Of a stretch of 63,878 nucleotides of DNA, positions 1 to 63,878 are shown in pieces. Positions within the stretch are counted from its first letter, which is position 1, and every line of letters starts with the position of its first letter. Origin of the DNA: Chiloscyllium plagiosum. Lineage: Eukaryota. The notes beneath the pieces were generated by a model, which was given only the letters and a program-made list of their open reading frames with translations, ran no database searches and had not been told where the DNA came from. A program made the position numbers and the translations under genes. Where the stretch lies: assembly GCF_004010195.1 (NCBI RefSeq), contig NC_057754.1, positions 3,469,634 to 3,533,511 of the forward strand, given 5' to 3'.

Positions 1-3000
1 CTCCCCATTTTATTTCAAAAATGTGCTTTATTCATTACAAACCTGTGTGTATATATACATTGTCGCAAATGCAGCTTGGTTCTGTACAGTGGCATACCAA
101 GTAAACAAACATTTAAGATTGTGCTCTCCCAATAAACCAAAGGCATCTCTTAACCATACGAGACTATATTTACGTGCATTGAGGAAAGTGGGGCAGCAGT
201 TGCCCTGAGTTTGTGCATCCCTTCGCATGTAGCCTGAACCTTGAAATGTCGGTCTCTAACAGTTGGTAGAGGTCAACTCTTTACCTTGGGAGCCTGACAA
301 GTTTTGGGTAAGCTGAAAAGTCTCTATCGCCGGGGTGATGGTGTTGCTGTGCATGTGTATTGGATATAAGCAGGCAGGGAAAATTTAAGTTGAGTTTTGT
401 GAAACAAGAGGTTCAGCTGAGCATGACTCTGATAAGAACCTACAGTTAACAATTGGGTGCTGGAGGCAAGGGTAATCAGTTAACAAGGTGGAAACAGTCA
501 TTACGTAGAGCCATTTCACAATGTTGGAAGCATTCAGTATGTAGGGTCAGTTTAACAAGGTAAAAGGTGTTCAATGTGAAGCCAGCTAAGGTTAAGAACA
601 CGAATTGTGTAACAGCAGATGGCTTAATCTTTGCTATTGACACTCGCTGATTGTAATGGTCACCCAATCAATTTGTATGTTGCCTTATCTGGATGTTCCT
701 CTTGTCATATGACTATATAATTATTTGAGAAACTGCTGTTCCAGAGAGAAGACTGAGAACTCATGTCCCAGTGCACATGGGCGATCATTCTTTCCCTCCA
801 GGGTCTGGAATAACAATGTAGGTAAAACCAACTATGTCGGAGTGTTTTGTGGGAAGCAGGATGGCACTCTGGTGTAGTGTGTCCCAGGGAACAGCTTTAA
901 TGTCTGTCTCTTTCCAGATGTACTCCTAATAACCCTTCAGCCTCCCATAGATTCTGTTCGTTCTTGGTACCTGGGGAGTAACTGGGTCCCTCCCTCACTT
1001 CCTGTCACTTTTGTGACTCTGGAGGAAGCAGCTGAGACTCCTAATGTCTATCAGGATTGAGTGCGCTCTAGGGTCAGAAGTTGCCTGTGTTGCAAGCTTG
1101 TGTTTTCTCCCTGCCTCTACATGAAATGTCAGCTGGACCCTCCACCCTACTCTCTAACTGGCCTGGCGTTGCTACAGCTGGGGGAGGTGGGGGCTGGTTT
1201 GACCTGGTGGTTGCTGTTTTTTTAAAATTAGCGTGAGTCAGCCCCAGGGGGTTTGATTGAGTGGACATTTGTTTTAATTCTGGTTAGGAGAACGGTCAAA
1301 TCCAATGTGCCGAACACTGAGGACAGTTCTGATTGCTTCCACGTCTGCCCCAGCCAGTCATTTCCCACCCCGTTGTTTGTTGAGGCTTTCTCTGTTTCGG
1401 CCTTTACTTGTACTTCTGCACTTCCCAGGAAGCGTTCCAAAGCTTGCCATGCTCAGTGAAATATTTTTCGTCTGTCCTTTAAATAGCTGACCCCTTGTTT
1501 TGAAAGAGTGACCCCCTAATTCTTCCCACGCTTACATAGTGTCTCAATCCAGTCAAGATCCCAGCATGAACTTGCCTGTTTCAATTGAATGGCCTCTTAG
1601 TCATAATGTAAGTGGATGTGCACCTCAATTTCAGCGCCACCACCTTGGGGCACGCAATCTGTTGCTGGCATCAGTCTAATAAATTCTCAGAATTTGGTCA
1701 CAAACGGTTGCATTTCTTCAGTTCAGACATGGCAGTGTGTGCAGACACTGGAGGAGTCAGTGCCCTCCGTCCTTTCTGTCTACACTGCCCCCTTGTTGGG
1801 CACTGTGGGGTCAGGGTGCTGTGCATGAAGTTGCCTTGTCTCAGCACTGCCTTGTTACAGTCCAGAGCTGGCACATTGCCAACAGTTTGGTTTTGAGCAG
1901 GATGTGGGGAAGTGAAAAGATAAGTGAGCGGTGCCCTGTGATAACAGAGCAATTTTGGTATTTATTTATTTACAGGATGGGTGTCACTAGCTAGGGTTGG
2001 GGGGGGTGGAGGGGTATTGCCTATCCCCATGTGACCAGTGTTGTATGACTGCTAGCTGTGTCAATGGTGTGGTCAGCATGTTGGTGATGCCAGGCAAGCA
2101 GACAGCTTTTGTCCGGGTTAGGATCAAGCTGCATGTGTTTTTAGAAGGCAAATGTTCTGTCACTTTGACATGTGCCTTGTAGTTAGGGGAGTCAGGAAGT
2201 GATTCATTCATGGGGTCAGGGTGTCACTGGCTAGCCTAGCATTTAATGCCCATCACAAGTTCACTAAAGTCACCCACGTTGCTGTGGCTCGAGTTGCAGA
2301 CTAGACCAGGTAAGGATGGTAGCTTCCTTCCCTTGAGATTAGTGAACCAGATAATCGACAATGGATTCATGGTCATCATTAGATTCTTAATTCCAGGTTT
2401 TTAGTGAATTCAGATTCCACCATCTACAATGATTGGATATGATCTGAGATCTGCAGGACATGTCTGGATTGACAATCCAGTCATAATAGCACTAGACTGT
2501 TGTGTCCTTGTGTCAGTTATTGTAGGGTTCCCAATCTCGGAGCTGATCTTGTCAGTGTTTTAGCAAACCAGTTCCGTTTCTGGTGAATAGACACCCAGGA
2601 TATTGGTGGTGGGAGATTCAGTAAGGGCAGAGTCACTGTCGAGGGGCAGTGGTTGGGTTATCTTTTGTTGGTGATGCCCACTGTCCGCCACTTCTGTGGG
2701 GTGAACGTGACTTGCCACTGATCGGATGTTGTCTGATCTTTGAGCACGGATGGCTTGTCACTGGGAGTGTTGCATTTAAACGTCACTAACCACAACCATC
2801 TGTGCTGGCTGGAGAGGTTTCTCCTTGTACTTCCATCAGGGTCAGCTCTGTTAGACTGCCATGTGGGCAGTAACAAGGCCTTGGTTGTTGGTGTTGCATA
2901 TCCTGGCAGCGGCTGGCCTGTGTGTCAGGTGTTCCCATGTGAGCAGTGCAATGGAAGTGAACCATACCTCGCTGAGTAGCCAGTGTGAATTGCACAGTTG

Positions 3001-4060
3001 TCACTGTTAGGCCAATGATGAATCAGCAGGGATTTACTTTAATACCGCTTGAATAGTAGCAAGCTGTGAAGGAGGATGTGTAATGTAAACTATGAGCAAG
3101 ATTCCTTCCTGAACTACGGCACCTACCAAGAGGCAAGTTCCCTTGGTGTCTCCATTACGGTGCTGCTCTGGGCCCAGGGTGTGACGTACCCTCTGCCTAT
3201 GAAGCATAGGGCTGTGGAATTTTCTTGGATTGGTGGTGGGGTGTGGGTGGCTGGCTGCTGGGTCTTGTCTGACTTGGAAACACGAGTCCTGTCTGTATGG
3301 GAAGATGCTGGAAGCAGTGTGTACAGCATCCAGGAATTCCACCTCCTACCTGGGGGAAAAACCCTGCCTTGGGGATTTCATCCACTGAACTGGTGCTGAC
3401 TAATCATCAGCATGATTCTCCGGAGGTTTTCCTCCGGGAATCTCCGAGGCATGATGAGAATTCAGTGACATCCACACAGTGGAATGTACCAGCTGGATGC
3501 TGCTTCTCGAGCCCCTCATGGTCTGTCAATGAATCAGGACTCTGCTGCCTCTTGTACAGTGTCTTTTATTCCCCTGTCTTTTTAAAATCGGGGTGGGGCT
3601 GTGTTTTTGATAGCTGCTTGTGCCAGGAAGGGAGGTGTGCTCCCACTCCTCAGGAGATTTGATTGTGGGGCCCTAATGGCTGGGGAGAAAGTATTCCTGT
3701 TAGAGAAGTACAGCCGAAACGGGGCGCTATGGTCCAACCAGTCTGTGCTGACCACGTTCCCAAGCTAAACTAAGACTGAAAGTGAAAGGGTTCAGAGCTG
3801 AGGTGACTGACCTTTGTCAGCAATGATGACGTAACTTACCCCAACTTTCTTTTTCTCTCCCTCCCCCATCCTGCCCAAAAAACTCCATGGCTGAAATGTC
3901 TCTGGCTCTTTGGGTACTGACACAGCTCAAGTGAATTTGACAAGTTGGGGGGTGGGTGGGGGGGATTGAATTCTGTAGGGGGAAGGGGGCTACATGATAC
4001 CAGTGCAGAGATCCAGGGCTGTGATCCTGTAGAGTAATCATATTGATGGTTGTCACTAAA

Positions 4061-4176
4061 GAATCAAGGGCTTTTGCCTGAAATGTCGATCTCCCTGCTC
4101 CTCAGATGTTGCCTGACCTCTGTTTTTCCAGCACTATCATCTTGACTCTAATCTCCAACATCTGCAGTACTCACTT
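4061..4176 (+). mobile_element. Decayed PLE terminal repeat (same family as 41.9 kb and 61.5 kb)
   Basis: gaatc-[core missing]-aagggcttttgcctgaaatgtcgat...ccagca...ctccaacatctgcagt. Confidence 0.6.
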
Positions 4177-5983
4177 TATCACTAACGATGGGCTAGTGGG
4201 CTGGAGGGAGCTGTTGGTCTCAGAAATCAACTGTTTGTTTCGCTCATTTTTAAAAGATTAATTGTCGAGGGCAGGTTGCATGCCCTTGTGGCATTCCCTG
4301 TGAAGTGGGCCTTAAAGGAGCGATCTAATCAAGGTACTCAGGACAATTTGTGAACTTGATAGTGTCAAAGTATTTCCTGGTGTGGAGCAAGCCCAGAACA
4401 AAAGGGTGTGTATATAAAAAAAAATCACAATGGGAGGGTGATGTGAACCAGATAGTGGTAAAAGCCTGGAACTGTTGTCCTGAAGCTCACCTAGGGTTCA
4501 ACAAAGATTTGCCAACTGTTTTCATTATTCGGGGGGGGGGTTGGGAGGAGAGTTTGGAAAGGGATCAGCCCAATGGAATTGTGGATACCATCTGATCAGT
4601 GCGTGCTCTCTCTCTCTCTGCCTGGCTCTCCACCCTTTGACCAGCTCCTGACCTGGTTGAGAGCTGTAGCCCTGTGGGGGTCACCATCCAGAACCAATGA
4701 TTGGTTTAAATCACGGTGAGGGACTCACTGCCCCTGTCGCTGTTTGAAGTCGGGGAATGCGGGCATGTTATCAAGATCTGGAGGTAATTAGCTTGAAAGC
4801 TCCCGAGCCGGGGTGTAATCCCGTGGAGGGACCTGATCCTGTGAACTGCTCAGAAACAGGCAGCTTGCCACTTGCTGGAAATGTTTTCCATCTCTGATCC
4901 CCTGGAATGCAGCTGTTTTTTTCCATATATTAGCTTGGCAACGTGAACAGATTTGTGGCTGTTGTGGAAACGTGGCTGTTTGAGTCGGCACTCCACCCTG
5001 GGGCTGTTTCTCCGCTGAAGTGCTGGCTATCCATTGTACTGTTAGATTTGAAGAGATAGTAAATGGGGAGGCAACGCTGATTGATGAAGGGACTTGGTGC
5101 AGCAAGTGGAAAATTATGGCACTGGTCTGCCTTACTTTCCCACTCCCATCCCCTTCCCTTTCTCTTGACAGTACCCTCCCTCAATGCCTGCTGGTCAGTC
5201 CTCCATGTGAAAATCTCAACCATGGTCCCTTGAGGGTCCTATCCCCTCCCCTTTGCCAGTCCACAATCTTAGCACCGTTCCAGTTCTGACCTTGAGTAAG
5301 CATGCCTTAACTACCTGGGGCTGGGCTCGGAGTCCCTAAACTCTGCTGTTACGATGTTCCTGAAACAGACCTATTAGATTGAGCTTTCGATCACCTGTCT
5401 GTAGTGTTTCAACGTGCTTTTTAGTTTGTTACTCTGAAGCCAGTTGGCTTGCTGAATTTCATTGAAGGTGCTATATAAATGCAGGCTGTTGAGATAAGGA
5501 TGACCTTGCAGGGCTGTGTACATGTGCTAGCAATAGTTGCCAAAATCAGAAATTGCTGGAAAAGCTCAGGTCTGGTTGCATCAGTGGAGAGAAATGTTAG
5601 TGCCTTGGGTCGAGTGACCCTTGCTTGGGCTAACCTCTCTCCTAGGCCATGATGTGTTTAGCTCCTGTTCTCGCGCTAGTTAATGTGAGGTGGCAATCCC
5701 AACCACGTTATTGGTGTGTTAATCACTTCAGCTGGCTGTTTCAGGTCTGAGCGTCGGCCACTGTTACCACTTGGTTTGGACTCGGGATGGGGTGTGGCCC
5801 CGCCTGTCAGCTTGCTTTGGTCCTGAAATAGCTGGAGCTGGGAGGGGGCTGGTTCCTCAGCTGATGACCTGTAATAAACAGTGGAGTCTAGTCCTGGAGT
5901 GAATGTAGTGTACAGTATTTGATAAGATTATCAGCATTTCCATGGTTCTGACTTCTATCTTTTTTTGTTGTTTCCCTGCTCAG

Positions 5984-6081
5984 ATTTAACTGTGCACAGC
6001 TGCCAAACCCAGTCCTGGAGAGTATTAGCATCATTGATACTCCTGGCATCCTGTCTGGAGAGAAGCAGCGGATCAGCCGAG
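5984..6081 (+). CDS. EHD1: EHD1 coding exon 2 (98 nt; dynamin-like G domain, [32 protein letters not shown])
   Basis: Pyrimidine tract + CAG acceptor at 5981-5983, GTAAG donor at 6082. Translation contains the [19 protein letters not shown] motif, and the phase-1 end matches exon 3. Confidence 0.96.
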
Positions 6082-7254
6082 GTAAGGGCACTGCCAATGT
6101 GGCTCTATAATGGGGAGAGGAGCTGGTGGCCCACACCACCGCTTTAATGTGGGCTCAGAGGAAAACCCTCATGTTCTTAAATCCTGTTGAATAGGGAGTA
6201 GTTGGGGCTTTTTGTTACATTAATCAGGCACCTCCAACAGTCATGGGTTCTCAATTTATCCTGCTGCTCACAAGGGTTGGTTGTCGAATACACTCCAGTT
6301 GGGTGAGATGTTGCTGGGCAGAAATGAGCTGCCCAGCTTTTTTTGGTATGTTTAAGAAAAACACTTAAATTGTTTGCCGGAGAGTTTCTCAGACTGGTGC
6401 TTTAGAGTTGGTTGTAATTATCCACCTTGCCTGACTAATCAGTTAGTCTTGTCGCTAGTGATCATTCTGCAATCATTGCTCTGTTTCAGAACCCAGTGTG
6501 AGGTTGGCGTTTGTACATTCAGGTTGCTCGAGTCCCCTCTATACTCTGGTAGTACTGCAGGGTCGTGCTGAGATTCAATCGCAGAGGGACACGCTCTCCC
6601 AGCTGAGTGTCTCGGGCTGCCCCGCCCCTAATCTTCAAATAATGGCCTGAAATGGTCTTGTTTCTGCAGAGCAGTGAGTCATTCTTCAGTGTAGAAGCAG
6701 GCCCTTCAGTCCAACTTGTCCATGCTGACCAGATATCCTAACTTAATCTAGTCCCACTAATTCTTTCCTATTCATACACTGATCCAGATGCCTTTTTAAA
6801 TACTAATTGTACCAGTCTCCTCCACTTCCTCTGGCAGCTTATGCCCCACACACCACTGGGTGAAGAGTTTGCCCTTGAGTCCCTTAGTGCAGAGAGAACA
6901 CATAAGCCGGCTTGTGCAGTCACTAATGGATGGACTGCCTGTGCTGTGAACTTGCTGTCTCGCTGTGGTGGAGTGATAAGGTGACAACTGGCCCCTTCAT
7001 TTACTGTTTGACTGACTTTTTGCCTTGGTTATTTTGCTGCTCAGTGTTGCGTTCCCATCAGATTGCTTCCAAGACCCAAGTTCTAGCTGCACAATGTGAA
7101 CTGTCTTTGGCCTTGAGGCTGTACTGAGTGAGACTTGTTGTTTAGGTCGTGACTTTGTGTCTGGTGAAAGCAGCCTTGGGATAGTGTGCTTCAACACTGA
7201 CATACTGGCCCTTGTTCTGATCTGCCTGCCTGCGTGCATCATGGCCTCACCACT

Positions 7255-7630
7255 AAACATCCCAGAGAACATCTCTGGGACAGCCCCACCAATCAACCCC
7301 ACTGCCCTGTGCCTCGTCACTTTACCTCCCCCATCCCTCCCCCCGCTTGGCCAAGAGCATGCAACCTCAACCTCCACCACCAAACCCTAACCACCCAACA
7401 TCTGGAGGAAGTACACCTAATCCGCTGATCTTGTGTTTGGAGGGTCCTGAGGCAATGTTCGATTTCACCAGTTCTCTCGTTCTCCCACCCCCTACCTTAT
7501 CACAGGTCTAAACTTCCAACTTGGCATTGCCCTCATGACCTGTCCTACCTGCCCATCTTCCTTCCAACCTGTCTGCTCCCCCCTCCTCTCTGCCCTACCA
7601 CCATTACCCCCCACCTCCATCCACCTATCA
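7255..7630 (+). mobile_element. Decayed PLE endonuclease C-terminus and 3' region
   Basis: REHLWDSPTNQPH..V..HF.SP and LEEVHLI resemble REHLRDTRTNQP at 41.7 kb. Followed by a similar C-rich 3' region. Confidence 0.55.
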
Positions 7631-10600
7631 TATATAAGCGGGGGGAGGGGGGTGTTGTAGTAGTGTTTCCTGACTGTGGCCATCTCTGCCAGTGCAGCTC
7701 TCCTACAGTACTGTGTTCAAGTGTGCTTGTACAGCTGCTATAACCCCAGGCTGTAGCTACCTGACTGTCCAGATACACACATCTTCATCCAACCCGCCTG
7801 TGAAGTTGTTAAAAATCAATCTGGGGGTGATGGGGGTGGTGTCACTGTTTTCTTACACTCTATCCAGTTGGGGTGTGAAGAATCGCCCAGTGGTTTCTCT
7901 TGTGTTCAAGTGGCGAAGAGCTATCGAGACTCTGAACCTACCCTGTTGTGAAGTGAGCGTTGATGGAAATCTGGAGTTTCCCCTTCAGTCAGTAATTAGC
8001 GAGTAAGGAGGAAACAAGGCAGGCTTTGATAAGAACTGAAGTGATTCAAGTTTGGTCACAGTAACTAAGCTGCTCTTTGTTTGTGCATATCAGTCTGCTG
8101 CCATACTCCCGAGTTAGACTTCTGTCTATATTCCCCTTATCTCAGTAACTTTCTCTTTCCCTTGTTGGCTTTTTATGCTGGCTTTGCTTATGTTTTGTTG
8201 TGTTTGCCACTGTCAGATGTCGTGGGTGCTGGACGTCGTGGTGAGGTGTGATCATGGCACTCAATGGCAATTATCTGGGACCCTTCATCAAAAAAACACC
8301 CCTCCATTCTTGGCTGAGCCATTGCAGGGCTTCTCAGACTCTCTGGTTTCCAGGAAGCTGCCTGTGGGTGTCGGGAAGGTGGGGGGAAGCTGTGAATTGA
8401 GCACAGCGACCGGTTTCACTTGCCCAGAACTAGCTGGCCGTAGAGAGTATCCTGTCCACCTGTTCCTGTGGTGCGAACACCAGACTGCTACAGCCCTCTT
8501 GTATCTAATCCAGCCTTCCTTCCTGATGTTATAAAAGCCCATGGGTGGCAAGAGCAGGAATCTTTGGGGAATTCTCTTTGCATCACAGCTCAGGAGGATT
8601 TTTTTTGAGTGGGGGTGCTGCTTTCCATTGGCATTTTGACCCAGTTCTGACTTGATGGAATCCTGTACAGGTCTGAGGTACAGAAGCACTTTATCATTTT
8701 AATTTGTGCTTGGGTTTTCCTGCACACTGTCCATTAATTCACCTCTAGGTTGGTGAATAAGTAGCGCATTGAATGGGGTATTTCTCAGGCAATCTAACAG
8801 CTTAATGATCGGAGAATAGTATTTTATACCAGATTAATGAAGTTTAATCAGTAGGAATTGAAGTTGCTCCTGTTTTGTCCCTTACTGTGTTTTGAGAAAC
8901 TAGTTGTCTCTTTCTGTTCTTAGTGCGCCAGGTGCCAACAGTCCCCATTCAGAAAGTTTGGGGCTTTTGGCTTCGGTGATCTCAGCTGGTCAGGCTGCAC
9001 AAAGTGTTACAGCTTCATCCTTTCTGCTGCCTAGTTCCCTTTTTCCGTGACATTTAATTGCCTTTTTCTCTTGTCTCTCCCCTCTCTGCTGAAATGTGTT
9101 AACCGCACCTTCATTTCATTTAACGATACGCATGTAGCTTTTCAAATCTCTGCGTGGTGTCTGTGTCTCCCTCCAACAATGCACATCCCACTGCTTCACC
9201 TCTGCTTCCATGTGTGTCCCAGTTTTGAAACTTTGTCTACAAATTCCTCCTGTCTAAATCTTTCCTTTAACAGAGCCTCTTCTTTCCTCCTGTTCCAATA
9301 TCTTGCTGGGGTGCCACATTGTATCTTCTGACGCTATTTCTGATCTTTTAATTCGCTTGTCACATGTCTGATTGCAGGAAAACTGGCTTTTCACAAATGC
9401 TGCCTCACTCTCAGAAGCACTTTTGATGTGCCCTGGCTGTTGTAATGTAGGTGACAGTGATGCTCAATTTGCCCACAGCTAGCTCCCAATGACAGCAATA
9501 TGGTATGGCCAGATTTTATGATGTCAATTGAGGGCCAGAAAGTAGCCGCAGATGCTGGTGGGCACCTCTGCACCTTTTCAACAAAGTTTCCTTTGTTCCT
9601 GGCACAGTCTAGTGTTTAATTTCACAGGCAGCAGCTCCAGTAGTATCGCACCCCCTCTCCCCCGTCTCCCTACAGGGGGTGAATCTCTATCTGAAAGCTC
9701 AGCTGTTCATGTTCTGTGACAGTGGTCTCAACCTGTGCTGTTGGCTTTGGGGAGGGGCTATGGATGATGGGAAGGGGTTAGGGATACAGACTGTCCCCAT
9801 GAAGGAGCCTATTGTCGTGTGATGGTGGAGTGTGCCTGTCACTGAACTTCCCAGTGAGGAATGGTGTTGCTGTCTCACAGGGCTGCCATTGTTTGTAGTG
9901 TTTTGTTTGCAAAAGCTTTGTTTTTGGCCCAAAGGGACTGGAAACTGAGTCTGCATAAACTTGACATCAGGAAGCGTGGCCTGCGCTCTCTGGCCAGAGT
10001 GCTGATGAGATTAACCCTGATGTGAGGGAACAGGGGCATGTTCCATACATGTACCCCCATTCCTCCCTTATCCTTCCCACTGGGCCCTGCATTCCACCCC
10101 TAAATCTACAGGGTAGAGAGGGGATCAGCAGCGATCACTGTTCCCAGTCGGGGTGTGGCCTTGGCTGCAAGGGGTGTCTCTCAGATTTGCGTATTTCAAT
10201 GTAAGCTCTAACTTCTCCAATGGCATGGTGTGCAGGGCAGCGTTGATAATCTGGGTTCTGAATCATCCGAGTAAGATCAAGGTGCTAATGCTTGGGTAAA
10301 TCAGAGGCCAACGCAGAATGCTAGAGACATCCAACAGGTCTTTCTCTGTGGAGAGAGTAGGAGAGTTGACATAGTGTCTGGAATGATTCTTCAGAACTGA
10401 AGTTCTTGAAGTCATACCAAACTTGCTACATTAATGCTCCTCTCTCTCTCCCCGCACAGATGTCACCAGACCAGCAGAGTTTCCCCAGTGTCAGTCATTA
10501 CAGATTTCCGTGTCATGGTGTCTATCTTCTTTCTACTTGGGGTAGATGTGGAATTATCTGCGCCTGTCGGATCTGGGGAGGTTATAGGGAGATGAACACC

Positions 10601-10954
10601 CAGTGCCCTTGGAGGAATTGGAGCAGAATATACACTTACTGAAGCATTCACAGTCAGTGGGCACAGTGATGTGTGAATGTCAAGGATACTGGCCTCAAAG
10701 GCTTGGCCGTTGAGTCAGTTCTCTTGTGCCCTGTGTAGGGGGAGATTTGTACAGGCATTGTTATAGTGGGCACTCAGGGTAGGCATTGTCTGTAACCTCC
10801 CTATTCGGTGCCAGTCCTTGTAGTAATGCTGACACTTGATGAGAAGTCGACTAGCTGCCAGTCTTGGGGGTCACTGCATATCACTGGGAAATAGACTAGT
10901 GATATTGGGGAGGTGGGGGGGGGGGGGTGGGGGGGGGTGAGTGGAGAAACAGGT

Positions 10955-11180
10955 CGGATCTGTCCCTGAGTAATGCTAGGACAGACACTGCTGCTGGGCG
11001 GGTCTGTCCCTGAGTAACGCTGGGACAGACACTGCTGCTGGGCGGGTCTGTCCCTGAGTAACACTGGGGCAGACACTGCTAGGGGAGGGAACGGGTCTGT
11101 CCCTGAGTAATGCTAGGACAGACACTGCTGGGGGGATGGGTCTGTCCCTAAATGCTGTGGGGAACAGTACTGGTGAGGGC
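10955..11180. repeat. ~44-bp minisatellite, ~4-5 copies (gggtctgtccctgagtaacgctgggacagacactgctgctgggc)
   Basis: Units start at 10959 and 11003 (44-bp period). Confidence 0.85.
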
Positions 11181-12603
11181 AGGTCATATGGGATAAGTGT
11201 CTAATGCAAAGGCAACACAAGAATTGGTGTTAAAGGGGATACTTGTAACGACTATCAAGCACTCATTGCCTCTACTGCCTTCAGATTACTGACTAATGTC
11301 TGCTCTCTGTTAAAGTGGACAGTGTGGAAGGTACTGTACGGAGATACAGGAGGGTTGAGCTTTGTGTCCTGATGTATGTGGACAGTGCGGTTTTGCTCCA
11401 GAAGTGGGAGGTTGAGTCCTGTCCCATTCGAAGAAAACAATCCCTGCTTGTGTCAGCTCTGTGTCCGAGCTGAGAGCAATGCCAATACTGTGAAATTCCC
11501 CTGTCCAGGCCCATATGTACCCCTCAGTTATAACTCATGAGCCAATCCACTGCTTGTTGATGTAACCTTGCGAACTTGGTGTGAATTGGCTGCTGTCGTC
11601 TTCATGCAGTATTGTGATGCTAACTGTGTGGAAGGGGGTGGTGAGATAAGCAGTTCTTTGCCACAGCTCTGAGATGAACGATTTGCAATGCTGGGCTTTC
11701 CCCTTTATTCATAGCCATTCAAGGAAGGTGCTTTCCACCATTTGAGAAATCCCCATCCTGCAGTGGAGAGCATACCCAAATGGGATCTGCCTCTCAGCCG
11801 AGTGTTTGTCCAGAACGTGCACAGATGGCAGCTCATGCTCAGCAGTGTGTAAACACTGATTCCTTTTTAGCAGGGACTGGGTTTTTAAATCCGTTCCCCC
11901 ACCACCGCAAACTCCAGTCAGGATGTGCATTTGCAAGCGGGCTCCCTGACAGCAGTGATTGGCAGTTTTCCCACCGGTCAGTTGATTTCTGCAATTGCCG
12001 ATCCGGCAGACCTGGCATGTTCCAGAGACTGCGTTTGATACGGTTGGGTGTCGGCCTCTGTTTAAACGGCTGGCTCTGTGCCCAGCTTGCTTTGTTTTCC
12101 AGCCCACTGAGCACTTTCTGAAAGCCCTCATGTTTACAGACCCAGGCTAAGTAAGTGGTCACAGTGACAGTCCAGCATTTTCTGTGAACAGCACAAGACG
12201 TTCAACACTAAAGTGCTGCTCCGAGCAGCTCACCAGCTCCATAAAGGCTTGCATTCCATTGGATTTGTTGGCCTGTTGCTGGAATCTCTCTGGGAAAGGG
12301 AAATGTATATGCTGATTTATTCCCCTCCCACTTCCACTCTGTCCAAGAGAACCACCTCATGGTCTTGCCCCTTCACAGGTTTGCCTGTCTTGCTCGTGCA
12401 CCTCTGATTTCCTAGTCTCTCCTGTTTACCAATCTCCCCTGACTGACCTATTCCAGCCCTCTGCTGCTCCCTCTGTGACCACCTTGGGCTCCTTGTTCCC
12501 TCTTCCCCCACCCCCTTCCTTAAACCTACAGTTCTGGCACCTTGAGCTTCCCTCTGTTTCTGCTCCTATACTATTAGCAGCCCAGCAAGAGACAATTAAC
12601 ATT

Positions 12604-12702
12604 TGATTTTGCCTGTCCTCGGATGCTGCCTGAACTGCTGTGCTCTTCCAGCACCACTGATCCAGAATCTGGTTTCCAGCATCTGCAGTCATTGTTTTTA
12701 CC
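12604..12702 (+). mobile_element. PLE terminal repeat 3' part
   Basis: Near-identical to 41970-42033 and to the reverse complement of 41359-41400. Confidence 0.7.
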
Positions 12703-15700
12703 TAATGAACATTGCTCGCCCAGTCTGACTCAAATCGTCAACTGTTTCTCTCTCTCTCTCTGTGTGCGTGTGCAGATGTGCTTACTGAATATTTATGACA
12801 GGAAGATCTTTGTCTTAAAGGATTGAGGATTATGTTTTGAGATAGACAGAAGAAATGTCCGGCCTAATTCTGGCTACCTGCTGCTTATCAAGTGGCTCAG
12901 ACTTGAGGAAACTGATTTTCTGTTCTGGGGTGTGGCTATGGGATGTAAGGTACAGGTTCAAAGAACAGTCTGTGCCCTGTAATCTACTGTCGTACCTAGA
13001 GTTGCTTTTGAATGTCAATATCCGTTCTGTACCAAGTCTGGTAGTGTTGATATTGATAGGTGTACTTGCAAATCCCACATGATTGAACTGTGAATGTGTT
13101 GTACATCTATTGCAAGTCACTGGGGATTTCTTTATCTCCGGCTTAGTTGGTATAGTTAAGTGTGCTCACTGCTACTCTGTCCCAGAGGCAGGACAGTGTC
13201 CTCCAGGCTCACTAACTTCCTAAAAGAGGCTGCCAGAGAATGTGGGGCCTGGCTTGCAGGCCGATCTGTTGCTCATTACAGGTCCCTAACGCAGAAGGGA
13301 GGTGGTGTAACCACCCAATTGGGCAATATTTCACAACTCTTGCACGTCGTCAGTCACTGGCAATGCAGGGGGAACGGCCTGTACAGCTGAGCCTGTCCCA
13401 GGACAGTTACAAAGAAACGATTGCAGCCTTGCCTTTTGTAGAGGGGTCTACCATTCCTATCTCTCCTTTATTGCAGGTCAGTGTGGCGTTCACGTTGATT
13501 TGTTCTCTGCTGCTCATACCCCAGTAGTTTACCTGAGACCAACAAATGGACAACACCACTGATTTGTTTTCAGTCATGCCCACAAAGAAAACTATCCAAT
13601 CATAATCCTATCGTCCCAGAAGTCATGTGCTGTCTTCTCTGTACATCTTCTCTCTCCAGCCACTTACCAGCTTCCCTTTTAGAAATTCCTGTGGAATCTG
13701 TCTGCACTGACCTGTCAGTATTTGAATCTCTAGCAAATTACTACTTTTCCCAGTTAGTGGACTTCCAATCAATCTGGCTCCAGAGCACGTTGATATTTTC
13801 CCTTTTTTGTTTGTTTTTCCCCTTCCAGGTTCTTGAGCACCTTGGTGAAATCACCCCTTGCCCACCTTCGTTTTAAAACAATCCTGCAGTCTTGGCCTTC
13901 CTCCCCGGAGCTGAGAGTTGGTCCGCTCAGCCTGCCCTGTGTTGTCCGAAGGTCATGGCTGATGTGATAATATCTCTGACTGACTGCTTTATATCGTTAA
14001 TGGAGATCAAGAATCTGACAGTCAAGCCTCCCTGTGCATGGTGGAAGAGAATTTCACACTGACTCTCCAAACAAGGCTTCCTACTTGGGTTCCATTTCCC
14101 CTTAAACCACCATTCTTGTTGTCATACTGTCCTTTGCATCTCTGCACTAACTTCCCTCATGTAAGGAAAGAAAAAATCTTCACAATACTCCCAGTTGCAT
14201 CTCCAAGTTTCTAAGTAATTAGTCAGATGTGCAGCATGAAGCAGACCCTTTGATCCAACTCTTCTGTGCTGATCAGACACCCCAATCTAATCTCTCCACT
14301 TGCCAGCTTTTGGCCCATATCCCTCTTAAACTCTTCTTAGTCTCACATCCATCCAGATGCCTTTGAAATGTTATAATTGTGCCACTTCCTCTGGCAGCTT
14401 ATTCCATTCACGCACCACCCTCTCCCTTGAAAAGGTTGCCCCTTAGTTCTGGACCCCCCACCCTGGGAGCAAAGACCTTGGCTATTCACCCTATCCATGC
14501 TCCTTGTGATTTTATAAACCTCTGTAAGGTCATCTCTCAGCCTCTGACAGCCCCAATCTGTTCAGTCTGTCCCTATATAGCTCAAATCCTGCAGTCCAGG
14601 AACACCCTTAGTCTTTCCTGCGCACCCTCCATTTTAACAAAATCCTTCCTATAGAAGGGTGATCAGAATGCAGTATTCCTGAAAGTGGTCTCACTAATGT
14701 CATGTACAGCTGCAACATGTTGTTACAACACAGGATAAACCCTCTGCTTAATTTAAACCAGAAACAAGATTTATCCCGTGCAGTAATCTGTGAACATTCG
14801 AGCCCAAGAACTATTTGAAGTGAAAATTAACAACTTTATTCCTTAAGTATCACAGAATAATTAACTAACAACAAGTGTAAACAACTCCTTCCCCTCCCCT
14901 ATCTTTTACTTTCCCTTCTACAGTGGTAGTCTGATAAAATCCCGGAGATTGACAAATTCAAATTTCAAAACCTACCAGCTCTCGGTTCCTCTATCTTTCT
15001 CTGTAGATTTGCTCTCTGCGTCGGTGTCAATGTTTTGTGTGCAAACTCCTTCTCTAGACAGGTACCTTGCTACATTTGTTGGTCCTTTGGCAGTTCTTGC
15101 CCACCTGTTCAATTTTTTTCAGTTTTATACCCCAAAGCATCAGTCATTTCATTGGTATCAATATTGTCCAAATACTAAATTCAAACCTGATTGGAGTTTG
15201 GTATTTGGAGCCTAATTTAAACTGTCTGAATTCAAATTTTTGTCTCCAGGCAACCCAGCTGATCTAGCTGTTTGACCAAATGTTACATTTTAAATTTTCC
15301 AGTACTGTCTGCTTCTAAGTCCTTGCTAGCTTTCAAAGTAACCGTACAGTATGCCTTCATAACTGCAAACTCCTGCACTGAATGCATGGCCCAAAAAGGT
15401 CAGCATGTCAAATGCCACTTTCTCCCCCTGTCGACCTGTGACTCCACTTTCAAGGAACACCAGCTCTCTCTCTCATGGCTCTACCATTAACTAAGCTAGC
15501 TCTGCCCTGGCTTGCCTTCTCCCGTTTGTTTCCATTTGCTTATATAACCATGTGTTGTTGACCTTGCTCTGAGCAGAGTGGACATCGTCTCCCTTCTGCA
15601 CTTAACACCCATTTGACCTCCCAACCGCTCCTTCACCTCTTAGCAACCCCTGCCTTTGGCTCTGGGCACTCCTGCCAACTGTTTGCTTGCTGTTACTCAC

Positions 15701-18700
15701 CCTGTCTCAACATTTTAAAACACAAATTTCCATTCCCTTTCAGTTTGGAAAAGTTCGATCAGACTTTAACTAAAAACCTCAAGAGCTGTGGATGTTGTGG
15801 GTCAGAAACATCTGCTAGACCAGCTGAGCTTTTTCAGCATTATCTGCTTTTTTCTTTTCCACAAGGGTTCCCTGATCTCATTTCTTTCAGTGCTTTGTTT
15901 GATATCACATTGTTCTGTAGTCTATTTAAATCACCTTTTCTGTTCTTTGTTTCGCACTGTTACAACCTCTAGTTTCAATGAATTCAGCAATTTACCAAGT
16001 GCAGGTCAGCCAAGTTTGCTGTGCCTGGACTTTGCACCCTGTTATCAGAAAAATTGGTGTTTTTGAGGAGGTGGTTGCTGAATTAACTTGGTGTCTGGAA
16101 AAGGCTAAAGTGATTTGGGAGTGGGTGTGCAGCGCTGTGGACTCTGACTGGGAAATGCACAGACCTCCACTTCTGTTTCTTGCGGTGACTCTAAAACGGA
16201 TGCTGTAACAGCAGGTGACAGGAGCAAGGCTTCATGAGTGTAACTGGGCAACTAATCCAGAGGCCCTCACCCATGTTCTGATGTTTAAATGCTATTGTGG
16301 CTGATGGAAAAATCTGAGTTCAGTAACAATCTGGTTGACCTAACCTCAGGCCAATTGTCTAAAGATCCCCCTGATTCTGTAGGAAAGCAAATCCCTTGGT
16401 CTGAGTCAGCAGACCCGCTTAGCAGAGTTAACTCCCTCTGGAATGACCCTAGTGAGATCAGTTTCAGCAACAAGCAACAAATCTACTGCCCACATCCCAC
16501 CCTGGAAAAAGACACGAGCACAGTACTTTTGCTTGTGGCCATCTGAATAAATGTTGTGGGAATAAATGTTTGTCTGGGATCCAGGAGTAAACTGTTCTAC
16601 TCCAGTGCCCTAATGTATTTTAGCATTCCTACTGCTCTGCCTGCCACCACCTTCAGTATCAGCCTGGACCCTGGCTCAGGCTCTAAAATGATTGTGGTAT
16701 GTAGCTGAAACCCATTCCCTCAGATCAGTCTGTCATGCTCGTTTAGCAGAACGGCCCAGCTTTGAAAGGTGGCAGAGCAGCAGCTGCTGTGTAGAACTGC
16801 TATTTATCACATGTTCTCGCTGGTTTTGTCTTCCTGTGGTTTTGTGTTTATGCTGGGTATGAGATCTGCCTGAGGCTTAGACCAAGTAGTTGTGGCTGAT
16901 GTCTAATACAAGACTGTGCTGTTGGTATCTTGAAGCTTGGTAACTTCAAGCTTACTTGAAGTTTGCAATAGAGGGCCCTCTGCCTAATTGGCACAACCTT
17001 TTACACCCATATTTCCAAGTTAGGGCGAGGGGTTTACCTTGGTACCTGGGGTCCAGTATTTGTCCTGCAATCACTGCTAGTGTACACTGAGCAAACAGCT
17101 CTGATTCCAACATGACCACAGTGATCGCCATTAACAAAGGGCTGAGTTTGTGGCTGTAATGAGCGTTACTGGATTAGATTCCCTAGTGTGGAAACAGGCC
17201 CTTCGGCCCAACAAGTCCATACTGACCCTCCAAAGAACAACCCACCCAGACCCATTCCCCAATGTTTTACCCCTGACGAATGCACCTAACACTACGGATA
17301 ATTTAGCACGGCCAGTTCACCTGACCTGCACATCTTTGGACTGTGGGAGGAAACCAGAGCACCCGGAGGAAACCCATGTGGAGAATGTGCCTGTTTTACA
17401 CAGTAGCCTGCGGTGGGTATCAGTGAGGTGATTTTGAAGTCCCCTGCCCAGATTTGCTTGTCTGCGAGTGGATCCTGTAACATGTAGTTACCAACACCAC
17501 CGGTTAGACCCAGGGAGCTGATTTTAGGAGAATTGGCCAGGTTCATGTGGAAGGGAGACCTTTGGCTGCATGTTGAATCCGTCTGACGATTCAGAGGAAT
17601 GAAATACCAGAGCCCTGGCCAAGTGGGCACAGTGCCAGATTGTGATGGGGCCCATTCACTGAATTGTTAACCACACTGGGATATGGGTGCTGAGTGACTG
17701 TGAGCAGTTTCTGCTGGTTACATGGGGTGTACCTTGACCAGAGGAGTCTTTGGCTAAACCTTGAGGATATAACCAGCACAGTTGATTTGGTGACTAGTAA
17801 TTTGAAGTGATAGGGTATCACATAAAAGATTTTTGTACAGGATAAATTCAGTATTGTGTGCATGTATTAGTGTGGATTAACACAACATTGGCATTAATTG
17901 GGCATTTTTAGGTTGAAAATGTGCTACAAGATTCGTCCCTAGGGTCTCTATTATTCATCCTTGTGTATAACCCTGGTTCAGTCTCACTTGGAGTACTGAG
18001 AGCACTACATTGTGGGAAGGATAGATTGGCCTTGGAAAGAGCGCGACATGGGTTTGCAAATGAAACCTGGGCTTGGGTGAAGTTGAGATTACACAATTTA
18101 GGCCTGTTTTCTCTGAATTGAGGGGTAAATGTTGTGGGCCAAAGGCAGGTATATGAAGATGGAGCACAGATCAGCCATGATCCCAATGGCTAAACTTGAG
18201 CAGCTGAATGGCCTCCTGTTCCTATGAGTTTGAAGAATTGGTGCATCTAGATTTGCTGCTGGGAGGGCTTGTGATATAAGGAATTGGTGAGGAGAGGTTG
18301 AGTGAGTGGGCACGTACTTTGGTGGAACTTCATGTCGGAAAGTGAGATCACGCACTTTGTAGGGAGGACCAAAAGAGAGTATTATTTAAAAGGGGGGAGA
18401 GACTCCCAACCATGCAGTGTGTGGAGGAATCTGGGTGGTCTTGTCCAGAATAACTTTCATGAGCCAGTGTAGCAATAATTGAAGATAGATGGTAATTTGA
18501 CCTGTCTTGCTCAGGACTGGAGGGTTAAACGAGTGCAATCCTGTCATAACTGGACTAGGAGGGTTGGTTGTCTGTGATTTTGGTCCCTGAATTTAACTGA
18601 AGTACTGATCCCTGGGATGAAGGGTTTAAGAGCAAATTTAAGCCATTTGGCCCAACATTTGATCATGGTAGATGTTTCTCCACTCCATTCTCCTGTCATC

Positions 18701-20061
18701 CTGTAAACTTTGATCCCCCTTATTCAAGGATCCATCTTTCTGTCCTAAATACACTCAATGACTTGTACTTGAAGTGGGTGCTGGCATGGGACAGGGTGAC
18801 ACTAGGCACATGGACATACAAAATGGCCGCTGAACTATAAATTGGCCACTTGAGACACAAGATGGCCACCGGACCACATTATGGAGAGAGGCAGCAGAGC
18901 AAATGCAGATACTGCCTAGGACCATCAGGATGCCAGCACAACACACTTGAATCTAGCTGATTAGCTTAAGGCAGGTGGGGGGAGAGAATACCTGAGTACT
19001 GTATACTGCCTGCCAAAGTGACTGGGTCCAGCCAACACCTTTTCATAGATATGCTAACAGCTTGATACAGACTCAATACAGAGTGCTAATAGCCAGGGCT
19101 GCAGTAATCGTCCTTCTCAGGAAGAGTGATTAGCGCCCATTACCACAGCAATGGATTTCCACAGCAGACACTGAAACTGGCAATGGCAGCGCTGAAATTA
19201 ACAAAAGGCTGTGCTGGAACTGACTGCACTGAAACTATTAACGATTCTGCAATGTTTACAACAAACTGTTAGAGACAACTTCATCACTGACCTAGTGTAT
19301 CTCAAAACGTATAGACGTATCTTGCCATGCTCTGGGTCGAGAGAAGACTTGCGGCTGACCATTGTGCTGTTGGTGCCTTTCTCTCCCCAGAGCTCCAGGA
19401 TTTCCTTGTACAATAAACTCCACCATTGAACTCTGACTCGGAGACTGGTGATTTTCCCCACAACAGACTCCACAGGCCTCTGGCAATGAGTCCCACAGAT
19501 TGACTACTCTGGCTGAAGAAACTCCCACATCTCTGTACTAAAGGGTCACCCATTACTGAGGCTGTGCCCCCTCAGGGTCATGGTCTCCCTCCTAGTGGAG
19601 ATGTCACCCCCACATCCACTCTATCCAGGCCCCCTGATATCCTGTACGTTTGAGGTCACCCACGTCCTCCATTCTCCTTAACTCCATTGAGTATAGACAG
19701 TTCTCCACTGTCCTGATGTGACAAGCCCTGGCTTAAGGATACTGAAATGGGTTAGTAAACCGACCTTGGTGAAACATTCAAGATTCGGAGGCAGGGGGTT
19801 TGACGGGTGGTTGTCGAGATGTTTCCACGTGAGTGGATCTCTGTTATGATGCCGTTCTGCTTCACATCCAAAGAAATGTCGTCTCCAGATGGGAGTGAGT
19901 GTTTGGAATTCTCTACCATGATTGTGGCGGATAGCTCGCTGTTTTAGAAACTGGAATCGGGGACTTTGAAAGCTGACCTGAAAGAATTGGTGCAGATGGG
20001 CTGAATAGCTTCCTGTTAGCTCCAAGTTCTGACCCCCTTCCCCGTTGCTGGTCTCTTCCAG

Positions 20062-20474
20062 GTTATGACTTTGCGGCGGTGTTGGAATGGTTTGCTGAGC
20101 GGGTGGACAGGATCATCCTGCTGTTTGATGCCCACAAACTGGACATCTCTGACGAGTTCTCGGAGGTCATCAAGGCCATGAAGAACCATGAGGACAAGAT
20201 CCGGGTGGTGCTCAACAAAGCTGACCAGATCCACACGCAGCAGCTGATGCGGGTCTACGGTGCCCTCATGTGGTCACTCGGCAAGATCATCAACACGCCC
20301 GAGGTGATCCGTGTCTACATCGGCTCCTTCTGGTCCCAGCCCCTCCTCATCGCCGAGAACCGCAAGCTGTTTGAGGCAGAGGAGCAGGACTTGTTCAGGG
20401 ACATCCAGAGCCTACCGAGGAATGCAGCGCTGAGAAAACTCAACGACCTGATCAAGAGAGCACGCCTGGCCAAG
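20062..20474 (+). CDS. EHD1: EHD1 coding exon 3 (413 nt; [33 protein letters not shown]...NKAD...KRARLAK)
   Basis: ttccAG acceptor ending 20061, GTAAG donor at 20475. ORF 20079..20519 carries the EHD NKAD motif and helical region. Confidence 0.97.
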
Positions 20475-20969
20475 GTAAGGAATCACAGAATCCTTCGGCC
20501 TGACGGTAATCCTAACTAAACTCGCCCCACCTGCCTGCTCCTGGCCCATATCCCTCCAAACCCTTTCCCATTCATGGATTTATCCAAATGTCTTAAAGTT
20601 GTGACTCTACCCCAATCTGCCAAGAGGTTGGAGGGGAGGGAACTAAATTGGTGGGGTGAGGCGTCCCACTGATTTCAATGGTGTGCATCACATCTGTTTG
20701 AGCCCTTCATGGTGGAGGTGTCGGCCTTTCGACCCTCTGGTTGTTACTGACCTGGGCCTTGCTCCATTTTCCCATCTGCTCCCTGTCTCTCTCGATTCGT
20801 AGCCAGGCCAAAGCCAGCAATGATCCCAGCCTTGAATCCATTCAACATTGGAGCATCCACTGCCCTGGAGGGTAGAAGATTCCAGACATTCATTGCCCTC
20901 TGTTCCTCAGTCCTTGACAGTCAGCCCCTTCTCTTGAGATTGTTACTGCCTGGGCAGGGAGACTGAGGC

Positions 20970-23130
20970 AATAAGGCACAGGAACAGAAATTAAGCCATT
21001 CAGCCCCTTGAGTCTGCCTTGCCGTTCAATCGTGCCTGATAAGTTTCTAACCCCATTGTCCTGCTTTCTCCCCAAACCTTTGATCCCGTTGATATTCAAC
21101 CTATCTATCTCTATCCTAAACATAGTCAATGACCTGGCCTCCCCAGCCTTCTATGGCAGTGAATTCCATAGATTCACCATAGGCTCAAGTGGATTCTCCT
21201 CTTCGTTCGAAAAGGTCTTCCCTTACTCTAAGGCTGTGCACTCAGCTCCTAAGCTCTCCTACCAGTGGAACACCTTCCCAGTATCTACTGTGTCGACTGT
21301 TCAGTATTCTCCCGTTTCAATGAGACTCCCTTGTCCACCTTCTAAACTCCATCGAGTACAGACCCAGAGTCCTCACCATCTTTCTTGTATGTTAAGCAGT
21401 TCATTTCAAGGACCATTCTGGTGAACCTCCTCTGAACCTGTTCCAGAGCCATACATCCATCCTGAGATATGGGGCCCAAAACAGTGCACAATCCTCCAAA
21501 GGTGAAAAGTTGTGGCCCCAACACTGAGCCTTGCAGAACACACTTGTCACCGGCTGCCATCTTGAGAAGGACTCTTTTATCCCCACCCTCTGTTTTCTTC
21601 CAGACAGCCAAGTTTCTATCCATGCTAGCACCTGGTCTCTAATGGGGCCATTAGCTTACTCAGTAGCCTCCTGTGCAGCACCTTCTCACAGGCTGCCTTG
21701 CAGTCCAAGTAGATAACATCCATTGACTCTGGTCAAACCTGCTCCTTGCTTCCTCAAAGAACTCGAGCAGATTAGTCAGGCATGACCTCCCCTTGCTGAA
21801 ACTGTGCTGACTGTGCCCTATTTTACCATACACTTCCATGGATTCCAGGATCTTGCCCATGACTGAGATTTGGTTAATCAGTCTGTAATTTTCCCCTCTT
21901 TGTCTTGCTCCATTTTTAAGCTGGAGTGTCACATTCGTGATTTTCCAGTTCTCTGGAATTCCCTGATTCTAGCGATTCCTGAAAGAATGACCATTAATGT
22001 GCCACCGCTTTCTCTTCAGCTGTCTCCCTTAGAACTTTAGGGGTGTAGTCCACCTGGTCCAGGGGGGTTTATCCATCCTCAGGCCTTTCAGCTCTGCCCC
22101 CTCTGTTGAATTTTTGAAATATTAATCATGTTTTCCACTGAAGTCTGATGTGAAGTAATTGAGTTCCTCAGCAGTTTCCTTGTTTCCCCACTAGTATCTC
22201 TCCACTCTCATTTTCCAGTGGACCCAATGTCCTCTTTTGCCATTTATATATCTAAAGAAACTAGCTAATCTTATTACTTGCTAATTTACCCTCATATTTA
22301 ATTTTTTTTTCTTTTGCCTTCTGTTGGTCTTTGTAAGCTTCCCAATCCTTTGGTTTCCCACTGTCCTTCACCACAGTATATGCTTTCTCTTCTGCTTTGT
22401 TGCTATGGCCAACTTGGGAAGTCAGGGATTGTTGCTTCATCCTCCCTGCGCTAAGCTGCTTTTACCTCTGGATGAATGTGTCTCCTGAATTATTCCCAGA
22501 AACTCTTGCCATTGCTATTCCACTTTTTCCTGGTAGGCCGCCCTCCTAGTCAGTTCTACCCAGCTCCCCCCTCATGTCTGTGTAGTTGCCTTCAGCTGTA
22601 ATACCATTATCTGATTCTACCTTCTGTCTCTCAAATTGCAGAGTGAATTCAGTCATTGGATCACTGCCTCCTAAGGGTTCCTTCACCTTGAGCTTCCTTG
22701 TCAAGTCTGCTTCATTGTATAACAACACTGAATCCAATATTGCCTGTTCCTTGGGCTCTAAGCTGCTCCAAAAAGCCATCTCTTAGATGTTCCACAAATT
22801 CCTTTTGCAATCCACTACCAATTCGACTTTCCCAGCCCACCTGCATATTGAAGTCCCCATGATCACTAACTTTGCCTTTCCTACACATCATGTGGTGTAT
22901 CTTGCACCCCAGCTCCTGATTGCTGATTGGGGACCTGCACATGACTCCAGCTATTTTTTTAACCTTTGCAGTTCCCTAACTCTCCCCACCCGCATTCTGC
23001 ACCATCTGACCCTACTTCGTTTCTTACTATAGGTATTAAATTTTAATTTCGTTCCTTACAATAAGGCAACCCCACCTCCGCCCACCTGCATACCTTTTCA
23101 ATAGGACGTGTATTCAGCTTCCAACCCTGA
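20970..23130 (-). mobile_element. Older, heavily deleted CR1 LINE (endonuclease to RT to 3' end)
   Basis: Fragments GDFN, ILD.VL.N, GRSCLTNLLEFFEE, QGSVLGPQLFT and LEQVQRRFTRM. Confidence 0.8.
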
Positions 23131-23136
23131 TCTCTT

Positions 23137-24330
23137 TAGAACATAGAACAATACAGCACAGAACAGGCCCTTCGGCCCTCAATGTTGCGCCGACCTGTGA
23201 ATTATTCTCTGCTCGTCCCCTACACTATCCCAAAATCATCCATGTACTTATCTAAGGATTATTTAAATCTCCCTAATGTGGCTGAGTTAACTACATTAGC
23301 AGGTAGGGCATTCCACGCCCTTACCACTCTCTACATAAAGAACCTGCCTCTGACTTCTGTCTTCAATCTATCACCCTGCAATTTGTAGTTATGCCCTCTC
23401 ATACACGCTGACGTCGTCATCCGAGGAAAAAGACTTTCACTGTCGGCCCTATCTAGTCCTCTGACCTTGTATGTCTCTATCAAATCCCCTCTTAGCCTCC
23501 TTGCCAATGAGAACAGGTTCCAGTCTCTCAGCCTTTCCTCAAGACCTTCCCTCCAGACCAGGCAACATCCTGATAAATCTCCTCTGCACCTTTTCCAATG
23601 TTTCCACATCCTTCCTGAAATATGGCGACCAGAACTGTACACACTATTCCAAGTGTGGCCGCACCAATGTTTTGTATAGTTGCAGCATATTGTGGTTCTG
23701 GAACTCAATTCCTCTACCAAGGAAACCTAATACACTGTATGCCTTCTTAACAGCACTATCCACCTGGGTGGCAACTTTCAGGGATCTATGTACATGGACT
23801 CCAAGATCCCTCAGCACATCCCCACTAACAAGAATCTTTCCATTGACCCAGTACTCTGCCTTCCTGTTCTTCCCAAAGTGGATCACCTCACATTTAGCTG
23901 CATTGAACTCCATTCGCCACCTCTCAGCCCAATTCTGCAGTTTATCCAAGTCCCCCTGCAACATTCTTCCACACTGTCCACTACTCCACCGACTTTAATG
24001 TCGTCTGCAAACTTACTAATCCATCCACCTATGCCTGCGTCTAAGTCATTTATAAAAATGACAAACAGCAGTGGTCCCAAAACAGATCCTTGTGGCACAC
24101 CACTAGTAACCGGACTCCAGGCTGAATATTTTCCATCAACCACCACTCGCTGCCACCTTTCAGAAAGCTACTTTCTAATCCAAACTGCTAAATCACCCTC
24201 AATCCCATGCCTCTGCATTTTCTCCAACAGCCTACCATGTGGAACCTTATCAAAGGCTTTAATGAAGTCCATGTACACCACATCAACTGCCCTACCCTCA
24301 TTCACATGCTTGGTCACCTTCTCAAAAAAA
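23137..24330 (-). mobile_element. CR1/HER1-type LINE 3' part (RT domain, frameshifted), nested in an older CR1
   Basis: Minus-strand ORFs give [44 protein letters not shown] and LYKTLVRPHLE, with a (TAGAACA)n tail at 23137. Confidence 0.92.
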
Positions 24331-27300
24331 CTCTGGTGCCCACCCCATTGCACCTGCCAGTTTTGGCTTGCTTACCTTATTCCTTAGACTACTTGCATTC
24401 TGATATAATCTGTCAGCCCTGTCTTTCTGTAGTCTGGAGAAAATGTAGGATCAAATTCCACCCCTAGGACCAAATTCCACCCCCCCCCCTCAATCCCCCC
24501 TCAGAGGGCACTCCTGTTCACCCTGAGACCAGTGAATCTCACTGTATTGCCTCCAGTGGATTTGTTAGCATCTCTCCTTCCCCCCCGAACTGTGCGCTCT
24601 GTTCCTCTTGGCCTTACAAAACCCTTGCTGACGTACGTGATCGGAATCATGAGGCATTGTGCAATGCAGTAATTTACAAGACCACTTGCGATATATTTCC
24701 TGAAATGTGACCCAGAATTACAGAACATGTCAATGCCGGGATCCCTCTAGCTGATGTCAGACAGCTTTTGAAAGCTACTTTGGGTCTGTCTTCCAGTTGC
24801 CCTGCAATGTCTTGTGGAGTGCTGATTCTCATGAGGAAGGCTAACATTGCACTGAACTCTGTTCTCTCATACTCTTCTCAATCCAACAGCACCTTCAGCC
24901 ACCACCTTTCCATAGCTCTCTAATCAATGTTCCAAGTTTAATGCAGGCACTGCTGTCGATTTGGGAGTTCCTGCAAGCAATGTGAATTCTTTTAAATTCA
25001 AAAATAACTCTTAAAATTTCCCCAGCCCCCTCATAGTTGTGGGGCTTATTTCCCAAACACCTGGAGTGCAAGCCGTGAGATAGCGAGAGCGCTCTGTTTA
25101 AAGATTTCTCCTGACAGATGGGTTTGAAAGCCCACCAGTACAGGGAGGGACTGAGCAACGACCTGAATTTGGCCTCTTCCTTGGCTTTAAATCCCTACCT
25201 GTCTGTCTCTACTTAAACCAGGCCTCCGGTTAATAATGGTTCCATGTGGTTGGAAGGCCTGTACCAGTGGTGACACTTCTGAACCTGTGAGCAGAGAATT
25301 GTGTCCATTCCATTCTGTCCCAGTACTGTTTGTTCCTGAATCTGACACGCGTTTCTGTCCTGTATCATGGTGTAGCCTTGAGAACTGCTCTGTTTGGGGT
25401 GGGGGTGGATGACCAGCAGTATTGGAAAGGACTGACTATTCCCAGCAGCTTTTGTCTGCAGTGTATTGATTCAGCCCAGCCCAGAGTGTGGGGAATGAGT
25501 TTACTCTAGGAGGAGAGGGGGGATGAGCTGTTGAGGTGGCTCTGAACCCTGTAGGCTGTCCAATGTTGTCCCAGAATAAGTGATCATCCTCACTGCAGGA
25601 TTAGACATAGGAGCAAAGTTGGCCATTCAGCCCATCAGGTTTGCTCTGCTGTTGAATGGCTGATCAACTCCTCTTTCCTGCCTTTTTCCCCCAAACCCCT
25701 GATTCTCTTCCTGATTAAAAATCTCAGCTTTGAATAACCTAGCCTCGACAGCAGTGACAAATTCCAGATTCACCACCCTTTTGAAAGAATTCCTCCTCGT
25801 TTCTGTCTTAAATGTGCGACCCTTAAATGAAAGCTGCATCTCTGTGCCTTCTGGACCTGGACTTTCCCACAGTGGGGGGGACCAGCCTACACTCATCCAC
25901 CTTGTCAGGGTCTGTAAGCATCTTTGTTGCAGTTAAGTGGCCTCTCCTCCTTTCCAGTGAGTACAGGCCCAAACTAATCTTACTCAACTATTCCTTTGTA
26001 CTGTGGACTGAGTGAACCAGCCATGGACTGTCTCCAATACCAGTATACATTCACTTGGGGAAGGGGACCGAAACTTTGCTTTGCTAGTTGCTTGGGAGGG
26101 GTGAAGGCAGCCATTAATCAGCCAGGTCAGCATGTTTCTCCCATCCCCTGTTGCCCTTGGAGGTACCTGTTGAGTTGCTGTCAGTACAAATGTTCGTTCA
26201 CAGTATTCCAGCTGGGGTCTAACTAATGCTTTGTGTAGTTTTACCAAAAACTCCATCTGTATCTTCCCTTTTATCTTGACAGTAAAGGCCAACGTTCCAT
26301 TTGTCCTTCCCCATAACCTGCTGAACCTGGATGCTAACTGTAATTTGTGGACAAGGACTCTTCCATTTTCTTTTAAGTAGCATCCATACTCTTCCTGCCC
26401 ATGTGCCTCACCTCATATTTTCCCATGTTCTATTCCAATTTCCATGTTTTCATTGCCCCCTCACTCTACCTAACTCCATCCCTCTCTGCAGATTTCAGTT
26501 ACTAATGTCAGTCATTATGACCCAGCACTGATCACTGTGGTGTTACTTAGAGGGTCCACCCTGGACATGGCCTGCCTTATCTGACTATCTTTTCTATTAG
26601 AGAGCCAGTCCTCCCTCTCTGTACTCCTGCTGGCTGTTAACTTTGTCTCTGTGCTGCTCTGAAGCTTGTGCCTTGAGCTGCCTTCTCCCACAAACCACCC
26701 TTTTTAAAAGAAATTTGAGATCCAGCTTTATGGCTGTCCTCTAATTTGATATTGATTCTTACAGCGTAACATGGGGAGGTAGCTGGCTTAAAGGTCTACA
26801 AGACTGTAGAGCGTTGTACAGCACAGAGACCCTTCAGCCCAAATCATCCATGCTGACCAGAGACCCTAAATTAGTCTAGTCCTGTTTCCCAGCCTTTGGC
26901 CAGTATCCCTCTTAAACCTTTCCTAATCATGTCCCCATCCAAATGCCTTTTTAAATGTTGTACTAACGCTGGCAGCTCATTCTGTACATACAGACACCCC
27001 CACCCACCCACCTTAAACCTATGCTACAGCCCTGTCCAAGTCTTTGAATCAACTTATGGTGCACCCTTATCAAACTCAGCATGTCATGCACAGCTCTCCC
27101 AATACATAGCCTTTAAGTCACGGATGGCCGTTCCCACTTTCAGTGTGAGCAGTTCAGTCTGTAACAGGGTGGTTTTTTCCCCCCCAGATGTTCTTAAATC
27201 ACTTAAATGCCTAATCTTAAGTACAGCCAGTGTTCAATTTGCCCACCCTCTGGGCTTCAAAGTGTAAACCACCTGGACTGCAGGGCAATGACGTTTGAGA

Positions 27301-29721
27301 GTGGAATGTCTGGTTCCAACTATTTCCATTCCTGTTTCCCAGCACCCATGGGAAATACTTGTGTCCAGCAGTTGTACGAAGGTCATTGGTGTCGGATGAA
27401 CCCAGAAGCCTTGATGTTCACAGCCACAATTTCTGATCTCGCCAGTCACTTGCAAGTTGGTATCAACTAAGTGGCCATGAAGCTGTTTAACTGTGAAAGC
27501 CCCACTGATGCACTGTTTTCTCTCTGGGAAAGAAAAGCCCCTGTCCCTACCCTGCGATCATCTGTTAAGGTGAATGCGCAGACCACATTGTTCAGGGTTG
27601 GCAGGTTTCAGGTCTCTAATTCCTGCTCTGTTTCTCCAAGCCCTGGTTTTGTTTTGGATTGCCAGCAACTAATGCACTGTGTGCTTTTTGTCGGGTTGGT
27701 GCTAATTTAATGTGTTGCAAAGGTGGCTGCTTGTTTAGCTGCAGTAGAGCAGCAGGAAGCCTGTGTTGGGGGGGGGCTGGGGGAAGTGGATCAACTGACC
27801 TGACTGGACTGGAGGCAGCAGTCTGGTATTGATACCCAGACAGTCGTGCAGCACAGAAACACCTTTTTGGTCCAACCAGCCCATGCTGAATGTAATCCCA
27901 AACTGCCTGCCTGCTCCAGGCCCATATCCCTCCAGACCATAAAGCCCATGAGCAGAAATGAGGCCATTCAGCCCAAGTCTGCTCCACCATTCAATCATGG
28001 CTGATATACTTCTCGAGCCCCAAACCTTTCCAAATCTTGCACTTATTGAAATGTCCTTTTAAATGTTGTAATCCTAGACCCTGGAAGTTGATTCCCCACA
28101 CACCACCATCTGTTACAAAAACAATTTGGCCCTCGTTTCTTTAAGTTTCTTTCCTCGCCTTAAATATGCTCCCAGTCCTGAAGTGCCCTACCCAAGGGGA
28201 AAGAAAGCTCCCATTAACACTATCTAAACCCTTCGTGATTTTGCAAACCTCATCTCTTAACCTCCCTCCTAAGGAAAGCAAGTCCCAGCATTTCTTCACT
28301 CAAACTTTCCATACCCTGTCGGGCTTTGCAGAGGTGGCAAGGGGAGAGAATATCCAGTTCAGTATAACAGTGTGCTGTCTGAGTGCTGCATTGGTTTGTA
28401 ACCCTGTCTGCACACTGGTTTATCTGAGGTAACTCCTTTCTCCTTTCAGCCTGCTTCAAAGCATCGATTTATTGTGAACACTGAACGTTTCCTAAAGCAC
28501 GACTCATACATTGAATCCCACTGATTAAGGCAGTACTGTCAGTGACTGTGCAGGCTGACTGCGTCTCGGCTCATGTTTCAGTCTGGCTCAGCTATTCTCT
28601 CTCAACTCGTCCAGTCTTGCTCTTTTTTTTTTGAATGCTGGGTTATCTCTCCTGAAATCCTCCTGACTCTGCATCAGACTCTGTAACACTGTTAACTTTA
28701 CCACGCTGTTAAAATAAATCCCTTTAGTCAAGATTAGACACTGAGCCAGATGATGAAACCTTTGGACAGGCAGTGAAAAGGCATGGCCACAGATCAGTCT
28801 CTCTCATCTGAAAGAGGTGGGGAGATTTAGGGAGGGAATTCGTACAGGGTCTGGGAAGTAAAGGAATTCCCTGGAATCCTTCTCCCAAAGCGGAGAAGAC
28901 TGAGTTTAGCTGAGGTTGGATCCGGTGTCCCTCTGTCTCTATCGAACCTTCCTTGTCCATGGGGTGTATGTGGTTACGGAGTAAAGCTCCCTCTGCTGCC
29001 CTACCTTTGTAGTGCACCAAATTCTACTCCTCTCAATAGTCTGAGCTGTCTCCATCGTAAAGATGGAGAGCATGGAAGCAGAACCTTTGGTCCATGTGAA
29101 CCAGATATGCCTAGTTTGGCTGATATCTCTCTCAACCCTTCCTATTAATATCCAGTTGGAAAGGCATCCAGATACCCTTCAATATAATTGTACCAACCTG
29201 CTCATTCCATACACGCAGCACTCAGTATGAAAACCTTGTCCCTCAGGACCTTTTAAATCTATTGCCTCTCTCCTTAAGCCTATGCCCTCTAGTTTTGGAC
29301 TCCACCCCCCCCCCCCACCCTAGAGAAAAGACTTGACTATTTACCCTAACCCCTCCTTTTTTAAAATCTCTATAAAGGTCACCCCTCAGCCTGTGACACT
29401 CCAGGGAAAATAGCCGCAGCCTATTCAGCCTCTCCTTAGAGCTCAAACAATGCACCACTTTTGGTGTAATAAAAGTTAACAAAGCTGAGCCCGAATTAAG
29501 GTTGAAAACCCCAAAGTTGCCACCTCGGTTACCATCGAACACCTGAGCAGGATTGAATCTCCGAGCTGGCTCAGACTCTATGCCGACTCCACCTGGACCC
29601 CTTGCCTATGTTACTGGCCTACTGTTCAGTCCTGTCCAGTCCTCAGGTCACCCAGATGTGGCCACAGTTATGTAAACAGGCACCCCATCAAGCAGTGACT
29701 CTCTCCTCCTCCTCCTCCCAG

Positions 29722-29886
29722 GTTCACGCCTACATCATTTCCTCCTTAAAGAAGGAGATGCCAAGTGTGTTTGGGAAGGAGAACAAGAAGAAGGAACTCA
29801 TCAACAGCCTTGGAGAGATCTACCAAAAGATCGAACGGGAGCATCAGATCTCTCCGGGTGACTTTCCCAGCCTGAAGAAAATGCAG
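29722..29886 (+). CDS. EHD1: EHD1 coding exon 4 (165 nt; VHAYIISSLKKEMPSVFGKENKKKELI...SPGDFPSLKKMQ)
   Basis: CT-rich tract + CAG ending 29721, GTACGT donor at 29887, phase 0 on both sides and in frame with exons 3 and 5. Confidence 0.96.
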
Positions 29887-30195
29887 GTACGTGAACTTCT
29901 CTCTCAACCTCCTGCCCTGACACCACAGCCTGCTGACGTCTGCTTCATCCCTGAACCCTCCCCACCTCATCCCTGACACTCCCTGGGGCTAAGGCTTAGC
30001 TACAGTTGGCGATTTTACACTTTTTAGGTTATTGGTGACGGGAGGTGGCCAGGAATTATGGAGTTAGGTTACAGGAAGGTCATAAGCTCATTGTACAGTT
30101 CCCCTCCTTGAGAGAGGATGTGCTGGCACTGGAGGGGGTGCAGAGGAGGGTCATGAGATTATTCTGCAGGTGAGGGTTGGCTTATGACTGCGGCA

Positions 30196-30316
30196 AAAGT
30201 GATGCTGGAAATCAGTCCCGATTTAGAGTGGTGCTGGAATAGCACAGCAAGTTAGGCACCATCCGAGGAGCAGGAAAATTGCAGTTTCGGGCAAAAGCCC
30301 TTCATCAGGATTCAGG
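30196..30316 (-). mobile_element. PLE terminal repeat with hammerhead core (helix III mutated), inserted in a CR1 fragment
   Basis: Minus strand reads gaatc CTGATGA A gggcttttgccc GAAA ctgc aattttcctgctcctcggatg. Confidence 0.65.
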
Positions 30317-30869
30317 CTATTTATAGATTGAGCAGACTGGGATTATACTCAGTTCAATGTAGAAAAATGGTATGGGGGAGAAGGGGAAAGTCTTTTCAAA
30401 ACATGAAGGGAATAGCTAAGAGGCTGTTCCCACTGGCAGGTGAAACTGGAACTAGAGGGCACAGCCTCAAAATAAGGGGGAGCAGATTTTGGACTGAGCT
30501 GAGGAGGAACTTCACCCCAAGGGTTGTCAATCTGGATTTCCTTGGCCAGTGAAGTAGTTGAGGTTACCTCGTTGAGGGCAGAGATTTTTGAACAGTGAAA
30601 GAATTAAGGGTTACGGTGTCCAGGCATGGTGTAAAAAATCATGGAATCCCAGCAGTGTGGAAACAGGCTGAATGGCCTGTTGAGTCCACACCAACCCTCC
30701 GAAGAGCAGTAAGTAATGCAGTGACGTCAATCCATCAGAGTGCTCAGAAAGCCTAATCTCTCATTCTTCTTCAGGCACGAATTGGCAAGTCTGCCTGTGA
30801 GAGGTCAGGGTGCAAGAGGCAAAATTTCACTTGAAGGTAGCTCACACTGTGGGAGTTATTCTCTCAAAG

Positions 30870-31385
30870 GTTAGGCCACTGTTGGAAGATTGCATGCAGT
30901 TCTGGTCTCCTTCCTATCAGAAAGATGTTGTGAAACTTGAAAGGGTTCAGGAAAGGTTTACAAGGATGTTACCAGGATTGGAGGGTTTGAGTTACAGGGA
31001 GAGGCTGAACAGGCTAGAGCTGTTTTCCCTAGAGTGTCGGAGGCTGAGGGGTCACCTTTAGAGGTTTATAAAATTGAGGGGCATGGATAGGGTAAATAGG
31101 CAGTCTTTTCCCTGGGGTGGGGGAGTCCAGAACTAGAGGGCATAGGTTTAGGGTGAGAGGGGAAAGATATAAAAGAGACCTAAGGGGCAACTTTTTCACA
31201 GGGTGGTATGGGTATGGAATGAGCTGCCAGAGGATGTGGTGGAGGCTGGTACAATGACAATATAGAGGCATTTGGGGAGGGATATGGGCCAGGTGCTGGC
31301 AGGTGGGACTAGATTGGGTTGGGATGTCTGGTCGGCATGGACGGAGTGGACCGAAGGCTCTGTTTCCATGCTGTACATCTGTCTC
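30870..31385 (+). mobile_element. CR1/HER1 LINE 3' fragment
   Basis: VRPLLEDCMQFWSPSYQKDVVKLERVQERFTRMLPGL plus conserved 3' tail. Near-identical relative at 39250-39770. Confidence 0.85.
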
Positions 31386-31710
31386 TAAAAGGTGGAAATT
31401 GGTCTTCTCTCATTAAGCAAATGACTCAGCCTTTTCATGAAACAATTTCTGAATTTGGGGAGGGCACTAAACTGGGGGTGGCCAATGCTGAGGAGGATGA
31501 CAAAGGTGTATCTGTGGACTGTGTGCACCAAACTATTTCTTAATCAATAGAAGTATGCAGAGGTGGTATTATCCAAGCCATTAATCTAGATTATTAGGAT
31601 GATTAATTGAAACTACTTAATTAAATTGGGACAATTAATCCAGAGACCCAGTTCATGTTCTGCAGATCCAGGTTCAAATCTTGCTGACCTAATGGTGGCA
31701 ATTGAATACC

Positions 31711-32178
31711 GTAAAATTGTTGTGGTTCTGTTCGCCGAGCTGGGAATTTGTGTTGCAGACGTTTCGTCCCCTGTCTCGGTGACATCCTCAGTGCTTGGGA
31801 GCCTCCTGTGAAGCGCTTCTGTGGTCTTTCCTCCGGCATTTATAGTGGCCTGTCCCTGCCGCTTCCGGTTGTCAGTTCCAGCTGTCCGCTGTAGTGGTTG
31901 GTATTTTGGATCCAGGTCGATGTGCTTATTGATTGAATCTGTGGATGAATGCCATGCCTCTAGGAATTCCGCTGACAACCGGAAGCGGCAGAGACAAACC
32001 ACTATAAATGCCGGAGGAAAGATCACAGAAGCGCTTCACAGGAGGCTCCCAAGCACTGAGGATGTCACCTAGACAGGGGGTGAAACATCTGTAACACAAA
32101 TTCCCAGCTCGGCGAACAGAACCACAACAACGAGCACCCGAGCTACAAATCTTCTCTCACTTTGAACAGTAAAATTGT
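31711..32178. mobile_element. Penelope-like element remnant with inverted terminal repeats, in EHD1 intron 4
   Basis: ~158-bp inverted arms (31717-31875 / 31972-32130). Minus-strand peptide EFLEAWHS..SINKHIDLDPKYQPL is typical of the PLE endonuclease C-terminus. Flanking direct repeat GTAAAATTGT at 31711-31720 and 32169-32178. Confidence 0.8.
31755..31794 (-). ncRNA. Minimal hammerhead ribozyme motif, core intact (PLE terminal repeat)
   Basis: Minus strand reads GCA CUGAGGA U GUCACC-GAGACA-GGGGAC GAAA CGUC^UGC. Helix I GCA/UGC, helix II with one mismatch, loopless palindromic helix III (ACGU), GUC cleavage triplet. Confidence 0.75.
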
Positions 32179-32835
32179 GCAACGGAGTCAAGTGATCACC
32201 TTGGCTGCTGGTCAGGGCATTGAGTACAGGAGTTGCACACCTTTATCCTGAGTGAATTTTTTGAAATTGCACCTCATTAGCAAGGCCAGTCTGCCCCTCG
32301 ATTCTGGGCCAGAGTTAAAGTGGGGGACTTTGTACTGAGACCTCAGTGTTGCAGGAATGTGTAGGGGAAAGGTATTGCTACAAGCACTCCATACATGGCA
32401 GGCACCAAGAAATCCAGTCAGGAATTCACGAGAAATGTCCTTGTGCAGAGAATGGGAGAACGTGGGGCTTCCTGTCTAGTTTTCCACCTTTTTAAGATGA
32501 GATGGTGTCACTTAAAAAATCAAAAAAGCTGCTGGAGAAATTTAGCAGGTCTGCAGAGAAACTGTTCCAAATCCTGGACAAGTCCTACCAGACTTGAAAC
32601 ATGAATGGGTTTTTCTCTGTGCAGATGTGGTGGGCCTACTGAGTTTCTCCAGCTCCTTGCTTTTATTTCAAGCCTCCAGCATCTGCAGTCATCTCAAATG
32701 CAGAGATGGGCGGAGGCTCTATTAGAGCTGACTGTGTACTGGATTGGGCCGGTTTCTGTGCGTCTCCTGTGGTGAGAGGTGGCTGGTTAGGGTAGTCAGA
32801 GGATCTGCCTAACATGATCTTTTTGTCTGTCTCAG

Positions 32836-33360
32836 GAGCACTTGCAGACGATGGATTTCACCAAGTTCCAGAGCCTCAAACCCAAACTATTGGACATGGT
32901 TGATGACATGCTGGCCAATGACATTGCCCGCCTGATGACCATGGTACGTCAGGAGGAGGCACAGATGCCCAAGCAGATTGTCCATGGTGGTGCCTTTGAA
33001 GGTACAATGAATGGGCCGTTTGGTGCTGGCTACGGTGAGGGTGCAGGCGAGGGCATCGATGAGGTGGAGTGGGTGGTGGGCAGGGACAAGCCCACATACG
33101 ATGAGATCTTCTACACCCTGTCGCCGGTCAACGGCAAGGTGACGGGTGCCAGCGCCAAGAAGGAGATGGTGAAGTCCAAGCTGCCCAACACGGTGCTGGG
33201 CAAGATCTGGAAGCTGGCTGACGTGGACAAGGACGGCATGCTGGATGATGAAGAGTTTGCCCTGGCCAACCACCTCATCAAGGTCAAGCTGGAAGGCCAC
33301 GAGCTGCCCAACGAACTGCCTGAGCATTTAATCCCGCCCTCCAAGCGGAGACATGAGTGA
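32836..33360 (+). CDS. EHD1: EHD1 last coding exon (525 nt incl. TGA; EH domain, ends PPSKRRHE)
   Basis: ctcAG acceptor ending 32835. EH domain with EF-hand (KIWKLADVDKDGMLDDEEFALA). The C-terminal KRRHE matches EHD1 as I recall it rather than EHD2/3/4, and an MRCK gene lies downstream as at the human EHD1 locus. Confidence 0.95.
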   Translation, partial: EHLQTMDFTKFQSLKPKLLDMVDDMLANDIARLMTMVRQEEAQMPKQIVHGGAFEGTMNGPFGAGYGEGAGEGIDEVEWVVGRDKPTYDEIFYTLSPVNGKVTGASAKKEMVKSKLPNTVLGKIWKLADVDKDGMLDDEEFALANHLIKVKLEGHELPNELPEHLIPPSKRRHE

Positions 33361-35025
33361 CTTCCCTACCGTCCTCCTCCACCGCCCCCTCGTCCTGTCC
33401 TCCTTATCCCCCCGCGCCCCCCACCACCACCACACCCTCCTCCCTTCACCTTCCCACATCCAGTGGGACGCTAACCAAAGTGGTCAATGGCCAGTTTGAA
33501 CACCTTGATGTCTTTTTTGATTTCACATCCCACCTCTCGGGTGCTTTGATTCCTTAAAACTTGGCTAAAGGTGCACCTTGCGGCTCTACTTCCTCACAGG
33601 TTGAGCCTAGGCCTTTGTGACCTGGAGAGGCATGCTGTGGCCAAGCTCAGGTTGGCACACTAACCTCTGGGAGCCATTGAGGACATGCCCTTGTGGGCAC
33701 CTTGAGATTTAGATCCTGTCGTACCCACCCAGCAAATCACTGACTGACCCCCCCCCCCTCTGCTTTTGGATGCACAGCCACCCCTCTGTGCTGCTCAGAG
33801 CAACCCACAGCCACTCTCTCTTGATGGGCTAGCATGCTGGGGGGGCACTTGGCTCATCACAGACCTTCACTCTGTTTTTAAACCAAAATTATTGGCAAAG
33901 GCCTCAGACACTTTGTAAAATGCAGTTGAATTGATGCTCAATCTTTTTAAAAATATGCACCTTTTCCTTGGGGCTTTTAAATTCCAGACTTTTTTTGCGG
34001 GGGGGAGTTGGGGAAAGTATTGGAACACAATTTGCTACTTCAGACCTTGTGGAGGGATGTGTGGGGCTGAGAGAAAGGTGCTCTTTCTCTCAGCCTCTGG
34101 TCTGGGTGGTATTTCTTAAGGTGGGTGCAGAGTCTGGCTTTGCACCTTGATGGATCCAGTCAGTCAGACAAAAGCGTGGAGCTCCCAAGTGTGTCTTAAC
34201 CCTCTGTAGTGTTACTGAATCGATAATGGCAGGGTGTGGGAGTCCCCTCCCCACAGGGTTGTAAACTTGTGTGGAAGTGTATGGTTTCCAACCCCCCCCC
34301 CAAATATGACACCGTCTCCAACTGGAGAGCGAGCTGCCCCAAAGCAGACCCAGTAGCGTCCTCTGCTCCTTTTGGACCCTGGTTGATTTGTGGTGGGGCA
34401 AGACTCTGTAGCCATAGAGGTCCCGCTAATGAAAGCATTTGAGCTGATTTCTCTCTCTGCGCTGTACCAGAGTTTTCTGCACATGCCCTGGTTTGGGGGG
34501 GGGTAGGGGAGCCAGTGGCTGTGGAGGGGGTGGGGTGAATGAGGTGTGCAGGGAGAGATGGGGTGGGTGAGGGGCTAAATACTTTCCCAACGTCTTGCCT
34601 GTTCCTCCTCGCTTTGTATCTGTCTCTTGCTCTCATCTGCTGTCTGTCAGTCTGTTTCTCTGACTCCATCCTCCTTAAGTCTGTCTACCCGCCTCGCTCT
34701 GCCTTTCCGGGGCACCTCTGGAAAGAATCAAACTGTGGGGATTACGATAGCAGGCCCTCAGTGTGCAGTCTCCACAGTTCAAGCTCCCTTGCCTTACTAT
34801 CCCACCCCAAGTCCTTGTGGTTCCTGTGGCCCTTAGCGTTCAGATCATCTTGGACTGTGGGTGAGCGTAAGGGTACAATCCAGAGACTGGCTGGGAATAG
34901 CCGTACCCCGGGGACTGAGTCAACCCACCATCCCTCCCTCCAATTGTCTTGTGTTCTGTGTCATTGGCTCCCAGCAGCTCTTGTCATCTCCACTGTATAC
35001 TGTTGAATTGTTGGATCGATGTACA

Positions 35026-35031
35026 AATAAA
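35026..35031 (+). promoter_or_regulatory. Probable EHD1 polyadenylation signal (AATAAA), implying a ~1.7 kb 3'UTR
   Basis: AATAAA preceded by TGTA motifs (ctgtatac, tgtacaaataaa) and followed by a G/T-rich stretch (~35085-35115). 33361-35030 lacks obvious retroelement fragments, consistent with UTR. Confidence 0.6.
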
Positions 35032-35329
35032 GATTTCAGTTTGAAACCAATGTGCACATTGGAATCCAATTATCCTATCACTGCTTGGGTTTTTTGGGCT
35101 ATGCTGCTTTTCTGATATTGTTCAGGCCCAGAGGAGAGGCCTTTGTACAGGATTGACCCTGCTGTCTTACCCTTCACTGCACTGTGATGGACTCCTGGCT
35201 GACTGTCTCGCCCTGATCAGTTGACTGGCCAAGCTCACTGGAGTGACCGAGGGGAGGCCGTCTGGGGAGAGAAGCAGCCTAGGGCTGTAAATCAGAGCTG
35301 GAATCCTGAGAAGGCGAGCACCTCGGCGT

Positions 35330-35760
35330 CAAAACAAATTCCAGGCAAAACTTGAGGTCTGGCATCATCTGTGGAGAGGAAGCAGAGTTAACACTGACTC
35401 CAGTGACCTGTTCTGAACTGATGGTTCGGATAAGGTTGGTATATATGCTAAAGGGGTCGGGCTGACACTGGGTTGGTTGCAGTCCATGTGGTAGGTGCCA
35501 GAGTTTCGGATGAGAACATGGAGGAGGTGCTCAGACCCTAAAAACTCGAACTCCATAGAGTCCAGAAGGTGGCAGGGAACCCCAAGTGGAAAATGAGGTG
35601 TTCTTTCATCTTGTGTTGTTTTGCAGTGAGCCTGAGATAAATGCTGGCCAGGGAACACAGTGGGATGTTAAACTAGCAGGCAGCTGGAAGATCAGGTCAC
35701 TTTCTCTGTACGTAGGTGTCCTGCAAAGCTCGTGAGTGTTTTGTGTCCCTGTAAGACAGG
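35330..35760. mobile_element. Old decayed PLE fragment
   Basis: Terminal-repeat-like start (ggtctggcatcatctgtggagag..agagttaac) and minus-strand KEHLIFHLG-like coding remnant. Confidence 0.4.
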
Positions 35761-35992
35761 AAGCAGAATAACTGGCACCCTGTGATGCAAGCTGATGAGT
35801 TATTATCCCTCGTATTGAATTGACCTGATCTTCTGGCTGACTGCTGTTGCTTGAGGTCAGAAAGGGGAATGAATTTGCCAGGGATTTTGAGGGTCTGTGG
35901 AGTAGTGGAGGATGTTATACTGTGCCCTCACTGACATTGACAGTCCACAGCTCAAGTTTACAGCTGCCTCCGCAGAGCTGGGAGCTTCTGCA

Positions 35993-36105
35993 ATGTGTCT
36001 GTGTGTGTCTCTGTCTGTGTGTGTCTCTGTCTGTGTGTGTCTCTGTCTGTGTGTGTGTGTGTGTCTCTCTGTGTGTGTGTGTGTGTCTCTGTCTGTCTCT
36101 GTCTC
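35993..36105. repeat. (TG/TC)n microsatellite
   Basis: Direct reading. Confidence 0.9.
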
Positions 36106-39100
36106 CTCTAATTCACAACCACCCCACCCTCCCTCCTCCCTTAACCTGTTGTCCTAAGTAACCTGTTCAGAGGTTATGACCCATCTCTGAAGCAGGTGGG
36201 ACTTAAACACAAGCCTCTCAGTCCAGGGATAGCCATATTCTTTCTCCCCTTTGCATGGTGCTCCTGTGTACCTGTTTTTTAGGTAGTACAGTTGGTGCTT
36301 GAAGTGCATTTGAGTGTCATTTGGAGGGAGTGGATGTGGGCTGCCTTGCCCTGGATGGTGTCAAGCTTCAGTGTTAGAGCTGCCCCCATTCAGGGCAAGT
36401 GGAGCATATTCCACCAGACTCCTGGCTTGGGCCTTGGTGATGGGCAGGGCCTATGACAGGAAATGAGCCAAAACAAGAGAGTCAACAACTGCTTCTTGAA
36501 GAATATAAAAAGGAAAGAGTAGTGACCGTAAATGAGGATGAAAATGGCGTGGTAATAATGGGGAAACTGCAATGGCAGCGGCACTAAGCCAGTGTCTGTT
36601 TGCACAATGCAAGATCGTTTCTTCCCAAACACTGCCATTATGAACTTGATGAAATTACTGTAACGAGGGTGACGGTGTTCAGTAAACTGGGATTAAAGGC
36701 AGGTAAGTCTCCTGCACCGGAGGGTAATTAAAGGAGGTGGTGGTAGAGATATAGTGGATGCATTAGTTATGATATTCCAAAGTTCCCTGGATTGGGAATT
36801 AGTGAGAGTGGATTGGGCTAAGGGGGCCACCCTTAGTCAAAAAAGATGAGAAACTACAGACCAGTTTGGCCTCTGGCTCCACTTACTTGCCCACGACAAT
36901 CATGGAGATCACTAAACCCCTGGAGGCGAGGGAAAACCAGGCTCAATTCACCAGTGTCAGCACTGCTTCATGAAGGGGCAAGTTGTGCTTGACTAACTCG
37001 CTGGAGCTCTTGCAGGATGTAACCAGTTGAGTGGATAATGGGGAATCCAGTGGATGTGGTGTATCTAGACTTCCAGCAGATATTTAGTAAAGAGCTACAT
37101 CAGAGACTGATCTGGGAAGTTAGATCTCTGGGGTATAGTATTGGCTGACTGACACAAGCAGAAGGCCAGGAGCAATGGGACCTTCTCTGCATGGCAGTCA
37201 GTAACGGGGTTTGGATAGCTCATAACTCTTTTTTTTTTTCCCCATCCCGTCTCCTTTTTTGAATTAAGGTGTCACATTAGTGTGTTGCCAATCCACTGGC
37301 ACTTTTCCAAGTCCTCTTTCTCTTCTCCCCCCCCCCCCCCCCCCCACCTGAGGTAGGGGAGTCCAAAATTAGATGGCATTGGTTTAAGGTGACGGGAAAG
37401 ATTTAAAAGGGACCGGGGGTGGGTGGGGGCGGGGCGCAGCCTCTTCATGCAGAGGGTGGTGTTCGTCTGGAATGAGCTGCCAGAGGAAGTGATGGAGGCT
37501 GCTACATTTGAGGTTTAAAAGGCATCTGGGTGGGTACATGAATATGAAGGGTTTAGAGGGATATGGGCCAAGTGCTGGCAGATGGGACTATAGTAATTTA
37601 GGGTCTCTAGTTGGCTTGAACAAGTTGGGCCAAAAGGATGTTTCAAAGCTGTAATCTCTGGCAATGAGTGAAGGACTGGACTGATCTGAATAGCATTTTC
37701 AAAGAACTGGGCTCAGGCTGATGGACTGAATGGCCTTACTGTGCTCTGATTTTAAGGTTAAGTTGCAGTGGGGCAGCTGTGTGGGCAGGGCCTTTGAGCA
37801 ACCGACTGTCGTTTTTAGATGATGGCTGTTGGAGATGCAGACAAGAGATGGGCATTAAAACTGGAGCAGAGAGGAGCTTCTTCTGCAATCTGTTCTCAGC
37901 ACACCCAGGGAGCTGGGGCCATCTCGGAAGGGACTCTCTGAAGGGAATCCAGGGGGACTTGAAGAAATAAAGGTGTTGGGTGGTTGGTGGAACAACGCTG
38001 CCCTCTGGAGTGATAAGTGTGCATGACAGCCCACAAGTCATTGGTCACTGACCTGGTTTCCTCAAGCACCTGATTGGTGCTGCTTCGGCCTCCTGTGCTG
38101 CATTGCGGTGGTCCTCCCTGAAGACCATTGTTTGCAGCCTCCCTCAAGAAGAGGTGACTCTCGTCTTTACTGTTGTGCACATGGTCAAGAGTTACCTGCA
38201 GAGGCTGTGACTCTTTTCATTGATCCATATGAGGTTGAGGGGTGACCTTAGGGATATGGATCAGGTGAATGGTAGGTGTCTCTTTCCTTGGGTGTGGGAT
38301 TTTGAGACTAGGGGGTATACTTTTATAGTCCTAGAGCTGTACAGCACAGAAACAGACCCTTCAGTCCAACTCGTCCATACTGACCAGATATCCTAAATTA
38401 ATTTGGTCTCATTTATCAGCACTTGGCTCATATCCCTCAACTCTTCCTGATGCCTTTTTTAAATGTTGTAATTGTACCAGCCTCCACTTCTGGCAGCTCA
38501 TTCCATACACTCATCACTCTCTCTACATGAAAAAGTTTGCCCCTTAGATCTGTTTTATCTTTTCCCCTCTCACCCTAAACCTATGCCCTCTAGTTCTGGA
38601 CTCCATGACCCCAGGGAAAAGACCTTCTATTTACCCTATCCATGCCCCTCATGATTTTATAAACTTCTATGATACTCCATGGAAAACAGCCCCAGCCTAT
38701 TCAGTCTCTCCCTGTAGCTCAAACCCTCCAACCCTGGCAACACCTTTCCTGAACCCTTTCAAGTTTCACAACATCTTTCTGCTATCTGGGGAATCCAGAA
38801 TTAGTAGGAAGATTAAAATTTGAGAGATGGGCAACTTTTTTTTTTTAACAAGTGTGGAATGAACTGTTAGAGGAAATAGTAGATGCAGGTACAGTCACAA
38901 TGTTTAAAAGACATTGGGTAAATACATGAACAAGAAATGTTTCGGACCAAGTGCAGGCAGGAGGGACCAGTTTAGTTTGGCCTGTCACAGACTGACTGAA
39001 CCGAAGGATCAGTTTCTATGCTGAATGACGAATATGATGAGGGCAGCAGAGCCATTCTCATGCCCAGAGATCTTTGAGGATATATGCAAGGCATAGACCC

Positions 39101-39249
39101 AAATTTCTTGGTTAACTAGAAAAATTACAGCTAATATTAAACTTGGAAAGCAAGTATATAAACTGTCCAAAGATGGTTTGGAACATTTTTTAAAAATCAT
39201 GCTACTTATAAAATTTTTTTTAAAAATTGAGTGCAAGAGGAAGCTGGCC

Positions 39250-39770
39250 AGAATATCGCATGCAATTCTGGTCTCCTTCCTATCGGAAAGATGTTGTGAA
39301 ATTTGAAAGGATTCAGAAAAGATTTACAAGGATGTTGCCAGGTTTGGAGGGTTTGAGCTATAGGGAGAGGCTGAACAGGCTGGGGCTGTTATCCCTGGAG
39401 CGTCGGAGGCTGAGGGGTGACCTCATAGAGGTTAATAAAATTGAGGGGCATGAATAGGATAAATACCCAGGGTCTTTTCCCTGGGCTAGGGGGTATAGGT
39501 TTAGTGTGAGAGGGGAAAGATATAAAAGAGACCGAAGGGGCAGCATTTTCACAGCGGGTGGTACGGGTATGGAATGAGCTGCCAGAGGATGTGGTGGAGG
39601 CTGGTACAATTGCAACATTTAAGAGGCATTTGGCTGGGTATATGAATAGGAAGGGTTTGGAGGGATACGGGCCAGGTGCTGGCAGGTGGGACTAGATTGG
39701 GTTGGAATATCTGGTCGGCATAGACGGGTTGGACCGAAGGCTCTGTTTCCATGCTGTACGGCTCTGACTC
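39250..39770 (+). mobile_element. CR1/HER1 LINE 3' fragment
   Basis: QFWSPSYRKDVVKFERIQKRFTRMLPGLEGLSY plus tail. Confidence 0.85.
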
Positions 39771-40569
39771 TATTTAAGGTGACAGGGGCCAAGTTTTTTT
39801 TTAAGCATCTGTAGGAGCCTGGAATACAGTCAGTGCTGCTGGTGGAGGCAGACGCAATAGTGGCAATTGAAGGGCTTTTAGAAAAACAGGGCTGGAGGGA
39901 TATGGACCAAGGGCAGGCAGAAGGTTAGTTTAATTTGGCATCATGTTTGGCACAGTATAGAGTGTCCGTTCCTGTGCTGTACTATTGTGTTCTTAAACAG
40001 TTTAAATTTCTATAAAGCTCCAAAGAAGGAATGAATTAATAAGGGAGCATTGATTCGGTTGAAAACTTAGTCTGGTGAATTAATAATGGAAAATGAGGCG
40101 CTGACAGGAATTAAACAGCCATTTTGCATCAATCGTCACTCTGTGAAGGATGAAAAACATTATGGAGAGAGGAACAAATGGGGACAATTACAATAACTGG
40201 AGCAGTGGTACTCTACAAAATGTGGCCTGACACCTGTCTTAAATAGATGGTGAGACAGAAAATATATTTTCTAAAACCCTCTTTGATTTGAGGAACGGTC
40301 CCATTAAATTGGAAGACAATAAGTAACTCTCCTTTAGCTTTCCCCCTTCCTCTTTGAATAGATACTCTAACCCAGTTAACACCAGTTATGGGGGAAATGT
40401 TATGTTAAGGCGGTTACTGATGCATGTTGCTCGGTTCAGTGAGTGGCGAATGGTGCATATTTGGGAAAATGTGCAACACTCTTGGCTGAACAGTGGGAGA
40501 ATGCAGAACTCGGGGCTGCAGAGGAATCTAGGTGTTCGAGGGCATGAATCACAAAAGGTTGACATGCAA

Positions 40570-40800
40570 ATGTATGAAAAACTGGAGTCCATGGATGGGA
40601 GGCTGGCTTGTGTGACAGACTGGGCTGTGTAGTTTCTCATGGACCTGGGCAAAGCTGTTGCCGTGATGTATCCGGATAGAATGCTTTCTATGGTGTGTCT
40701 ATGAAAATCGGTGAGGGTCACGATGGACATGCCGAATTTCCTGAGCCTCAGGAAGAAGAGGTATTGTTGGGCTGCTTTGACCATCGCATCAACGTGGGTG
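40570..40800 (-). mobile_element. Rex1/Babar-type LINE 3' fragment (related piece at ~61200-61930)
   Basis: KAAQQYLFFLR.LRKFGMS..TLTDFHRHTIESILSGYITA matches the Rex-Babar post-RT motif as I recall it. Confidence 0.65.
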
Positions 40801-41345
40801 GGCTAGGGCAGATGAGACCGAGTTGATTGTGGGCTTTTGGAACTCTTTCTCTCCCTGTAATAGGGGATGGAAATCGAGTGCGTGAATATCTCGATTGCTG
40901 TTTGTGGGATTTTGCTGTGTACAGCCTTGTTACCCAATTCAGGACTGCAGAAGAGCAGGAGGAGGCCGCTTGGCCTGTCGTGACTGTTGTAGCTCTCCAA
41001 ATGAGCAATTCTCTGCCTCTATAGCTCAAACCCGCAACCCTCACTGTTCCTGAGAGCCGCTGAGCTCCACGATGGTGAAGGAGCTCAGCAGCTCACCTCC
41101 TGAAAGAGCTGAGGCCATTTGGTGCCCGGCTTTAGCGGGCCAGCCAATGGCAACCTCTGCCTTTTTTTTTGTTTAAATTTGGGATGGTCCCTTAAACCCA
41201 GTTCCCAAGCACATCCGAACATGACCCACCGACTAAACCTCTCCCCACCGTTCCCCTTGACCTTCAACTCGGGCTAGCAGTCAACGGGCAGACCTGTGTC
41301 CTGCAGGAACTTGGATATCCAGTTGGTTTCTCCTTTTGGGTGAGC

Positions 41346-42047
41346 TATGATTGATATTGGTAAAAACAATGACTGCAGATGCTGGAAACCAGATTCTGGA
41401 AACAGACCCCACCACCAGGGATATATTTCCCTCCCCACCCCTCTCCGCCTTCCGCAAAGACCGTTCCCTCTGTGACTACCTGGTCAGGTCCACGCCCCCC
41501 CTACGACCCACCCTCCCATCCTGGCACTTTCCCCTGCCACCGCAGGAACTGTAAAACCTGTGCCCACACCTCCTCCCTCACCTCCATCCAAGGCCCTAAA
41601 GGAGCCTTCCACATCCATCAAACTTTTACCTGCACATCCACTAATATCATTTATTATATCCGTTGCTCCCGATGCGGTCTCATCTACACCGGGGAGACTG
41701 GGCGCCTCCTAGCAGAGCGCTTTAGAGAACATCTCCGAGACACCCGCACCAATCAACCAAACCTGTCCGGACTTGTCCGACCTGCCCAGCTCCTTTTCCA
41801 CCTATCCACTCCACCCTCTCCTCCCTGACCTATCACCTTCATCTCCTTCCCCACTGACCTATTGTACTCTATGCTACTCTCTCCCCACCCCCCCCCTCCT
41901 CTAGCTTATCTCTCCACGCTTCAGGCCCTCTGCCTTTATTCCTGATGAAGGGCTTTTGCCTGAAACGTCGATTTTGCCTGTCCTCTGATGCTGCCTGAAT
42001 TGCTGTGCTCTTCCAGCACCACTGATCCAGAATATGATTGATATTGG
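41346..42047 (+). mobile_element. 5'-truncated Penelope-like element with GIY-YIG endonuclease fragment
   Basis: ORF 41379..41828 contains C..C...TFTCTSTNIIYYIRCSRCGLIYTGETGRLLAERFREH (GIY-YIG with Cys motifs). Hammerhead at 41938. 15-bp direct repeat TATGATTGATATTGG at 41346-41360 and 42033-42047. Confidence 0.85.
41938..41973 (+). ncRNA. Minimal hammerhead ribozyme motif, core intact
   Basis: AUUC CUGAUGA A GGGC-UUUU-GCCU GAAA CGUC^GAUU. Lies immediately 3' of a PLE GIY-YIG fragment. Helix I has one U-U mismatch. Confidence 0.7.
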
Positions 42048-42296
42048 CCAATCCTCTCCCTGTAGTGTATGCTGGCTTGCACCAGGGGGTGCTGGTTAGC
42101 TGGCGGTGTCAAGGTAGGGAGTCTGATCTATGAGCATTCAGTCATCTCCAGCACACCAGGGTCAAGCTGCTGTTCCGTGTTGAAATAGCTCCAGAGCCCA
42201 GACCTGAGGGACAGGGGTGTTTACTGGTCAGTTGACTGACCCCATGATCAGTCTTTTGCTATAACTTCTGTGGTCTGCGATCTTCTACTGCACAAC

Positions 42297-42331
42297 CACC
42301 TGATGAAGGAGCAGCACTCCAAAAGCTAGTG
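42297..42331 (+). ncRNA. Minimal hammerhead motif of a third family (AGCU helix III), G12>A decayed
   Basis: CAC CUGAUGA A GGAG-CAGCA-CUCC AAAA GCUA^GUG, followed by AATAAA and a PLE-type tail (aataaacctgttggac...aacctggtgttgtg) to ~42390. Confidence 0.6.
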
Positions 42332-43363
42332 CTTCCAAATAAACCTGTTGGACCATACATAACCTGGTGTTGTGATTTTTTAACTTTGTAGACCCCATGC
42401 TGCTTTGTTGTAAGACTGTGCTCTTATATTCCAATATTCTACACTTAAATTCTAAATCTGCTCAATGCTACCTGTATGCCTCTGTCCAAATCCTTTGTTC
42501 TGTACATCCTTACTATGATCCACCTGTAACGCTTGTAAACAAAGCTTTTCACTGTACTGCGGTACATGTAACAATAAATCAATCGCAGAACCTCTACCGT
42601 GTTGAAGCAGGCCATTCAGCCCTTCTGAAGAGCACCCCACGCAGACTCACTATCCTACGCTATCGCCCTACATTGCCTGCATCTCCCTGGCCTCTTTAAC
42701 ATGGCCAATTCACCTTAACCTGCACATCTTGGGGCAGTAGGAAGAACATGCAATCACCCAAGGGTCGAATCGGACCCAGGTTCACTGTGACGCAGCAGCG
42801 CTAACCACTGTGCCACCCGTTAGCCTAATGCTTCCCAGACTCTTGATGTCTGACAGTCAGACCTCACTCTGTATCGTCTCGGGCATCTCCATGCCTGGTG
42901 CCCAGGGTCTGCTGCTGGATCAGCATCTGAGAGCACATGAATTCCTGATGGCACTCCTTGTGCAGTACTGAGGGAGAGCTGTGCAGGGGTTGGCCATCAT
43001 ATCGGGAAGCCCCAAGGTGAAGCTGGGGGGAGTGTGTAGTTTAAACAGGTTGGGCTGAATAGCCTGTTTGTTTTGCTCTGTATATACTTTGGACTGTTTC
43101 TCTTGGAAAGGAACGAGAAAAAGCTTTTTTGGTATCCAGCATTGGTGTTGAGGGCCTGCATGTATTGTCTGTCTCTTGCCAGCCTGGTGAAGGTGGTGGT
43201 GGTGAGCTGCTCTCTTGAGCCATCTGCTCTTTAGGATGCACAGTCGTGTTGACCGAAGATTCCGACCCAGCCACACTGAAGGGACGGCCAATATATTTCA
43301 AAGTCAGGAGGGTGAGGGGAATTTGCAGGGGCTGGTGTTCCCATGTATCTGCTGCCCCTTGTC

Positions 43364-43682
43364 CATTAGATTAGATTAGATTACTTACAGTGTGGAAACA
43401 GGCCCTTCGGCCCAATAAGTCCACACTGACCCCCCCACCCCACCCCCCGAAGAGCAACCCACCCAGACCCATTCCCCTACATTTACCCCTTCACCTAATA
43501 CGACGGGCAATTTAGCATGGCCAATTTACCTAACCTGCATATCTTTGGACTGTGGGAGGAAACCGGAGCACCCGGAGGAAACCCACGCAGACACAGGGAG
43601 AATGTGCAAACTCCACACAGACAGTTGCCTGAGGGAATTGAACCCAGGTCCCTGGTGCTGTGAGGCTGCAGTGCTAACCACT
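43364..43682 (-). mobile_element. HE1-type SINE
   Basis: (ATTAG)n tail at 43364-43383, V-domain and tRNA head on the minus strand. Other partial copies at ~17170-17400, ~42600-42820, ~50050-50220 and ~63505-63878. Confidence 0.85.
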
Positions 43683-44051
43683 AAAGTAATGGGTTCAGAA
43701 AGTGCTGTCTAAGGAGTGATCAGGGCGTGTGTGTGTGTGTATTGGCGCGTGCACATCTTAATGGAGAGATTTCACTACAGCTATGAAAGCTAAAACTGGG
43801 GAACTGCACCTTTAAGAAGGGTATGACAACTGTTTATTTACCTGCGGCTGTGGGGTTCTGATTGGATACTGGCACTGACAGTCAGCTGTCTCAGGTGTGT
43901 GTGTGTGAGAGAGAGAGAGAGAGGGAGACAGGGAGAGACCGGGGGAGACAGAGTGGGGGGTGGAGGGGGAAGGCAGACAGAGAGTGAGGTAGATTGATAG
44001 GTGCATTAGGGGGTGGAGAGGGAGAGCTGAGCGCTGCCTAGAGCAGGGAGC

Positions 44052-44235
44052 ATGTCTACTGAGGAGCGCCTGCAGCAGCTGGAGCAGCTGATGGTACACA
44101 CAGCATCTGGCTTTGGGGAAACTGAACCCCGTCTGAGTGTGGAGACCCTCCTGGATCTGCTGCTGTGCCTTTACTATGAGTTTGTCAGCTCCCCGCTCCG
44201 AAAGGACCCGAACATTGCTGGCTTTCTGCACTGGG
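44052..44235 (+). CDS. CDC42BPG: First coding exon of an MRCK/DMPK-family kinase (MSTEERLQQLEQL...LSVETLLDLLLCLYYEF...SPLRKDPNIAGFLHW), probably MRCK-gamma
   Basis: ATG at 44052. Translation resembles MRCK N-termini (RL.QLEQ...SVETLLD.L.CLY.E...SPLR). The phase-1 GTGAGT donor at 44236 after Trp matches the MRCK exon 1 boundary. The paralogue call rests on synteny with EHD1. Exon 2 was not found in the window. Confidence 0.85.
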
Positions 44236-44580
44236 GTGAGTCCCTGAGTGTGTGAGTGAGTGAGTCAGAGAGAGAGAGAGAGAGACTCTGTGTTTAACTT
44301 CTAACTTCTGTCAGGGTGGACCTGGATTGACCTATTCCAACCAGGGGTCTTCTCCCTGCACCGCACAGGGCTGAAGCCTCTCCAAACTGCAATTTATTAG
44401 CCTGTAGTTCAAGCATGTTTATAGATTTCAATGTCTCGCCTGTTTTTCTGTAACCCTGGACAGTGAGCCTGTCTGATTCCCTCTCCCTAACCTTAGGGAT
44501 CACTGGACAGTGAGCAGGAGCAGGGACCCTCTCTGATTACCCCCTCTCTCTCAGCCTGGGGATCATTGGGAGAGCTTAAT

Positions 44581-45085
44581 GGGGACAGTGCAGAGGGAGC
44601 TTTACTCTCTATCTAACCCTGTGTTGGGCCAGGGGGAACAGTGTAGAGAGAGCTTTCCTCTGTATCTAACTCCATCCTGTCCCTGTCCTGGGAGTATTTG
44701 ATGGGGACAGTGTAGGGGGGAGCTTTACTCTGTATCTAACCCCGTGTTGTCCCTATCCTGGGAGTGTTTGATGGGAACAGTGTAGAGGGAGTTTTATTCT
44801 ATATCTAACCCCATGCTGCCCCCCGACCCTGGGAGAGTTTGATGGGGAACAGTGTAGAGGGGGTTTTACTCTGTATCTAACCCCGTGCTGCCCCTATCCT
44901 GGGAGTGTTTGATAGGGGACAGTGTAGAGGGAGCTTTCCTCTGTATCTAACCCCGTGGTCTCCCTATCCTGGGAATGTTTGATAGGGACAGTGTAGAGGG
45001 AGCTTTCCTCTATATCTAACCCCATACTGTCCCTGTCCTGGGGAGTATTTGGTGGGACAAGGAGGAAACTTCACTCTGTGTCTGA
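44581..45085. repeat. ~69-bp minisatellite, ~7 copies (ggggacagtgtagagggagctttactctgtatctaaccccgtgctgtccctgtcctgggagtgtttgat)
   Basis: Direct tandem repetition. Same unit at 56118-56380. Confidence 0.9.
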
Positions 45086-46238
45086 CCCAGAGTGCAAGTA
45101 TTGTCACAGAATACAATATGGGCATTAATTTAGTGCACAGAAATATCCCAAACACTGTAAGTCGATAACCAGATAATATGTGTGGGGTTAGGTTTAGTGA
45201 GGATAATTGGAACAGGAATAGCCTATTCAGCCCATCGAACCCATTTGTCTGCACTATCCCATGATATTATTTCGTATCTATGTCCACATTAGAGAGCAAT
45301 TCTCAATAAGTGAGCTTCCATTATCATCTGGGATAAAGGGTTCCAAAGGATCCCTACCCTTTTCAGTGAGGAATTCTCCGTCCAAAATAGCCACCTCCCT
45401 TCTCCTGAGAGTGTGCCCCTCCTGGTTCTAGCTGCTTACTTCCTCCATGCATCCACCCAGTGAAGACCTGTAAGAGTATTATATTTTTCAATCAGATCAT
45501 CTCTTCAGAACTCCAGAGAATATAGGCCCGTCTTCTCAATCTCTCCTCACAGGTCATCTCAGGAATCAGTCTGGGAGTCTTCACTGCACTCCCTCACAGC
45601 CACCCTGATGTAAGGGAACCAAACACCCTACACAATATTCCAGTTACATGTCAACAAAGGTCCAAATAATCAGAGTCACAGAGATATACAGCACGGAAGC
45701 AGATCCTTTGGCTCAACTCGTCCATGCTGACCAGATATCCCAACCTAATCGAGATCCATTTGCCAGCATTTGGTCCATATCCCTCTAAACCCTTCCTATT
45801 CATATACCCATCCAGATGCCTCTGTAATTGTACCAGCCTCCACCACTTCCTCTGGCAGCTCACTCCATACACGTACCACCCGCCATGTGGAAAACGTCGT
45901 CCCTTCGGTCCCTTTTAAATCTTTCCCCTCACCTTAAACCTATGCCCTGTAGTTTTGGACTCCCTGAACCTGGGAAAAAGACCTTGACCATTCACCCTAT
46001 CCATGCCCCCTCATGATTTTGTAAATCCCGAAAAGGTCACCCCTCAGCCTCTGATGCTCTAGGGAAAACAGCCACAGCCTCTCCCAATAGCTCAAACCCT
46101 CCAACCCTGGCAACATCCTTATAAATCTCTCCTGAACCCTTTCACAAGGTTAACATATTTCCTATAACAGGGAGATCAGAATTGCACGCAATATTCCAAT
46201 AGTGGCCTCACCACTTTTGTGGTTACAGCCACAACATC

Positions 46239-46860
46239 ACCTCCCAATGGATGTAGGTTTGCTCACTGAGCTGAAAGGTTCACTTTCAGACGTCACCCGA
46301 CTAGATAACATCTTCAGTGAGCCTCTGGATGAGGCATTGCAGATGATTCCTGCTTTCTATTTATATATTTGGGTTTCTTGGTGATGTCATTTTCTGAGGT
46401 GGTCATTTCCTATGGTGATGATTTTTCCTGTTCTTTTTCTCAATGGGGTGGTAGATGGGGTCCAAGTCAATGTATTTGCCACCAACCCAAAGAATCCCAA
46501 AACATTTAAATGGAACATTGCAGATGATTCCTGCTTTCTATTTATATATTTGGGTTTCTTGGTGATGTCATTTTCTGAGGTGGTCATTTCCTATGGTGAT
46601 GATTTTTCCTGTTCTTTTTCTCAGTGGGGTGGTAGATGGGGTCCAAGTCAATGTATTTGCCACCAACCCAAAGAAACCCAAAACATTTAAATGGAAAGAA
46701 GGAATCATCAGCAATGCTTTGTCCAGAGGCTCACTGATGATGTTACCTACTATGGTGACGAAACATCTGAAAATGACCCTTCCAACTCAGCGAGCAAACC
46801 TACATCCAGAACCTCAACCTGAGCTACAAATCTTCTCAAAACTCACTATGACCTCCCAAT
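46239..46860. mobile_element. Penelope-like fold-back insertion inside a CR1 fragment
   Basis: Inverted arms ~46249-46382 / ~46668-46807, internal 181-bp tandem duplication, and direct repeat ACCTCCCAAT at 46239-46248 and 46851-46860. Confidence 0.75.
46731..46770 (+). ncRNA. Minimal hammerhead motif with a helix III G>A change
   Basis: UCA CUGAUGA U GUUACC-UACUAU-GGUGAC GAAA CAUC^UGA. Helix I UCA/UGA covaries with GCA/UGC (31.8 kb) and CCA/UGG (59.3/60.0 kb). Confidence 0.65.
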
Positions 46861-47657
46861 CTCTAGATTCAATGCACTGACCAGTAAAGTCAAACGTACT
46901 AAAATCCCTACTTCACGATCCTGTCTACTTGGGATTCCACCTTCAAGGAACTATGAACTTACACCCAAGGTCTGTAAGACTCAGCAAGACTCCCCAGGAC
47001 CCTTTCATTAAGTGTCTATGACTTGCCCTTTTCTTCCCTTGAAAGTGGATAATTTCACATTTTTGCACATTGTATTTCACCCATCGTTGTTACCCATCAT
47101 GTGGTTATCGGAATCCCCTTGGAGCTGCTTTGTATCCTCCTCACAGCTCCCATTCCCACCCAGATTCATGTCATCAGTAACTTCAGAAACGTTATATTTG
47201 TTCCCCATATTGCTGTAGGTTTATGAATCGAGCTTTCTGAATATTTCAGAATGAGAGAATTATTAAAGTCCGCTGGCTTTTGAAATAATGGTTGTGGGAT
47301 TATCTATCTCCACGGGAGAGGCTTGGTTTAATATCCGGTCTCAGAGGGACACGTTTCTTTCTTATTTTGTGATGTGAGAAGTGGTCAGTGTTTGTGGCTC
47401 ATCCTAAGTGCCCTGCTCAGTCATTTCAGGGAACAGCGAAGTAGCATTGCTATGCACCTGGAATCATGTGTAAGATTTATTAAGACTGAAGATTTATTCC
47501 CGAAGGGCGAATTACTGAAACAGATGGATTCTCAACAACAGTCGCTGTCTGCTGACACTAATTTCAATAAGAGTTCAATTTAAATTCCACTAACTACCCT
47601 ATCATGTTGCCAAAGCATATGGGCATCAGGAGTGCCATTGCCCTTATGCCACTAATT

Positions 47658-48146
47658 CATGTGTGTCTGTGTTTCTGCATGTCTGTCTGTACATGTGTGT
47701 GTCTGCCTGTACGTGTGTGTCTGTCTGTACATGTGTGTCTGTCTGTGTGTGTGTGTGTGTGTGTGTAAAGGGCTTTTGCCCAAAAAGTCGATTTTCCTGC
47801 TCCTCGGATACTGTCTGATCTGCTGTGCTTTTCCAGCACCACTCTAGTCTTGACTCTAATCTCCGCACCTGCAGTACCCACTTCTGCTTGTGCATGCGTG
47901 TCTGTGTTTGTGTCTGTCTGTGCATGTGTGTCTATGTCTGTGTGTCTGTCTATGCGTGTGTGTCTGTGTTTATGACTGTGTGTGCATGTGTGTGTCTATC
48001 TGTGCGTGTGTGTCTGCGTTTCTGTGTCTGTGTGTGTCTGTCTATGCGTGTTTCTGTGTGTCTGTCTGTGCATGTGTGTCTGCCTATGTGTGTGTCTGCC
48101 TGTGCGTGTGTCTGTGTTTCTCTGTCTGTCTGTCTGTGCGTGTGTG
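47658..48146. repeat. (TG/TCTG)n low-complexity repeat, interrupted at 47766-47887
   Basis: Direct reading. Confidence 0.9.
47766..47887 (+). mobile_element. PLE terminal repeat fragment inside a (TG/TCTG)n microsatellite
   Basis: aaagggcttttgcccaaaaagtcgattttcctgctcctcgg...gcagtacccact, flanked on both sides by TG-rich repeat. Confidence 0.7.
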
Positions 48147-49084
48147 TTGACTCAGACACATTCATTCAGAGTGTAGCTCCACAGCACTCACTATTGGTAA
48201 TTCAGTAGGTCGTAAGATGTAGGAGCAGAAATGACCATTTGGCCCATTGAGTCTGAAGATGGCTGATTCGATCATCTTCAACTCTACTTTCCCTCCTTTT
48301 CTCAACCTTACTGATTAAAAATCTATTTCAGTTTTTTTTTAATATACTCAATGATACAGTCCTCTAAGGTAAAGCATTGCACGGCTTCGCTACCCTCTGA
48401 CAGAAGAAGCTTCCCCCTCATTTCTGTCTCAGGTGGGTGACTCCTTGCTTTGAGATGATGCCGTCTGGTCCTGGACTCTCCCACACGGGGAAGCATCAGT
48501 TCCTACAAGCCCCTAAAAATCGTCTGTGTTTCAGTAAGGTTACCTCCCATTCTAAACCCCAACCTCTCCTCATCAGAGAATCCTTCCATACCCTGCATCA
48601 ACTTCACAAGCCATCTCAGGACTGCCTCCAATGCCAGTGTACCATTCCTCAGACTAAAACTTTCCATGGTATTCGAGGTGTGGTCTGATTAGTGCCCGGT
48701 GCAGCTTTATCAAAGCCCACAAATGTTGTTTTGAGAGGCCGAACACTGCAGGATATAGACTTTTTGATGATCGCAGAGCGATTATGTAACAATTACTGCT
48801 CCCGGCACAGAAACCAGGCATTCTGCCCATCTGTTCCGTGGTGGTACACGCTGAGCTCTCACACCCTTTTCATCTCACCCAACAACATCTCCTTTCTCTC
48901 TCTTGTTAATCCCAGCTTTCTCTCTCTTTAACTACTCCAAAAAGGTTCACTTTGATCTCACCCTGTGCTAGCAAGTCCCATGTTCTCCCTACTCTGAATT
49001 CATGAACTGATTTATGATTGGCTAGCTCTTGCTTCTAGCCCCTCCCACAAATTGAAATATTCTCTCCAAAGCCCCTCCATCAAA

Positions 49085-49450
49085 CACGGTGGCTCAGTGG
49101 CTAGCACTGCTGCCTCACAGCACCAGGGGCCCAGGTTCAATTCCACCCTCGGGCAACTGTGTGTGTGGAGTTTGCACATTATCCCTGTGTCTGCAAGGGT
49201 TTCCTCCCACAGTCCAAAGATGTGCAGGTTTGGGTGGATTGGCCATGCTAAATTGTCCCATAGTGCCCAGGGATGTGCAGGTTAGGGTGGATTGGCCGTG
49301 CTAAGTTGCCCCATAGTGCCCAGGGATGTGTAGATTAGGTAGGTTGTGCATGGGAAGTGCAGGGATTTGGGTGGGATGCTTTTTGGAGGGTCGGTGCGGA
49401 CTGGATGGCCGAATGGCCTCTTTCCACACTGCAGGGATTCTATGATTCTA
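49085..49450 (+). mobile_element. HE1-type SINE with internal ~53-bp duplication
   Basis: A/B boxes and V-domain. The segment gatgtgcaggtt.gggtggattggcc.tgctaa.ttg.cccatagtgcccagg occurs twice. Confidence 0.8.
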
Positions 49451-49544
49451 ACCCCTAAGTAATTTTGAACACTTCTAACAAGTCACTCCCGAGAGAAAAC
49501 AGTCCCAGCCTCTGCCGTCATTCTAGACGGGACTGTTGGTGTTT

Positions 49545-49820
49545 TATTATCGCTAGACTACTAATCTAGTGAGCCAGGCAACAGTCTGCTATGGTAGATG
49601 GAATTTGAATTCAGTACAAATCTGGAATTAAGAAACTAATGATGGCAGTGCCAACTGCTGGAAAAACCGGTCTGGTTCACTAATGTCCTTTAGGGAAGGA
49701 AACTGCCATTCTTACCTGGTCCGGGCCTACGTGTGACTCCAGACCCACAGCCCCCCTGTGGGCAATTAGGGATGAGTAATAAATGTTGGGCCTAGCCAGC
49801 AACACCCTTATCCCATGTGT
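49545..49820 (+). mobile_element. Second tRNA-derived SINE family (other copies ~2213-2500 minus, ~16230-16500, and 57650-58205 split by a CR1 piece)
   Basis: Shared core ctggttcactaatgtcctttagggaaggaa...ccttacctggtc.ggcctac.tgtgactccagac recurs at several loci. Confidence 0.6.
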
Positions 49821-51161
49821 AAGTTTAAAAATCTGGAGTGCCTCTTAAACATGCAGAACGGAACTGTTCATAATAACTTCAAGGGTGAGTAAGCCAACAA
49901 GTGTTTGATAAAGCTGCCCTGCGTTTCAGTTATACCCGTCTGGAAAGGAACTACAGAGAGTTCTGCCTGCTTTTTTGTTTTGTGATAGTCTAAGCAGCCT
50001 GTATTGTTCCTTATAGGGGTTAGTTTCTCTAGAGAAAGGGAAGGCTGTGGTCGAGGTAGAATCCTTAGTGTGGGAACAGGCCCTTGAGTCCACACCGACA
50101 CTCTGAAGAGCATCCCTCCCAGATCCACTTCCCCGGTAACCCTGCACCAGCCATGGCTAATCCAGCCAGCCTGCACAAACACTATGGGGCAATTCAGCCA
50201 GTCCAATCTAACCTGCACATAGAGTCGTAGGTACACACAGCACAGGAAAAAAAAACCTTTAGTCCAATCGGTCCGGGTCAAACATAATCCCAAACTAAAC
50301 TAGACCCATCTGTCTGCTCCTTCCCCATCTCCCTCCAAACCCTTTCCTATTCATCTCCTTATCCAAATGTCTTTTAAATGTGGAAGTGGTGGGTGCGGGT
50401 ACAGTTACAACGTTTAAAAGACATTTGGATAAGGACATGAAGAGGAAAGGGTTTGGAGGGACATGGGCCAGGAGCAGGCAGGTGGTTACAACGTTTAAAA
50501 GACATTTGGATAAGGACATGAAGAGGAAAGGGTTTGGAGGCAGGGGCCAGGAGCAGGCAGGGGGATCTAGTTTAGTTTGGGATGATGGTCGGCACGGACT
50601 GGTTGGACCGAAGGGTCTGTTTCCGTGTTCGGTTGAGACTTCCAAATGAGAGATGGAGAGGGAGGACAGCTTGAACCGGAGAAGGAAAAGGTATGCCTGT
50701 GTCGATTTGTGCGACCTTCTCGGAACGCCAAGGAAAAGGCAGATTATGCACTGTTACAGAGATAAGGTAGCACAGGAGCACCCGCGAGAGGGGGGGGTGG
50801 GGAAGGGGGTCGCTCATTTGGAGAGTTGGTGCAGAGAGATTGGCCTCCCATACTGTCATAAGCAGACAGGCCGATCAGCCTCCATTTTGGCGATCAGTAC
50901 TGAGGGGGTGGGTGAAGCATATCGCTTTATCAGGGTTCAGGAAAAGGTTGCTTCACAGCCAGTTTCAACAAGCTTTAACCTCTCGAAAATTCTGTATCGG
51001 CTTCAATTGGACATAACAGCAAAAACCGATTGGCTGGTCAGGGAGGGCTGTGGTATGACGGGTTAGATATGGAGAATTTAACGTAAACCTCACAGTGACA
51101 TAACTAGTCAGTCTATCCTTCATAACGTGGGAACTGAAGTGCAGCAGTTTTACCATTTGAT

Positions 51162-54100
51162 TGTATAACACTAGGGTACAGTACTGATGGGGACAGGTCT
51201 GTCCCTGTATAACACTAGGGTACAGTACTGGTGGGGACAGGTCTGTCGCTGTATAACACTGGGGTACAGTACTGGTGGGGACAGGTCTGTCACTGTGTAA
51301 CACTGGGGTACAGTACTGGTGGGGACAGGTCTGTCACTGTATAACACTGGGGTACAGTACTGGTGGGGACAGGTCTGTCACTGTATAACACTGGGGTACA
51401 GTACTGGTGGGGACAGGTCTGTCACTGTATAACACTGGGGTACAGTACTGGTGGGGACAGGTCTGTCACTGTATAACACTGGGGTACAGTACTGGTGGGG
51501 ACAGGTCTGTCACTGTATAACACTGGGGTACAGTACTGGTGGGGACAGGTCTGTCACTGTATAACACTGGGGTACAGTACTGGTGGGGACAGGTCTGTTA
51601 CTGTATAACACTGGGGTACAGTACTGGTGGGGACAGGTCTGTCACTGTATAACACTGGGGTACAGTACTGGTGGGGACAGGTCTGTCACTGTATAACACT
51701 GGGGTACAGTACTGGTGGGGACAGGTCTGTCACTGTATAACACTGGGGTACAGTACTGGTGGGGACAGGTCTGTCACTGTATAACACTGGGGTACAGTAC
51801 TGGTGGGGACAGGTCTGTCACTGTATAACACTGGGGTACAGTACTGGTGGGGACAGGTCTGTCACTGTATAACACTGGGGTACAGTACTGGTGGGGACAG
51901 GTCTGTTACTGTATAACACTGGGGTACAGTACTGGTGGGGACAGGTCTGTCACTGTATAACACTGGGGTACAGTACTGGTGGGGACAGGTCTGTCACTGT
52001 ATAACACTGGGGTACAGTACTGGTGGGGACAGGTCTGTCACTGTATAACACTGGGGTACAGTACTGGTGGGGACAGGTCTGTCACTGTATAACACTGGGG
52101 TACAGTACTGGTGGGGACAGGTCTGTCACTGTATAACACTGGGGTACAGTACTGGTGGGGACAGGTCTGTCACTGTATAACACTGGGGTACAGTACTGGT
52201 GGGGACAGGTCTGTTACTGTATAACACTGGGGTACAGTACTGGTGGGGACAGGTCTGTCACTGTATAACACTGGGGTACAGTACTGGTGGGGACAGGTCT
52301 GTCACTGTATAACACTGGGGTACAGTACTGGTGGGGACAGGTCTGTCACTGTATAACACTGGGGTACAGTACTGGTGGGGACAGGTCTGTCACTGTATAA
52401 CACTGGGGTACAGTACTGGTGGGGACAGGTCTGTCACTGTATAACACTGGGGTACAGTACTGGTGGGGACAGGTCTGTCACTGTATAACACTGGGGTACA
52501 GTACTGGTGGGGACAGGTCTGTTACTGTATAACACTGGGGTACAGTACTGGTGGGGACAGGTCTGTCACTGTATAACACTGGGGTACAGTACTGGTGGGG
52601 ACAGGTCTGTCACTGTATAACACTGGGGTACAGTACTGGTGGGGACAGGTCTGTCACTGTATAACACTGGGGTACAGTACTGGTGGGGACAGGTCTGTCA
52701 CTGTATAACACTGGGGTACAGTACTGGTGGGGACAGGTCTGTCACTGTATAACACTGGGGTACAGTACTGGTGGGGACAGGTCTGTCACTGTATAACACT
52801 GGGGTACAGTACTGGTGGGGACAGGTCTGTTACTGTATAACACTGGGGTACAGTACTGGTGGGGACAGGTCTGTCACTGTATAACACTGGGGTACAGTAC
52901 TGGTGGGGACAGGTCTGTCACTGTATAACACTGGGGTACAGTACTGGTGGGGACAGGTCTGTCACTGTATAACACTGGGGTACAGTACTGGTGGGGACAG
53001 GTCTGTCACTGTATAACACTGGGGTACAGTACTGGTGGGGACAGGTCTGTCACTGTATAACACTGGGGTACAGTACTGGTGGGGACAGGTCTGTCACTGT
53101 ATAACACTGGGGTACAGTACTGGTGGGGACAGGTCTGTTACTGTATAACACTGGGGTACAGTACTGGTGGGGACAGGTCTGTCACTGTATAACACTGGGG
53201 TACAGTACTGGTGGGGACAGGTCTGTCACTGTATAACACTGGGGTACAGTACTGGTGGGGACAGGTCTGTCACTGTATAACACTGGGGTACAGTACTGGT
53301 GGGGACAGGTCTGTCACTGTATAACACTGGGGTACAGTACTGGTGGGGACAGGTCTGTCACTGTATAACACTGGGGTACAGTACTGGTGGGGACAGGTCT
53401 GTCACTGTATAACACTGGGGTACAGTACTGGTGGGGACAGGTCTGTTACTGTATAACACTGGGGTACAGTACTGGTGGGGACAGGTCTGTCACTGTATAA
53501 CACTGGGGTACAGTACTGGTGGGGACAGGTCTGTCACTGTATAACACTGGGGTACAGTACTGGTGGGGACAGGTCTGTCACTGTATAACACTGGGGTACA
53601 GTACTGGTGGGGACAGGTCTGTCACTGTATAACACTGGGGTACAGTACTGGTGGGGACAGGTCTGTCACTGTATAACACTGGGGTACAGTACTGGTGGGG
53701 ACAGGTCTGTCACTGTATAACACTGGGGTACAGTACTGGTGGGGACAGGTCTGTTACTGTATAACACTGGGGTACAGTACTGGTGGGGACAGGTCTGTCA
53801 CTGTATAACACTGGGGTACAGTACTGGTGGGGACAGGTCTGTCACTGTATAACACTGGGGTACAGTACTGGTGGGGACAGGTCTGTCACTGTATAACACT
53901 GGGGTACAGTACTGGTGGGGACAGGTCTGTCACTGTATAACACTGGGGTACAGTACTGGTGGGGACAGGTCTGTCACTGTATAACACTGGGGTACAGTAC
54001 TGGTGGGGACAGGTCTGTCACTGTATAACACTGGGGTACAGTACTGGTGGGGACAGGTCTGTTACTGTATAACACTGGGGTACAGTACTGGTGGGGACAG

Positions 54101-55663
54101 GTCTGTCACTGTATAACACTGGGGTACAGTACTGGTGGGGACAGGTCTGTCACTGTATAACACTGGGGTACAGTACTGGTGGGGACAGGTCTGTCACTGT
54201 ATAACACTGGGGTACAGTACTGGTGGGGACAGGTCTGTCACTGTATAACACTGGGGTACAGTACTGGTGGGGACAGGTCTGTCACTGTATAACACTGGGG
54301 TACAGTACTGGTGGGGACAGGTCTGTCACTGTATAACACTGGGGTACAGTACTGGTGGGGACAGGTCTGTCACTGTATAACACTGGGGTACAGTACTGGT
54401 GGGGACAGGTCTGTCACTGTATAACACTGGGGTACAGTACTGGTGGGGACAGGTCTGTCACTGTATAACACTGGGGTACAGTACTGGTGGGGACAGGTCT
54501 GTTACTGTATAACACTGGGGTACAGTACTGGTGGGGACAGGTCTGTCACTGTATAACACTGGGGTACAGTACTGGTGGGGACAGGTCTGTCACTGTATAA
54601 CACTGGGGTACAGTACTGGTGGGGACAGGTCTGTCACTGTATAACACTGGGGTACAGTACTGGTGGGGACAGGTCTGTCACTGTATAACACTGGGGTACA
54701 GTACTGGTGGGGACAGGTCTGTCACTGTATAACACTGGGGTACAGTACTGGTGGGGACAGGTCTGTCACTGTATAACACTGGGGTACAGTACTGGTGGGG
54801 ACAGGTCTGTCACTGTATAACACTGGGGTACAGTACTGGTGGGGACAGGTCTGTCACTGTATAACACTGGGGTACAGTACTGGTGGGGACAGGTCTGTCA
54901 CTGTATAACACTGGGGTACAGTACTGGTGGGGACAGGTCTGTCACTGTATAACACTGGGGTACAGTACTGGTGGGGACAGGTCTGTCACTGTATAACACT
55001 GGGGTACAGTACTGGTGGGGACAGGTCTGTCACTGTATAACACTGGGGTACAGTACTGGTGGGGACAGGTCTGTCACTGTATAACACTGGGGTACAGTAC
55101 TGGTGGGGACAGGTCTGTCACTGTATAACACTGGGGTACAGTACTGGTGGGGACAGGTCTGTCACTGTATAACACTGGGGTACAGTACTGGTGGGGACAG
55201 GTCTGTCACTGTATAACACTGGGGTACAGTACTGGTGGGGACAGGTCTGTCACTGTATAACACTGGGGTACAGTACTGGTGGGGACAGGTCTGTCACTGT
55301 ATAATACTGGGGTACAGTACTGGTGGGGACGGGTCTGTCACTGTATAACACTGGGGTACAATACTGGTGGGGACAGGTCTGTCCCTGTACAACACTGGGG
55401 TACAATACTGGTGGGGACAGGTCAGTCACTGTATAACACTGGGGTACAGTACCAGTGGGGACAGGTCTGTCGCTGTATAACACTGGGGTACAGTACCGGT
55501 GGGGACAGGTCTGCCACTGTATAACACTAGGGTACAGTACTGGTGGCGACAGGTCTGTCACTGTATAACACTGGGGTACAGTACTGGTGGGGACAGGTCT
55601 GCCACTGTATAACACTGGGGTACAGTACTGATGGGGTCAGGTCTGTCACTGTATAATACTAGG
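51162..55663. repeat. 44-bp minisatellite, ~102 copies (ctgtataacactggggtacagtactggtggggacaggtctgtca)
   Basis: Direct reading: line pattern recurs every 660 nt (15x44). Core homogeneous, edges diverged. Confidence 0.98.
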
Positions 55664-56117
55664 ACTGGATACGAGGTAGGAACTGAGGGAGCAGCCACTG
55701 TACCGAGGGCCAAGTTTGTGCCTGGGAACAGGACAGGACTCAGTGAATGAAAGAATGTTGTATTTCAGGTTTATAAGACAGGTTTGGGCCCTGCCTCAGC
55801 CTGATGTGTCTGTAGTTTATGGATTGTGCCTTGATATATCTCCAAGCTCAGAAACTCCGTCATCATTCTGGTGACATTGTTTGACAGGCGGAACCACAGC
55901 GTCAGGGAAGAGGCAGGGGACAGTGGACAGTCACCACCAGCCTGTCAGGCTCTGCAATATGACTTCATTGATCCTGAAACTTACTCATACAGGCATTCTG
56001 ACAGTTTCGTAATGACATGGTTCAAAACACTTTGCAGGCAACGCTGTACACAAACAGTCAGATCCCACGGATGATTGTCACACACTGAAATCAGTTGGCA
56101 GGGGGTGAAGGAAGTCA

Positions 56118-56380
56118 GCTTTACTCTGTATCTAACCCTGTGCTGCTCCTGTCCTGGCAGTGTTTGATGGTGCAGACAGTGTAGAGGGAGCTTTACGCTG
56201 TATCTAACCCCATGCTGTCCCTGTCCTGGGAGTGTTTGATGGGGGGACAGTGTAGAGGGAGCTTTACTCTGTATCTAACCCCGTGCTGTCCCTGTCCTGG
56301 GAGTGTTTGATGGGAGATAGTGTAGAGGGAGCTTTACTCTGTATCTACCCTGAGGTATGTATGCCCGGGGAGTGTTTGAT
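56118..56380. repeat. ~69-bp minisatellite, ~4 copies
   Basis: Same unit as 44581-45085. Confidence 0.88.
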
Positions 56381-57082
56381 TTCCCTTATCCCTTAACCAC
56401 GGTGTCTTGTCTCGTTGAGGGAGCCTCCTCCTTTCTCCATCATTTCTGCAGGGTTGGCGGGGTCAGTTTTCATCAGTGCCCAGCACAGAGTGGCACTCAC
56501 AGCCCAGTGGCAGGAGGGGCATCACTGGGCTATCCTAATCTGACCTTTTCGCCCGGAGGATGGTGACTGTGGGGTGGGGAGAGAATTGGACACTGCGTAC
56601 GAGAGAGTGGGGAGAGAGAGCTGCTGTGGGGGTTAAAAACAGACAAGGCGTCATGTTTGTGAGATTGCGCCTGGGTTTGGTTTATTTTCTCGCTCTCGGA
56701 AAGGTTAATCTCAGCCCTGAAGAATCCTGTTTTCAGTGACGCAATCCTGGGGCAGGGCACAAGCTGTCAGAGGGGCCGTTCCGAAAATGTCTCCCTCTTG
56801 AAGGAGCCACGCCCATCCTCCTGGTTTGGACCTCTCCATGCCCTCGTCTGTAATCCGAACTCCTCCAACAGCACGCAGTCGGCTTTTCCAAGAGAGGAAA
56901 ATGCTTTGCAGCGCGGTTGGGTGAAAGAAATAAATGAGTGTGGAACCACGGCAGGAATTAACAGGGACAGGTGTCCAAAAGCTCAGTGGAGGAGGTCATT
57001 TTCAGAGTTGTCTTCAATTGGGGAGGTGGTGGGAGGATAGGCAGAGAGATTTAGAAAGGAAGGGGGCCACAGCTAGCAAATA

Positions 57083-57377
57083 GGGGCGGCACGGTGGCTC
57101 AGTGGTTAGCACTGCTGCCTCACAGCGCTAGGGACCCAGGTTCGATCCCAGCCTCAGGCGACTGTCTGTGTGGAGTTTGCACATTCTCCCCCTGTCTGCG
57201 TGGGTTTCCTCCCACAGTCCAAGGATGTGCAGGTTAGGGTGGATTGGCCGTGCTCAATTGCCCCATAGTGTTAGGTGCGTTAGTCAGAAGGAAATGGGTC
57301 TGGGTGGGATGCTCTTCGAAGGGTTGGTGTGGATGTGTTGGGCTGCAGGGCCTGTTTCCACACCGTAGGGAATCTAA
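57083..57377 (+). mobile_element. HE1-type tRNA-derived V-SINE
   Basis: Pol III A box TGGCTCAGTGG (57095) and B box GGTTCGATCC (57139), V-domain tgtgtggagtttgcacattctccc, CR1-like tail. Confidence 0.85.
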
Positions 57378-59258
57378 ACTGGGGACAGAAGCCAGGAGTC
57401 AGAATGGCAGCGGGAGCGCTGAGATCCTCTGGGGGATTGACAGGTGGGAGAAATCACTGCGACTGGGTAGGGCTCACACGATGCGGTCCGTGTCCTGCGC
57501 AGAATCAGCAACAGCCTCGTTGATCCTGCTTCTAATTACGTCCTGCTTTTTGCATCTAATTTGCCTCCCCCCAGCAAGCTGCCGACAATGTAGGAACACT
57601 CATGATCACTCGGAACCGGCCTGTGTTAAAGCGTGCTGGGGAAGCGAAGGCCTAGTGGTAATGTCACTCGGCTATTAATCCAAAGAATGTTCCCTGGGGA
57701 CCTGGGTTCAAATCTTGCCTTGGCAGATGAATTCGGTAAAGAATATGGAATTAAGACTCAGCTAATGACCATAGAACTGTACAGGACAGGAATGGGCCCT
57801 TCGGCCCACAATGTTGTGCCGAACGTGATACCAATTAAACTAATCCCTTCTGCCTGCCCTTGGTCCATATCCCTCCATCCCTTGTATATTCATGTGTTTA
57901 CTGAAAGCCCCCTAAATCCCCCTATTGTATCTGCCTTCACCATTACCTCAGGCAGTGTGTTCCAGACTCCCACCACTGTCTGTGAAAAAAAAACAACTTG
58001 CCCCTCACACCCGAGATGCACCTCCCCTAGTTCTAGACATGCCCCCTCTGGGGGAAAAGGATTCTGACCGTCAACCCTATCTCATAATTTTATCGACTTC
58101 TATCAAGTCTCCCCTCAGCCTCGATTGACAGTTGTTGAAAAAACCCATCCAGTTCACTAATGTGCTTCAGGGCCTACACGTGACTCCAGACAGCAACATG
58201 GTTGTCCACACTGACCAGAGATCCTAAATTAATCCAGTCCCATTTGCCAGCATTTGGCCCATATCCCTCCAAACCCTTCCTATTCATGTCCCCATCCAGC
58301 TGCCTTTTAAATGTTGCCATTGTACCAGCCTCCACCACTTCCTCTGGCAGCTCATTCCACACATACACCACCCTCTGCGTGAAAAAGTTGCCCCTTAGAT
58401 CCATTTTAAATCTTGCCCCCTCACCTTAAACTTTTACTCTCTAGTTCATGACTCTCCTATCCTGGGAAAAAAAATACCCTTTGCGATTCACCCTATCCAT
58501 GCCCCTCGTGATTTTATTAGGAGAGGAAGAGGCGTAGATTCAGAAAAAGATGGCCATTTTCCGTTTCTCTGTACTCCTATGGTTTCTGGGTGCGAGATTA
58601 CTGATCCAGTCTGGCATGGCGACTAATCCTTGCCACAGAATCTCCTCCCTTCACTATTAGTCTCAGGGATCTCCGTGAAGCAATCTCCTTAATCCTGATT
58701 AATTGACTAATCCACTGGCTGGGACAGTTACTGCTCGCTCTCACATGCTTCCCTGTCACCCATCTCGGCAGAGGCTGCATTGCATCATGGGTGAGGCATT
58801 TGCTTTCCTCTGGGGTCCTGGGCCTCAGTTCCAACAGCACAGGTTGTTCAGCCCATCTAACTTCAAACAATCCATCCAACTACCATCCTATATCCTCCTA
58901 CTGCTCACCTTCCTGCAAATTTCTCCTTTACCGGTATTTATCTGACTCCCAAAAAGTGAATCAGTTCCCCCTACCCTTTCAGGCAATCCATCCCAGAGTC
59001 ACACCAACTTGTTGCCTCAATTAAAATATTCCCCTCTCTCCCCCCTCCTCTTTTCCTGACTCCTCTTCAATCTGCGTTTGACTGACCCACTTGGGAATGA
59101 TTTCTCCAAATTCACTCAACCTCCATCCGATCGTGCCCCTTAACCTCCTCCACTCTCAGGGGAGCATTCCCAGTCTCTCCACATTGACTGAAATCCAAGA
59201 TGGCGCCAATTTCATGCAACTCCTTGTGAGATCCCTACAGCAGGTCTAACTCTAACAT

Positions 59259-60150
59259 TTCTTATAACCTTTAGGGTGTAGGTTTGCTCGCTGAGCTGTA
59301 GGTTTGATATCCAGATGTTCATTACCTGGCTAGGTACCATCATCAGTGGCGACCTCCAAGTGAAGCGAAGCTGTTGTCTCCTGCTTTCTATTTATATATT
59401 TGTCCTGGATGGGGTTCCTGGGGTTTGTGGTGAAAAAAACTGGGCCAACACATCTGTCCTGGGACAGGCTAAGCAAAGACTTGCCAGAGAATTCCTAGAG
59501 GCCTGGCACTCCAACCACAANNNNNNNNNNNNNNNNNNNNNNCGTTTCGGGCATAAGCCCTTCTTCAGGAAGAAGGGCTTATGCCCGAAACGTCGATTCT
59601 CCTGCTCCTTTGATGCTGCCTGACCTGCTGCGCTTTTCCAGCAACACATTTTTAAGCTCTGATCTCCAGCATCTGAAGTCCTCACTTTCTCCTTCAGAGG
59701 GATATGAGCCAAGTGCTGGCAAATGGGACTAGGATATGTGGTCAGCATGGCCAAATTGGACCGAAGGGTCTGTTTCCTTGCTGTACAGCTCTCTGACTGA
59801 AGAGAAGACAGGCTAAGCAAAGACATGCTAGAGAATACCTAGAGGCCTGGCACTCCAACCACAATGCCATAAACAAACACATAGATCTCGATACCATCTA
59901 TCAACCCCTCAGAAAACGAACAGGAAATGACATCACCACAAACCCCAGGAACCCCATCCAGGACAAACATATAAATAAAAAGCAGGAGACAACGGCTTCG
60001 CTTCACTTGGATGTCGCCACTAATGATGTTACCTAGCCAGGTAATGAACGTCTGGATATCAAACCTACAGCTCAGCGAGCAAACCTACACCCTAAACCTC
60101 AACCTGAGCTACAAACCTTCACAAACCTTGCAAAAAAAATTCTTATAACC
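59259..60150. mobile_element. Penelope-like fold-back insertion spanning a 22-N assembly gap, with nested HHR-family and CR1-tail pieces
   Basis: Inverted arms 59270-59433 / 59933-60096, peptide LGQAKQR.AREFLEAWHSNH..INKHIDLDTIYQPL, and direct repeat TTCTTATAACC at 59259-59269 and 60140-60150. Confidence 0.75.
59521..59542. other. Assembly gap (22 N)
   Basis: N run. Confidence 1.
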
Positions 60151-60689
60151 GTTCCTACACTTTTAAGTCTCTTTCATCTGTACATCATTGCTTCCAATCA
60201 CCTGCCTGTACTGCTTGTAAACGAAACGTTTCTTTGATTTATTTATTGTCACATGTACAGAAGTACAATCAATAAATCAATCAAATTCCTCATTGCCTGG
60301 GACCATTTCTATAAACCTTCCCTGCCCCCTCTCCCAATGCCTGAACATCTTTTCTTGAGATTGGAACACAGTGGAGACCAAAGCAGCCTCTTGAGTATGA
60401 CTAGTTTGATTGTATTCACTCCCAGGATGAGTAAGTGACTAGGCCCAGCATTTAGTGAACCAGATGGGTTTGTTTTTTGGATGGGTATATGAATAGGAAG
60501 GGTTTAAGAGGGATATGGGCCGAATGCTGGCAAATGGGACGAGATGAATTTCGGATATTTGGTCAGCGTGGACAAGTTGGACTGGAGGGTCTGTATGACT
60601 CTATGACTCCATACGTGTATCACTTTCCTATCAATGCATCAACACTGTTCACCCCAGCCATAGTATTAATCTGCACTTGATTGGCTGGG

Positions 60690-61180
60690 ATTAATCACGA
60701 ACCGTTGGCATGGGAAGGGAAGGTCATGTCTGACCAATGTGATTGACATTTTTCGAAGAAATGACCCAGTGTGGAGATGAGGCTGATACATTTGACCTCA
60801 GCAAGGCTTTTGCTAAGGTCCTGCATGGGGAGACTGATAGTGAACGGAAGAGTGCCTGGGGGGGAGTGTTTGTGTGATCTGCGTCCGGAGGGGTTCCACG
60901 GGGATCTGTGCTGGGGCCCTCGCTGGTCAATTATTTTGAGTTGAATGGTAGAGGGTGGATCAGTAAGTTTGCAGATGATATGAAAATTGGTGGAATGGTA
61001 ACTCGCGAGGAGGAACAGCGTTAGATTACAGGAGGACACAAACAGACTGGGCAGATTAGTGGCAAATGGAATTCAATCCAGAGAACTGGGAGGTGATGCA
61101 CTTGGGCTGAGCAAACAAGGAATACATGATGAACGATAGGACCTTAGGGAGCTCTGAAGATCAGAGGGACCTTGCTGTGA
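60690..61180 (+). mobile_element. Decayed CR1 RT fragment
   Basis: Remnants of KAF.KV.H, GVP.GSVLGP and SKFADD (agtaagtttgcagatgat). Confidence 0.7.
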
Positions 61181-61392
61181 ATCTGATTTGATTTATTGTT
61201 ATCACGTGTACCTAAGTACAGGCAGATCATAGCGTGCTTAGACAGAGTGAGGTATACAGGGTTACGCCACATTGGAGGCATGTAAAGCACAATCAACTTT
61301 AGCTTTGAAACTAAACAGGTCATCCAGCAGTCTAATAACAGCAGGGTAACAGCTGTTCTTCAACTTGTTGGTATATGTATTTAAGCTTCTGT

Positions 61393-61589
61393 CGAGAGCG
61401 TGGTGCTGGAAAAGCACAGCAGGTCAGGCAAGCATCCGAGGAGCAGGGGAATCGACGTTACGGGCAATTCCTAATGAAGGGCTTATGCCTGAAACGTCGA
61501 TTCCCCTGCTCCTCGGATGCTTGCCTGACCTGCTGTGCTTTTCCAGCACCGCACTCTCGCCTCTGATCTCCAGCATCTCTCACCTTCTC
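61393..61589. mobile_element. Short non-coding palindromic PLE-terminus element
   Basis: ~73-bp inverted arms 61393-61465 / 61487-61559, hammerhead motif with G5>A (cuAauga), and direct repeat CTTCTGT at 61386-61392 and 61590-61596. Confidence 0.7.
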
Positions 61590-63609
61590 CTTCTGTATCT
61601 TCTGCCTGACCGAAGAGGTAAGAAGGGATTATGACCGGGGGTGGGAGGGGTCTTTAACGATGTTGGCTGCCTTTCTGTGGCAACAAAAGTGTAAATGGAG
61701 TCAATGGATGGGAGGTTGGCTCCCTGATGATCAAGGCTATGTACACCATCTTCTATAGTTTCTTACAGAGCTGGGCAGAGCAGTTAACGTACCAGGTCGT
61801 GATGCACCCAGACAGATGCTTTCTGTAGAGGTTGGTGAGGGTCCTTATGGACGTGCTAAGTTTCCTGAGGAAGAAGAGGCATTGTTGTGTGTTCTTGACT
61901 GCCGCATTGATGTGGGAGGTCCAGGAACAGATTGTCCATCAGTCGGTGGGACGGGTCGATAATGCAGTGAAGGAAGCATATGGGATATCCCCTTTATTAG
62001 CTGAGGCAGAGAGTTTAAGAGCAGGGAAGGCTATGCTGGAACTGTATTGCTTAAGTCACATCTAGAATATTGTGGGAAATCCCCATTATAGGAGGAATGT
62101 GATTGCTCTGGAGAGGGGTGCAGAGGAGATTTCCCAGGATGTTGTCCAGACTTGAAAGTTTGGGTTAGAACATAGAACATAGACAAGTACAGCACAAAAC
62201 AGGCCCTTTGGCCCACGATGTTGTGCTGAGATTTAATCCCAATGTAAAATATAGTAACTTAACCTATGCACCCCTCAACCCACTGCTTTCCATGTGCATG
62301 TCCAGCAGTCGCTTAAATATCCCCAATGATTTCACTTCCACCACCACCGCTGGCAACGCATTCCATGCATTCACAACTCTCTGCGTAAAGAACCTACCTC
62401 TGATGTCTCCTTTATACCTTCCTCCTAATATCTTCAAACTATGACTCCTCGTACCCAGTCAATCCTGCCCTGGGGAAAAAAAACCCTCTCTGGCTATTGA
62501 CTCTATCTATTCCTCTCATTATTTTGTTGTGGAGAGAGATTGGACAGACTGGGGTCGTTATTCTTGAAGCAGAGGAGATGAGTGGGGAGATGTATAAAAT
62601 TACGAGGGGAGGTATCGATAGAGTAGACAGGAAAGAACTTTCCCTTTTTGCTGCTGAGCCAATGGCGAAACAATGATAGTGGGAAGGGGCCGGAGGCTTA
62701 GGGGCGACGTGACGAAGCTATTTTCATCTGGAGAGTAGTAGGAATCAAGACTTCACTGCCTAGAAGGATGGGAGAGATTGAAACTCTCATAACATTGAAG
62801 ACCTATTTAGATGGGCACTTGTGATGCCAGGATGTAAGAAATAAGAACTAGGAGCAGGAGTAGGCCTGAAGCCTGCTCCACCATTCAATGAGATCATAGC
62901 TGATCGTTTCATGGACTCAGCTCTACTCACCCTAATCCTTAATTCCTTCACAGGTCAAAAATCTATCTATCCATACAAGGCTATGGACTAACTGCTGGGA
63001 ATTGGGATTAGAATAGTTGGATGGTTGTGTTGTAGATCGCTGTGACTCCAGACGAACACGTGTCTCCTGAATTTATTTCAATCTGATAATGGCGGCCTCT
63101 ATTGATTGCTGTTCTCCACAAGAGGGGTCATTTGCTCTGCCCAATCAGAATTTTACAGTGCTCAATATTCCCAGAAATACTTCTTTCTGCAGTGCGGAGC
63201 TCCGAGTGGAATATTGGACTCTGTGAGCCAATGTGTCGTCACGCCAATTGGCATGTGTGAGATATCCGCCCTCAGGGGTGCAGTCACCCACTTCATTGGT
63301 CACCCTCTCGCCTTCTGTTTACAAGAGAGAACAGGCCCAGTCTCTCAATCCTTTCATGGTATGGCTATTTCAGTATTTCTTCTCTGCATCTCTCTAGCGC
63401 CTCTATCTCCTGTTTATAACATAGTGGCCAGAACTGAGTGCAGTAACTGCATGTGGTCACCAACGGGTTTGACGCAGCCTCCTGACTTTTCAATTCTCCC
63501 CCACTGAATCCCCACAGTGCGGAAGCAGGCCATTCAGCGCTTACCAACCTTCCGAAGGGCAACCCACCCCTACTCTATCCCTCCACACCTTCATTTCCCA
63601 CAGCTAATC

Positions 63610-63878
63610 CACCTCGCCTGCATATCCCTGGGCACTATGGGACAATTTAGCACGGCCAATCCACCCTAACCTGCACATCCCTGGACACTATGGGACAATT
63701 TAGCACGGCCAACCCGCCCTAACCTGCACATCCCTGGGCACTATGGGACAATTTAGCACGGCCAATCCACCCTAACCTGCACATCCCTGGGCACTACGGG
63801 ACAATTTAGCACGGCCAATCCACCCTAACCTGCACATCCCTGGGCACTATGGGACAACTTAGCACGGCCAATCCACCC
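63610..63878. repeat. 53-bp tandem repeat derived from HE1 SINE interior, >=5 copies, runs off the window
   Basis: cctgcacatccctgggcactatgggacaatttagcacggccaatccaccctaa at 63670, 63723, 63776 and 63829. Confidence 0.92.

Follow-up and report, generated by a model that had tools for sequence, protein, structure and literature searches.

Minimal hammerhead motifs in the pseudo-LTRs of Penelope-like elements of Chiloscyllium plagiosum and the probable start of the element RNA

The window analysed here (the whole stretch of 63,878 nucleotides on contig NC_057754.1 of the shark Chiloscyllium plagiosum) repeatedly carries a short hammerhead-like motif, raising the question of what the motif is and whether it cuts the RNA from which its copies were made. 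Judged by its sequence features, it is the minimal type I hammerhead already known from Penelope-like elements (PLEs), the class having been described in animals. As the hammerhead class, the PLE context and the dimer idea were already known from 2014-2016, the finding as written in a preliminary description of this window is not new. 16 copies were counted with partners included (nine of family A, six of family B and one of family C), mostly decayed end-pieces; the preliminary description had estimated about 13-15, and all 13 positions it listed carry a copy of the family it assigned, although the total is higher. The best explanation, which we hold with fair confidence, is that these are minimal hammerheads in the pseudo-LTRs of three endonuclease-bearing PLE families, that the copies are truncated or decayed, that their templates were largely uncut and likely started at the front edge of the motif, and that cutting is predicted only as a protein-assisted pair.

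Exact matches to the family patterns in the whole genome numbered 16,270 (A), 6,514 (B, which comprises three subfamilies, B1, B2 and B3) and 3,033 (C), with none for reversed controls. In a genome sample of 114 evenly chosen 10-kb stretches (1,098,397 called bases, ~1.1 Mb) a layout descriptor gave 76 matches compared to 0-2 in each of five shuffles, far above chance. Per 1.1 Mb sampled, the matches came to about 214 for A, 69 for C and 25 for B, scaling to roughly a million arms, a density far above the 4,000-9,000 motifs per genome given for coelacanth and Xenopus by Cervera & De la Peña (2014; PMC4209133). That paper reports minimal hammerheads in fishes from the elements Xena, Poseidon and Neptune, and the shark families are not named in the portions of its text and supplement that were searched. 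Our literature searches returned no paper on shark PLE hammerheads and none on PLE 5′ ends at the hammerhead motif, and the families may be catalogued in Repbase/Dfam. An Rfam search of the window gave 12 matches at E ≤ 1 with no hammerhead family among them; miRNA matches at 50300-50490 and 61420-61530 were rejected as plain inverted repeats scoring below the gathering threshold.

Although the descriptor allowed 0-2 extra bases, 74 of its 76 matches have exactly one. Features that it did not impose were a 2-base helix III insert (72/76) and G10.1-C11.1, which is G-C in 56 matches, G·U through CpG decay in 19 and otherwise in one. The helix III palindrome, likewise left free by the descriptor, is ACGU in 38, AGCU in 12, a CpG-decay form in 19 and another sequence in seven; its presence as ACGU (A, B) and AGCU (C) agrees with the palindrome reported earlier and is what two-copy pairing would require. 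All features that Cervera & De la Peña give as emerging outside their descriptor emerge here too. The shared properties are the type I core, the extra base between 9 and 10.1, G10.1-C11.1, a palindromic helix III without a loop, a large number of families in each genome, and mostly single truncated copies with close pairs on opposite strands. Compared to the Schistosoma sizes given there the shark motif is shorter, with a helix II of 4-5 bp (A, C) and a helix I of 3 bp or mismatched. Helix I, which in the described class has 4-5 bp and compensatory changes, has 3-4 bp with compensatory changes in B and 3 bp in C, while the main A subfamilies have 2 bp, a U·U mismatch and 1 bp, and a minor A subfamily is fully paired. 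The usual A form is AUUC/GAUU (C-G, U-A, U·U, A-U), with TTATTC (38), TCATTC (24) and GTATTC (7) as common 5′ hexamers among 111 matches; this corrects the earlier '(g)aauc/gauu', and the 'aauc' at 30276 stems from an insertion junction. Helix I covariation in B was confirmed (pair types CG five, GC two and UA one in eight hand-picked copies), its score being reached by one of 500 shuffles, which take no account of relatedness. An intact core was found in 38/109 A and 12/43 C copies spanning the motif in the sampled genome, and among genomic copies conservation of the core does not exceed that of its flank.

Core, palindrome and NUH are all kept in two of the 16 window copies, 41942(+) of family A and 31791(-) of family B, and the intactness claimed earlier was therefore overstated. 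The first lies in a 5′-truncated Neptune-type insertion (41361..42032, +) within a 15-bp target duplication (41346-41360 and 42033-42047), consisting in order of an inverted tail piece, a zinc-finger linker with a GIY-YIG piece (to 41828), a pyrimidine-rich 3′ region and the hammerhead (41938..41973, +), which has an intact core, one G·U in helix II, an initiator-like A at 41938 and a predicted cut after 41969. The second is the intact minimal B1 hammerhead at 31755..31794 (-), with a predicted cut between 31758 and 31757 and the likely AUG of the ORF inside. It belongs to a Poseidon-type head-to-head insertion (31717..32168) with an endonuclease C-terminal piece and a 10-bp target duplication, whose other hammerhead (32053..32092, +) has a palindrome decayed to ACAU at 32056. 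The B2 head-to-head insertion (46248..46844; 10-bp target duplication) contains an internal 181-bp tandem duplication and two damaged hammerheads, with a deletion within or beside GAAA at 46317 and ACAU at 46734. The B3 head-to-head insertion (59270..60138; endonuclease C-terminal piece, 11-bp target duplication) is split by later insertions, and GAAA is one A short in both of its hammerheads (deletions within or beside GAAA at 59313 and 60053), with G5A at 60020. Nested in it is a family A head-to-head pair (59543..59693) whose minus-strand arm, 59568(-), stops in an N gap, the 5′ core being absent at 59569. A second such pair (61393..61591) has a plus arm from -32 carrying G5A (61471) and a minus arm from -13 lacking the 5′ core (61466(-)). 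The family A stubs at 4063..4177 (+; -25 to +96 counted from the cut site, 7-bp target duplication) and 47768..47887 (+; flanked by TG-rich microsatellites) also lack the 5′ core, as does a tail-only stub at 12605..12703 (+), absent from the earlier list, whose first base falls exactly at the predicted cut site; a further stub (30201..30310, -) has a broken palindrome (ACUG at 30308). The family C stub (42253..42397, +; 9-bp target duplication) combines TATAA at 42260, which lies 69 bases upstream of the cut, with a hammerhead (42297-42331, +) carrying G12A at 42300. A decayed head-to-head remnant at 10340..10480 (ends approximate; motif remnant near 10394-10480) represents a fourth, related hammerhead-bearing family.

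All three families were traced to PLE ORFs, and each adjoins a GIY-YIG endonuclease C-terminus; together with the descriptor features this supports the earlier assignment to minimal type I hammerheads in PLE terminal repeats. In family A a single frame contains RVT_1 and GIY-YIG, neither of which reaches the Pfam cut-off (E 3e-6 and 7e-4), and its GIY-YIG piece in the window (to 41828) passes the cut-off. The RT and endonuclease frames of family B were read by eye, with no Pfam match in three pieces, and its hammerhead lies downstream of a Poseidon-type endonuclease end in a copy carrying the RT. Family C is known from its endonuclease end alone, which has no Pfam match and gives 24% against A (E 2e-10), with the motif downstream in eight of 12 C-type endonuclease loci. 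A CX2-5CxxC linker between RT and endonuclease separates the Neptune/Nematis from the Penelope/Poseidon clades (Craig 2021). This linker is present in A and C and missing from B. Beyond the linker, which is common to Neptune and Nematis, we take A and C to be Neptune-type and B to be Poseidon-type. With A and C both Neptune-type, the three families called unrelated at the outset are so at the DNA level only. The hammerhead follows the end of the ORF and either precedes or overlaps its start. In A it follows RT and GIY-YIG ORFs and precedes an ORF N-terminus, in different copies, with 2,333 exact matches to the motif/ORF-start junction and the ORF starting ~135 bases after the cut. In B the likely AUG is at the start of helix II and the cut 28 bases later, much as in Poseidon_Ac of Anolis (26 bases; Frangieh et al. 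2024, PMC11167929), from which A differs by its later ORF start. In the assembly, which is gapped inside long copies, we saw no intact full-length copy that carries both pseudo-LTRs; long 'open frames' in the sequence proved to be N gaps.

The ends of the copies bear on whether the templates were cut. In the sampled genome the 5′-end rate per base was 7.8% at -41..-28 for family A, compared to 0.7% at both -3..+3 and -140..-42, and 5.4% for family C, compared to 0.7% and 0.8%, respectively, with no peak at the cut site in either family. Copies starting at the cut site, an idea taken from 12605, were discarded as a class, since nine of 207 A and three of 69 C ends within 3 bases is the background rate. 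Among 26 ORF-start copies reaching the cut, three begin exactly there (one explained by microhomology); in another comparison five loci have a 5′ end at +2..+11, so some templates may be cut. The lack of a cut-site peak combined with the pile-up 28-41 bases upstream nevertheless indicates that the element RNA templates were probably mostly uncut and started at the edge of the ribozyme. In core-selected copies the modes are -32/-31 (A) and -38 (C); the unselected sample shows the shift weakly (medians -32 and -34; p = 0.053), and local-alignment ends are uncertain by a few bases. Upstream subfamilies were ruled out as the cause (shared flanks in 3/109; flanks at the A peak were inverted element in 61, unique in 44 and other in four), as was a 3′ splice site at the edge (no common upstream exon; AG retained or absent). 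A cluster at +42 was a product of a deletion in the reference sequence used. Family B has no clear 5′ pile-up despite a TATA box (7/64 ends at -62..-50); a B cluster near -119 may be a reference artefact. The 3′ ends are bimodal (about +60/+97 in A, +52/+92 in C and +40/+75 in B, spaced 35-40 bases), matching the PLE tail described in the available sections of PMC11167929, where Poseidon_Ac likewise has two 3′ ends matching two reverse-transcription starts and no sign of ends at the cut; genomic 5′-end or transcription-start mapping was not found in those sections.

The edge also has a promoter-like geometry. It coincides with an initiator-like motif that follows a TATA box (C) or a conserved motif (A) at a distance of ~31 bases: TATAAA at -65..-69 in 33/45 long C copies, and TTATCT at -60..-64 and an initiator-like A at -32 each in 7/8 family A references. 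Most short copies have their 5′ end at this front edge of the motif and not at the cut site, and the edge likely marks the start of the element RNA. The -32 edge recurs as loose read ends in RNA runs of three organisms; the reads fall on both strands with no site where many molecules begin or end, and neither a start nor an end peak appeared in single-cell poly(A) reads from a related organism, where one run contributed 0 reads. The copies share with known PLEs (Arkhipova 2013, PMC3846280; Schostak 2008, PMC2377424; Craig 2021) the head-to-head inverted pseudo-LTRs, 30-40-bp tail, target duplications and, putatively, the promoter inside the pseudo-LTR, and the inverted 5′-truncated partner is also present. 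A TATA and initiator-like pair was noted in a rotifer element in this literature. The D. virilis element starts 46 bases plus a 75-base intron before its hammerhead, whereas the start proposed here would abut the hammerhead.

An unlikely alternative is that the pile-up reflects reverse transcriptase drop-off or a 5′ exonuclease stop at a protein-bound ribozyme fold. The edge does fall at the helix I start in both A and C though the two are unlike upstream of it, a TATA box without a pile-up occurs in B, and the RNA reads show no start. A stalled enzyme, however, would be expected to halt inside or 3′ of the fold and the ends lie beyond it, the modes of core-selected copies differ, and in C the distances from the edge to the TATA and initiator-like motifs are those of a promoter. 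The preliminary description had cleavage processing the element RNA, and in the model put forward in PMC4209133 the ribozyme cuts a tandem precursor at both pseudo-LTRs, the unit being circularised and the circles serving as templates. Such circles would likewise yield intact-motif copies without a peak at the cut, and short direct repeats with two motifs do exist (L048/L049, 355 bp; L090, 406 bp; L265/L266, 224 bp). This account is nonetheless quite improbable, because a circle, lacking an end at -32 to -38, leaves the 5-10-fold pile-up there unexplained, and because a Poseidon element with a dead ribozyme inserts normally in vitro (PMC11167929), which together with the missing cut-site peak goes against processing by cleavage. 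Within the window the close pairs are all inverted, making pairing within one transcript impossible, and none of the 32 tandem-repeat rows contains the motif; PLE-derived, hammerhead-bearing non-LTR retrozymes, reported in one chondrichthyan (Li et al. 2026 preprint, 10.64898/2026.07.22.740005), by contrast form tandem arrays with a motif per unit, the window having single or inverted copies. We regard as very improbable a motif that no longer cuts and is retained to bind the element protein or to serve as downstream promoter sequence. A helix I that has just 3 pairs and in the largest family is mismatched, an energetically unfavourable active fold and the spread of Naiad PLEs without a hammerhead (Craig 2021) would fit it, but divergent families have kept all catalytic core positions, NUH, G10.1-C11.1 and a palindrome, the last in two versions, and the anole Poseidon motif cuts, with core-mutant controls (PMC11167929).

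Under the preferred reading of largely uncut templates, RNA polymerase II would start at the initiator-like A, at -32 in family A and at -37 in family C, ~31 bases 3′ of the TATA box or its equivalent, and the element protein would initiate reverse transcription at two tail sites and proceed to the RNA 5′ end. The products would be stubs of 90-135 bp, often two joined head to head, a proposal different from the self-priming on an antisense template by which Arkhipova (2013) explained inverted junctions. Lacking the upstream promoter, such stubs would be dead ends. Computed folding put the double hammerhead above the best dimer fold by 3.3-15.7 kcal/mol in all eight cases, making protein assistance likely for the predicted dimer cleavage. 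In what is the weakest step, two hammerheads may pair via ACGU or AGCU on the element protein and then cut, which would strip the capped leader (in B also the AUG) and trim read-through RNA, so that the ribozyme would regulate the element RNA and insertion would not need cutting. We tentatively propose, as a possibility below even chance, that the promoter puts the hammerhead at the RNA 5′ end, where it would act as a protein-triggered, dimer-gated switch removing the cap (in B also the AUG) and not in maturation, and that uncut starts from any promoter-retaining pseudo-LTR made approximately one million ribozyme-headed stubs.

The role of PLE hammerheads is still called unclear (Craig 2021). 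The shark genome holds a very large natural record of reverse-transcription ends, which points to mostly uncut templates and gives exact, testable positions for transcription start at the edge of the ribozyme. Confirmation would mean that the ribozyme has to be seen in a new role, the regulation of the element RNA.

A copy was present at each position cited in the preliminary description for the three Penelope-like element (PLE) families A, B and C. The window carries nine A, six B and one C arm (element end-pieces), with core, palindrome and NUH triplet retained only in 31791(-) and 41942(+) and one further arm running into a gap. At family level the motif is well established: exact patterns match 16,270 times for A, 6,514 for B and 3,033 for C in the 3.56 Gb genome, with none for the reversed controls. 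A descriptor that permitted 0-2 extra bases and a helix III insert of 0-6 bases returned 76 matches in 114 evenly chosen 10-kb stretches, compared to 0-2 in each of five shuffles. The single extra base of the described layout was found in 74 of these, a 2-base helix III insert in 72 and the helix III palindrome (ACGU or AGCU) in 50, with its CpG-decay form in a further 19; the extra base, insert and palindrome are all among the features given by Cervera and De la Peña (PMC4209133). Covariation of helix I in B was also borne out, and eight hand-picked B copies showed pairing in 93.8% of cells, with both sides changed at 3 of 10 pairs. The helix I proposed for A was wrong, the main A subfamilies having AUUC/GAUU with a U·U mismatch. 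An Rfam search did not detect these hammerhead motifs. The kind of motif is already known and the shark families are additional members; PLE-derived retrozymes are described in one chondrichthyan in a 2026 preprint (Li et al., 10.64898/2026.07.22.740005), and a search of published papers returned none on these shark families or on the 5′ edge discussed below. Additional hammerhead families were seen at 10340-10480 and at four loci elsewhere (L030, L129, L135, L255); their cut triplet is GUU or GUC and their helix I of the AGUU/AACU type.

The motifs of A, B and C each follow an endonuclease end, which supports Penelope-like carriers. In family A the motif lies downstream of a frame with RT, CX4CxxC linker and GIY-YIG (loci L150, L025), and in other copies upstream of the ORF N-terminus, which begins about 135 bases further downstream; the closest proteins to the A ORF are from Chiloscyllium punctatum (82-91% identical), which makes the host a shark of bamboo-shark type. 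In 8 of 12 loci the C motif lies downstream of another endonuclease with the linker, 24% identical to that of A. The B motif follows a linker-less endonuclease end in a copy that also has RT frames (L086), and a Pfam search of the B pieces gave no match. The likely AUG of B is located where helix II begins, which is also the case in the anole Poseidon (PMC11167929). With the linker as clade criterion (Craig 2021), the sequences place A and C as Neptune/Nematis-type and B as Poseidon-type.

The copies sit in introns and flanks of an EHD-type gene (EH domain, dynamin-like), whose plus-strand exons at 19977-20519, 29557-29976 and 32818-33360 were recognised by an EH domain match and frames, making the insertions at 30201-32168 intronic. 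The window also contains a 44-bp satellite (51162-55660; ~102 copies, 98% match, 4.5 kb), two arrays of one common 70-71-bp unit (44634-45056 and 56117-56347), 53-bp tandem units in opposite orientations (49219-49339 and 63599-63878) that may resemble a shark SINE core, and a long inverted repeat (50306-50485), probably of a LINE 3′ end and the source of spurious Rfam miRNA matches.

Location, ends, architecture and decay of the motif-bearing copies are directly observed. Copies were collected by sequence downstream of the cut only, giving 207 A (7 adjoining gaps dropped; a few are members of related families), 69 C and 25 B. The 3′ ends were bimodal in all three families, at two positions 35-40 bases apart, a spacing that matches the PLE tail tied by Frangieh et al. 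(PMC11167929) to two reverse-transcription starts. A truncated A-type copy at 41361-42032 comprises an endonuclease piece, motif, inverted tail and 15-bp target duplication. The tail of this Neptune-type insertion, inverted at the 5′ end (41361-41401), resumes exactly where the 3′ end stops, the pattern expected of two such starts on opposite target strands. The 5′ ends of A and C showed no peak at the predicted cut (position 0, the first base after NUH). Rates per base for A were 0.72% at -3..+3, 7.76% at -41..-28 and 0.69% at -140..-42, and for C 0.68%, 5.38% and 0.76%, respectively. The neighbour of the 109 A ends at -40..-20 was an inverted arm in 61 and unique DNA in 44. At L090, an ORF-internal point is joined to a second copy beginning at -32, as expected if the enzyme jumped between templates on reaching the end of an RNA. 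Among 90 ORF-start copies (15 adjoining gaps dropped), 26 reached the cut, with 11 starting at -35..-28, seven further upstream, five between and three exactly at 0; a minority of templates may therefore be cut.

Promoter elements were judged by the general initiator consensus and a TATA-to-start spacing of 31 bases. TATAAA was found at -65..-69 in 33 of 45 long C copies, with an initiator-like A at -37, and 39 of 92 core-selected C copies start at -41..-28 (mode -38). Seven of eight A references have TTATCT at -60..-64 and seven of eight an initiator-like A at -32, the mode of A 5′ ends. In the unselected sample this edge differed only marginally between A and C (p=0.053). In family B, 21 of 45 long copies have TATAAA at -79..-87, but the 5′ ends showed no clear pile-up. 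RNA reads covered both strands with no start peak; loose read ends recurred at -32 in RNA data of three organisms. For Penelope of Drosophila virilis, the transcription start lies within the pseudo-LTR, 46 bases upstream of an intron (PMC2377424), and a TATA/initiator pair is known from a rotifer element (PMC3846280).

An ACGU or AGCU helix III cannot close a hairpin, yet it can pair between two copies, and the existence of two palindrome versions is equivalent to a compensatory change. In ViennaRNA the double hammerhead lay above the best dimer fold by 3.3-4.7 (subfamilies B3, B2), 7.6 (B1) and 11-16 kcal/mol (A, C). Most of the naked RNA would therefore be expected to misfold, in agreement with low in vitro activity (PMC4209133) and the protein-assisted cutting of the anole Poseidon_Ac (PMC11167929). 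A review (PMC6765202) describes a result on dimers from Lünse et al. All close motif pairs in the window are inverted, making pairing within one transcript impossible. The only arrangements seen with two same-strand motifs at short range were direct dimers at L048/L049 (G000:C1:17711310 and 17711665; 355 bp apart), L265/L266 (224 bp) and L090 (406 bp), possibly retrozyme seeds.

We propose that transcription begins at the edge of the hammerhead motif. Paired, protein-bound hammerheads would remove the cap (in B also the AUG) and trim read-through RNA, the weakest step of the scheme. The element protein would prime at the tail sites and reverse-transcribe uncut RNA up to its end; two such rounds would often give head-to-head arms, and the resulting stubs would be left without a promoter.
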